64,000 nucleotides of DNA from assembly GCA_964016885.1 (NCBI GenBank), contig OZ024744.1, positions 43,214,001 through 43,278,000 on the forward strand, in the 5' to 3' direction. The DNA is from Eledone cirrhosa. Taxonomy: Eukaryota. Shown in pieces: positions 1 through 64,000 of this stretch. Every line of letters starts with the position of its first letter. Positions within the stretch are counted from its first letter, which is position 1. Below the pieces are notes generated by a model, which ran no database searches, was not told the origin of the DNA, and saw only the letters and a list, made by a program, of their open reading frames with translations. The position numbers and the translations under genes are program-made.

Positions 1-1072
1 TCCTCTCCATATGAAATGTCATCTGATGTACCACAGGGATCTGTTCTTGGCTCCCTTTTGTTTGTGGCATATATTAATGACATAGATGCCTACTTAAAGA
101 ATGCCAGAGTACTGAAATATGTAGATGACATCAAGCTGTACCTTGAGATAAAAAGGACAGATCCTGAACACTATAGATCTTGCCTGCTATCTCACCTGGA
201 CACAATGCAACAATGGATGACAGACTGGCAACTCAAGCCAGCTGTTGACAAGTGCACAACCATGCATTTTGGGAGTAAAAACCCAGCGTCCACATACTCC
301 CTCCACAACACTAATATCAAGAAGTCTTCTTGTGAACGTGACCTGGACATTACAATCAGCAGCAATTTCTGTTGGACGAAGCACGTCTCTAAAATTGTCA
401 AGAAGGCCGAAGGTGTCTTAGCATCTCTCAGCAAGACCTTTGTCAGCCGCTCTCCAGCTATCTATTTAAAGCTGTACATAGCTATGGTGCGGCCACACTT
501 ACAATTTGCATCACCAGTCTGGAATCCCTATCTTGCTCAGAACATTGACTGCCTGGAAACTGTTCAGAGACGTGCAACCAAGCGAATACCCTCCATCGGG
601 CATCTACCATACTCTGAACGCCTTGCTTCCTCGGGCATGGATACATTGAAGCTCCGACATCTGGCAACTGACTTGGTAAACACCCACAAAATTATTAACC
701 ATCTTGCCAACAACAACACTGAGTACCTTTTTGATTTCCATGGGTCTAACACACGTGGGCATTCCCACAAAGTCAGAAAACAGCACAGCTCCCATGACTT
801 TCACAAACATTTTATCACGCTCAGAGTTGCTGAAGCATGGAACAAACTCCCTGCACCAGTTGTTAGCTGTCGAGACACTGCATCCTTTAAAACGTCCAGG
901 CTTCCTGAGATTTGCCAACACTACACCTAATATTACCCCTCCATACACATGCACACATGTATATCATGACTCATACACTATTCACTTCCCTGACATTTGT
1001 ATATTATTCTATGTACTATAAATGCACCTTTGATGAGTTGTAGTGCACCTGATCACTGTACACAATAATTTC

Positions 1073-1075
<3 letters not shown>
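1..1075 (+). mobile_element. CR1-like non-LTR retrotransposon, 3' part of RT ORF2 plus 3' UTR (decayed)
   Basis: VPQGSVLGxLLFxxYINDI and YVDDIKL RT motifs; C-terminal LETVQRRATK...TRGH...RVxxxWNKLP typical of CR1-group ORF2; ends at a (TA)n tract. Confidence 0.88.
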
Positions 1076-1120
<45 letters not shown>

Positions 1121-1164
1121 CATTCTCTTTCTCCATAAAATAATTTGTAAGGTAAAAATATATT

Positions 1165-1265
1165 AGTTTCTGATTTAGGACCAGGCCTACAATTTAGGGA
1201 AAGTCAATTAAATCGACCCCAGTACATTACTGGTACTTTATTTATCTAACCCATAAAGATAAAAA
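1165..1265 (-). mobile_element. Degenerate SINE fragment
   Basis: gtttct...aggcc...atcgaccccagtacattactggtactttattt resembles the SINEs at 5040, 6600 and 12042. Confidence 0.55.
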
Positions 1266-1500
1266 GTATAGGAAAGGTAGGAAGGGGAAGGTACATATAA
1301 AATAAAAACAATAATATGCTGCTCAAAAGTTACCAGGGGCATGTGAGGGAATTTCTTTTAGGATATTATCACAATGAGGACACAAGCTCTAAAATAGGGG
1401 AGTAGACTCTTACTTCCTGCTCCATAATTACAGTAAGTGCGATTGTGAATGACCTTGAAGTATATGTTTGGCTAACAGGGGAAAAGGGAGGTGAATCTTC

Positions 1501-1544
1501 CTATCTTGTTCTTTCTCCAGGTATGGTGTGTTGAGTACTACAGT
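1501..1544 (-). CDS. Candidate stop-containing exon: (N)CSTQHTIPGERTR*
   Basis: Strong acceptor tttttcttttaatcttatcatgtcag ending at 1545; phase-1 reading reaches TAG at 1503-1501; possible donor gtaagag at 1413. Confidence 0.4.
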
Positions 1545-4518
1545 CTGACATGATAAGATTAAAAGAAAAATACTAATTGTCATTTTACCTACAATATCCC
1601 ATATGTGTGTATATGACAGGTAGAAAGTGTTTCTATATGCATAAACATCTCTCTTTCTCTCTCTCTCTCTCTTTCTCTCTTCATATGCATATAAATATGT
1701 ACACACACAACACACACAAATATATATATATATATGTGTATAAGTGTGTGTGGGTGTGCACACTCACACCAACCACCATTACTTATTACATGATGTTCAA
1801 ATTATAACTTACTTTTTTTTGTAGGTTCAGGCTTCATTGAAGCAATGCGAGGAGACAATGCAATATGGTCAGCTAGAATATATAAACAAAATCATAGTAA
1901 ACCTACATGTATATTTACAAATAACATTACAAATACAAGAAACAGTTATTAGATTCATCATCTCTGATATATACATATATTCCACAACATCCAGTCCTAA
2001 ATAAATAAGGTCGTGTAGGTGTCACGACAAAAAAACACAAAGGCCACGCTGTAATGTGGCTGTGTAGGCAAAACTGTAAAAACCTCCCAGTCCACACTGT
2101 AAACGTGGTTGGTGTTAGGAAGGGCATCCAGCCATAGAAAACCTGCCAGATAGTCCCATACGAGCAAGACAACCAATCTTGTTTCAAGTGGGACAATTCC
2201 CGTCTAAACCCATGCTAGTGTTGAAGATAGACGTTAAACGATGATGATGATACACAAGGTCCAAACACAAATGGACCAAACTCCCGCTGTCTCAACCATT
2301 TATATATATATATATATATATATATAAATGGGAGGTATTCAAGATTGCGAGGCAGTGTGTCAGAGATAGTTGTGATGTCATTGGAGAGAAGTGTATCCGG
2401 AATGATAAAGGTGAGCTTGCCCTCACAAGTGCTGAGAAGAAAGATGCATGGAAGAGTCATTATGATAGATTACTATATGAGGAGAATGCATGGGAAGAAG
2501 AGACCCTACCCCACGTAGACCCTATAGAGGGACCAGCAGTACAAGTCAGCGGCAGCGTAGTAAGTAAGGCAATCAGAGATATGAAGATAGGGAAGGCAAC
2601 CGGTCCATCGGGTATAGCTGCCGAGATGCTGAAGGCATCTGGGTCTGTAGGTCACACTATAACCACACGTATCGTTAACCAGGTAATACTAGAGGGGGCC
2701 ATACCAAAAGATTGGTGCAGTAGCATCATTGTCAACTGCTACAAAGGTAAAGGCGATGCACTAGATAGAGGAAACTATAGAGGTATAAAGTTGATGGACC
2801 AGGTCATGAAAGTAACAGAAAGAGTTATAGCACAGCTGATTAGGGACCGGGTGAATATAGACGAGATGCAATTTGGGTTTGTACCAGGGAAAGGCACCAC
2901 TGATGCGCTCTTCCTTGTGAGGCAATTACAGGAAAAGTACCTAGCTAAAAGTAAGCCACTCTACTTGGCATTTGTCGACCTTGAGAAAGCCTTTGACAGA
3001 GTTCCACGTGCAGTAATCTGGTGGGCTCTTAGAAAACTAGGAGTAGATGAATGGCTTGTGAAAGCGGTACAAGCCATGTATAGGGGAGCAGTCAGCAAAG
3101 TTAGGATTGGCAATGAGTATAGCGAGGAATTTAGCGTACAGGTTGGGGTCCACCAGGGCTCTGTTCTTAGCCCTCTCCTGTTCATCATAGTCCTGCAGGC
3201 AATAACGGAGGAGTTTAAGACCGGATGCCCATGGGAACTCCTGTATGCTGATGACCTCGCACTCATAGCTGAATCTATGGTAGAACTAGAGAATAAATTC
3301 CAAACCTGGAAGCAGGGACTAGAGAGAAAGGGCCTCAAAGTCAACATGACAAAGACTAAGGTCCTTATAAGTAGACGAGAAAACAGAACCCAGATCCCCT
3401 CAGGGAAATGGCCTTGCTCAGTATGTAGGAAAGGTGTAGGTAGGAACTCCATTCTTTGCCCCAAATGCAAACAATGGGTACACAAGAGATGTAGCGGGAT
3501 CTCAGGAAGCTTAATTAAGAATGTAGGATTCACATGCAGCAGCTGTGCTGAAACAGCAAGCAAACAGCCATAGGAAACAAGTACCACCAATCTCTGGGAG
3601 GGCCCTGTAGAAACAGTAGACAGCTTCTGCTACCTAGGTGACCGAATTAGCAACGGAGGTGGGTGCTCAGAAAGTACAATAACTAGGGTAAGAACGGGAT
3701 GGAAGAAGTTTAGGGAACTACTACCACTGCTAGCTGCAAAAGGCTTCTCCCTCAGAATGAAAGGCAGACTGTATGATGCGTGTATCCGAACAGCGATGTT
3801 GCATGGTAGTGAGACCTGGGCGCTGAAGGTGGAAGACTTACGTAGATTAGAGAGAAACGAAGCCTGCATGCTCCGATGGATGTGTAACAGTAATATACGT
3901 GAACGACAAAGCATAAATGAATTGAGAGAGAGACTGAGCATAAGAGGAATCAAATGCTGCGTGCAGGAGAGGCGGTTACGCTGGTATGGACATGTGATGC
4001 GTATGAAGGATGACAGCTGCATAAAAAGGTGCAGAGCACTAGAAGTTGATGGAAACCGCGGAGTGGGGAGACCCAAGATGACTTGGGATGAGGTGATAAA
4101 AGCCGACCTTACCCAACTACACCTCTCAAAGTCAATGACACACGACCGTGACCTCTGGCGTCACGCAGTAATACAGGGTACCCGACCTCCCATGGGTACA
4201 TGCTGAAGCATATAAACAATATGCCCCCCCCCCCCCCCCCCCCCACACACCGCAAGGTGGTCGTGGAGGTGCCACGGCAAAAAAGCACCCAGCCCACACT
4301 GTAAAGTGGACGTGTAGGCGCCACGAAAAAGCACCCAGCACTCACTGTAAATGAGGTTGGTGTTAGGAAGGGCATCCAGCTGTAGAAATCAAGCCAGATC
4401 AGTTCCTGTATGAGCAAGGCATGGTCAGCCGACCAGACACTGCCCACAACAGGACAACCCGTCTAACCCATGCTAGCGTGGAAGAACGGACGTAAAACGG
4501 TGATGATGATGATGATGA

Positions 4519-4554
<36 letters not shown>

Positions 4555-7500
4555 GGAATAGAAAGAAACGAAATTTCATTTCTCACTGTTAGTACTGCAC
4601 TTACTTAAATGCAAACCGATAAACCGGTAAACCGATACGTGCATATATATATGTGTGCATGTATGTATATATATACATACTAGTGTATGTATATATATAT
4701 GTGTGCATTTATGTGTATATATACATACTACTGTATGTCTGTATACATATATGTATGTACGTATACATACATATATGTATGTACGTATACATACATACAT
4801 ACTTACATTTATATATATAGTGAGAGGATAAATTACTGAATAACTTATTAGATGATGTTCAAATTATAACTTACCCTTTTTAGTTGATTTTGGCTTGATT
4901 GAAGCACTGCGAGGGGACACTGTAATATGGTCACCTAGAATATATAAACGGCAAAGCATAAATGAACTAAGTGAGAAATTAGGAATAAGAGGGATCAGAT
5001 GCTGTTTACTCGAAAGAAGTCTATGTTTGTATGGTCACATAATTGTTTCTACTTTAGGCACAAGGCCAGCAATTATCCAGTGCATTACTGGTACTTTATT
5101 TTATCGACCCCGTAAGGATGAAAGGCAAAGTCAACCTCGGCGGGATTTGAACTCAGATCGTAAAGGGACGTAACTATGCTGGAAAACATGCGTCCAACCC
5201 TCTACCGATACTGCCAATGCGCATGAAAGATGACAGTATAAAAAAGTGCAGGGTGATCAAAATAGACGGAGTAGGCAGACCCAGAAAAACCTGGGACGAC
5301 TTGATAAAATCCGAACTCAGACACTTACACCTCTCCAAGACGATGTCACTGGACCGAGATCTTTGGTGCTATGTAGTAACACAGAAGACCCGCCTTGCTT
5401 TGTACCTACAGTCAGTAGGCACCTGTTAATCAAAATACACCCCCATCCCACTAACCCTTACCCCCACTGCCATCTACACCAGCCCTTTCGATGTAAAGCT
5501 ATGTTGGTACCACAACATCCAGTCCTAAATAAATGAGGTTGTGTAGGTGTCACGACGAAAAAACCATAAAAAGTACACGCTGTAATGTGGCCATGTAGGT
5601 AACACGGTAAAAACCTTCCAGTCCACACTGTTAACGTGGTTGGTGTTAGGAAGAGCATCCAGCCGTAGAAAACCCGCCAGACAGTTCTGAGCAAGACAAC
5701 TAATCTTGCCTCAAGTGGGACAATTCCTGTCCAGACCCATGCAAGCGTGGAAAATGGATGTTAAACGATGATGATGATGATGAAAATAATGTCCCTGGCA
5801 TATATATATATATACATATATTTAAATATAGAGAGAAAGTATAAATTACAGAATAACTTATTAGATGATGTTCAAATTATAACTTACCCTTTTCAGTTGA
5901 TTATTTCTCTATTGAAGCAATGCGAGGGGACACCGCAATATGGTCACCTAGAATATATAAACAAAATCATAGTAAACCTACATGTATATATACAAATAAC
6001 ATTACAAATACAGGAAACAGTTATTACATTCATTATCTCTGATATATACATATATACACCAGGTCCAAACACAAATGGACCAAACTCCCTCTGTACCAGG
6101 CATATATATATATACATATATTTATATACACAGAGAAAGGATAAATTACTGAATATATTAGATGATGTTCAAATTATAACTTACCCTTTTTAGTTGATTT
6201 TTGCTCCATTGAAGCCATGCGAGGGGCCACTGTAATATGGTCACCTAGAATATATAAACAAAATCATAGTAAACCTACATGTATATATACAAATAACAAT
6301 ATAAATGCAGGAAACAGTTATTAGATTCATTATCTCTGAAATATACATATATACACCAGGTCCAAACACAACTGTATTGAACGCCCTCTGTCCCTGATAT
6401 ATATATATATATACATATATTTATATATATAGAGAAAGGATAAATTACTGAATAACTTATTAGATGATGTTCAAATTATAACTTACCCTTTTTAGTTGAT
6501 TTTGGCTTGATAGGAGCACTGCGAGGGGACACTGTAATATGGTCACCTAGAATATATAAACAACATCATAGTAAACCTACATGTATATATACAAATAACT
6601 GTTTCTACGTTAGGCATAAGGCCAGCAATTACCCAGTGTAATATTGGTACTTTATTTTATCGACCCCGTAAGGGTGAAAGGCAAAGTTAACCTCGGCGGG
6701 ATTTGAACTCAGAATGGCAAGGGCCGTAACTCTATGCGTCAAAGCATGGCGTCCGACCCTCTACCGATACTGCCAATCCACTGCCTTTATATATACAAAT
6801 AACATTACAAATACAGGAAACAGTTATTAGATTCGTTATATCTGATATATACATATATACACCAGGTCCAAACACAAATGGACCAAACTGCCGCTGGCCC
6901 TGCCATTTACATATATATATATAACGAAAGGATTCAGGACGCCAACTGCTTAGCTCCGTAAATATACATTTACTACTAAATTTTCTATAATCATGCCAAA
7001 AGTCCTAATAAAGAAAATTAGACTTACATACACACGCACAGAGAGTGCACACACAGAACCTCACACTTACACAAACACAAACAGGGCTCACACACACTCA
7101 AAAAAGCATCACCGGACAAACACATCCAAACAGGTACACAATGAATTTATATACAACCCAATAAACCTATATGTATACATCAAAATACACATAACACCAG
7201 CATCACTTCATTTATATATGTACTTGCGATTTTATTCATTAGTTCCACCATACCAAATCTCCACATACCTCTTGCCGAATCTAGACGCATTGAGAATGTC
7301 ACTGAATTTGTAAACCACAAAGTGATTGCCATTGGTGTACCAGAAGACATAGTTGATCTACAGACATTTGCTGCCAGTTCATCCAAAGACATGGGCCGTG
7401 CTCTCCCTAAGCGTGTGTGTTCTAGGCCTTGGCCGACGAAGCCCGAAACCCAGGTTAATTAGACTGTCTTTTTCAAACTCAACTAAGGCACGTTCATATC

Positions 7501-7805
7501 TTTTGGCCTCTGATAAAGCTAGTCGTGAAAGTCGGATTGCCTTCCGAACACGCCCTGGTCTTTCAACTGATGTCCGCCCAAAGCTGCGTGCTGCAGCTTC
7601 CTTAAACCACAGCTCGGCAGAACATGAAAACTTCAGCCTACGTGATGATGGGCAGATATGGAAATTTATTAAGGCTGGTGAAACATGGAAAAGAGATACC
7701 AGCTCGTCTGAAAACACTGTACCCACAACAATATCCCATATGCGTGTATATGACAGGTAGAAAGTGTTTGTATATGCAAAAACATCTCTCTCTCTTTCTC
7801 TGTCA

Positions 7806-7837
<32 letters not shown>

Positions 7838-7866
7838 TTATATGCATATAAATATGTACACACACA

Positions 7867-7912
<46 letters not shown>

Positions 7913-10900
7913 ATATGTGTGTGTGCACACGCACACCAACCACCATTACTTATTTCATGACTTACTTTTTTTTGTAGGTTCAGTCTTCAATGAAGCAATG
8001 CGAGGAGACACTGCAATATGGTCACCTAGAATATATAAACAAAATCATAGTAAACCTACATGTATATTTACAAATAACATTACAAATACAAGAAACAGTT
8101 ATTAGATTCATCATCTCTGATATATACATATATACCACAACATCCAGTCCTAAATAAATAAGGTCGTGTAGGTGTTACGACAAAAAAACACACAGGACAC
8201 GCTGTAATGTTCCTGTGTAGGTAACACGGTAAAATCCTCCCAGTCCACACTGTAAATGTGGTTGGAGGTAGGAAGGGCATCCAGCCATAGAAAATCTGCC
8301 AGATAGTCCCATACGAGCAAGACAACCAATCTTGTTTCAAGTGGGACAATTCCCGTCTAAAGCCATGCTAGCATTGATGATTAAATGATGATGATGATGA
8401 TGATGATACACAAGGTCCAAACACAAATTGACCAAATTCCCGCTGTCTCAGCCATTTATATATATATCATCATCATCATCATCATCAACGTTTAACGTCC
8501 GTGTTCCACGCTTGCATGGGTTTGGACGGGGGTAGTCCCACTTGAGGCAAGAGTGATTGTCTTGCTCGCATAGGACTGTCTGGCAGGTTTTCTACAGTTG
8601 GATGCCCTTCCTAACACCAACCACATTTACAGTGTGGGTCTGGGAGGTTTTTACCGTGTTGCCTACACGGCCACATTACAGCGTGGACTGTGTGTTTTTT
8701 TGTCGTGACACCTACACGATCTCATTTGTTTCGGCCTCGAAGGCGCGGCACCAACATAACTTTACATAGAACGGGGTGGTGTGGATCGGGTGGGGGTGGG
8801 GGTGGTGGGACGGGGTGTATTTTGTTAGAGATGCCTACTGGCTGGAGTAGGTTTTACTATATATTTAGGTAAGGCGGGTCTTCTCTGTTACTGAGTACCG
8901 CCAAAGGTCTCGGTCCAGTGACATTGTCTTGGAGAGGTGTAAGTGTGTGATGTATATATATATATATATATAGGCTACTCAATGAGGAGAATAAATGGGA
9001 GAAAGAAAAGTGTCACTATGAAAGGCTACTCAATGAGGAGAATAAATGGGAGAAAGAAAGTGTCACTATGAAAGGCTACTCAAATGAGGAGAATAAATGG
9101 GAGAAAGACAGTCTCCCCCACATTGACCCAATAGAGGGACCAGCAGTGTTAGTCGAGGGTAGTATAATAAGTAAGGCAATCAAAGATATGAAGACAGGCA
9201 AGGCGGCTGGGCCTTCGGAAATAGTTGCCGAGATGCTGAAGGCATCTGGTACGGTGGGACACACCATGGTCACCCGGATAGTCAACCAAGTCATACAGAA
9301 TGGGGTTGTTCCGAAGGACTGGCGTAGCAGCATTATCGTTAACTGTTATAAGGGTAAAGGAGATGCCCTAGATAGGAGTAACTATAGAGGCATTGAATTA
9401 ATCGACCAGGTCATGAAGGTCACGGAAAAAGTAATAGCGCAACTAATCAGAGAGCGAATTGATCTAGATGAAATGCAGTTCGGGTTTGTGTCAGGAAAAA
9501 GTACCACAGACGCTCTTTTCATTGTACGACAACTACAGGAGAAGTACCTAGCTAAAAGTAAACCCCTATACTTAGCTTTCGTCGACTTGGAGAAGGCCTT
9601 CGACAGAGTGCCCCGTTCCATTATCTGGTGGGCTCTTAGAAAACTAGGTGTCGATGAATGGCTTGTGAGAGCTATACAAGCCATGTATAAAGAAACAGTC
9701 AGCAAGGTTAGAATTAACAACGAATATAGTGAAGAGTTTAGTGTAAAAGTTGGTGTTCATCAGGGCTCTGTTCTTAGCCCCCTACTATTTATTATTGCCC
9801 TCCAGGCTATAACAGTGGAGTTCAAGACCGGCTGCCCATGGGAACTCCTATATGCAGATGATCTAACGCTCATAGCTGAATCAATGGCCGAGCTAGAGAA
9901 GAAATTCCAAACATGGAAGCACGGGCTAGAATCAAAAGGCCTTAAAATTAACCTGGCTAAGACTAAAGTTCTAGTTTGTAAGAAAGAAAATAAGGCGGCG
10001 GTCCCCTCCGGGAAGTGGCCATGCGCAGAGTGTAGGAAAGGCGTAGGTTGAAATTCCATTTTGTGTCCCAAATGCAAAGTTTGGGTTCATAAAAGATGTA
10101 GTGGGATCACAGGTAAGCTAACTAAGAACATAGATTTTACATGTGGCCGGTGTTCTGGGGCAATAAATAGCATCAAGTGCCCACAAAATACTAGCTCTTT
10201 CAACTGCGCAGAGGGTTCTATAGAAATAGTGGACAGCTTCCGTTACCTGGGTGACAAAATCAGCAGTGGGGGAGGGTGCTCTGAAAGTACAGTAGCTAGA
10301 GTCAGAACTGGGTGGAAAAAGTTCAGAGAGCTTATACCACTATTAGCCGCTAAAGGGTTCTCCCTAAAAATGAAAGGCAGGTTATACGATGCCTGCATAC
10401 GAACAGCAATGTTGCATGGCAGTGAGACCTGGGCATTGTGTGCAGAGGATATACGCAGACTAGAGGTAAATGAAGCTTGCATGCTCCGCTGGATGTGTAA
10501 TAGTAATATACGTGAACGACAAAGCATAAACGAACTAAGGAAAAAATTAGGGATCAGATGTTGTTTACTAGAGAGAAGGCTACGTTGGTATGGTCACGTG
10601 ATGCGCATGAAAGTCGATAGCTGTATAACAAAGTGCAGGGCAATAAAGATAGACGGTAGCCACGGAATGGGCAGACCCAGAAAAACCTGGGACGAGCTGA
10701 TAAACTCCGACCTCACACACTTACACCTCACCAAGACAATGTCACTGGACCGAGACCTTTGGCGGTACTCAGTAATAGAGAAGACCCGTCTTACCTAAAT
10801 ACAAAGTAAAACCTACTACAGTCAGTAGGCATCTCTAACAAAATACACCCCGTCCCACCACCCCCACCCCATCCACACCGCCCCCTTCTATGTAAAGTTA

Positions 10901-13122
10901 TGTTGGTGCCACACCATCCAGGCCGAAACAAATGAGATCGTGTAGGTGTCACGACAAAAAAACACACAGTCCACGCTGTAATGTGGCCGTGTAGGCAACA
11001 CGGTAAAAACCTCCCAGACCCACACTGTAAATGTGGTTGGTGTTAGGAAGGGCATCCAACTGTAGAAAACCTGCCAGACAGTCCTATGCGAGCAAGACAA
11101 TCACTCTTGCCTCAAGTGGGAAAACCCCCGTCCAAACCCATTCAAGCGTGGAACACGGACGTTAAACGATGATGATGATGATGATGATGATAGTGAAAGG
11201 ACAAAATTATTGAATAACTTATTAGATGATATTCAAATTATAACTTACTCATTTTAGTTGATTTTGGCTCCATTACAGCACTGATAGGGGACACTGTAAT
11301 ATGGTCACCTAGAATATATAAACAAAGTCATAGTAAACCTACATGTATATATACAAATAACATTACAAATACAGGAAACAGTTATTAGATTCATTGTCTC
11401 TGATATATACATATATACACCAGGTCCAAACACAAATGGACTAAACTCCCGCTTCCCCTGCCATTTATATATATATATATATATACATATATATAATTAT
11501 ATATAGTGAAAGGATTCAGGAGGCCAACTAGTTAGCTCCGTAAATATAAATTTACCACTAAATTTTCTATAATCATGGCAACTGTTCTAATAAAGCAAAT
11601 TTATTCTTACATACACACACACAGAACCTCACACTCACACAAACACAAACAGAGCTGACACACACTCAAATAAGCATCACCGGACAAACGCACCCAAACA
11701 AGTACACAATGAATTTATATACAACCCAATATACCTATATGTATACATCAACATACACATAATACCAAGATGACTTCACTTATATATGTACACACTATTT
11801 TATTCATTAGTTCCACCATACACATTACATAAACTTCCATGTATACAAATATACAATATAACGTCAATTTGATATTAATGTTGAAACACGTGTAATAGTA
11901 TTCTGTACTAACTGGGTAGAAAATGTGTTTGAAATACAACTTACTTTCTTTTGATCCACCTTTGATAAGTGTGTCTGTTTGAGAGACAAAGATCGCTGCA
12001 AGAGTCATACCTGGAAAAAATTATACGGAAGAAAATAATAATGGTTTCTACTTTTGGAACACGGCCAGCAAATACTCAGTACATTACTGGTACTTTATTT
12101 TAATTGACCCCGTAAGGATGAAAGGCAAAGTTGACCTCGGCGGGATTTGAACTCAGATGGCAAGGACCGTAACTCTATGCCTCAATGCATAACGTCCGAC
12201 CCTCTACCGATACTGCCAATTCACCAATAAAAGCTAGAGGGCATCCATTGACAAGAGTTTGTTGTCAAGTTGAAGAAAGGGTAGAATAAGTTTTCTTTTA
12301 TTTAATCCACTAGATCCATTTATACGGGTTGTTTTGTCAATGACATGCTTACTTATCCCACAAATCTAAAACTTCCAAAAGGAGTAAAGTGTGGTTAGTC
12401 ATATGTGGGATGTCTAGAATTATGAGAGAAATATTCTAGTTTCCCACTGGTTCTGAAGAACAGATATATATACAGGCATAACCAAATATTTAGGGTAGTG
12501 GATGATGTAGTGGATAAGAGTGTGCAGTGTATGAACAATGAAGTGAGACAAGAAATGGTGAAGAACTGTAGGATGAAGTTTTGATAAAGAAGAGAATACT
12601 GATCTCTGAAATAATTCAAACTACCTCAATGAATCTAGTGCAACATTTATCTTCTCATTTGAACCACATATAATGTCATTCTTTCTCAGCTATCTCTGAC
12701 AATGCCCTAAAAAGTCTAGCTATACTTTTGTCATCATTACAAGGTCTTTGAGAAAGTCAATAAAATGTTTATTCTGGATTATGTTATGGAGTTTGTAATA
12801 TAGAGTTTGATATTGTTGACTGAATTAAGTAGTTATAAATTTACTATTGAAAACCTAAATAAGTTACTGAATAACTTATTACATGATGTTTAAATTATAA
12901 CTTACTCTTTTCAGTAGCTTCAGGCTTCATTGCAGCACTGGGAGGGGACACTGTAATATGGTCACCTAGAATATATAAACAACATCATAGTAAACCTACA
13001 TGTATATATACAAATAACATTACAAATGCAGGAAACAGTTATAAGATTCATTATCTCTGATATATACATATATACACCAGGTGCAAAGACATATGGACCA
13101 ACCTCCCTCTGTCCCTGGCATA

Positions 13123-13169
<47 letters not shown>

Positions 13170-16100
13170 TCATCATCACATATATATATATATAGCGGCG
13201 ATGAATTAGTTTTGCAAGGTTTTTTATATGAAATCGTGTGTCGAAACAAATATTGTTATACTTGGGGAGGGTCATATTTGTGTAATATTGCCAGAATTAA
13301 TAACAGAACATACTCACTGTTTACTTGGTTTTCTTTTCGCTTCTCGCTGTCTTTTATATCGGTAATCTAACTTACTCGGTCCTCAATGTTGCCATTGACT
13401 GACCGACGGTCAAAAATAATACAGATACAATATAGACACAAACACATATATATAGTTTATCATAAATCTTTCGTTGCACATCTGCAACATCGTCAGTGGT
13501 GTTATATTTTCCTCCGCAAAGACCACAAGACAGTCGACGATCCGACAACAGGACCACTAACAAGACCCGTATTCGGAGCTAATATAGCTAGCAACTACGC
13601 CCCATAATCAAGATGTCCCCAGATGTATGTGACAGTACAGAGGACCTCCTCAGCACAATCAGTGAGTGCAACAAAAACAAGAGCCTATCCAACTGCATAA
13701 TAGGCAGCATGGATGTGGTGTCACTGTACCCATCCATTAACATTGATTTTGCTGTGAAAACATGTGTGGAGATGATCATTGAGAGTGAGGTGGAGTTCTG
13801 CGACGTCGACACAGACGAACTGGGCCTTCTACTTAGACTTACCTACAACACTGACTACCTAGACAGCCATGACCTTAGATGTTTCTGCCCTAGTAGAGCT
13901 ATAAGAGGTAGACCCCCCACCATAATCTCAATGGCAAAAAAGACTCCCATGGGAAGGTGGATTGGGTGAACCAAAGCTATACGGTCCCCCCAAAACAATG
14001 ATCAGGTAAGAAAAATGGTCGCACATGCAAAAGGGGCTAGTATCAAAACTACCCTAAAGGGCCACATATTTAAGTTCAACGAGAAAATCTACACCCAAAA
14101 TGAGGGAGCAGCCATCGGCGTCAGCATAGCTGGTGATGTTGCCAACCTTTTCATGGTATGGTGGGAAAGGAGACTTAAAGATCTCCTTAATGAAAGCTCC
14201 ATAGACCTCATCATGTACTCTCGTTATGTAGACGATATCAATATAGTTATAAGAACACCCCTACTAGAGAGCACTAACAAGTTTGATTTAGAATGTAGCA
14301 CGATGGAAAGCATCCAGCAGATAGCTAATTCCATACACCAGAGTATAACTGTAACTATCGACTTCCCTTCCAAACACCCTAACAATAGACTACCTGTATG
14401 AGACACAGAACTCTGGATTAACACTATAGACGAGAGAGAGCCCAAATTCTCCACTCACACTATGCTAAACCCATGGCCTCCAAATACTTGATACTCAAAA
14501 ACTCAGCAATGTCCAGTAGTGCTAAGTTTAATATTCTGATCGCAGATTTGGTACGAGTGATGAAGAATGTGTCCCGCATGTGCGACCCAACAGAAATGGA
14601 AAGACACATCCAACACTTCATCAACCGCATGCAGTTCTCTGGCTACAACCAAAGAGACAGAGTCAGAGTATACGAAGGAGCCATGGAAAAGTATAAGACC
14701 CTCATAGAACTGGACATGAAAGGAATTTGCCCATTATACAGGAGCAAATCATTGAATAGCTTAGATAGGGCTAGACATAAGATAGGGAAAGCCACCTCAT
14801 GGTACGACAACCAGAGAAACCAGAGTGTCATGTTTGTGGACGCCACCCCTGGAGGGAAATTAGCTAACCAGTGTAGAAAGGCCCTGAGAAATACCCACTT
14901 AAAAATAAAGGTGGCAGAAAAGCCAGGAACCACCATAGAATCCCTGATCAGCAAAACCTACCCTTTAAGAAAACAACACAACAGGAGGAAAAAATATAAC
15001 ACCACTGACGATGCTGCAGATGTGCAACGAAAGATTTATGTAAATTATGTAAACTATATATATGTGTTTGTGTCTATATTGTATCTGTATTATTTTTGAC
15101 CGTCGGTCAGTCAATGGCAACATTGAGGACCGATTAAGTTAGATTACCGATACAAAAAGACAGCGAGAAGCGAAAACCAACCAAACAGTGAGTGTGTTCT
15201 GTTATTAATTCTGGCAATATTACACAAATATGACCCTCCCCAAGTATAACAATATTTGTTTCAACACACGATTTCATATAAAAAACCTCGCTAAACTAAT
15301 TCATCGCCGCTATATATATATATATATATATATATAATCATCACCGTTTTACGTCCGTTCTTCCACGCTAGCATGGGTTAGACGGGTTGTCCTGTTGTGG
15401 GCAGTGTCTGGTCGGCTGACCATGCCTTGATCATACAGGAACTGATTCGGCTTGATTTCTACAGCTGGATACCCATCCTAACACCAACCTCATTTACAGT
15501 GAGTGCTGGGTGCTTTTTCGTGGCGCCTACACGTCCACTTTACAGTGTCGGCTGGGTGCTTTTTAGCCGTGGTGGGTGTGGGGGCATATTGTCTATATGC
15601 TTCAGCTTGTACCCATGGGAGGTCGGGTATTCTGTATTACTGCGCGACGCCAGAGGTCACGGTCGTGTGTCATCGCCTTTGAGAGGTGTAATTGGGTAAG
15701 ATCGGCTTTTATCACCTCATCCCAGGTCATCTTGGGTCTCCCCACTCCGCGGTTTCCATCGACTTCTAGTGCTCTGCACCTTTTTATGCAGCTGTCATCC
15801 TTCATACGCATCACATGTCCATACCAACGCAACCGCCTCTCCTGCACACAGCATTTGACTCCTCTTATGCTCAGTCTCTTTCTCAATTCGTTTATGCTTT
15901 GTCGTTCGCGTATATTACTATTACACATCCATCGGAGCATGCGGGCTTCGTTTCTCTCTAAGCTACATAAGTCTTCTACCTTCAGCGCCCAGGTCTCACT
16001 ACCATGCAACATCGCTGTTCAGATACACGCATCATACAGTCTGCCTTTCATTTTGAGGGAGAAGCCTTTTGCAGCTAGCAGTGGTAGTAGTTCCCTAAAC

Positions 16101-18707
16101 TTCTTCCATCCCGTTCTTACCCTAATTATTGTACTTTCTGAACACCCACCTCCGCTGCTAATTCGGTCACCTAGGTAGCAGAAGCTGTCTACTGTTTCTA
16201 CAGAGCCCTCCCAGAGATAGGTGGTACTTGTTTCCTGTGGCTGTTTGCTGCTTGCTGTCCCAACACAGCTGCTGCATGTGAAGCCTACATTCTTAATTAA
16301 GCTTCCTGAGATCCCGCTACATCTCTTGTGTACCCATTGTTTGCATTTGGGGCAGAGAATGGAGTTCCTACCTACACCTTTCCTACATACTGAGCAAGGC
16401 CATTTCCCTAAGGGGATCTGGGTTCTGTTTTCTCGTCTACTTATAAGGACCTTAGTCTTTGTCATGTTGACTTTGAGACCCTTTCTTTCTAGTCCCTGCT
16501 TCCAAGATTGGAATTTCTTCTCTAGTTCTACCATAGATTCAGCTATAAGTGCGAAGTCATCAGCATACAGGAGTTCTCATGGGCATCCGGTCTTAAACTC
16601 CTCCGTTATTGCCTGCAGGACTATGATGAACAGGAGGGGGCTCAGAACAGAGCCCTAGTGGACCCCAACCTGTACGCTAAATTCCTCGCTATACTCATTG
16701 CTAATCCTAACTTTGCTGACTGCTCCCCTATACATGGCTTGTACTGCTTTCACAAGCCATTCATCTACTCCTAGTTTTCTAAGAGCCCACCAGATTACAG
16801 CACGTGGAACTCTGTCAAAGGCTTTCTCAAGGTCGACAAATGCCAGGTAGAGTGGCTTACTTTTAGCTAGGTACTTTTCCTGTAACTGCTTGACAAGGAA
16901 GAGGGCATCAGTGGTGCCTGTTCCTGGTATAAACCCAAATTGCATCTCGTCTTGTTTCACCGGGTCCCTAATCAACTGTGCTATAACTCTTTCTGTTACT
17001 TTCATGACCTGGTCCATCAGCTTTATACCTCTATAGTTTCCTCTATCTAGTGCATCACCTTTACCTTTGTAGCAGTTGACAATGATGCTACAGCACCAAT
17101 CTTTTGGTATGACACCTTCTAGTATTACCTGGTTAACAATACGTGTGGTTATAGTGTGACCTACAGACCCAGATGTCTTCAGCATCTCGGCAGCTATACC
17201 CGATGGACCGGTTGCCTGCCCCATCTTCATATCTTTGATTGCCTTACTTAATATGCTGCTGCTGACTTGTACTGCTGGGCCCTCTATAGGGTCTACTTGG
17301 GGTAGGGTCTCTTCTTCCCATGCATTCTCCTCATTTAGTAATCTATCATAATGACTCTTCCATGCATCTTTCTTCTTAGCACTTGTGAGGGCAAGCTCAC
17401 TTTTATCATTCCGGATACACTTCTCTCCAATGACATCACAATTCTCTCTGACACACTGCCTCACAATCTTGAACACCTCCCGTTTCTGGTCCTCACGTTG
17501 CAAAACATGCTTGAATTTTCTATCCTCTGCTTCCCTCCTAGCTAAGTAGACTTGTCGCCGAGCTTCCCTCTTGGTCTCTATGTAATGTACCCTGCTCCAC
17601 CCGTTCTTCCACTCTTTCCATGCCTGTCTCTTGGCCTTAACTGCCTCATCTACCTTATTGTTCCACCACCAAGTCACTCACCTCCTGCTTGTGGTCTTAC
17701 TCCAGCCACAGATCTCATCCATCGCCTCTAGTAAGTTATTTTTTAGGAACTCCCAGTTCTCTTCTACATTGAATGTCACTATCTGTTCTTCTTTACTGTT
17801 TTAGGCGTTGAGTAAAATATCTTTAAATCTGTTACCGGTTGAGGGGTCTTTCAGCTTCCAGATCTTTCTTCTCCAGGTTGGCCTGTTTCCAGGTTCGTCT
17901 AGTTCTGACTGTGAGGTCGCTGATAACTTAGCTATGTTGGGATGTACATTCCTCACTAGGGAAGGCTTTTGTGTTTACGACCGTCCATCTGTCACATCCT
18001 CTGATGAGGATAAAATCTATCTGACTAGAATTCTCCCCTGATCTATAGGTGATCAGGTGATTGTTGGGTTTTTTGAAGTTTGTGTTACATATCGACATGT
18101 CATTGGAGTCGCAGAATTCTAGAAGTCTGAATCCTTCATTTCTTGTGCCAACCCCATGGCCTCAATGGACTCTATTGAAGCCGTCGCAGTGTTTACCTAC
18201 GTGTCCGTTAAAATCTCCTGTGATGATTAGGATGTCATTGTCGTTTGTTAGAGCAGTAGTGTGCATTAGGGACTCGTAAAACTATACTTAAATTCGTCTG
18301 GCAACCCCGATTGGGGTGCATAAGCTGATATTATTGTGGTAATTGTTTTATTCAGGACTAGTCTGAGTTTAATGATTCTTGCATTTACCCTCTACACTGA
18401 GATTACTTTATCTACCCATTTGTCAGCTAGTAGTATACCTACACCACCGATCCCATCGTCATTTCCCACCCAGAAAAATTTGTAGCACCGACTTTTTCCT
18501 ACAAGAACTCTATCAGACTCTCCTCTCCATCTAGTCTCTTGCACACAGCATACATCAATTTCCTTTCGCTCTAGCATCTCTAAGATTTCCCCTGCTCTTC
18601 CTTTCATTGTGCTTACATTGATGGTACCAACTCGGAGTTTTGGGCATTTGTCGACACTCGTAGGGAAGGGGCTCTGGATTGGCGCTTCACATAGGTGCTT
18701 GGTAGCT

Positions 18708-18745
<38 letters not shown>

Positions 18746-20495
18746 GATTTAAATATAGAGAGAAAGGATAAATTACTGAATAACTTATTAGATGATGTTC
18801 AAATTATAACTTACCCTTTTTAGTTGATATTTTCTCTATTGAAGCAATGCGAGGGGACACTGTAATATGGTCACCTAGAATATATAAACAACATCATAGT
18901 AAACCTACATGTATATATACAAATAACATTACAAATACAGGAAACAGTTATTAGATTCATTATCTCTGATATATACATATATACACCACGTCCAAACATA
19001 TATGGACCAAACTCCCACTGCCACTGCCATTTATATATATATATTTATATATAGTGAAAGGATTCAGGACGCCAACTACTTAGATCCGTAAATATACATT
19101 TACTACTAAATTTTCTATAATCATGGCAACAGTCCTAATAAAGCAAATTTATTCTTACATACACACGCACAGAGATTGCACACACACAAACTCACACTCA
19201 CACAAACACAAACAGAGCTCACACACACTCAAAAAAGCATCACCGGTGAAACACACCCAAACAGGTACACAATGAATTAATATACAACCCAATATACCTA
19301 TATGTATACATCAACATACACATAATACCAACATCACTTCACTTATATATGTACACACAATTTTATTCAATAGGTCCACCATACACATTACATAAACTTA
19401 GAATGTATACAAATATACAATATAACGTCAATTTGATATAATGTTGAAATATGTGTAATAGTTTTCTGTACTAACTGGTAGGAATCGGTTTGAAATACAA
19501 CTTACTTTCTTTTGATCCACCTCTTATGTGTGTGCCTGAGTCAGAGACAAGGATCTCTACAGGAGTCACACCTGGAAAAAATATACAGAAGAAAAGAATA
19601 ATAAAAGCTAGAAGGCTTTCTTGAGAAGAGTTTGTTGTCAAGTTGAAGAAAGGGTAGAATGAGTTGTCATTTGTTTAATCAACTAGATCAAATTATACGG
19701 TTTGATCTCTCAAGGACATGCTTACTTTTCCCACAAATCTAAAACTTCCAAAAAGAGTAAAGTGTGGTTAGTCATATTTGGGATGTCTTGAATTATGAGA
19801 GAAACATTCTACAGTTTCCTACTGGTCCTTAAAATCAGATTTATATAGTGGTTTACCAAATATTTAGGGTACTGGCAGATGTAGTGGAGAAGAGGATGCA
19901 GCATATGAACAATGAAGGGTGACAAGAAATTGTGAAGAACTGTAGGATAAAATCTTGATAAAGAAGAGAATACTGATCTCTGAAATAATTCAATCTAACT
20001 CAATGAATCTAGTGTAACATTTATCTTCTCATTTGAATCACATGTAATGTCATTCTTTCTCAGCTATCTCTGATAATGCCCTAAAAAAGTCTAGCTATAC
20101 TTTTGTCATCATTACAAGGTCTTTGAGAAAGTCAATAAAATGTTTATTCTGGATTATTTTATGGAGGTTGTAATAGAGAGTTTGATATTGTTGACTGAAT
20201 TAAGTAGTTATAAATTTACTGTTGAAAACCTAAATAAGTTACTGAATAACTTATTACATGATGTTTAAATTATAACTTACGCTTTTGAGAAGTTTCAGGC
20301 TTCATTGCAGCACTGGGAGGGTACACGGTAATATGGTCACCTAGAATATATAAACAACATCATAGTAAACCTACATGTATATATATAAAAAACATTACAA
20401 ATACATGGAATCAGTTATTAGATTGATTATCTCTGATATATAGATATATACACCAGGTGCAAAGACATATGGACCAAACTCCCACTGTCCCTCGC

Positions 20496-20552
<57 letters not shown>

Positions 20553-23001
20553 CAAATAACGAAACGAAATTAAATTTCGTTTCGTTTGTAACTCACTTTT
20601 GTATGACTGACGCTTAAACAATTAAGTTAAAAATGTACATCCACATATGTATACTGAAATACTAGTATGCATATGAATACACACACGTGTACATATGTAG
20701 ATGTACCGAGTTTTTCACTGGACACTTTACTGTGAGTGTCCAGCTATTCTGTATGTAAACACACAGACAAACCGGTTTTTAGAGTCATACTGGTTTTCGA
20801 GGAAACACCTTTCCTCTATTCTGCAGAAAGCCAGACAAGGAATATTGGACTAGTTTCGATGTTGTTACATCTCATCAGCAATATTTACCTATCTTCCGGC
20901 CTTTCTAGAGAATCGTAAAAGCACATATCGTTATATGCTTTTTCTATGAAAATTAGTAGTGGGCAGACTAATTTGCATAGAGCGTGAGTACGTACCGGTT
21001 CAGCGGAGACGATAAAAACAAATAACGAAACGAAATTAAATTTTGTTTCGTTTGTAACTCACTTTTGTATGACTGACGCTTAAACAATTAAGTTAAAAAT
21101 GTACATCCACATATGTATACTGAAATACTAGTATGCATATGAATACACACACGTGTACATATGTAGATGTACCGAGTTTTTCACTGGACACTTTACTGTG
21201 AGTGTCCAGCTATTCTGTATGTAAACACACAGACAAACCGGTTTTTATATATATTTATATATAGAGAGAATGGATAAATTACTGAATAACTTATTAGATG
21301 ATGTTCAAACTATAACTTACCCTTTTTAGTTGATTTTGGCTCCATTGAAGCAATGCGAGGGGACTGTGTAATATGGTCACCTAGAATATATAAACAAAAT
21401 CATAGTAAACCTACATGTATATATACAAATAACATTACAAATACAGGAAACAGTTATTAGATTCATTATCTCTGATATATACATATATACACCAGGTCCA
21501 AACATATATGGACCAAACTCCCACTGCCACTGCCATTTATATATATATATTTATATATAGTGAAAGGATTCAGGACGCCAACTACTTAGATCCGTAAATA
21601 TACATTTACTACTAAATTTTCTATAATCATGGCAACAGTCCTAATAAAGCAAATTTATTCTTACATACACACGCACAGAGATTGCACACACACAAATTCA
21701 CACTCACACAAACACAAACAGAGCTCACACACACTCAAAAAAGCATCACCGGTGAAACACACCCAAACAGGTACACAATGAATTAATATACAACCCAATA
21801 TACCTATATGTATACATCAACATACACATAATACCAACATCACTTCACTTATATATGTACACACAATTTTATTCAATAGGTCCACCATACACATTACATA
21901 AACTTAGAATGTATACAAATATACAATATAACGTCAATTTGATATAATGTTGAAATATGTGTAATAGTTTTCTGTACTAACTGGTAGGAATGGGTTTGAA
22001 ATATAACTTACTTTCTTTTGATCCACCTCTTATGTGTGTGCCTGAGTCAGAGACAAGGATCTCTACAGGAGTCACACCTGGAAAAAATATACAGAAGAAA
22101 AGAATAATAAAAGCTAGAAGGCTTTCTTGAGAAGAGTTTGTTGTCAAGTTGAAGAAAGGGTAGAATGAGTTGTCATTTGTTTAATCAACTAGATCAAATT
22201 ATACGGTTTGATCTCTCAAGGACATGCTTACTTTTCCCACAAATCTAAAACTTCCAAAAAGAGTAAAGTGTGGTTAGTCATATTTGGGATGTCTTGAATT
22301 ATGAGAGAAACATTCTACAGTTTCCTACTGGTCCTTAAAATCAGATTTATATAGTGGTTTACCAAATATTTAGGGTACTGGCAGATGTAGTGGAGAAGAG
22401 GATGCAGCATATGAACAATGAAGGGTGACAAGAAATTGTGAAGAACTGTAGGATAAAATCTTGATAAAGAAGAGAATACTGATCTCTGAAATAATTCAAT
22501 CTAACTCAATGAATCTAGTGTAACATTTATCTTCTCATTTGAATCACATGTAATGTCATTCTTTCTCAGCTATCTCTGATAATGCCCTAAAAAAGTCTAG
22601 CTATACTTTTGTCATCATTACAAGGTCTTTGAGAAAGTCAATAAAATGTTTATTCTGGATTATTTTATGGAGGTTGTAATAGAGAGTTTGATATTGTTGA
22701 CTGAATTAAGTAGTTATAAATTTACTGTTGAAAACCTAAATAAGTTACTGAATAACTTATTACATGATGTTTAAATTATAACTTACGCTTTTGAGAAGTT
22801 TCAGGCTTCATTGCAGCACTGGGAGGGTACACGGTAATATGGTCACCTAGAATATATAAACAACATCATAGTAAACCTACATGTATATATATAAAAAACA
22901 TTACAAATACATGGAATCAGTTATTAGATTGATTATCTCTGATATATAGATATATACACCAGGTGCAAAGACATATGGACCAAACTCCCACTGTCCCTCG
23001 C

Positions 23002-23054
<53 letters not shown>

Positions 23055-25507
23055 AAAACAAATAACGAAACGAAATTAAATTTCGTTTCGTTTGTAACTC
23101 ACTTTTGTATGACTGACGCTTAAACAATTAAGTTAAAAATGTACATCCACATATGTATACTGAAATACTAGTATGCATATGAATACACACACGTGTACAT
23201 ATGTAGATGTACCGAGTTTTTCACTGGACACTTTACTGTGAGTGTCCAGCTATTCTGTATGTAAACACACAGACAAACCGGTTTTTAGAGTCATACTGGT
23301 TTTCGAGGAAACACCTTTCCTCTATTCTGCAGAAAGCCAGACAAGGAATATTGGACTAGTTTCGATGTTGTTACATCTCATCAGCAATATTTACCTATCT
23401 TCCGGCCTTTCTAGAGAATCGTAAAAGCACATATCGTTATATGCTTTTTCTATGAAAATTAGTAGTGGGCAGACTAATTTGCATAGAGCGTGAGTACGTA
23501 CCGGTTCAGCGGAGACGATAAAAACAAATAACGAAACGAAATTAAATTTTGTTTCGTTTGTAACTCACTTTTGTATGACTGACGCTTAAACAATTAAGTT
23601 AAAAATGTACATCCACATATGTATACTGAAATACTAGTATGCATATGAATACACACACGTGTACATATGTAGATGTACCGAGTTTTTCACTGGACACTTT
23701 ACTGTGAGTGTCCAGCTATTCTGTATGTAAACACACAGACAAACCGGTTTTTATATATATTTATATATAGAGAGAATGGATAAATTACTGAATAACTTAT
23801 TAGATGATGTTCAAACTATAACTTACCCTTTTTAGTTGATTTTGGCTCCATTGAAGCAATGCAAGGGGACTGTGTAATATGGTCACCTAGAATATATAAA
23901 CAAAATCATAGTAAACCTACATGTATATATACAAATAACATTACAAATACAGGAAACAGTTATTAGATTCATTATCTCTGATATATACATATATACACCA
24001 GGTCCAAACATATATGGACCAAACTCCCACTGCCACTGCCATTTATATATATATATTTATATATAGTGAAAGGATTCAGGACGCCAACTACTTAGATCCG
24101 TAAATATACATTTACTACTAAATTTTCTATAATCATGGCAACAGTCCTAATAAAGCAAATTTATTCTTACATACACACGCACAGAGATTGCACACACACA
24201 AACTCACACTCACACAAACACAAACAGAGCTCACACACACTCAAAAAAGCATCACCGGTGAAACACACCCAAACAGGTACACAATGAATTAATATACAAC
24301 CCAATATACCTATATGTATACATCAACATACACATAATACCAACATCACTTCACTTATATATGTACACACAATTTTATTCAATAGGTCCACCATACACAT
24401 TACATAAACTTAGAATGTATACAAATATACAATATAACGTCAATTTGATATAATGTTGAAATATGTGTAATAGTTTTCTGTACTAACTGGTAGGAATGGG
24501 TTTGAAATATAACTTACTTTCTTTTGATCCACCTCTTATGTGTGTGCCTGAGTCAGAGACAAGGATCTCTACAGGAGTCACACCTGGAAAAAATATACAG
24601 AAGAAAAGAATAATAAAAGCTAGAAGGCTTTCTTGAGAAGAGTTTGTTGTCAAGTTGAAGAAAGGGTAGAATGAGTTGTCATTTGTTTAATCAACTAGAT
24701 CAAATTATACGGTTTGATCTCTCAAGGACATGCTTACTTTTCCCACAAATCTAAAACTTCCAAAAAGAGTAAAGTGTGGTTAGTCATATTTGGGATGTCT
24801 TGAATTATGAGAGAAACATTCTACAGTTTCCTACTGGTCCTTAAAATCAGATTTATATAGTGGTTTACCAAATATTTAGGGTACTGGCAGATGTAGTGGA
24901 GAAGAGGATGCAGCATATGAACAATGAAGGGTGACAAGAAATTGTGAAGAACTGTAGGATAAAATCTTGATAAAGAAGAGAATACTGATCTCTGAAATAA
25001 TTCAAACTACCTCAATGAATCTTGTGCAACATTTATCTTCTCATTTGAATCACATGTAATGTCATTCATTCTCAGCTATCTCTGATAATGCCCTAAAAAA
25101 GTCTAGTTATAATTTTGTCATCATTAAAAGGTCTTTGAGGAAGTCAATAAAATGTTTATTCTGGATTATTTTATGGAGGTTGTAATAGAGAGTTTGATAT
25201 TGTTGACTGAATTAAGTAGTTATGAATTTACTGTTGAAAACCTAAATAAGTTACTGAATAACTTATTACATGATGTTTAAATTATAACTTACTCTTTTGA
25301 GTAGTTTCAGACTTCATTGCAGCACTGGGAGGGTACACGGTAATATGGTCACCTAGAATATATAAACAACATCATAGTAAACCTACATGTATATATATAA
25401 AAAACATTACAAATACATGGAATCAGTTATTAGATTGATTATCTCTGATATATAGATATATACACCAGGTGCAAAGACATATGGACCAAACTCCCACTGT
25501 CCCTCGC

Positions 25508-25541
<34 letters not shown>

Positions 25542-27296
25542 ATATATATTTATATATAGAGAGAATGGATAAATTACTGAATAACTTATTAGATGATGTT
25601 CAAACTATAACTTACCCTTTTTAGTTGATTTTGCCTCCATTGAAGCAATGCGAGGGGACTGTGTAATATGGTCACCTAGAATATATAAACAAAATCATAG
25701 TAAACCTACATGTATATATACAAATAACATTACAAATACAGGAAACAGTTATTAGATTTATTATCTCTGATATATACATATATACACCAGGTCCAAACAT
25801 ATATGGACCAAACTCCTACTGCCACTGCCATTTATATATATATATTTATATATAGTGAAAGGATTCAGGACGCCAACTACTTAGATCCGTAAATATACAT
25901 TTACTACTAAATTTTCTATAATCATGGCAACAGTCCTAATAAAGCAAATTTATTCTTACATACACACACACAGAGATTGCACACTCACAAACTCACACTC
26001 ACACAAACACAAACAGGGCTCACACACACTCAAAAAAGCATCACCGGTGAAACACACCCAAACAGGTACACAATGAATTAATATACAACCCAATATACCT
26101 ATATGTATACATCAACATACACATAATACCAACATCACTTCACTTATATATGTACACACAATTTTATTCAATGGGTCCACCTAACACATTACATAAACTT
26201 AGAATGTATACAGATATACAATATAACGTCAATTTGATATTAATGTTGAAACACGTGTAATAGTTTTCTGTACTAACTGGTAGGAATCGGTTTGAAATAC
26301 AACTTACTTTCTTTTGATCCACCTCTTATGTGTGTGCCTGAGTCAGAGACAAGGATCTCTACAGGAGTCACACCTGGAAAAATATACAGAAGAAAAGAAT
26401 AATAAAAGCTAGAAGGCTTTCTTGAGAAGAGTTTGTTGTCAAGTTGAAGAAAGGGTAGAATGAGTTGTCATTTGTTTAATCAACTAGATCAAATTATACG
26501 GTTTGATCTCTCAAGGACATGCTTACTTTTCCCACAAATCTAAAACTTCCAAAAAGAGTAAAGTGTGGTTAGTCATATTTGGGATGTCTTGAATTATGAG
26601 AGAAACATTCTACAGTTTCCTACTGGTCCTTAAAATCAGATTTATATAGTGGTTTACCAAATATTTAGGGTACTGGCAGATGTAGTGGAGAAGAGGATGC
26701 AGCATATGAACAATGAAGGGTGACAAGAAATTGTGAAGAACTGTAGGATAAAATCTTGATAAAGAAGAGAATACTGATCTCTGAAATAATTCAAACTACC
26801 TCAATGAATCTTGTGCAACATTTATCTTCTCATTTGAATCACATGTAATGTCATTCATTCTCAGCTATCTCTGATAATGCCCTAAAAAAGTCTAGTTATA
26901 ATTTTGTCATCATTAAAAGGTCTTTGAGGAAGTCAATAAAATGTTTATTCTGGATTATTTTATGGAGGTTGTAATAGAGAGTTTGATATTGTTGACTGAA
27001 TTAAGTAGTTATGAATTTACTGTTGAAAACCTAAATAAGTTACTGAATAACTTATTACATGATGTTTAAATTATAACTTACTCTTTTGAGTAGTTTCAGA
27101 CTTCATTGCAGCACTGGGAGGGTACACGGTAATATGGTCACCTAGAATATATAAACAACATCATAGTAAACCTACATGTATATATATAAAAAACATTACA
27201 AATACATGGAATCAGTTATTAGATTGATTATCTCTGATATATAGATATATACACCAGGTGCAAAGACATATGGACCAAACTCCCACTGTCCCTCGC

Positions 27297-27330
<34 letters not shown>

Positions 27331-29070
27331 ATATATATTTATATATAGAGAGAATGGATAAATTACTGAATAACTTATTAGATGATGTTCAAACTATAAC
27401 TTACCCTTTTTAGTTGATTTTGCCTCCATTGAAGCAATGCGAGGGGACTGTGTAATATGGTCACCTAGAATATATAAACAAAATCATAGTAAACCTACAT
27501 GTATATATACAAATAACATTACAAATACAGGAAACAGTTATTAGATTTATTATCTCTGATATATACATATATACACCAGGTCCAAACATATATGGACCAA
27601 ACTCCTACTGCCACTGCCATTTATATATATATATTTATATATAGTGAAAGGATTCAGGACGCCAACTACTTAGATCCGTAAATATACATTTACTACTAAA
27701 TTTTCTATAATCATGGCAACAGTCCTAATAAAGCAAATTTATTCTTACATACACACACACAGAGATTGCACACTCACAAACTCACACTCACACAAACACA
27801 AACAGGGCTCACACACACTCAAAAAAGCATCACAGGTGAAACACACCCAAACAGGTACACAATGAATTAATATACAACCCAATATACCTATATGTATACA
27901 TCAACATACACATAATACCAACATCACTTCACTTATATATGTACACACAATTTTATTCAATGCGTCCACCTAACACATTACATAAACTTAGAATGTATAC
28001 AGATATACAATATAACGTCAATTTGATATTAATGTTGAAACACGTGTAATAGTTTTCTGTACTAACTGGTAGGAATCGGTTTGAAATACAACTTACTTTC
28101 TTTTGATCCACCTCTTATGTGTGTGCCTGAGTCAGAGACAAGGATCTCTACAGGAGTCACACCTGGAAAAATATACAGAAGAAAAGAATAATAAAAGCTA
28201 GAAGGCTTTCTTGAGAAGAGTTTGTTGTCAAGTTGAAGAAAGGGTAGAATGAGTTGTCATTTGTTTAATCAACTAGATCAAATTATACGGTTTGTTCTCT
28301 CAAGGACATGCTTACTTTTCCCACAAATCTAAAACTTACAAAAGGAGTAAAGTGTGGTTAGTCTTGAATTATGAGAGAAACATTCTACAGTTTCCTACTG
28401 GTCCTTAAAATCAGATTTATATAGTGGTTTACCAAATATTTAGGGTACTGGCAGATGTAGTGGAGAAGAGGATGCAGCATATGAACAATGAAGGGTGACA
28501 AGAAATTGTGAAGAACTGTAGGATAAAATTTGATAAAGAAGAGAATACTGATCTCTGAAATAATTCAATCTAACTCAATGAATCTAGTGTAACATTTATC
28601 TTCTCATTTGAATCACATGTAATGTCATTCTTTCTCAGTTATCTCTGATAATGCCCTAAAAAAGTCTAGCTATACTTTTGTCATCATTAAAAGGTCTTTG
28701 AGGAAGTCAATAAAATGTTTATTCTGGATTATTTTATGGAGGTTGTAATAGAGAGTTTGATATTGTTGACTGAATTAAGTAGTTATAAATTTACTGTTGA
28801 AAACCTAAATAAGTTACTGAATAACTTATTACATGATGTTTAAATTATAACTTACGCTTTTGAGAAGTTTCAGGCTTCATTGCAGCACTGGGAGGGTACA
28901 CGGTAATATGGTCACCTAGAATATATAAACAACATCATAGTAAACCTACATGTATATATATAAAAAACATTACAAATACATGGAATCAGTTATTAGATTG
29001 ATTATCTCTGATATATAGATATATACACCAGGTGCAAAGACATATGGACCAAACTCCCACTGTCCCTCGC

Positions 29071-29129
<59 letters not shown>

Positions 29130-30867
29130 GAGAGAATGGATAAATTACTGAATAACTTATTAGATGATGTTCAAACTATAACTTACCCTTTTTAGTTGAT
29201 TTTGCCTCCATTGAAGCAATGCGAGGGGACTGTGTAATATGGTCACCTAGAATATATAAACAAAATCATAGTAAACCTACATGTATATATACAAATAACA
29301 TTACAAATACAGGAAACAGTTATTAGATTTATTATCTCTGATATATACATATATACACCAGGTCCAAACATATATGGACCAAACTCCCACTGCCACTGCC
29401 ATTTATATATATATATTTATATATAGTGAAAGGATTCAGGACGCCAACTACTTAGATCCGTAAATATACATTTACTACTAAATTTTCTATAATCATGGCA
29501 ACAGTCCTAATAAAGCAAATTTATTCTTACATACACACGCACAGAGATTGCACACACACAAACTCACACTCACACAAACACAAACAGAGCTCACACACAC
29601 TCAAAAAAGCATCACCGGTGAAACACACCCAAACAGGTACACAATGAATTAATATACAACCCAATATACCTATATGTATACATCAACATACACATAATAC
29701 CAACATCACTTCACTTATATATGTACACACAATTTTATTCAATAGGTCCACCATACACATTACATAAACTTAGAATGTATACAAATATACAATATAACGT
29801 CAATTTGATATAATGTTGAAATATGTGTAATAGTTTTCTGTACTAACTGGTAGGAATGGGTTTGAAATATAACTTACTTTCTTTTGATCCACCTCTTATG
29901 TGTGTGCCTGAGTCAGAGACAAGGATCTCTACAGGAGTCACACCTGGAAAAAATATACAGAAGAAAAGAATAATAAAAGCTAGAAGGCTTTCTTGAGAAG
30001 AGTTTGTTGTCAAGTTGAAGAAAGGGTAGAATGAGTTGTCATTTGTTTAATCAACTAGATCAAATTATACGGTTTGATCTCTCAAGGACATGCTTACTTT
30101 TCCCACAAATCTAAAACTTCCAAAAAGAGTAAAGTGTGGTTAGTCATATTTGGGATGTCTTGAATTATGAGAGAAACATTCTACAGTTTCCTACTGGTCC
30201 TTAAAATCAGATTTATATAGTGGTTTACCAAATATTTAGGGTACTGGCAGATGTAGTGGAGAAGAGGATGCAGCATATGAACAATGAAGGGTGACAAGAA
30301 ATTGTGAAGAACTGTAGGATAAAATCTTGATAAAGAAGAGAATACTGATCTCTGAAATAATTCAATCTAACTCAATGAATCTAGTGTAACATTTATCTTC
30401 TCATTTGAATCACATGTAATGTCATTCTTTCTCAGCTATCTCTGATAATGCCCTAAAAAAGTCTAGCTATACTTTTGTCATCATTACAAGGTCTTTGAGA
30501 AAGTCAATAAAATGTTTATTCTGGATTATTTTATGGAGGTTGTAATAGAGAGTTTGATATTGTTGACTGAATTAAGTAGTTATAAATTTACTGTTGAAAA
30601 CCTAAATAAGTTACTGAATAACTTATTACATGATGTTTAAATTATAACTTACGCTTTTGAGAAGTTTCAGGCTTCATTGCAGCACTGGGAGGGTACACGG
30701 TAATATGGTCACCTAGAATATATAAACAACATCATAGTAAACCTACATGTATATATATAAAAAACATTACAAATACATGGAATCAGTTATTAGATTGATT
30801 ATCTCTGATATATAGATATATACACCAGGTGCAAAGACATATGGACCAAACTCCCACTGTCCCTCGC

Positions 30868-30920
<53 letters not shown>

Positions 30921-33373
30921 AAAACAAATAACGAAACGAAATTAAATTTCGTTTCGTTTGTAACTCACTTTTGTATGACTGACGCTTAAACAATTAAGTT
31001 AAAAATGTACATCCACATATGTATACTGAAATACTAGTATGCATATGAATACACACACGTGTACATATGTAGATGTACCGAGTTTTTCACTGGACACTTT
31101 ACTGTGAGTGTCCAGCTATTCTGTATGTAAACACACAGACAAACCGGTTTTTAGAGTCATACTGGTTTTCGAGGAAACACCTTTCCTCTATTCTGCAGAA
31201 AGCCAGACAAGGAATATTGGACTAGTTTCGATGTTGTTACATCTCATCAGCAATATTTACCTATCTTCCGGCCTTTCTAGAGAATCGTAAAAGCACATAT
31301 CGTTATATGCTTTTTCTATGAAAATTAGTAGTGGGCAGACTAATTTGCATAGAGCGTGAGTACGTACCGGTTCAGCGGAGACGATAAAAACAAATAACGA
31401 AACGAAATTAAATTTTGTTTCGTTTGTAACTCACTTTTGTATGACTGACGCTTAAACAATTAAGTTAAAAATGTACATCCACATATGTATACTGAAATAC
31501 TAGTATGCATATGAATACACACACGTGTACATATGTAGATGTACCGAGTTTTTCACTGGACACTTTACTGTGAGTGTCCAGCTATTCTGTATGTAAACAC
31601 ACAGACAAACCGGTTTTTATATATATTTATATATAGAGAGAATGGATAAATTACTGAATAACTTATTAGATGATGTTCAAACTATAACTTACCCTTTTTA
31701 GTTGATTTTGGCTCCATTGAAGCAATGCAAGGGGACTGTGTAATATGGTCACCTAGAATATATAAACAAAATCATAGTAAACCTACATGTATATATACAA
31801 ATAACATTACAAATACAGGAAACAGTTATTAGATTCATTATCTCTGATATATACATATATACACCAGGTCCAAACATATATGGACCAAACTCCCACTGCC
31901 ACTGCCATTTATATATATATATTTATATATAGTGAAAGGATTCAGGACGCCAACTACTTAGATCCGTAAATATACATTTACTACTAAATTTTCTATAATC
32001 ATGGCAACAGTCCTAATAAAGCAAATTTATTCTTACATACACACGCACAGAGATTGCACACACACAAACTCACACTCACACAAACACAAACAGAGCTCAC
32101 ACACACTCAAAAAAGCATCACCGGTGAAACACACCCAAACAGGTACACAATGAATTAATATACAACCCAATATACCTATATGTATACATCAACATACACA
32201 TAATACCAACATCACTTCACTTATATATGTACACACAATTTTATTCAATAGGTCCACCATACACATTACATAAACTTAGAATGTATACAAATATACAATA
32301 TAACGTCAATTTGATATAATGTTGAAATATGTGTAATAGTTTTCTGTACTAACTGGTAGGAATGGGTTTGAAATATAACTTACTTTCTTTTGATCCACCT
32401 CTTATGTGTGTGCCTGAGTCAGAGACAAGGATCTCTACAGGAGTCACACCTGGAAAAAATATACAGAAGAAAAGAATAATAAAAGCTAGAAGGCTTTCTT
32501 GAGAAGAGTTTGTTGTCAAGTTGAAGAAAGGGTAGAATGAGTTGTCATTTGTTTAATCAACTAGATCAAATTATACGGTTTGATCTCTCAAGGACATGCT
32601 TACTTTTCCCACAAATCTAAAACTTCCAAAAAGAGTAAAGTGTGGTTAGTCATATTTGGGATGTCTTGAATTATGAGAGAAACATTCTACAGTTTCCTAC
32701 TGGTCCTTAAAATCAGATTTATATAGTGGTTTACCAAATATTTAGGGTACTGGCAGATGTAGTGGAGAAGAGGATGCAGCATATGAACAATGAAAGGTGA
32801 CAAGAAATTGTGAAGAACTGTAGGATAAAATCTTGATAAAGAAGAGAATACTGATCTCTGAAATAATTCAAACTACCTCAATGAATCTTGTGCAACATTT
32901 ATCTTCTCATTTGAATCACATGTAATGTCATTCATTCTCAGCTATCTCTGATAATGCCCTAAAAAAGTCTAGTTATAATTTTGTCATCATTAAAAGGTCT
33001 TTGAGGAAGTCAATAAAATGTTTATTCTGGATTATTTTATGGAGGTTGTAATAGAGAGTTTGATATTGTTGACTGAATTAAGTAGTTATGAATTTACTGT
33101 TGAAAACCTAAATAAGTTACTGAATAACTTATTACATGATGTTTAAATTATAACTTACTCTTTTGAGTAGTTTCAGACTTCATTGCAGCACTGGGAGGGT
33201 ACACGGTAATATGGTCACCTAGAATATATAAACAACATCATAGTAAACCTACATGTATATATATAAAAAACATTACAAATACATGGAATCAGTTATTAGA
33301 TTGATTATCTCTGATATATAGATATATACACCAGGTGCAAAGACATATGGACCAAACTCCCACTGTCCCTCGC

Positions 33374-33407
<34 letters not shown>

Positions 33408-35162
33408 ATATATATTTATATATAGAGAGAATGGATAAATTACTGAATAACTTATTAGATGATGTTCAAACTATAACTTACCCTTTTTAGTTGATTTTGC
33501 CTCCATTGAAGCAATGCGAGGGGACTGTGTAATATGGTCACCTAGAATATATAAACAAAATCATAGTAAACCTACATGTATATATACAAATAACATTACA
33601 AATACAGGAAACAGTTATTAGATTTATTATCTCTGATATATACATATATACACCAGGTCCAAACATATATGGACCAAACTCCTACTGCCACTGCCATTTA
33701 TATATATATATTTATATATAGTGAAAGGATTCAGGACGCCAACTACTTAGATCCGTAAATATACATTTACTACTAAATTTTCTATAATCATGGCAACAGT
33801 CCTAATAAAGCAAATTTATTCTTACATACACACACACAGAGATTGCACACTCACAAACTCACACTCACACAAACACAAACAGGGCTCACACACACTCAAA
33901 AAAGCATCACCGGTGAAACACACCCAAACAGGTACACAATGAATTAATATACAACCCAATATACCTATATGTATACATCAACATACACATAATACCAACA
34001 TCACTTCACTTATATATGTACACACAATTTTATTCAATGGGTCCACCTAACACATTACATAAACTTAGAATGTATACAGATATACAATATAACGTCAATT
34101 TGATATTAATGTTGAAACACGTGTAATAGTTTTCTGTACTAACTGGTAGGAATCGGTTTGAAATACAACTTACTTTCTTTTGATCCACCTCTTATGTGTG
34201 TGCCTGAGTCAGAGACAAGGATCTCTACAGGAGTCACACCTGGAAAAATATACAGAAGAAAAGAATAATAAAAGCTAGAAGGCTTTCTTGAGAAGAGTTT
34301 GTTGTCAAGTTGAAGAAAGGGTAGAATGAGTTGTCATTTGTTTAATCAACTAGATCAAATTATACGGTTTGATCTCTCAAGGACATGCTTACTTTTCCCA
34401 CAAATCTAAAACTTCCAAAAAGAGTAAAGTGTGGTTAGTCATATTTGGGATGTCTTGAATTATGAGAGAAACATTCTACAGTTTCCTACTGGTCCTTAAA
34501 ATCAGATTTATATAGTGGTTTACCAAATATTTAGGGTACTGGCAGATGTAGTGGAGAAGAGGATGCAGCATATGAACAATGAAGGGTGACAAGAAATTGT
34601 GAAGAACTGTAGGATAAAATCTTGATAAAGAAGAGAATACTGATCTCTGAAATAATTCAAACTACCTCAATGAATCTTGTGCAACATTTATCTTCTCATT
34701 TGAATCACATGTAATGTCATTCATTCTCAGCTATCTCTGATAATGCCCTAAAAAAGTCTAGTTATAATTTTGTCATCATTAAAAGGTCTTTGAGGAAGTC
34801 AATAAAATGTTTATTCTGGATTATTTTATGGAGGTTGTAATAGAGAGTTTGATATTGTTGACTGAATTAAGTAGTTATGAATTTACTGTTGAAAACCTAA
34901 ATAAGTTACTGAATAACTTATTACATGATGTTTAAATTATAACTTACTCTTTTGAGTAGTTTCAGACTTCATTGCAGCACTGGGAGGGTACACGGTAATA
35001 TGGTCACCTAGAATATATAAACAACATCATAGTAAACCTACATGTATATATATAAAAAACATTACAAATACATGGAATCAGTTATTAGATTGATTATCTC
35101 TGATATATAGATATATACACCAGGTGCAAAGACATATGGACCAAACTCCCACTGTCCCTCGC

Positions 35163-35196
<34 letters not shown>

Positions 35197-36936
35197 ATAT
35201 ATATTTATATATAGAGAGAATGGATAAATTACTGAATAACTTATTAGATGATGTTCAAACTATAACTTACCCTTTTTAGTTGATTTTGCCTCCATTGAAG
35301 CAATGCGAGGGGACTGTGTAATATGGTCACCTAGAATATATAAACAAAATCATAGTAAACCTACATGTATATATACAAATAACATTACAAATACAGGAAA
35401 CAGTTATTAGATTTATTATCTCTGATATATACATATATACACCAGGTCCAAACATATATGGACCAAACTCCTACTGCCACTGCCATTTATATATATATAT
35501 TTATATATAGTGAAAGGATTCAGGACGCCAACTACTTAGATCCGTAAATATACATTTACTACTAAATTTTCTATAATCATGGCAACAGTCCTAATAAAGC
35601 AAATTTATTCTTACATACACACACACAGAGATTGCACACTCACAAACTCACACTCACACAAACACAAACAGGGCTCACACACACTCAAAAAAGCATCACA
35701 GGTGAAACACACCCAAACAGGTACACAATGAATTAATATACAACCCAATATACCTATATGTATACATCAACATACACATAATACCAACATCACTTCACTT
35801 ATATATGTACACACAATTTTATTCAATGCGTCCACCTAACACATTACATAAACTTAGAATGTATACAGATATACAATATAACGTCAATTTGATATTAATG
35901 TTGAAACACGTGTAATAGTTTTCTGTACTAACTGGTAGGAATCGGTTTGAAATACAACTTACTTTCTTTTGATCCACCTCTTATGTGTGTGCCTGAGTCA
36001 GAGACAAGGATCTCTACAGGAGTCACACCTGGAAAAATATACAGAAGAAAAGAATAATAAAAGCTAGAAGGCTTTCTTGAGAAGAGTTTGTTGTCAAGTT
36101 GAAGAAAGGGTAGAATGAGTTGTCATTTGTTTAATCAACTAGATCAAATTATACGGTTTCTTCTCTCAAGGACATGCTTACTTTTCCCACAAATCTAAAA
36201 CTTACAAAAGGAGTAAAGTGTGGTTAGTCTTGAATTATGAGAGAAACATTCTACAGTTTCCTACTGGTCCTTAAAATCAGATTTATATAGTGGTTTACCA
36301 AATATTTAGGGTACTGGCAGATGTAGTGGAGAAGAGGATGCAGCATATGAACAATGAAGGGTGACAAGAAATTGTGAAGAACTGTAGGATAAAATTTGAT
36401 AAAGAAGAGAATACTGATCTCTGAAATAATTCAATCTAACTCAATGAATCTAGTGTAACATTTATCTTCTCATTTGAATCACATGTAATGTCATTCTTTC
36501 TCAGTTATCTCTGATAATGCCCTAAAAAAGTCTAGCTATACTTTTGTCATCATTAAAAGGTCTTTGAGGAAGTCAATAAAATGTTTATTCTGGATTATTT
36601 TATGGAGGTTGTAATAGAGAGTTTGATATTGTTGACTGAATTAAGTAGTTATAAATTTACTGTTGAAAACCTAAATAAGTTACTGAATAACTTATTACAT
36701 GATGTTTAAATTATAACTTACGCTTTTGAGAAGTTTCAGGCTTCATTGCAGCACTGGGAGGGTACACGGTAATATGGTCACCTAGAATATATAAACAACA
36801 TCATAGTAAACCTACATGTATATATATAAAAAACATTACAAATACATGGAATCAGTTATTAGATTGATTATCTCTGATATATAGATATATACACCAGGTG
36901 CAAAGACATATGGACCAAACTCCCACTGTCCCTCGC

Positions 36937-36999
<63 letters not shown>

Positions 37000-38723
37000 G
37001 AGAGAATGGATAAATTACTGAATAACTTATTAGATGATGTTCAAACTATAACTTACCCTTTTTAGTTGATTTTGCCTCCATTGAAGCAATGCGAGGGGAC
37101 TGTGTAATATGGTCACCTAGAATATATAAACAAAATCATAGTAAACCTACATGTATATATACAAATAACATTACAAATACAGGAAACAGTTATTAGATTT
37201 ATTATCTCTGATATATACATATATACACCAGGTCCAAACATATATGGACCAAACTCCTACTGCCACTGCCATTTATATATATATATTTATATATAGTGAA
37301 AGGATTCAGGACGCCAACTACTTAGATCCGTAAATATACATTTACTACTAAATTTTCTATAATCATGGCAACAGTCCTAATAAAGCAAATTTATTCTTAC
37401 ATACACACACACAGAGATTGCACACTCACAAACTCACACTCACACAAACACAAACAGGGCTCACACACACTCAAAAAAGCATCACCGGTGAAACACACCC
37501 AAACAGGTACACAATGAATTAATATACAACCCAATATACCTATATGTATACATCAACATACACATAATACCAACATCACTTCACTTATATATGTACACAC
37601 AATTTTATTCAATGGGTCCACCTAACACATTACATAAACTTAGAATGTATACAGATATACAATATAACGTCAATTTGATATTAATGTTGAAACACGTGTA
37701 ATAGTTTTCTGTACTAACTGGTAGGAATCGGTTTGAAATACAACTTACTTTCTTTTGATCCACCTCTTATGTGTGTGCCTGAGTCAGAGACAAGGATCTC
37801 TACAGGAGTCACACCTGGAAAAATATACAGAAGAAAAGAATAATAAAAGCTAGAAGGCTTTCTTGAGAAGAGTTTGTTGTCAAGTTGAAGAAAGGGTAGA
37901 ATGAGTTGTCATTTGTTTAATCAACTAGATCAAATTATACGGTTTCTTCTCTCAAGGACATGCTTACTTTTCCCACAAATCTAAAACTTACAAAAGGAGT
38001 AAAGTGTGGTTAGTCTTGAATTATGAGAGAAACATTCTACAGTTTCCTACTGGTCCTTAAAATCAGATTTATATAGTGGTTTACCAAATATTTAGGGTAC
38101 TGGCAGATGTAGTGGAGAAGAGGATGCAGCATATGAACAATGAAGGGTGACAAGAAATTGTGAAGAACTGTAGGATAAAATCTTGATAAAGAAGAGAATA
38201 CTGATCTCTGAAATAATTCAATCTAACTCAATGAATCTAGTGTAACATTTATCTTCTCATTTGAATCACATGTAATGTCATTCTTTCTCAGTTATCTCTG
38301 ATAATGCCCTAAAAAAGTCTAGCTATACTTTTGTCATCATTAAAAGGTCTTTGAGGAAGTCAATAAAATGTTTATTCTGGATTATTTTATGGAGGTTGTA
38401 ATAGAGAGTTTGATATTGTTGACTGAATTAAGTAGTTATAAATTTACTGTTGAAAACCTAAATAAGTTACTGAATAACTTATTACATGATGTTTAAATTA
38501 TAACTTACGCTTTTGAGAAGTTTCAGGCTTCATTGCAGCACTGGGAGGGTACACGGTAATATGGTCACCTAGAATATATAAATAACATCATAGTAAACCT
38601 ACATGTATATATATAAAAAACATTACAAATACATGGAATCAGTTATTAGATTGATTATCTCTGATATATAGATATATACACCAGGTGCAAAGACATATGG
38701 ACCAAACTCCCACTGTCCCTCGC

Positions 38724-38788
<65 letters not shown>

Positions 38789-41700
38789 GAGAGAATGGAT
38801 AAATTACTGAATAACTTATTAGATGATGTTCAAACTATAACTTACCCTTTTTAGTTGATTTTGCCTCCATTGAAGCAATGCGAGGGGACTGTGTAATATG
38901 GTCACCTAGAATATATAAACAAAATCATAGTAAACCTACATGTATATATACAAATAACATTACAAATACAGGAAACAGTTATTAGATTTATTATCTCTGA
39001 TATATACATATATACACCAGGTCCAAACATATATGGACCAAACTCCTACTGCCACTGCCATTTATATATATATATTTATATATAGTGAAAGGATTCAGGA
39101 CGCCAACTACTTAGATCCGTAAATATACATTTACTACTAAATTTTCTATAATCATGGCAACAGTCCTAATAAAGCAAATTTATTCTTACATACACACACA
39201 CAGAGATTGCACACTCACAAACTCACACTCACACAAACACAAACAGGGCTCACACACACTCAAAAAAGCATCACCGGTGAAACACACCCAAACAGGTACA
39301 CAATGAATTAATATACAACCCAATATACCTATATGTATACATCAACATACACATAATACCAACATCACTTCACTTATATATGTACACACAATTTTATTCA
39401 ATGGGTCCACCTAACACATTACATAAACTTAGAATGTATACAGATATACAATATAACGTCAATTTGATATTAATGTTGAAACACGTGTAATAGTTTTCTG
39501 TACTAACTGGTAGGAATCGGTTTGAAATACAACTTACTTTCTTTTGATCCACTTCTTATGTGTGTGCCTGAGTCAGAGACAAGGATCTCTACAGGAGTCA
39601 CACCTGGAAAAATATACAGAAGAAAAGAATAATAAAAGCTAGAAGGCTTTCTTGAGAAGAGTTTGTTGTCAAGTTGAAGAAAGGGTAGAATGAGTTGTCA
39701 TTTGTTTAATCAACTAGATCAAATTATACGGTTTCTTCTCTCAAGGACATGCTTACTTTTCCCACAAATCTAAAACTTACAAAAGGAGTAAAGTGTGGTT
39801 AGTCTTGAATTATGAGAGAAACATTCTACAGTTTCCTACTGGTCCTTAAAATCAGATTTATATAGTGGTTTACCAAATATTTAGGGTACTGGCAGATGTA
39901 GTGGAGAAGAGGATGCAGCATATGAACAATGAAGGGTGACAAGAAATTGTGAAGAACTGTAGGATAAAATTTGATAAAGAAGAGAATACTGATCTCTGAA
40001 ATAATTCAATCTAACTCAATGAATCTAGTGTAACATTTATCTTCTCATTTGAATCACATGTAATGTCATTCTTTCTCAGTTATCTCTGATAATGCCCTAA
40101 AAAAGTCTAGCTATACTTTTGTCATCATTAAAAGGTCTTTGAGGAAGTCAATAAAATGTTTATTCTGGATTATTTTATGGAGGTTGTAATAGAGAGTTTG
40201 ATATTGTTGACTGAATTAAGTAGTTATAAATTTACTGTTGAAAACCTAAATAAGTTACTGAATAACTTATTACATGATGTTTAAATTATAACTTACGCTT
40301 TTGAGAAGTTTCAGGCTTCATTGCAGCACTGGGAGGGTACACGGTAATATGGTCACCTAGAATATATAAACAACATCATAGTAAACCTACATGTATATAT
40401 ATAAAAAACATTACAAATACATGGAATCAGTTATTAGATTGATTATCTCTGATATATAGATATATACACCAGGTGCAAAGACATATGGACCAAACTCCCA
40501 CTGTCCCTCGCATATATATATATATATTTATATATATATATATATTTATATATAGAGAGAATGGATAAATTACTGAATAACTTATTAGATGATGTTCAAA
40601 CTATAACTTACCCTTTTTAGTTGATTTTGCCTCCATTGAAGCAATGCGAGGGGACTGTGTAATATGGTCACCTAGAATATATAAACAAAATCATAGTAAA
40701 CCTACATGTATATATACAAATAACATTACAAATACAGGAAACAGTTATTAGATTTATTATCTCTGATATATACATATATACACCAGGTCCAAACATATAT
40801 GGACCAAACTCCTACTGCCACTGCCATTTATATATATATATTTATATATAGTGAAAGGATTCAGGACGCCAACTACTTAGATCCGTAAATATACATTTAC
40901 TACTAAATTTTCTATAATCATGGCAACAGTCCTAATAAAGCAAATTTATTCTTACATACACACACACAGAGATTGCACACTCACAAACTCACACTCACAC
41001 AAACACAAACAGGGCTCACACACACTCAAAAAAGCATCACCGGTGAAACACACCCAAACAGGTACACAATGAATTAATATACAACCCAATATACCTATAT
41101 GTATACATCAACATACACATAATACCAACATCACTTCACTTATATATGTACACACAATTTTATTCAATGCGTCCACCTAACACATTACATAAACTTAGAA
41201 TGTATACAGATATACAATATAACGTCAATTTGATATTAATGTTGAAACACGTGTAATAGTTTTCTGTACTAACTGGTAGGAATCGGTTTGAAATACAACT
41301 TACTTTCTTTTGATCCACCTCTTATGTGTGTGCCTGAGTCAGAGACAAGGATCTCTACAGGAGTCACACCTGGAAAAATATACAGAAGAAAAGAATAATA
41401 AAAGCTAGAAGGCTTTCTTGAGAAGAGTTTGTTGTCAAGTTGAAGAAAGGGTAGAATGAGTTGTCATTTGTTTAATCAACTAGATCAAATTATACGGTTT
41501 GATCTCTCAAGGACATGCTTACTTTTCCCACAAATCTAAAACTTCCAAAAAGAGTAAAGTGTGGTTAGTCATATTTGGGATGTCTTGAATTATGAGAGAA
41601 ACATTCTACAGTTTCCTACTGGTCCTTAAAATCAGATTTATATAGTGGTTTACCAAATATTTAGGGTACTGGCAGATGTAGTGGAGAAGAGGATGCAGCA

Positions 41701-42292
41701 TATGAACAATGAAGGGTGACAAGAAATTGTGAAGAACTGTAGGATAAAATCTTGATAAAGAAGAGAATACTGATCTCTGAAATAATTCAAACTACCTCAA
41801 TGAATCTTGTGCAACATTTATCTTCTCATTTGAATCACATGTAATGTCATTCATTCTCAGCTATCTCTGATAATGCCCTAAAATAGTCTAGTTATAATTT
41901 TGTCATCATTAAAAGGTCTTTGAGGAAGTCAATAAAATGTTTATTCTGGATTATTTTATGGAGGTTGTAATAGAGAGTTTGATATTGTTGACTGAATTAA
42001 GTAGTTATGAATTTACTGTTGAAAACCTAAATAAGTTACTGAATAACTTATTACATGATGTTTAAATTATAACTTACTCTTTTGAGTAGTTTCAGACTTC
42101 ATTGCAGCACTGGGAGGGTACACGGTAATATGGTCACCTAGAATATATAAACAACATCATAGTAAACCTACATGTATATATATAAAAAACATTACAAATA
42201 CATGGAATCAGTTATTAGATTGATTATCTCTGATATATAGATATATACACCAGGTGCAAAGACATATGGACCAAACTCCCACTGTCCCTCGC

Positions 42293-42326
<34 letters not shown>

Positions 42327-44066
42327 ATATATATTTATATATAGAGAGAATGGATAAATTACTGAATAACTTATTAGATGATGTTCAAACTATAACTTAC
42401 CCTTTTTAGTTGATTTTGCCTCCATTGAAGCAATGCGAGGGGACTGTGTAATATGGTCACCTAGAATATATAAACAAAATCATAGTAAACCTACATGTAT
42501 ATATACAAATAACATTACAAATACAGGAAACAGTTATTAGATTTATTATCTCTGATATATACATATATACACCAGGTCCAAACATATATGGACCAAACTC
42601 CTACTGCCACTGCCATTTATATATATATATTTATATATAGTGAAAGGATTCAGGACGCCAACTACTTAGATCCGTAAATATACATTTACTACTAAATTTT
42701 CTATAATCATGGCAACAGTCCTAATAAAGCAAATTTATTCTTACATACACACACACAGAGATTGCACACTCACAAACTCACACTCACACAAACACAAACA
42801 GGGCTCACACACACTCAAAAAAGCATCACAGGTGAAACACACCCAAACAGGTACACAATGAATTAATATACAACCCAATATACCTATATGTATACATCAA
42901 CATACACATAATACCAACATCACTTCACTTATATATGTACACACAATTTTATTCAATGCGTCCACCTAACACATTACATAAACTTAGAATGTATACAGAT
43001 ATACAATATAACGTCAATTTGATATTAATGTTGAAACACGTGTAATAGTTTTCTGTACTAACTGGTAGGAATCGGTTTGAAATACAACTTACTTTCTTTT
43101 GATCCACCTCTTATGTGTGTGCCTGAGTCAGAGACAAGGATCTCTACAGGAGTCACACCTGGAAAAATATACAGAAGAAAAGAATAATAAAAGCTAGAAG
43201 GCTTTCTTGAGAAGAGTTTGTTGTCAAGTTGAAGAAAGGGTAGAATGAGTTGTCATTTGTTTAATCAACTAGATCAAATTATACGGTTTCTTCTCTCAAG
43301 GACATGCTTACTTTTCCCACAAATCTAAAACTTACAAAAGGAGTAAAGTGTGGTTAGTCTTGAATTATGAGAGAAACATTCTACAGTTTCCTACTGGTCC
43401 TTAAAATCAGATTTATATAGTGGTTTACCAAATATTTAGGGTACTGGCAGATGTAGTGGAGAAGAGGATGCAGCATATGAACAATGAAGGGTGACAAGAA
43501 ATTGTGAAGAACTGTAGGATAAAATTTGATAAAGAAGAGAATACTGATCTCTGAAATAATTCAATCTAACTCAATGAATCTAGTGTAACATTTATCTTCT
43601 CATTTGAATCACATGTAATGTCATTCTTTCTCAGTTATCTCTGATAATGCCCTAAAAAAGTCTAGCTATACTTTTGTCATCATTAAAAGGTCTTTGAGGA
43701 AGTCAATAAAATGTTTATTCTGGATTATTTTATGGAGGTTGTAATAGAGAGTTTGATATTGTTGACTGAATTAAGTAGTTATAAATTTACTGTTGAAAAC
43801 CTAAATAAGTTACTGAATAACTTATTACATGATGTTTAAATTATAACTTACGCTTTTGAGAAGTTTCAGGCTTCATTGCAGCACTGGGAGGGTACACGGT
43901 AATATGGTCACCTAGAATATATAAACAACATCATAGTAAACCTACATGTATATATATAAAAAACATTACAAATACATGGAATCAGTTATTAGATTGATTA
44001 TCTCTGATATATAGATATATACACCAGGTGCAAAGACATATGGACCAAACTCCCACTGTCCCTCGC

Positions 44067-44129
<63 letters not shown>

Positions 44130-45853
44130 GAGAGAATGGATAAATTACTGAATAACTTATTAGATGATGTTCAAACTATAACTTACCCTTTTTAGTTGAT
44201 TTTGCCTCCATTGAAGCAATGCGAGGGGACTGTGTAATATGGTCACCTAGAATATATAAACAAAATCATAGTAAACCTACATGTATATATACAAATAACA
44301 TTACAAATACAGGAAACAGTTATTAGATTTATTATCTCTGATATATACATATATACACCAGGTCCAAACATATATGGACCAAACTCCTACTGCCACTGCC
44401 ATTTATATATATATATTTATATATAGTGAAAGGATTCAGGACGCCAACTACTTAGATCCGTAAATATACATTTACTACTAAATTTTCTATAATCATGGCA
44501 ACAGTCCTAATAAAGCAAATTTATTCTTACATACACACACACAGAGATTGCACACTCACAAACTCACACTCACACAAACACAAACAGGGCTCACACACAC
44601 TCAAAAAAGCATCACCGGTGAAACACACCCAAACAGGTACACAATGAATTAATATACAACCCAATATACCTATATGTATACATCAACATACACATAATAC
44701 CAACATCACTTCACTTATATATGTACACACAATTTTATTCAATGGGTCCACCTAACACATTACATAAACTTAGAATGTATACAGATATACAATATAACGT
44801 CAATTTGATATTAATGTTGAAACACGTGTAATAGTTTTCTGTACTAACTGGTAGGAATCGGTTTGAAATACAACTTACTTTCTTTTGATCCACCTCTTAT
44901 GTGTGTGCCTGAGTCAGAGACAAGGATCTCTACAGGAGTCACACCTGGAAAAATATACAGAAGAAAAGAATAATAAAAGCTAGAAGGCTTTCTTGAGAAG
45001 AGTTTGTTGTCAAGTTGAAGAAAGGGTAGAATGAGTTGTCATTTGTTTAATCAACTAGATCAAATTATACGGTTTCTTCTCTCAAGGACATGCTTACTTT
45101 TCCCACAAATCTAAAACTTACAAAAGGAGTAAAGTGTGGTTAGTCTTGAATTATGAGAGAAACATTCTACAGTTTCCTACTGGTCCTTAAAATCAGATTT
45201 ATATAGTGGTTTACCAAATATTTAGGGTACTGGCAGATGTAGTGGAGAAGAGGATGCAGCATATGAACAATGAAGGGTGACAAGAAATTGTGAAGAACTG
45301 TAGGATAAAATCTTGATAAAGAAGAGAATACTGATCTCTGAAATAATTCAATCTAACTCAATGAATCTAGTGTAACATTTATCTTCTCATTTGAATCACA
45401 TGTAATGTCATTCTTTCTCAGTTATCTCTGATAATGCCCTAAAAAAGTCTAGCTATACTTTTGTCATCATTAAAAGGTCTTTGAGGAAGTCAATAAAATG
45501 TTTATTCTGGATTATTTTATGGAGGTTGTAATAGAGAGTTTGATATTGTTGACTGAATTAAGTAGTTATAAATTTACTGTTGAAAACCTAAATAAGTTAC
45601 TGAATAACTTATTACATGATGTTTAAATTATAACTTACGCTTTTGAGAAGTTTCAGGCTTCATTGCAGCACTGGGAGGGTACACGGTAATATGGTCACCT
45701 AGAATATATAAATAACATCATAGTAAACCTACATGTATATATATAAAAAACATTACAAATACATGGAATCAGTTATTAGATTGATTATCTCTGATATATA
45801 GATATATACACCAGGTGCAAAGACATATGGACCAAACTCCCACTGTCCCTCGC

Positions 45854-45916
<63 letters not shown>

Positions 45917-47640
45917 GAGAGAATGGATAAATTACTGAATAACTTATTAGATGATGTTCAAACTATAACTTACCCTTTTTAGTTGATTTTGCCTCCATTG
46001 AAGCAATGCGAGGGGACTGTGTAATATGGTCACCTAGAATATATAAACAAAATCATAGTAAACCTACATGTATATATACAAATAACATTACAAATACAGG
46101 AAACAGTTATTAGATTTATTATCTCTGATATATACATATATACACCAGGTCCAAACATATATGGACCAAACTCCTACTGCCACTGCCATTTATATATATA
46201 TATTTATATATAGTGAAAGGATTCAGGACGCCAACTACTTAGATCCGTAAATATACATTTACTACTAAATTTTCTATAATCATGGCAACAGTCCTAATAA
46301 AGCAAATTTATTCTTACATACACACACACAGAGATTGCACACTCACAAACTCACACTCACACAAACACAAACAGGGCTCACACACACTCAAAAAAGCATC
46401 ACCGGTGAAACACACCCAAACAGGTACACAATGAATTAATATACAACCCAATATACCTATATGTATACATCAACATACACATAATACCAACATCACTTCA
46501 CTTATATATGTACACACAATTTTATTCAATGGGTCCACCTAACACATTACATAAACTTAGAATGTATACAGATATACAATATAACGTCAATTTGATATTA
46601 ATGTTGAAACACGTGTAATAGTTTTCTGTACTAACTGGTAGGAATCGGTTTGAAATACAACTTACTTTCTTTTGATCCACCTCTTATGTGTGTGCCTGAG
46701 TCAGAGACAAGGATCTCTACAGGAGTCACACCTGGAAAAATATACAGAAGAAAAGAATAATAAAAGCTAGAAGGCTTTCTTGAGAAGAGTTTGTTGTCAA
46801 GTTGAAGAAAGGGTAGAATGAGTTGTCATTTGTTTAATCAACTAGATCAAATTATACGGTTTCTTCTCTCAAGGACATGCTTACTTTTCCCACAAATCTA
46901 AAACTTACAAAAGGAGTAAAGTGTGGTTAGTCTTGAATTATGAGAGAAACATTCTACAGTTTCCTACTGGTCCTTAAAATCAGATTTATATAGTGGTTTA
47001 CCAAATATTTAGGGTACTGGCAGATGTAGTGGAGAAGAGGATGCAGCATATGAACAATGAAGGGTGACAAGAAATTGTGAAGAACTGTAGGATAAAATCT
47101 TGATAAAGAAGAGAATACTGATCTCTGAAATAATTCAATCTAACTCAATGAATCTAGTGTAACATTTATCTTCTCATTTGAATCACATGTAATGTCATTC
47201 TTTCTCAGTTATCTCTGATAATGCCCTAAAAAAGTCTAGCTATACTTTTGTCATCATTAAAAGGTCTTTGAGGAAGTCAATAAAATGTTTATTCTGGATT
47301 ATTTTATGGAGGTTGTAATAGAGAGTTTGATATTGTTGACTGAATTAAGTAGTTATAAATTTACTGTTGAAAACCTAAATAAGTTACTGAATAACTTATT
47401 ACATGATGTTTAAATTATAACTTACGCTTTTGAGAAGTTTCAGGCTTCATTGCAGCACTGGGAGGGTACACGGTAATATGGTCACCTAGAATATATAAAC
47501 AACATCATAGTAAACCTACATGTATATATATAAAAAACATTACAAATACATGGAATCAGTTATTAGATTGATTATCTCTGATATATAGATATATACACCA
47601 GGTGCAAAGACATATGGACCAAACTCCCACTGTCCCTCGC

Positions 47641-47703
<63 letters not shown>

Positions 47704-49427
47704 GAGAGAATGGATAAATTACTGAATAACTTATTAGATGATGTTCAAACTATAACTTACCCTTTTTAGTTGATTTTGCCTCCATTGAAGCAATGCGAGG
47801 GGACTGTGTAATATGGTCACCTAGAATATATAAACAAAATCATAGTAAACCTACATGTATATATACAAATAACATTACAAATACAGGAAACAGTTATTAG
47901 ATTTATTATCTCTGATATATACATATATACACCAGGTCCAAACATATATGGACCAAACTCCTACTGCCACTGCCATTTATATATATATATTTATATATAG
48001 TGAAAGGATTCAGGACGCCAACTACTTAGATCCGTAAATATACATTTACTACTAAATTTTCTATAATCATGGCAACAGTCCTAATAAAGCAAATTTATTC
48101 TTACATACACACACACAGAGATTGCACACTCACAAACTCACACTCACACAAACACAAACAGGGCTCACACACACTCAAAAAAGCATCACCGGTGAAACAC
48201 ACCCAAACAGGTACACAATGAATTAATATACAACCCAATATACCTATATGTATACATCAACATACACATAATACCAACATCACTTCACTTATATATGTAC
48301 ACACAATTTTATTCAATGGGTCCACCTAACACATTACATAAACTTAGAATGTATACAGATATACAATATAACGTCAATTTGATATTAATGTTGAAACACG
48401 TGTAATAGTTTTCTGTACTAACTGGTAGGAATCGGTTTGAAATACAACTTACTTTCTTTTGATCCACCTCTTATGTGTGTGCCTGAGTCAGAGACAAGGA
48501 TCTCTACAGGAGTCACACCTGGAAAAATATACAGAAGAAAAGAATAATAAAAGCTAGAAGGCTTTCTTGAGAAGAGTTTGTTGTCAAGTTGAAGAAAGGG
48601 TAGAATGAGTTGTCATTTGTTTAATCAACTAGATCAAATTATACGGTTTCTTCTCTCAAGGACATGCTTACTTTTCCCACAAATCTAAAACTTACAAAAG
48701 GAGTAAAGTGTGGTTAGTCTTGAATTATGAGAGAAACATTCTACAGTTTCCTACTGGTCCTTAAAATCAGATTTATATAGTGGTTTACCAAATATTTAGG
48801 GTACTGGCAGATGTAGTGGAGAAGAGGATGCAGCATATGAACAATGAAGGGTGACAAGAAATTGTGAAGAACTGTAGGATAAAATCTTGATAAAGAAGAG
48901 AATACTGATCTCTGAAATAATTCAATCTAACTCAATGAATCTAGTGTAACATTTATCTTCTCATTTGAATCACATGTAATGTCATTCTTTCTCAGTTATC
49001 TCTGATAATGCCCTAAAAAAGTCTAGCTATACTTTTGTCATCATTAAAAGGTCTTTGAGGAAGTCAATAAAATGTTTATTCTGGATTATTTTATGGAGGT
49101 TGTAATAGAGAGTTTGATATTGTTGACTGAATTAAGTAGTTATAAATTTACTGTTGAAAACCTAAATAAGTTACTGAATAACTTATTACATGATGTTTAA
49201 ATTATAACTTACGCTTTTGAGAAGTTTCAGGCTTCATTGCAGCACTGGGAGGGTACACGGTAATATGGTCACCTAGAATATATAAATAACATCATAGTAA
49301 ACCTACATGTATATATATAAAAAACATTACAAATACATGGAATCAGTTATTAGATTGATTATCTCTGATATATAGATATATACACCAGGTGCAAAGACAT
49401 ATGGACCAAACTCCCACTGTCCCTCGC

Positions 49428-49490
<63 letters not shown>

Positions 49491-51214
49491 GAGAGAATGG
49501 ATAAATTACTGAATAACTTATTAGATGATGTTCAAACTATAACTTACCCTTTTTAGTTGATTTTGCCTCCATTGAAGCAATGCGAGGGGACTGTGTAATA
49601 TGGTCACCTAGAATATATAAACAAAATCATAGTAAACCTACATGTATATATACAAATAACATTACAAATACAGGAAACAGTTATTAGATTTATTATCTCT
49701 GATATATACATATATACACCAGGTCCAAACATATATGGACCAAACTCCTACTGCCACTGCCATTTATATATATATATTTATATATAGTGAAAGGATTCAG
49801 GACGCCAACTACTTAGATCCGTAAATATACATTTACTACTAAATTTTCTATAATCATGGCAACAGTCCTAATAAAGCAAATTTATTCTTACATACACACA
49901 CACAGAGATTGCACACTCACAAACTCACACTCACACAAACACAAACAGGGCTCACACACACTCAAAAAAGCATCACCGGTGAAACACACCCAAACAGGTA
50001 CACAATGAATTAATATACAACCCAATATACCTATATGTATACATCAACATACACATAATACCAACATCACTTCACTTATATATGTACACACAATTTTATT
50101 CAATGGGTCCACCTAACACATTACATAAACTTAGAATGTATACAGATATACAATATAACGTCAATTTGATATTAATGTTGAAACACGTGTAATAGTTTTC
50201 TGTACTAACTGGTAGGAATCGGTTTGAAATACAACTTACTTTCTTTTGATCCACCTCTTATGTGTGTGCCTGAGTCAGAGACAAGGATCTCTACAGGAGT
50301 CACACCTGGAAAAATATACAGAAGAAAAGAATAATAAAAGCTAGAAGGCTTTCTTGAGAAGAGTTTGTTGTCAAGTTGAAGAAAGGGTAGAATGAGTTGT
50401 CATTTGTTTAATCAACTAGATCAAATTATACGGTTTGTTCTCTCAAGGACATGCTTACTTTTCCCACAAATCTAAAACTTACAAAAGGAGTAAAGTGTGG
50501 TTAGTCTTGAATTATGAGAGAAACATTCTACAGTTTCCTACTGGTCCTTAAAATCAGATTTATATAGTGGTTTACCAAATATTTAGGGTACTGGCAGATG
50601 TAGTGGAGAAGAGGATGCAGCATATGAACAATGAAGGGTGACAAGAAATTGTGAAGAACTGTAGGATAAAATCTTGATAAAGAAGAGAATACTGATCTCT
50701 GAAATAATTCAATCTAACTCAATGAATCTAGTGTAACATTTATCTTCTCATTTGAATCACATGTAATGTCATTCTTTCTCAGTTATCTCTGATAATGCCC
50801 TAAAAAAGTCTAGCTATACTTTTGTCATCATTAAAAGGTCTTTGAGGAAGTCAATAAAATGTTTATTCTGGATTATTTTATGGAGGTTGTAATAGAGAGT
50901 TTGATATTGTTGACTGAATTAAGTAGTTATAAATTTACTGTTGAAAACCTAAATAAGTTACTGAATAACTTATTACATGATGTTTAAATTATAACTTACG
51001 CTTTTGAGAAGTTTCAGGCTTCATTGCAGCACTGGAAGGGTACACGGTAATATGGTCACCTAGAATATATAAATAACATCATAGTAAACCTACATGTATA
51101 TATATAAAAAACATTACAAATACATGGAATCAGTTATTAGATTGATTATCTCTGATATATAGATATATACACCAGGTGCAAAGACATATGGACCAAACTC
51201 CCACTGTCCCTCGC

Positions 51215-51277
<63 letters not shown>

Positions 51278-53014
51278 GAGAGAATGGATAAATTACTGAA
51301 TAACTTATTAGATGATGTTCAAACTATAACTTACCCTTTTTAGTTGATTTTGCCTCCATTGAAGCAATGCGAGGGGACTGTGTAATATGGTCACCTAGAA
51401 TATATAAACAAAATCATAGTAAACCTACATGTATATATACAAATAACATTACAAATACAGGAAACAGTTATTAGATTTATTATCTCTGATATATACATAT
51501 ATACACCAGGTCCAAACATATATGGACCAAACTCCTACTGCCACTGCCATTTATATATATATATTTATATATAGTGAAAGGATTCAGGACGCCAACTACT
51601 TAGATCCGTAAATATACATTTACTACTAAATTTTCTATAATCATGGCAACAGTCCTAATAAAGCAAATTTATTCTTACATACACACACACAGAGATTGCA
51701 CACTCACAAACTCACACTCACACAAACACAAACAGGGCTCACACACACTCAAAAAAGCATCACCGGTGAAACACACCCAAACAGGTACACAATGAATTAA
51801 TATACAACCCAATATACCTATATGTATACATCAACATACACATAATACCAACATCACTTCACTTATATATGTACACACAATTTTATTCAATGGGTCCACC
51901 TAACACATTACATAAACTTAGAATGTATACAGATATACAATATAACGTCAATTTGATATTAATGTTGAAACACGTGTAATAGTTTTCTGTACTAACTGGT
52001 AGGAATCGGTTTGAAATACAACTTACTTTCTTTTGATCCACCTCTTATGTGTGTGCCTGAGTCAGAGACAAGGATCTCTACAGGAGTCACACCTGGAAAA
52101 ATATACAGAAGAAAAGAATAATAAAAGCTAGAAGGCTTTCTTGAGAAGAGTTTGTTGTCAAGTTGAAGAAAGGGTAGAATGAGTTGTCATTTGTTTAATC
52201 AACTAGATCAAATTATACGGTTTCTTCTCTCAAGGACATGCTTACTTTTCCCACAAATCTAAAACTTACAAAAGGAGTAAAGTGTGGTTAGTCTTGAATT
52301 ATGAGAGAAACATTCTACAGTTTCCTACTGGTCCTTAAAATCAGATTTATATAGTGGTTTACCAAATATTTAGGGTACTGGCAGATGTAGTGGAGAAGAG
52401 GATGCAGCATATGAACAATGAAGGGTGACAAGAAATTGTGAAGAACTGTAGGATAAAATCTTGATAAAGAAGAGAATACTGATCTCTGAAATAATTCAAT
52501 CTAACTCAATGAATCTAGTGTAACATTTATCTTCTCATTTGAATCACATGTAATGTCATTCTTTCTCAGTTATCTCTGATAATGCCCTAAAAAAGTCTAG
52601 CTATACTTTTGTCATCATTAAAAGGTCTTTGAGGAAGTCAATAAAATGTTTATTCTGGATTATTTTATGGAGGTTGTAATAGAGAGTTTGATATTGTTGA
52701 CTGAATTAAGTAGTTATAAATTTACTGTTGAAAACCTAAATAAGTTACTGAATAACTTATTACATGATGTTTAAATTATAACTTACGCTTTTGAGAAGTT
52801 TCAGGCTTCATTGCAGCACTGGGAGGGTACACGGTAATATGGTCACCTAGAATATATAAATAACATCATAGTAAACCTACATGTATATATATAAAAAACA
52901 TTACAAATACATGGAATCAGTTATTAGATTGATTATCTCTGATATATAGATATATACACCAGGTGCAAAGACATATGGACCAAACTCCCACTGTCCCTCG
53001 CATATATATATATA

Positions 53015-53056
<42 letters not shown>

Positions 53057-54780
53057 GAGAGAATGGATAAATTACTGAATAACTTATTAGATGATGTTCA
53101 AACTATAACTTACCCTTTTTAGTTGATTTTGCCTCCATTGAAGCAATGCGAGGGGACTGTGTAATATGGTCACCTAGAATATATAAACAAAATCATAGTA
53201 AACCTACATGTATATATACAAATAACATTACAAATACAGGAAACAGTTATTAGATTTATTATCTCTGATATATACATATATACACCAGGTCCAAACATAT
53301 ATGGACCAAACTCCTACTGCCACTGCCATTTATATATATATATTTATATATAGTGAAAGGATTCAGGACGCCAACTACTTAGATCCGTAAATATACATTT
53401 ACTACTAAATTTTCTATAATCATGGCAACAGTCCTAATAAAGCAAATTTATTCTTACATACACACACACAGAGATTGCACACTCACAAACTCACACTCAC
53501 ACAAACACAAACAGGGCTCACACACACTCAAAAAAGCATCACCGGTGAAACACACCCAAACAGGTACACAATGAATTAATATACAACCCAATATACCTAT
53601 ATGTATACATCAACATACACATAATACCAACATCACTTCACTTATATATGTACACACAATTTTATTCAATGGGTCCACCTAACACATTACATAAACTTAG
53701 AATGTATACAGATATACAATATAACGTCAATTTGATATTAATGTTGAAACACGTGTAATAGTTTTCTGTACTAACTGGTAGGAATCGGTTTGAAATACAA
53801 CTTACTTTCTTTTGATCCACCTCTTATGTGTGTGCCTGAGTCAGAGACAAGGATCTCTACAGGAGTCACACCTGGAAAAATATACAGAAGAAAAGAATAA
53901 TAAAAGCTAGAAGGCTTTCTTGAGAAGAGTTTGTTGTCAAGTTGAAGAAAGGGTAGAATGAGTTGTCATTTGTTTAATCAACTAGATCAAATTATACGGT
54001 TTCTTCTCTCAAGGACATGCTTACTTTTCCCACAAATCTAAAACTTACAAAAGGAGTAAAGTGTGGTTAGTCTTGAATTATGAGAGAAACATTCTACAGT
54101 TTCCTACTGGTCCTTAAAATCAGATTTATATAGTGGTTTACCAAATATTTAGGGTACTGGCAGATGTAGTGGAGAAGAGGATGCAGCATATGAACAATGA
54201 AGGGTGACAAGAAATTGTGAAGAACTGTAGGATAAAATCTTGATAAAGAAGAGAATACTGATCTCTGAAATAATTCAATCTAACTCAATGAATCTAGTGT
54301 AACATTTATCTTCTCATTTGAATCACATGTAATGTCATTCTTTCTCAGTTATCTCTGATAATGCCCTAAAAAAGTCTAGCTATACTTTTGTCATCATTAA
54401 AAGGTCTTTGAGGAAGTCAATAAAATGTTTATTCTGGATTATTTTATGGAGGTTGTAATAGAGAGTTTGATATTGTTGACTGAATTAAGTAGTTATAAAT
54501 TTACTGTTGAAAACCTAAATAAGTTACTGAATAACTTATTACATGATGTTTAAATTATAACTTACGCTTTTGAGAAGTTTCAGGCTTCATTGCAGCACTG
54601 GGAGGGTACACGGTAATATGGTCACCTAGAATATATAAATAACATCATAGTAAACCTACATGTATATATATAAAAAACATTACAAATACATGGAATCAGT
54701 TATTAGATTGATTATCTCTGATATATAGATATATACACCAGGTGCAAAGACATATGGACCAAACTCCCACTGTCCCTCGC

Positions 54781-54843
<63 letters not shown>

Positions 54844-56566
54844 GAGAGAATGGATAAATTACTGAATAACTTATTAGATGATGTTCAAACTATAACTTAC
54901 CCTTTTTAGTTGATTTTGCCTCCATTGAAGCAATGCGAGGGGACTGTGTAATATGGTCACCTAGAATATATAAACAAAATCATAGTAAACCTACATGTAT
55001 ATATACAAATAACATTACAAATACAGGAAACAGTTATTAGATTTATTATCTCTGATATATACATATATACACCAGGTCCAAACATATATGGACCAAACTC
55101 CTACTGCCACTGCCATTTATATATATATATTTATATATAGTGAAAGGATTCAGGACGCCAACTACTTAGATCCGTAAATATACATTTACTACTAAATTTT
55201 CTATAATCATGGCAACAGTCCTAATAAAGCAAATTTATTCTTACATACACACACACAGAGATTGCACACTCACAAACTCACACTCACACAAACACAAACA
55301 GGGCTCACACACACTCAAAAAAGCATCACCGGTGAAACACACCCAAACAGGTACACAATGAATTAATATACAACCCAATATACCTATATGTATACATCAA
55401 CATACACATAATACCAACATCACTTCACTTATATATGTACACACAATTTTATTCAATGGGTCCACCTAACACATTACATAAACTTAGAATGTATACAGAT
55501 ATACAATATAACGTCAATTTGATATTAATGTTGAAACACGTGTAATAGTTTTCTGTACTAACTGGTAGGAATCGGTTTGAAATACAACTTACTTTCTTTT
55601 GATCCACCTCTTATGTGTGTGCCTGAGTCAGAGACAAGGATCTCTACAGGAGTCACACCTGGAAAAATATACAGAAGAAAAGAATAATAAAAGCTAGAAG
55701 GCTTTCTTGAGAAGAGTTTGTTGTCAAGTTGAAGAAAGGGTAGAATGAGTTGTCATTTGTTTAATCAACTAGATCAAATTATACGGTTTGTTCTCTCAAG
55801 GACATGCTTACTTTTCCCACAAATCTAAAACTTACAAAAGGAGTAAAGTGTGGTTAGTCTTGAATTATGAGAGAAACATTCTACAGTTTCCTACTGGTCC
55901 TTAAAATCAGATTTATATAGTGGTTTACCAAATATTTAGGGTACTGGCAGATGTAGTGGAGAAGAGGATGCAGCATATGAACAATGAAGGGTGACAAGAA
56001 ATTGTGAAGAACTGTAGGATAAAATTTGATAAAGAAGAGAATACTGATCTCTGAAATAATTCAATCTAACTCAATGAATCTAGTGTAACATTTATCTTCT
56101 CATTTGAATCACATGTAATGTCATTCTTTCTCAGTTATCTCTGATAATGCCCTAAAAAAGTCAAGCTATACTTTTGTCATCATTAAAAGGTCTTTGAGGA
56201 AGTCAATAAAATGTTTATTCTGGATTATTTTATGGAGGTTGTAATAGAGAGTTTGATATTGTTGACTGAATTAAGTAGTTATAAATTTACTGTTGAAAAC
56301 CTAAATAAGTTACTGAATAACTTATTACATGATGTTTAAATTATAACTTACGCTTTTGAGAAGTTTCAGGCTTCATTGCAGCACTGGGAGGGTACACGGT
56401 AATATGGTCACCTAGAATATATAAACAACATCATAGTAAACCTACATGTATATATATAAAAAACATTACAAATACATGGAATCAGTTATTAGATTGATTA
56501 TCTCTGATATATAGATATATACACCAGGTGCAAAGACATATGGACCAAACTCCCACTGTCCCTCGC

Positions 56567-56629
<63 letters not shown>

Positions 56630-58338
56630 GAGAGAATGGATAAATTACTGAATAACTTATTAGATGATGTTCAAACTATAACTTACCCTTTTTAGTTGAT
56701 TTTGCCTCCATTGAAGCAATGCGAGGGGACTGTGTAATATGGTCACCTAGAATATATAAACAAAATCATAGTAAACCTACATGTATATATACAAATAACA
56801 TTACAAATACAGGAAACAGTTATTAGATTTATTATCTCTGATATATACATATATACACCAGGTCCAAACATATATGGACCAAACTCCTACTGCCACTGCC
56901 ATTTATATATATATATTTATATATAGTGAAAGGATTCAGGACGCCAACTACTTAGATCCGTAAATATACATTTACTACTAAATTTTCTATAATCATGGCA
57001 ACAGTCCTAATAAAGCAAATTTATTCTTACATACACACACACAGAGATTGCACACTCACACAAACACAAACAGGGCTCACACACACTCAAAAAAGCATCA
57101 CCGGTGAAACACACCCAAACAGTTACACAATGAATTAATATACAACCCAATATACCTATATGTATACATCAACATACACATAATACCAACATCACTTCAC
57201 TTATATATGTACACACAATTTTATTCAATGGGTCCACCTAACACATTACATAAACTTAGAATGTATACAGATATACAATATAACGTCAATTTGATATTAA
57301 TGTTGAAACACGTGTAATAGTTTTCTGTACTAACTGGTAGGAATCGGTTTGAAATACAACTTACTTTCTTTTGATCCACCTCTTATGTGTGTGCCTGAGT
57401 CAGAGACAAGGATCTCTACAGGAGTCACACCTGGAAAAATATACAGAAGAAAAGAATAATAAAAGCTAGAAGGCTTTCTTGAGAAGAGTTTGTTGTCAAG
57501 TTGAAGAAAGGGTAGAATGAGTTGTCATTTGTTTAATCAACTAGATCAAATTATACGGTTTGTTCTCTCAAGGACATGCTTACTTTTCCCACAAATCTAA
57601 AACTTACAAAAGGAGTAAAGTGTGGTTAGTCTTGAATTATGAGAGAAACATTCTACAGTTTCCTACTGGTCCTTAAAATCAGATTTATATAGTGGTTTAC
57701 CAAATATTTAGGGTACTGGCAGATGTAGTGGAGAAGAGGATGCAGCATATGAACAATGAAGGGTGACAAGAAATTGTGAAGAACTGTAGGATAAAATTTG
57801 ATAAAGAAGAGAATACTGATCTCTGAAATAATTCAATCTAACTCAATGAATCTAGTGTAACATTTATCTTCTCATTTGAATCACATGTAATGTCATTCTT
57901 TCTCAGTTATCTCTGATAATGCCCTAAAAAAGTCTAGCTATACTTTTGTCATCATTAAAAGGTCTTTGAGGAAGTCAATAAAATGTTTATTCTGGATTAT
58001 TTTATGGAGGTTGTAATAGAGAGTTTGATATTGTTGACTGAATTAAGTAGTTATAAATTTACTGTTGAAAACCTAAATAAGTTACTGAATAACTTATTAC
58101 ATGATGTTTAAATTATAACTTACGCTTTTGAGAAGTTTCAGGCTTCATTGCAGCACTGGGAGGGTACACGGTAATATGGTCACCTAGAATATATAAATAA
58201 CATCATAGTAAACCTACATGTATATATATAAAAAACATTACAAATACATGGAATCAGTTATTAGATTGATTATCTCTGATATATAGATATATACACCAGG
58301 TGCAAAGACATATGGACCAAACTCCCACTGTCCCTCGC

Positions 58339-58401
<63 letters not shown>

Positions 58402-60110
58402 GAGAGAATGGATAAATTACTGAATAACTTATTAGATGATGTTCAAACTATAACTTACCCTTTTTAGTTGATTTTGCCTCCATTGAAGCAATGCGAGGGG
58501 ACTGTGTAATATGGTCACCTAGAATATATAAACAAAATCATAGTAAACCTACATGTATATATACAAATAACATTACAAATACAGGAAACAGTTATTAGAT
58601 TTATTATCTCTGATATATACATATATACACCAGGTCCAAACATATATGGACCAAACTCCTACTGCCACTGCCATTTATATATATATATTTATATATAGTG
58701 AAAGGATTCAGGACGCCAACTACTTAGATCCGTAAATATACATTTACTACTAAATTTTCTATAATCATGGCAACAGTCCTAATAAAGCAAATTTATTCTT
58801 ACATACACACACACAGAGATTGCACACTCACACAAACACAAACAGGGCTCACACACACTCAAAAAAGCATCACCGGTGAAACACACCCAAACAGTTACAC
58901 AATGAATTAATATACAACCCAATATACCTATATGTATACATCAACATACACATAATACCAACATCACTTCACTTATATATGTACACACAATTTTATTCAA
59001 TGGGTCCACCTAACACATTACATAAACTTAGAATGTATACAGATATACAATATAACGTCAATTTGATATTAATGTTGAAACACGTGTAATAGTTTTCTGT
59101 ACTAACTGGTAGGAATCGGTTTGAAATACAACTTACTTTCTTTTGATCCACCTCTTATGTGTGTGCCTGAGTCAGAGACAAGGATCTCTACAGGAGTCAC
59201 ACCTGGAAAAATATACAGAAGAAAAGAATAATAAAAGCTAGAAGGCTTTCTTGAGAAGAGTTTGTTGTCAAGTTGAAGAAAGGGTAGAATGAGTTGTCAT
59301 TTGTTTAATCAACTAGATCAAATTATACGGTTTGTTCTCTCAAGGACATGCTTACTTTTCCCACAAATCTAAAACTTACAAAAGGAGTAAAGTGTGGTTA
59401 GTCTTGAATTATGAGAGAAACATTCTACAGTTTCCTACTGGTCCTTAAAATCAGATTTATATAGTGGTTTACCAAATATTTAGGGTACTGGCAGATGTAG
59501 TGGAGAAGAGGATGCAGCATATGAACAATGAAGGGTGACAAGAAATTGTGAAGAACTGTAGGATAAAATTTGATAAAGAAGAGAATACTGATCTCTGAAA
59601 TAATTCAATCTAACTCAATGAATCTAGTGTAACATTTATCTTCTCATTTGAATCACATGTAATGTCATTCTTTCTCAGTTATCTCTGATAATGCCCTAAA
59701 AAAGTCTAGCTATACTTTTGTCATCATTAAAAGGTCTTTGAGGAAGTCAATAAAATGTTTATTCTGGATTATTTTATGGAGGTTGTAATAGAGAGTTTGA
59801 TATTGTTGACTGAATTAAGTAGTTATAAATTTACTGTTGAAAACCTAAATAAGTTACTGAATAACTTATTACATGATGTTTAAATTATAACTTACGCTTT
59901 TGAGAAGTTTCAGGCTTCATTGCAGCACTGGGAGGGTACACGGTAATATGGTCACCTAGAATATATAAACAACATCATAGTAAACCTACATGTATATATA
60001 TAAAAAACATTACAAATACATGGAATCAGTTATTAGATTGATTATCTCTGATATATAGATATATACACCAGGTGCAAAGACATATGGACCAAACTCCCAC
60101 TGTCCCTCGC

Positions 60111-60173
<63 letters not shown>

Positions 60174-63100
60174 GAGAGAATGGATAAATTACTGAATAAC
60201 TTATTAGATGATGTTCAAACTATAACTTACCCTTTTTAGTTGATTTTGCCTCCATTGAAGCAATGCGAGGGGACTGTGTAATATGGTCACCTAGAATATA
60301 TAAACAAAATCATAGTAAACCTACATGTATATATACAAATAACATTACAAATACAGGAAACAGTTATTAGATTTATTATCTCTGATATATACATATATAC
60401 ACCAGGTCCAAACATATATGGACCAAACTCCTACTGCCACTGCCATTTATATATATATATTTATATATAGTGAAAGGATTCAGGACGCCAACTACTTAGA
60501 TCCGTAAATATACATTTACTACTAAATTTTCTATAATCATGGCAACAGTCCTAATAAAGCAAATTTATTCTTACATACACACACACAGAGATTGCACACT
60601 CACAAACTCACACTCACACAAACACAAACAGGGCTCACACACACTCAAAAAAGCATCACCGGTGAAACACACCCAAACAGGTACACAATGAATTAATATA
60701 CAACCCAATATACCTATATGTATACATCAACATACACATAATACCAACATCACTTCACTTATATATGTACACACAATTTTATTCAATGGGTCCACCTAAC
60801 ACATTACATAAACTTAGAATGTATACAGATATACAATATAACGTCAATTTGATATTAATGTTGAAACACGTGTAATAGTTTTCTGTACTAACTGGTAGGA
60901 ATCGGTTTGAAATACAACTTACTTTCTTTTGATCCACCTCTTATGTGTGTGCCTGAGTCAGAGACAAGGATCTCTACAGGAGTCACACCTGGAAAAATAT
61001 ACAGAAGAAAAGAATAATAAAAGCTAGAAGGCTTTCTTGAGAAGAGTTTGTTGTCAAGTTGAAGAAAGGGTAGAATGAGTTGTCATTTGTTTAATCAACT
61101 AGATCAAATTATACGGTTTGTTCTCTCAAGGACATGCTTACTTTTCCCACAAATCTAAAACTTACAAAAGGAGTAAAGTGTGGTTAGTCTTGAATTATGA
61201 GAGAAACATTCTACAGTTTCCTACTGGTCCTTAAAATCAGATTTATATAGTGGTTTACCAAATATTTAGGGTACTGGCAGATGTAGTGGAGAAGAGGATG
61301 CAGCATATGAACAATGAAGGGTGACAAGAAATTGTGAAGAACTGTAGGATAAAATTTGATAAAGAAGAGAATACTGATCTCTGAAATAATTCAATCTAAC
61401 TCAATGAATCTAGTGTAACATTTATCTTCTCATTTGAATCACATGTAATGTCATTCTTTCTCAGTTATCTCTGATAATGCCCTAAAAAAGTCAAGCTATA
61501 CTTTTGTCATCATTAAAAGGTCTTTGAGGAAGTCAATAAAATGTTTATTCTGGATTATTTTATGGAGGTTGTAATAGAGAGTTTGATATTGTTGACTGAA
61601 TTAAGTAGTTATAAATTTACTGTTGAAAACCTAAATAAGTTACTGAATAACTTATTACATGATGTTTAAATTATAACTTACGCTTTTGAGAAGTTTCAGG
61701 CTTCATTGCAGCACTGGGAGGGTACACGGTAATATGGTCACCTAGAATATATAAACAACATCATAGTAAACCTACATGTATATATATAAAAAACATTACA
61801 AATACATGGAATCAGTTATTAGATTGATTATCTCTGATATATAGATATATACACCAGGTGCAAAGACATATGGACCAAACTCCCACTGTCCCTCGCATAT
61901 ATATATATTTATATATAGAGAGAATGGATAAATTACTGAATAACTTATTAGATGATGTTCAAACTATAACTTACCCTTTTTAGTTGATTTTGCCTCCATT
62001 GAAGCAATGCGAGGGGACTGTGTAATATGGTCACCTAGAATATATAAACAAAATCATAGTAAACCTACATGTATATATACAAATAACATTACAAATACAG
62101 GAAACAGTTATTAGATTTATTATCTCTGATATATACATATATACACCAGGTCCAAACATATATGGACCAAACTCCTACTGCCACTGCCATTTATATATAT
62201 ATATTTATATATAGTGAAAGGATTCAGGACGCCAACTACTTAGATCCGTAAATATACATTTACTACTAAATTTTCTATAATCATGGCAACAGTCCTAATA
62301 AAGCAAATTTATTCTTACATACACACACACAGAGATTGCACACTCACAAACTCACACTCACACAAACACAAACAGGGCTCACACAAACTCAAAAAAGCAT
62401 CACCGGTGAAACACACCCAAACAGGTACACAATGAATTAATATACAACCCAATATACCTATATGTATACATCAACATACACATAATACCAACATCACTTC
62501 ACTTATATATGTACACACAATTTTATTCAATGGGTCCACCTAACACATTACATAAACTTAGAATGTATACAGATATACAATATAACGTCAATTTGATATT
62601 AATGTTGAAACACGTGTAATAGTTTTCTGTACTAACTGGTAGGAATCGGTTTGAAATACAACTTACTTTCTTTTGATCCACCTCTTATGTGTGTGCCTGA
62701 GTCAGAGACAAGGATCTCTACAGGAGTCACACCTGGAAAAATATACAGAAGAAAAGAATAATAAAAGCTAGAAGGCTTTCTTGAGAAGAGTTTGTTGTCA
62801 AGTTGAAGAAAGGGTAGAATGAGTTGTCATTTGTTTAATCAACTAGATCAAATTATACGGTTTGTTCTCTCAAGGACATGCTTACTTTTCCCACAAATCT
62901 AAAACTTACAAAAGGAGTAAAGTGTGGTTAGTCTTGAATTATGAGAGAAACATTCTACAGTTTCCTACTGGTCCTTAAAATCAGATTTATATAGTGGTTT
63001 ACCAAATATTTAGGGTACTGGCAGATGTAGTGGAGAAGAGGATGCAGCATATGAACAATGAAGGGTGACAAGAAATTGTGAAGAACTGTAGGATAAAATT

Positions 63101-63778
63101 TGATAAAGAAGAGAATACTGATCTCTGAAATAATTCAATCTAACTCAATGAATCTAGTGTAACATTTATCTTCTCATTTGAATCACATGTAATGTCATTC
63201 TTTCTCAGTTATCTCTGATAATGCCCTAAAAAAGTCTAGCTATACTTTTGTCATCATTAAAAGGTCTTTGAGGAAGTCAATAAAATGTTTATTCTGGATT
63301 ATTTTATGGAGGTTGTAATAGAGAGTTTGATATTGTTGACTGAATTAAGTAGTTATAAATTTACTGTTGAAAACCTAAATAAGTTACTGAATAACTTATT
63401 ACATGATGTTTAAATTATAACTTACGCTTTTGAGAAGTTTCAGGCTTCATTGCAGCACTGGGAGGGTACACGGTAATATGGTCACCTAGAATATATAAAC
63501 AACATCATAGTAAACCTACATGTATATATATAAAAAACATTACAAATACATGGAATCAGTTATTAGATTGATTATCTCTGATATATAGATATATACACCA
63601 GGTGCAAAGACATATGGACCAAACTCCCACTGTCCCTCGCATATATATATATTTATATATAGAGAGAATGGATAAATTACTGAATAACTTATTAGATGAT
63701 GTTCAAACTATAACTTACCCTTTTTAGTTGATTTTGCCTCCATTGAAGCAATGCGAGGGGACTGTGTAATATGGTCAC
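1501..63778 (-). CDS. Predicted giant multi-micro-exon gene (5' end outside the window) encoding a S/T/P/K-rich tandem-repeat protein; ~82 exons of 60 or 66 nt
   Basis: Each exon is bounded on the minus strand by a pyrimidine-rich acceptor (ttttgtttatatattctag or ttttcttctgtatattttttccag) and a GTAAGT donor. Lengths are exact multiples of 3, all phase 1-1, and manual splicing gives an open frame. A-type exon low coordinates: 18815, 21321, 23827, 25616, 27405, 29187, 31693, 33482, 35271, 37057, 38846, 40612, 42401, 44187, 45974, 47761, 49548, 51335, 53114, 54901, 56687, 58459, 60231, 61975, 63719. No transcript evidence is available. Confidence 0.8.
1813..1872 (-). CDS. Last repeat micro-exon: DHIALSPRIASMKPEPTKK
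   Basis: 60 nt, ctag/gtaagt boundaries, open frame. Confidence 0.72.
1983..2250 (+). mobile_element. RTE 3'-UTR fragment with (GAT)n tail
   Basis: ggttggtgttaggaagggcatccagc...gttaaacgatgatgat is shared with the RTE 3' ends at 5510-5783 and 10900-11190. Confidence 0.8.
2326..4522 (+). mobile_element. 5'-truncated RTE-clade LINE (RT, Cys-rich segment, 3' UTR, GAT tail); premature stop
   Basis: FVDLEKAFDRV, GVHQGSVLSPLLF and LLYADDL RT motifs; RLRWYGHVMR...GRPKMTW RTE C-terminus; (TA)n on both sides. Confidence 0.93.
4875..4934 (-). CDS. Diverged micro-exon A: DHITVSPRSASIKPKSTKK
   Basis: 60 nt, canonical splice sites; an RTE fragment begins ~13 nt from the acceptor. Confidence 0.7.
4947..5783 (+). 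mobile_element. Short RTE 3' fragment interrupted by a SINE
   Basis: RQSINELSEKLGIRGIRCC...YGH / MRMKDDS...GRPRKTW followed by the GAT tail. Confidence 0.85.
5040..5217 (-). mobile_element. tRNA-derived SINE nested in an RTE
   Basis: Minus-strand A-box-like TGGCAGTATCGG and B-box GAGTTCAAATCC, followed by the core ccgaggttgactttgcctttcatcc. Confidence 0.82.
5888..5947 (-). pseudogene. Micro-exon A copy with an in-frame stop: DHIAVSPRIASIEK*
   Basis: 60 nt with intact splice sites, but reads GAG AAA TAA where 18815-18874 reads GAG AAA ATA. Confidence 0.65.
6185..6244 (-). CDS. Diverged micro-exon A: DHITVAPRMASMEQKSTKK
   Basis: 60 nt, canonical splice sites, open frame. Confidence 0.75.
6487..6546 (-). 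CDS. Diverged micro-exon A: DHITVSPRSAPIKPKSTKK
   Basis: 60 nt, canonical splice sites, open frame. Confidence 0.75.
6600..6787 (-). mobile_element. tRNA-derived SINE with a 16-bp target-site duplication
   Basis: A and B boxes as above; TSD tatatatacaaataac at 6584-6599 and 6788-6803. Confidence 0.88.
7254..7727 (+). mobile_element. Probable LINE ORF1 remnant (CR1/L2-type)
   Basis: GC-richer insert reading KVIAIGVPED.../LGRRSPKPRLIRLSF, reminiscent of ORF1 IxGVPE...RLG...PRxIxxxF motifs; frameshifted. Confidence 0.5.
7966..8025 (-). CDS. Diverged micro-exon: DHIAVSPRIASLKTEPTKK
   Basis: 60 nt, ctag/gtaagt boundaries; duplicate of 1813-1872. Confidence 0.72.
8135..8407 (+). mobile_element. 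RTE 3'-UTR fragment (duplicate of 1983-2250)
   Basis: Same sequence at the same intronic position within a duplicated block. Confidence 0.8.
8467..8951 (-). mobile_element. RTE 3'-end fragment, inverted relative to 8973-11190
   Basis: Reverse complement of ~10710-11190; ORF-track entries 8557+ and 10888- give nearly the same peptide. Confidence 0.88.
8973..11190 (+). mobile_element. 5'-truncated RTE LINE, second subfamily
   Basis: RT motifs in 9068..10051 and 10061..10798, separated by one in-frame TGA; (GAT)n tail. Confidence 0.93.
11249..11308 (-). CDS. Diverged micro-exon A: DHITVSPISAVMEPKSTKM
   Basis: 60 nt, canonical splice sites, open frame. Confidence 0.8.
11945..12010 (-). CDS. 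Diverged micro-exon C: MTLAAIFVSQTDTLIKGGSKE
   Basis: 66 nt, ccag/gtaagt boundaries; same frame as the start of ORF-track entry 11748..12008. Confidence 0.8.
12042..12225 (-). mobile_element. tRNA-derived SINE
   Basis: A and B boxes plus core; array units show the empty site gaaaagaataataaaagctag. Confidence 0.85.
12906..12965 (-). CDS. Diverged micro-exon B: DHITVSPPSAAMKPEATEK
   Basis: 60 nt, canonical splice sites, same flanking intron as array exon B. Confidence 0.8.
13461..13500 (-). ncRNA. Hammerhead-like motif in the PLE terminal repeat (degenerate)
   Basis: CUGACGA U GUUGCA-GAUG-UGCAAC GAAA GAUU UA; good stem II, weak stem I. Confidence 0.5.
15001..15040 (+). ncRNA. Hammerhead-like motif in the PLE terminal repeat (degenerate)
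   Basis: ctgacga t gctgca-gatg-tgcaac gaaa gatt ta; one stem II mismatch. Confidence 0.42.
15337..18710 (-). mobile_element. Near full-length RTE LINE (APE endonuclease plus RT), pseudogenised
   Basis: LRVGTINVSTM...DVCCVQETRW APE motif, WWNNKVDEAV linker, RT motifs and GAT tail; same subfamily as 2326-4522; several stops and frameshifts. Confidence 0.93.
18815..18874 (-). CDS. Micro-exon A at the array edge: DHITVSPRIASIEKISTKK
   Basis: 60 nt, ctag/gtaagt boundaries, open in phase 1. Confidence 0.8.
19506..19571 (-). CDS. Representative micro-exon C (66 nt): (R)VTPVEILVSDSGTHIRGGSKE
   Basis: Minus strand: ttttccag|GTGTGACTCCTGTAGAGATCCTTGTCTCTGACTCAGGCACACACATAAGAGGTGGATCAAAAGAAA|gtaagt. 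Confidence 0.85.
20281..20340 (-). CDS. Representative micro-exon B (60 nt): (G)DHITVYPPSAAMKPETSQK
   Basis: Minus strand: ttctag|GTGACCATATTACCGTGTACCCTCCCAGTGCTGCAATGAAGCCTGAAACTTCTCAAAAGC|gtaagt; paralogous to exon A. Confidence 0.85.
20547..21246 (-). mobile_element. Non-autonomous retrozyme/PLE-like insertion: 1.5 copies of a 466-bp unit (234-bp direct repeats)
   Basis: 20547-20780 is repeated at 21013-21246 with one visible mismatch; inserted in a TA tract; hammerhead motif in the middle. Confidence 0.78.
20841..20885 (-). ncRNA. Minimal type I hammerhead ribozyme
   Basis: AAUAUUG CUGAUGA GAUGU-AACA-ACAUC GAAA CUAG UC^CAAUAUU: complete core, 7-bp stem I, 5-bp stem II, palindromic minimal stem III. 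Confidence 0.85.
21321..21380 (-). CDS. Representative micro-exon A (60 nt): (S)DHITQSPRIASMEPKSTKK
   Basis: Minus strand: ttctag|GTGACCATATTACACAGTCCCCTCGCATTGCTTCAATGGAGCCAAAATCAACTAAAAAGG|gtaagt. Confidence 0.85.
23053..23752 (-). mobile_element. Retrozyme-like insertion, copy 2
   Basis: Same sequence, offset +2506 from copy 1. Confidence 0.78.
23347..23391 (-). ncRNA. Minimal type I hammerhead ribozyme, copy 2
   Basis: Identical to 20841-20885. Confidence 0.85.
30919..31618 (-). mobile_element. Retrozyme-like insertion, copy 3
   Basis: Same sequence, offset +7866 from copy 2. Confidence 0.78.
31213..31257 (-). ncRNA. Minimal type I hammerhead ribozyme, copy 3
   Basis: Identical to 20841-20885. 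Confidence 0.85.
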
Positions 63779-64000
63779 CTAGAATATATAAACAAAATCA
63801 TAGTAAACCTACATGTATATATACAAATAACATTACAAATACAGGAAACAGTTATTAGATTTATTATCTCTGATATATACATATATACACCAGGTCCAAA
63901 CATATATGGACCAAACTCCTACTGCCACTGCCATTTATATATATATATTTATATATAGTGAAAGGATTCAGGACGCCAACTACTTAGATCCGTAAATATA

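Follow-up and report, generated by a model that had tools for sequence, protein, structure and literature searches.

Genes with intragenic tandem exon arrays, in which copy number sets protein length, include LPA, DAZ, NBPF, and DMBT1 (PMC2588610, table 2B). In Schistosoma mansoni, SmPoMuc genes carry up to 20 genomic repeats of one 27-nucleotide (nt) exon along with 13 further exons, and their homogenized core and divergent edges have been ascribed to unequal crossing-over (PMC2576457). Micro-exon genes (MEGs) all encode a signal peptide (PMC4350168) and contain 10 to 20 exons, mostly of 15 nt and ranging from 6 to 81 nt (bioRxiv 10.1101/2023.06.21.545858). Exons 50 to 225 of titin are nearly all multiples of 3, and their skipping is driven by RBM20 (PMC3575840). 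NBPF1 is mainly cytoplasmic (PMC13028154, PMC9313022, PMC2588610, PMC9584774).

The locus described here, from Eledone cirrhosa, is an unusually large variant of this known architecture, its putative exons being judged as such from selection, and its phase symmetry is by itself ordinary. Its architecture is closest to those of SmPoMuc and NBPF. Shared with SmPoMuc are a lineage-specific multigene family with pseudogenes among its members, repeat numbers that differ between genes, and a tandem unit of exon plus intron under concerted evolution (~1 kb with microsatellites in SmPoMuc) (PMC2576457). Unlike SmPoMuc, a host-interface mucin whose transcript variation has been demonstrated, the present gene has no predicted signal peptide, is known from DNA alone, and draws nearly the whole protein from as many as 282 exons, which fall into two or three types (PMC2576457); SmPoMuc's conserved 13-exon C-terminal part is absent, the last exon adding 2 or 21 amino acids (aa). 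Primate NBPF/Olduvai genes are likewise a set of about 20 paralogs, including pseudogenes, spread by segmental duplication, with helices at the N terminus, repeats in variable number after them, and a three-type higher-order repeat (PMC13028154, PMC9313022, PMC2588610, PMC9584774). An Olduvai domain, however, is an exon doublet, and its triplet unit of ~4.7 kb holds six exons, as opposed to the single symmetric exons of ~20 aa here; neither the first exon nor the A exon (Table 1) had a significant Pfam match to the Olduvai (DUF1220) domain.

The titin PEVK region resembles the array in having about 100 short exons or more, with lengths almost always divisible by 3, in their gain and loss by tandem duplication, and in encoding a low-complexity chain (PMC3575840, PMC6469411). 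But titin is a conserved single-copy giant with Ig/Fn3 domains, whereas this gene is multicopy, has no folded domain that we could find, and skips exons only hypothetically. A sequence-only reading of this DNA had suggested that the system could be PEVK-like, which suits the architecture but neither the composition, in which P+E+V+K reach 27 to 34% in four loci with Ser and Thr leading (versus the 0.54 cutoff of PMC6469411), nor the surroundings, in which no Ig/Fn3 domains were found. The same reading had offered MEG-like as the other possibility. As in MEGs, the coding region consists mostly of short symmetric exons, within the 6- to 81-nt range though far above 15 nt, and gene expansion is species specific in transposon-rich surroundings (PMC4350168, bioRxiv 10.1101/2023.06.21.545858). 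The ratio of nonsynonymous to synonymous change (omega) of 1.11 to 1.20, here indistinguishable from 1, compares with 1.10 to 1.14 for MEG-1, -9, and -15 (PMC4350168). MEG products, however, reach 189 aa and have demonstrated isoforms, as opposed to the 500 to 5,800 aa predicted here from tandem 60- and 66-nt exons (PMC4350168, bioRxiv 10.1101/2023.06.21.545858), and membership among the MEGs fails at the N terminus, which is Arg/Lys rich and without a signal peptide.

The window, a 64,000-nt stretch (C28:43214001-43278000) of the 3.0-Gb genome, lies entirely inside the predicted gene, which runs on the minus strand. With elements from the window itself as seeds, a search recovered 82 exon-like elements (Table 1), 57 of 60 nt and 25 of 66 nt, so that the earlier count of about 82 exons, all multiples of 3, stands. 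Their acceptors are TTCTAG (n = 57) or TTCCAG (n = 25), and all 82 donors are GTAAGT. Inside the window, phase 1 follows from the common A and C exons being closed in every other frame; the 220-nt ATG exon, which lies outside it and ends in phase 1, settles the phase independently. The phase-1 frame is open in 81 of the 82 elements, and the claim of a shared phase thus survives apart from one overlooked copy with an in-frame TAA. Junction codons, in genomic order, are Ser (33), Gly (28), Arg (19), and Ala (1); the sequence-only rule that A, G, or C plus GT gives Ser, Gly, or Arg accordingly describes 80 of 81 junctions, the last exon starting with CT rather than GT. That any subset of exons can be dropped in frame is correct within the window, but not for the gene as a whole, in which 3 copies among the 282 that keep both splice sites measure 58 or 61 nt.

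The 82 elements comprise 18 distinct sequences, and three peptides account for 62 of them. Adjacent units of ~1.78 kb are 98.3 to 100% identical, the exception (92.7%) lying at the edge. Sequence comparison shows the B exon to be homologous to the C exon, and comparison of A with B exons found no similarity. By these resemblances, all 82 elements appear to descend from two founder exons (A and B/C), making their phase symmetry an inheritance from two founders and not 82 independent facts.

The homogenized core contains no long open reading frames. Three core units carry an insertion of ~0.7 kb in the B-C intron, which there measures 980 nt; the insertion has an internal direct repeat (window positions ~20560-21270, ~23070-23780, and ~30930-31640) and was copied along with the units. 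Broken copies of non-LTR retrotransposons (RVT_1, one with a PHD match) lie in edge introns at window positions 2251-4206 (+), 8951-10798 (+), and 16655-17677 (-).

TABLE 1 Features of the predicted gene and of its exon array, given as contig (C28) or window positions
Feature	Position	Strand	Basis
First coding exon, 220 nt from ATG, ending in phase 1 at GTAAGT; 73 basic aa	C28:43417911-43418130	-	
Array exons 1-193	C28:43278411-43407829	-	
Frameshifted array copies: 61 nt (43377470), 58 nt (43365457 and 43361879)	C28	-	
Window's share of the array (exons 194-275 of 282), 82 exons predicted to be phase 1-1: 25 A-type (66 nt), 32 B-type (60 nt), 25 C-type (60 nt)	window 1813..63778	-	sequence
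Homogenized core of ~1.78-kb three-exon units, B-C-A in transcription order; neighbors 98.3-100% identical	window 18815..63778	-	
Example B exon, 60 nt, DHITQSPRIASMEAKSTKK	window 63719..63778	-	
Example C exon, 60 nt, homologous to B, DHITVYPPSAAMKPETSQK	window 63426..63485	-	
Example A exon, 66 nt, VTPVEILVSDSGTHIRGGSKE	window 62667..62732	-	
Divergent array edge: nine more diverged exons (C, A, seven B-type); introns mostly longer, with retrotransposon pieces	window 1813..12965	-	
B-type copy with in-frame TAA, splice sites intact, array exon 273	window 5888-5947	-	sequence
Array exons 276-282	C28:43207143-43211327	-	
Putative last exon: acceptor, two residues, stop, AATAAA 207 nt in	C28:43194172 downwards	-	

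Read from the window plus 200 kb of flanking sequence on each side, the predicted gene spans 223,958 nt (~224 kb), with the first exon 140 kb beyond the window and ten kb upstream of the array. The array holds 285 copies, a number that in near-identical units depends on the assembly; 282 have both splice sites, and 278 are clean, encoding 37 distinct peptides. These elements are probably exons, judging from sequence and selection. All-included, the frame ends at array exon 46 (1,019 aa) or at the 58-nt copies (1,226 aa), giving two or three frameshifted exons upstream of the window. Exon 46, of 61 nt, has gained 1 nt within a run of A, possibly through an assembly or homopolymer error, whereas the 2-nt loss shared by the 58-nt copies, which lie in two units 99.1% identical, is probably real. 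All of the window's 82 exons lie downstream of the frameshifted copies and would therefore be translated only if those copies were skipped.

Upstream of the gene's start, a noncoding block ~60 to 240 nt before the ATG (C28 ~43418190-43418370) is 96.7% identical (174 of 180) between the two subfamilies described below, as opposed to 86.4% for the first exon and about 78% for its synonymous sites, making the block a candidate promoter or 5′ untranslated element under strong constraint or conversion. At the other end, further 3′ exons may lie past a downstream satellite, and a candidate 42-nt exon of phase 0-0 occurs 11.8 kb beyond the last exon. The satellite, with a 20-bp period, lies 8 to 36 kb downstream of the last exon (+12907..35945 at this locus), is at least 3 to 23 kb long, and accompanies five of seven loci examined, from both subfamilies; it may belong to the duplicated block. 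Overlapping the AATAAA is an inverted repeat of ~175 nt (84%), with copies at +188..359 and +2589..2761 counted from the last acceptor; it is met again, at a spacing of 3 to 7 kb, behind most paralogs and may represent a pair of transposon ends or a hairpin in the 3′ RNA. To the eye, the B/C acceptors look like the acceptor region of the last exon, a hint that B/C arose by duplication of that intron end.

The predicted product is 5,813 aa long with the four broken copies omitted, and the 278 clean exons, of 54 to 66 nt, supply all but ~75 of these residues. Its composition (Ser 14.8%, Thr 10.1%, Lys 9.8%, Pro 8.4%, and almost no Phe, Trp, or Cys) suggests that the array-encoded tail, with 190 Ser/Thr-Pro sites, is disordered. 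The 73-aa head is Arg/Lys rich, with a highest 11-residue hydropathy of 0.6; a model from an 8-sequence alignment has helices at residues 3 to 25 and 29 to 43 followed by low-confidence coil (mean pLDDT, 74). On hydropathy and the in-frame stops 12 to 93 nt 5′ of the ATG, rather than a dedicated predictor, no signal peptide was found in the first exon at any of 10 loci, and the family product is predicted to be nonsecreted and intracellular. No folded domain was found in the first or last exon that bracket the array, no significant Pfam match was returned for the first exon or A exon, and the ESM Atlas likewise gave nothing usable. Searches with the first exon, its 8-sequence alignment, and the read-through around exon A (the 19-aa B/C alignment being too short as a query) found no protein relatives among proteins of about 113-133 to 2,000 aa, a weak negative; two matches from a full-profile search were judged on reading to be unrelated repeat proteins and were rejected. 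No description of this gene family was found in the literature covered, which excluded subscription journals and bioRxiv supplements.

Matches to the first exon number 17 in the genome (all 20 candidates scored), and those to the last exon number at least 18 long matches among the 40 of 54 candidates scored. Most first-exon matches have a last-exon match 51 to 224 kb downstream that fits them in position and strand, and on this evidence the gene belongs to a predicted family of about 17 paralogs without a database relative. Twelve loci were read end to end and two more over their first 40 kb, the rest being known from search tables. The 12 loci share the layout of a first exon ending in phase 1, an array, and a last exon, and the first exon ended in phase 1 with GTAAGT in all 10 loci checked. 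They form two subfamilies of the same layout, with first exons of 220 or 226 nt encoding proteins about 78% identical. Clean exons number 22 to 278 per locus in the 11 loci with an array, the remaining locus being a pseudogene with four detectable copies; altogether, both splice sites are present in 865 copies, of which 858 have lengths divisible by 3 and 854 are clean. Among the 12 last exons aligned, 10 contribute 2 aa and 2 (from loci L103 and L104 on C18) contribute a basic tail of 21 aa, opened by a Tyr codon in the place of the stop. In the most diverged paralog (G000:C28:28781270-28873514), the first exon is frameshifted and just four array copies can be detected within 92 kb, two of which lack splice sites; this paralog is possibly the relic of a short ancestral gene. 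Other partial copies are the decayed family exons at C28 ~43034600, where no first exon could be detected, and a last exon at C28:44234158 that lacks a first-exon partner.

Repeat units differ in make-up by locus, with B-only runs, A-A pairs, A-B, A-B-C, and longer units, indicating that single exons are gained and lost in DNA. Symmetry is kept because exons gained and lost singly survive only if symmetric. The sequence-only reading had taken symmetry to point to combinatorial skipping, but it is the survival condition expected of exons duplicated or lost one by one in DNA; combinatorial splicing is thus possible, being allowed by the symmetry and not predicted from it. The same reading's variable-length protein system holds insofar as predicted lengths differ widely between loci, length variation among gene copies being demonstrated at the DNA level, but it is DNA copy number that sets the length.

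The explanation that we favor, with fair though far from full confidence, is an orphan family of nonsecreted proteins that join a basic helical head to a disordered tail; unequal crossing-over would reset their length, and the exons would be included by default. Two founder exons would have happened to be phase 1-1, so that duplicating either of them, or losing one of its splice sites, left the frame intact. Selection would target frame, length, and composition rather than exact residues, splicing would include exons by default with occasional skips harmless, and tail length would likely be reset by unequal crossing-over and not by programmed skipping. Unequal crossing-over is favored because the core is homogenized and the edges are divergent, as in SmPoMuc (PMC2576457). 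More tentatively, the head might bind chromatin or the inner membrane face, with the tail serving as a length-tunable, phosphorylatable spacer or scaffold. Most likely, this locus is a recently truncated copy, encoding 1,019 to 1,226 aa and not ~5,800, unless the frameshifted exons are skipped.

Programmed or high-rate combinatorial skipping, which would give each gene a ladder of isoforms and maintain symmetry for that purpose, is an unlikely but arguable alternative. Every combination is in frame, with no stop at any junction seen, and the exons of this locus beyond the frameshifts stay clean but for one stop near the end. Similarly, C18:9.38, the other locus broken early in its array, has a stop at 147 aa yet 38 clean exons, and 12 family copies combine weak GT/GC donors with open frames. 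By calculation, skipping of 1% per exon already leaves only 6% of 282-exon transcripts complete, so that some spread of lengths is expected without any program. But symmetry follows from the duplication history, consensus splice sites are present in all 82 window exons, and the cleanliness of the exons beyond the frameshifts says little, since these copies are very young. Because three peptides make up most of the window's exons, skipping would mostly alter length and yield little sequence variety, the 278 clean exons of the locus holding only the 37 peptides. Skipping is unnecessary in 7 of the 12 loci, since there the all-included frame is intact, running as far as either the final array exon or the last exon (699 to 2,452 aa); of the remaining five loci, one loses its frame shortly before the end (495 aa), two carry a break in the first exon, and two are interrupted early in the array. 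Steric mutual exclusion was ruled out, introns in this locus being at least 231 nt, as was, on inspection, recursive splicing at AG|GT exon starts, since subfamily 2 exons start mostly with TT or CT. A search for retrocopies as fossils of splicing returned 29 and 30 matches with two exact patterns, which miss diverged copies and the second of which fits only subfamily 2 spacing; all matches listed were unrelated minisatellites.

A specific form of skipping, also rather improbable, would make the family an intracellular counterpart of the MEGs: ~17 orphan genes, bearing as many as 282 exons that can stand in for one another, would drop these blockwise or randomly and so produce a cell- or tissue-specific ladder of disordered proteins of a few hundred to ~5,800 aa, and skipping of frameshifted "poison" copies would decide whether this locus makes its long forms. 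The distribution of broken copies fits the favored default inclusion, since copies with dead sites have spread and poisoned ones rarely have: 79 copies lack a consensus splice-site pair, 40 of them sharing one dead donor, as opposed to 11 frame-broken copies that keep both sites. Counted as events, the classes are closer than by copies: 15 changes at splice sites as opposed to 4 stops and a few frameshifts.

A decaying or selfish macrosatellite, in which once-coding units expand neutrally within segmental duplications and make little or no protein, is quite improbable, chiefly on tests of selection, although all counts taken from trees of such short and recombining repeats are approximate. Parsimony trees built from 72 and 175 distinct copies gave 3 stop gains in phase 1 versus 15.7 expected (P = 1e-4), as opposed to 82 versus 112 (0.73) in the five other frames; correcting by hand for this control shortfall brings P to about 0.003. 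Within each exon class taken alone, one further frame showed depletion too, but phase 1 was the only frame depleted in both. With broken copies included, stops numbered 1 versus 13.0 expected in A and 3 versus 15.5 in B/C. Changes to AG/GT were fewer than expected in B/C copies (8 versus 21.5) and not significantly so in A copies (7 versus 10.8, P = 0.15). The first exon has a pN of 0.12 versus a pS of 0.20 to 0.24 between subfamilies, and the block before its ATG is conserved. Exon lengths and splice sites are maintained across subfamilies whose exons are 52 to 65% identical (43 of 66 nt for A and 31 of 60 for B in the one pair compared). Selection thus probably acts on frame and splice sites and not on residues. 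What the macrosatellite has in its favor is an array omega of about 1 (likelihood estimates of 1.20 and 1.11, with fixing at 1 costing 0.5 and 0.3 log-likelihood units), exons that change about as fast as introns or faster, the absence of relatives from the protein libraries searched, the neighboring 20-bp satellite, and constraint that is partial, with 4 of the 12 loci broken early and one near its end.

Diversifying selection on repeat sequence, by which paralogs are driven apart (e.g., in gamete or host-pathogen conflict) and sequence matters rather than length, is very improbable: A exons changed 1.46 times as fast as their flanks after base-class correction (185 changes versus 126.6 expected), parsimony omega exceeded 1 in all eight overlapping subsets (1.03 to 1.81), and exons are less alike than flanks between subfamilies, but B/C exons showed no excess (0.94 times the flank rate), likelihood omega does not differ from 1, conversion of or constraint on flanks would give the same picture, and the product is predicted to be intracellular. 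Base composition or CpG was rejected as the source of the fast exon change, the A excess persisting after correction. Two first-exon pseudogenes were excluded from the exon-versus-flank rates and likelihood fit, and one, known from its first 40 kb, was included in the parsimony omega, AG/GT, and stop counts. The fast change of A exons is not explained by the length-only selection of the favored reading.

If real, this would be a gene family hidden from ordinary annotation by its resemblance to a 1.8-kb satellite, with about 850 clean exons in 12 loci and about 280 in one gene. Its protein would be selected for frame and length and hardly for sequence. The family would also provide a clean test of spliceosome fidelity on hundreds of near-identical exons, on which skipping at 1% would leave 6% of transcripts complete.

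Follow-up and report, generated by a model that had tools for sequence, protein, structure and literature searches.

A satellite-like array in Eledone cirrhosa as part of a candidate multigene family of same-phase micro-exons

The stretch of Eledone cirrhosa DNA analysed here (64,000 nucleotides of contig OZ024744.1, positions 43,214,001 to 43,278,000; hereafter the window) is likely, taking our best explanation as a whole, to belong to a lineage-restricted multigene family, as the 3' half of one of its members. The short minus-strand segments that recur throughout its satellite-like array are supported, from the sequence, as exons of a protein-coding gene whose splicing and expression are predicted. 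This reading rests upon the presence of start and stop exons, the pairing of the two in 16 of 17 copies, the retention of exon length, phase and splice sites, and a depletion of stop codons specific to one frame.

The exon array and the gene model

A sequence-only reading of the window had described 73 minus-strand segments, in units of 60, 60 and 66 nt, that are flanked by AG and GTAAGT and free of stops in phase 1, and all 73 were recovered. Specifically, a homogeneous array at 18815..63778 (minus strand, as are all exons below) holds 49 segments of 60 nt and 24 of 66 nt, arranged as 24 A-B-C cassettes plus one diverged A, each with AG in front and GTAAGT behind. When these phase 1-1 segments are joined from 63778 to 18815, their 4,524 nt give 1,508 codons and zero stops, in agreement with the roughly 1,500 aa proposed earlier; the three junction words suggested at that time likewise agree with the exon ends. 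Examples are exon A at 63719..63778 (60 nt, AG and GTAAGT), exon B at 63426..63485 (60 nt) and exon C at 62667..62732 (66 nt), exon B being a paralogue of exon A with a near-identical acceptor. Dinucleotide-block shuffles of one unit produced at least three AG-(60|66)-GTAAGT patterns in 1 of 5,000 trials, a control in which the script scored the real unit as two patterns, not three, the unit having been cut at the edge of exon C. The B-C intron of most units also holds a fourth GTAAGT without a matching acceptor.

The 1.8-kb unit is near-identical over about 90 copies. The description of every unit as ~1.79 kb fits 61 of the 87 C-to-C spacings in the whole array, which measure ~1.8 kb, but not the others, which extend from ~1.5 to ~6.6 kb (~1.7 kb in nine cases, ~2.3 kb in 12, ~2.5 kb in three, and ~1.5 and ~6.6 kb in one each). 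Nine diverged exons follow between positions 12965 and 1813. A B-type exon (12906..12965) lies behind a 5.8-kb intron carrying an RTE-type LINE and is succeeded by a C-type exon (11945..12010) and by A-type exons at 11249..11308, 7966..8025, 6487..6546 (the first member of a local 297-bp triplet), 6185..6244, 5888..5947, 4875..4934 and 1813..1872, the last in the window. One of the nine, at 5947-5888, has intact splice sites and an in-frame TAA.

The count of 73 exons holds for the window, but the whole array is about four times larger, with 286 exon hits. The corresponding gene model spans 224 kb on the minus strand. It begins with a 73-codon start exon whose donor is phase 1 (C28:43418130-43417911), continues through the 286 repeat-exon hits, and ends in a short stop exon with its acceptor at C28:43194172; 195 of the hits lie past the right window edge, reaching G000:C28:43408604, and nine past the left edge, down to G000:C28:43195489. 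The 5' exon that the sequence-only reading had placed beyond the window was therefore found, and the phase of its donor agrees with that of the repeat exons. A long-ORF scan of 344 kb listed the start exon together with frames of transposons and simple repeats, and none of the frames listed had a recognisable host domain. Comparison of paralogue flanks gave no sign of a further conserved coding exon between the head and the first repeat exon, with the qualification that among close paralogues it could not mark exons, the duplications being mostly 90-98% identical. In three sequencing runs (one study, one sample) compared with one unit, contigs span introns and exons alike and behave as DNA, with no joint at exon borders and one joint going back 1746; these runs may derive from the assembly's own sample, and hence do not represent independent support.

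Family members and selection on the frame

The earlier view of a single gene stood with respect to the gene and missed the family to which it belongs. The genome holds 17 start exons and 20 terminal-exon matches, and for 16 of the 17 start exons a stop exon follows on the same strand, 51-224 kb downstream. Every member read opens with a start exon encoding a basic head (~75 aa), continues through a series of 60/66-nt phase 1-1 exons, and closes with a short stop exon; family-wide, repeat exons measure 54-66 nt and number from a few up to 286 per gene. Of the 210 distinct hits that have both splice sites, 205 are a multiple of three in length, a figure favoured by the method, which looked for the donor close to where the exon should end. 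The start exon is intact in the four close paralogues. In the copy at C28 34.0-34.1 Mb the start exon is intact, 31 of 36 repeat exons are intact and five are splice-dead, and no spliceable exon is disrupted. Other copies are damaged: the one at 46.47 Mb has a TGA within its start exon, those at 46.5 Mb and 45.28 Mb carry frameshifts, and that at 28.8 Mb combines a frameshifted start exon with splice-dead sites in two of four repeat exons.

A second, diverged subfamily retains the exon lengths of 60/66 nt, the phase and the splice signals (85-94% identical), whereas its identity to the window subfamily is 62-64% in exons and 76-80% in introns. The amplified block also varies by copy, being a 3-exon block of 1.8 kb in the window, a 2-exon block of 1.4 kb in a C18 copy, and a 5-6-exon block of ~3.9 kb in another. 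To judge from these sequences, genes of this family grow by copying blocks of exons, and the two subfamilies amplified different cassettes independently.

Tree-based counts of substitutions point to selection on the reading frame, although they come from the minimum spanning tree of copies that have undergone gene conversion and are not fully independent. Across the family, two stop gains were observed in the phase-1 frame among 458 changes against 17.5 expected (P=3e-6), and the five other frames show no depletion; a conservative count, in which each distinct change was taken once and splice-dead copies were kept, gave three against 10.8 expected among 284 changes (P=0.005). The substitution tests left out rows with an HMM score <55 or a length other than 60/66 nt, and splice-dead copies were left out of the first stop-gain test and of dN/dS. 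The latter is about 0.8-1.6 (0.81-1.59; synonymous deficit P=0.22), such that there is no amino-acid constraint and no signal of residue-level function. Exons outpace introns in divergence, with pS elevated too. CpG decay was rejected as the cause of the start exon's excess divergence, with 8 of 31 differences at CpG against 40 of 220 sites. Selection would, on these counts, maintain an open frame and not particular residues.

These same data bear upon whether the array is translated at all, and whether the window copy still is. That the array is non-coding, as a satellite or an lncRNA whose motifs only resemble splice sites and whose translation is not under selection, deserves scarcely any credence: a dN/dS of about 1 and the failure to find a head homologue count in its favour, but stop depletion occurs only in the frame set by the phase-1 donor of the start exon, and ATG and stop exons are paired in all but one of the 17 copies. 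A far more serious possibility, which we would put somewhat short of even, is that the family is coding but the window copy is a pseudogene or encodes a truncated protein of ~1,000 aa, the window's 73 exons being a neutrally amplifying satellite of former exons; this is compatible with a coding family. In the window copy, 4 of 286 exons are spliceable yet disruptive, and three of these, upstream of the window, are frameshifted (C28:43377530, 43365514 and 43361936), such that translation with every spliceable exon kept ends at 1,019 aa, before the window, with the first stop after 46 exons. The TAA at 5947-5888 points the same way, as does a 2-nt deletion common to two units, which suggests a real, amplified mutation. 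Furthermore, substitutions and indels within the homogeneous array fall alike in exons and introns: exons take up 21 of 229 substitutions and 2 of 24 distinct indels (indels P=0.48) while making up 11% of the sequence, and are thus protected no better than introns. The earlier observation that all indels noticed lay in introns was accurate for the window (0 of 5 exonic) but is not significant as coding evidence (P=0.55). Against loss of function, 278 of the 286 exon hits are intact, as are the start and stop exons; symmetric exons can be freely skipped; and the +1 frameshift sits in an A run and could reflect an assembly error or a single allele. Skipping the three frameshifted exons gives a model of about 5,800 aa (5,813 aa). 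The proposal that a giant protein arose through macrosatellite-like amplification of a three-exon cassette is therefore supported as regards coding exons and cassette amplification, but not as regards a giant product of the window copy, which may be broken before the window begins; the 170 kb by which this copy recently expanded may largely reflect the neutral run-away of a tolerant cassette.

The predicted protein and its possible roles

The head is predicted to form helices at residues 3-25 and 27-47, with low confidence past about residue 50 and on only five sequences. Pro-Cys-Tyr-Arg is invariant in all five aligned heads. Its hydrophobic moment is 0.68-0.73, a value reached by about 4% of shuffles. 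No signal peptide or hydrophobic stretch was found in exon 1, since the maximum 15-residue hydropathy of two heads is 0.31 and -0.03, and the protein would on this ground be intracellular. No folded domain was found beyond the two-helix head. The repeats of both subfamilies consist of 33-34% S+T+P, 14-16% K+R, 12-13% D+E and 2-5% W+F+Y+C, and this composition, along with hydropathy, suggests a disordered tail rich in Ser, Thr, Pro and Lys, of tunable length and with many candidate Ser/Thr-Pro phosphorylation sites. Overall, the product is probably a floppy protein. Protein homologue searches covered the head, single repeat exons falling below the 40-aa minimum, and found no homologue among 73 candidates of 129-2000 aa with a paralogue's head as query and no usable match in the Atlas. 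A weak match among 1.84 billion representatives (E 3.4e-4) was dismissed as an unrelated fish repeat protein. No Pfam family reached the cut-off for two heads and one C exon, a 21-aa exon being a weak query, and none was Olduvai or ankyrin. The open full-text literature, judged mostly by title and summary and with subscription journals and supplements outside its scope, gave no description of this gene family.

Internal exons that are all multiples of three and share one phase would allow blocks to be added, removed or skipped with the frame kept. Different blocks have probably been amplified in different copies through unequal crossing-over and gene conversion, and whole genes have probably spread by segmental duplication. 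At the level of the protein, we tentatively favour, at somewhat less than an even chance, a head that would tether to the cytoplasmic face of a membrane through its amphipathic basic helix and an acylated cysteine, and a tail that would act as a phosphorylation-controlled brush or spacer, by analogy probably in cells of the germ line or skin; the anchoring, the acylation and the choice of tissue are all purely inferred. A bolder version seems to us rather unlikely, namely that a previously undescribed octopod family converged on the NBPF strategy and went beyond it. Its genes would hold up to ~280 interchangeable, same-phase micro-exons, and copy-number differences between alleles, together with combinatorial skipping within cells, would vary the length and sequence of the products. 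These would be disordered polymers reaching ~5,800 aa, tethered to a membrane and tuned by phosphorylation, in which selection favours length and diversity over sequence, and they would act in a tissue engaged in an arms race (gametes, skin or neurons).

Other roles must be weighed against membrane tethering. A nuclear or chromatin protein, for example of spermatids, is rather unlikely; its basic head would be an NLS or a DNA/RNA-binding helix and its Ser-Pro-Arg repeats would bind DNA or be CDK-switched. SPKK/SPRK motifs are known from sperm histones, the first 40 head residues include 17-18 Lys/Arg, and the 5,813-aa model has a pI of 9.5 and 92 [ST]-P-[RK] motifs; in the second subfamily, however, Ser-Pro-Arg is often Ser-Ser-Arg or missing, and the repeat charge given above is near balance. 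Symmetric phase-1 exons encoding S/T/P-rich repeats are typical of extracellular modules, and a T-rich tract precedes the ATG, as would suit a secreted or surface mucin-like or matrix protein (of skin mucus, or of an egg or spermatophore coat) with its signal peptide on an undetected upstream exon. We regard this as very unlikely, given that exon 1 lacks a hydrophobic stretch, no AG stands immediately before the ATG, A occupies -3 in 6 of 7 aligned copies, no transmembrane, VWD or cystine-knot domain was found at either protein end, and the terminal exon stops after 2-21 residues. Slightly less probable still is that the product is a polyprotein, with one cleavage per cassette yielding many identical peptides, as furin is reported to do in Olduvai triplets; most A/B exons of the window subfamily do end in Lys-Lys or Lys-Arg and the unit is near-identical across its copies, but the dibasic ends are not retained in the second subfamily, the unit contains no Arg-X-X-Arg, and a signal peptide is lacking.

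Parallels among known repeat genes

The family appears to work like NBPF/Olduvai or NPIP while being a member of neither. The ~65-aa Olduvai domain is described as arising from a doublet of a small and a large exon, with six exons per triplet, furin cutting once per triplet and a disordered product (bioRxiv 10.1101/2021.07.06.450945). As far as that account goes, both systems are duplicated families in which a block of three units is added in tandem within the gene, with no fixed upper limit, and in which 5' and 3' units are conserved on either side of a hyper-amplified middle; a disordered product is reported for Olduvai and predicted here. They differ in that the cephalopod sequences have no similarity to Olduvai in heads or C exon, each unit consists of three single 20-22-codon exons (60/66 nt), its translation lacks a furin site, and subfamilies amplify different blocks. 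NPIP, in the descriptions cited, is an eight-exon gene with a protein-coding VNTR at its C-terminus and clear positive selection (PMC7419210, PMC2812944, PMC3906575). Within those descriptions, NPIP/morpheus and other fast genes in primate segmental duplications resemble our family in their recent paralogues, their variable amino-acid repeats, an ORF kept while sequence changes fast, and exons that outdiverge flanking introns; in the cephalopod genes, unlike NPIP, each repeat is its own exon, the terminal exon is quickly closed by its stop, and synonymous sites are elevated too at the dN/dS given above.

Exons of schistosome MEGs are typically multiples of three. The MEG account cited gives 10-20 exons of 3-81 nt, a signal peptide and proteins of <200 aa (bioRxiv 10.1101/2023.06.21.545858), and on that basis the likeness lies in a lineage-specific short-exon family missed by automatic annotation, with potential exon-skipping variation. 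The cephalopod exon 1, in contrast, encodes no signal peptide, and the repeat exons are homologous to one another and stand in tandem, as many as 286 in one gene. Exon-block structure is also found in ANKRD36/ANKRD30A, LPA, NEB and TTN, which encode folded domains (ankyrin, kringle, Ig/Fn3), and ANKRD36/ANKRD30/POTE-type genes carry N-terminal ankyrin repeats. ANKRD36/ANKRD30A, LPA, NEB and TTN are tabulated, in the source cited, as long intragenic repeats (PMC4079513). As in our family, their coding exons recur in tandem as cassettes that include the introns, but only a two-helix head was found in our family, and it has no ankyrin match. Mucins combine a signal peptide and PTS domain with VWD/cystine-knot or SEA/TM domains; the cephalopod proteins have only 33-34% S+T+P, no signal or TM segment, and no such domain in head or tail. 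Among coleoid tandem arrays, those of reflectins, suckerins and beak proteins are described along with squid arrays lacking similarity to known proteins (PMC9068888), and the present family is, like those described, clustered and cephalopod-restricted, although Pfam matched its head to none of the named three.

Taken together, these findings mean that satellite-like arrays in cephalopod assemblies can conceal whole gene families, here 17 loci, 16 of them spanning 51-224 kb. The family would provide an invertebrate parallel to NBPF/Olduvai and NPIP, with two subfamilies that amplified different exon blocks independently, and would show in clean form how selection can keep a frame open while leaving the residues free. 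Titin has roughly 360 exons; if the full model is spliced, the window gene, with about 280, would be among the most exon-rich genes known.

The micro-exon array and its predicted gene

The exon anatomy reported by the sequence-only reading was recovered in full: 73 segments run in A-B-C order from 63778 to 18815 on the minus strand. Of these, 49 measure 60 nt and 24 measure 66 nt, and every one has a pyrimidine-rich AG on its 5' side and GTAAGT on its 3' side. The proposed phase-1 reading likewise held, as the joined segments give 1,508 codons and zero stops. Beyond the main array, nine more exons, diverged copies of these 60- and 66-nt types, lie at 12965-1813 (minus strand), one of them with an in-frame TAA, and the introns between these exons carry LINE insertions. 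The argument that indels spare exons did not hold: none of five distinct indels in the window is exonic, yet only 11% of the unit is exon (P=0.55); in the whole array, 2 of 24 distinct indels are exonic.

Most units also carry a fourth GTAAGT in the B-C intron (e.g., 62909, minus strand), a possible cryptic donor that has no matching acceptor and is missing from variant units with 708-709-nt introns. Contigs from sequencing runs X1-X3 differ from the unit at 60915-62740 at a few places in nearly all depth (62647, 62386), and frequently contain a 14-nt insertion at 61186; the runs would come from a different individual, or their contigs would show the variant that most units of the array carry.

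Profile searches of 344 kb around the window (C28:43214001-43278000 in the 3.0-Gb assembly G000) returned 286 exon-like matches, every one on the minus strand, in the interval 43408604-43195489; 195 of them lie upstream of the window, 82 within it and 9 downstream. These comprise 278 intact exons, four without a splice site, and four that are spliceable yet frameshifted or stop-bearing. An ATG exon lies upstream at C28:43418130-43417911 (minus strand), ~9 kb above the first repeat; its ATG has an A at -3, and its 73 codons are followed by a GTAAGT donor whose phase, 1, matches that of the repeats. At the other end, ~1.3 kb below the last repeat, an acceptor like those of the repeats (C28:43194172, minus strand) opens a terminal exon with a stop after two residues, followed by an AT-rich stretch containing AATAAA. 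The predicted gene model spans 224 kb; the feature is real, larger and better supported than first described. The first repeat exon (C type, C28:43408604-43408540) has lost its 5' half, as have its counterparts in both 45-Mb copies, apparently through insertion of a non-LTR element.

Introns of the 3' tail contain two RTE-type LINE copies whose reverse-transcriptase frames are interrupted (window 15605-18748, minus strand; 8951-10795, plus strand), and further copies occur in introns of paralogues. A fragment at 13592-14398 (plus strand) looks, from its translation, like part of a Penelope-like element or one of another reverse-transcriptase type. In two paralogues, the terminal exon is followed downstream by a long degenerate short-period satellite (C28:43146700-43181300 and 33984000-33992300), which was duplicated together with the gene.

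A multigene family of uneven integrity

When a paralogue's start exon was used as query, 17 of 22 scored candidates genome-wide were start-exon matches, six at 86-100% identity, ten at 71-73% and one at 57%. The genome holds 20 terminal-exon matches, and a same-strand terminal exon lies 51-224 kb downstream of 16 of the 17 start exons, the 17th being on a small contig. Nine of the 17 loci were read: the outlier, five of the six close-subfamily loci and, in stretches of 60, 50 and 40 kb, parts of three of the ten second-subfamily loci. In close paralogues the exon types follow a similar order, and the exons are far fewer (36 and 63 matches, and 72 for both copies of an inverted pair at 45.14-45.30 Mb together), indicating that, among the loci read, runaway amplification of the 1.8-kb triplet is confined to the window copy. 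The head is the same in the second subfamily, but the amplified blocks differ: a unit of two exons and 1.4 kb on C18, and one of five to six exons (~3.9 kb) at 4.5 Mb on C28.

The inverted pair at C28:45.14-45.30 Mb is a head-to-head duplication of ~97-99% identity. A terminal exon with no start exon detected (C28:44234249, plus strand) and repeat exons that belong to no start-terminal pair (C28 45.47-45.49 and 34.245-34.248 Mb) are probably gene fragments. In the C18 copies, several C-type exons lack a GT donor and are nonetheless tandemly amplified; some contain stops, as expected if such exons are skipped. Separately, molluscan hemocyanin genes are present in at least five copies, each matching seven functional units, at C1:173.74-173.91 Mb and C26:21.93-22.02 Mb, with two weaker matches on C27. 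One functional unit scores 652 bits against the last unit of PDB 6R83 (squid) and 647 against 1JS8 (octopus), compared with at most 502 against 3J32 (abalone). These scores place the animal among the cephalopods, and the set of seven units, characteristic of octopods, makes an octopod probable.

Three exons of the window copy are frameshifted with intact splice sites (C28:43377530, +1 nt; 43365514 and 43361936, -2 nt each). With all spliceable exons included, translation stops after 46 repeat exons (1,019 aa), ~100 kb short of the window; skipping the four disruptive exons gives a model of 5,813 aa (~624 kDa, pI 9.5, 189 Ser/Thr-Pro motifs). In the homogeneous array 21 of 229 substitutions are exonic, so that exons are no better protected than introns. 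As judged from the sequence, the window copy may be broken. The cleanest copy, at 34.0-34.1 Mb, has an intact head and no disrupted spliceable exon among 36 matches, while the 46.5-Mb copy carries a TGA inside the head and two frameshifts. The 28.8-Mb outlier shows a head with a frameshift and only four repeat exons, two of which are splice-dead; it resembles a decayed relic of the pre-amplification state. The family follows birth-and-death evolution.

Constraint on the frame

The two subfamilies agree in exon length (60/66), phase and splice signals. Aligned jointly with gaps, they are 85-94% identical in acceptor and donor regions, 76-80% in introns and 62-64% in exon interiors. Of the 217 full-length exon sequences, the 199 distinct spliceable ones include two with a stop in the phase-1 frame and 55-188 with a stop in each other frame. 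Both the sequence-only reading and the donor of the start exon had set the tested frame in advance. Over the 458 changes on a minimum spanning tree, phase-1 stop gains numbered 2 against 17.5 expected (P=3e-6), as compared with 17/22.8, 21/23.2, 27/27.2, 15/14.5 and 17/20.4 (observed/expected) in the other five frames. Because gene conversion renders tree edges non-independent, each distinct change was recounted once with splice-dead copies kept, which gave 3 gains against 10.8 expected (284 changes, P=0.005) and no depletion in the controls. Selection purges stops. The amino acids themselves are unconstrained, omega being 1.19 and 1.25 on the tree and 0.81-1.59 in pairwise comparisons.

Start exons are 84-86% identical between subfamilies and their flanks 93-99%, with pN of 0.12-0.15 and pS of 0.19-0.28; since synonymous sites are elevated too, positive selection is possible rather than established. 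Over the ~150-170 nt that precede the ATG region the subfamilies are 96-99% identical, against only 85% in the coding exon; the stretch would be a conserved promoter or 5' UTR, or else flanks homogenized by conversion.

Mode of evolution, product and comparison with known families

Because the exons are symmetric, any gain, loss or skip is frame-neutral, and the arrays are amplified block-wise and in concert. Unequal crossing-over and conversion would drive this amplification, and segmental duplication would spread the genes. The head lacks a hydrophobic segment, has 17-18 Lys/Arg in residues 1-40, and is predicted to form two helices broken near an invariant Pro-Cys, the first modestly amphipathic. 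The tail retains the same composition in both subfamilies although its sequence has turned over, as expected for a disordered region. A disordered brush or spacer, tethered to a membrane on its cytoplasmic side, is the tentatively favored product, at somewhat below even chances. A nuclear or chromatin role is unlikely, though deserving of some weight; a secreted mucin is improbable, as is a cleaved polyprotein. One study reports that, among human genes, those duplicated recently and carrying variable internal repeats show enrichment in skin and testis (PMC2812944); this is the one ground on which, by analogy, these tissues might be guessed for the family.

NBPF/Olduvai and NPIP are closest in mode, the former sharing tandem triplet addition within a duplicated family and the latter an open frame, rapid sequence change and variable repeats, whereas schistosome MEGs are alike in exon size only. 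The Olduvai domain, exon doublet and furin site of NBPF, the C-terminal VNTR of NPIP, and the MEG signal peptide are each absent here (see also PMC4079513 and PMC3906575 for context). Protein and domain-family searches with the head as query found no credible homologue, and full-text literature searches found no description of the micro-exon family. An automatic gene model holding the repeat alone may already exist, and unannotated squid arrays mentioned in a supplement may bear on the family (PMC9068888). Judged on genomic data, this is apparently an undescribed cephalopod gene family built almost wholly from amplified symmetric micro-exons. Its kind is known from primates; what seems new is this variant, which lacks any folded domain, reaches 286 exons and has amplified different cassettes independently.
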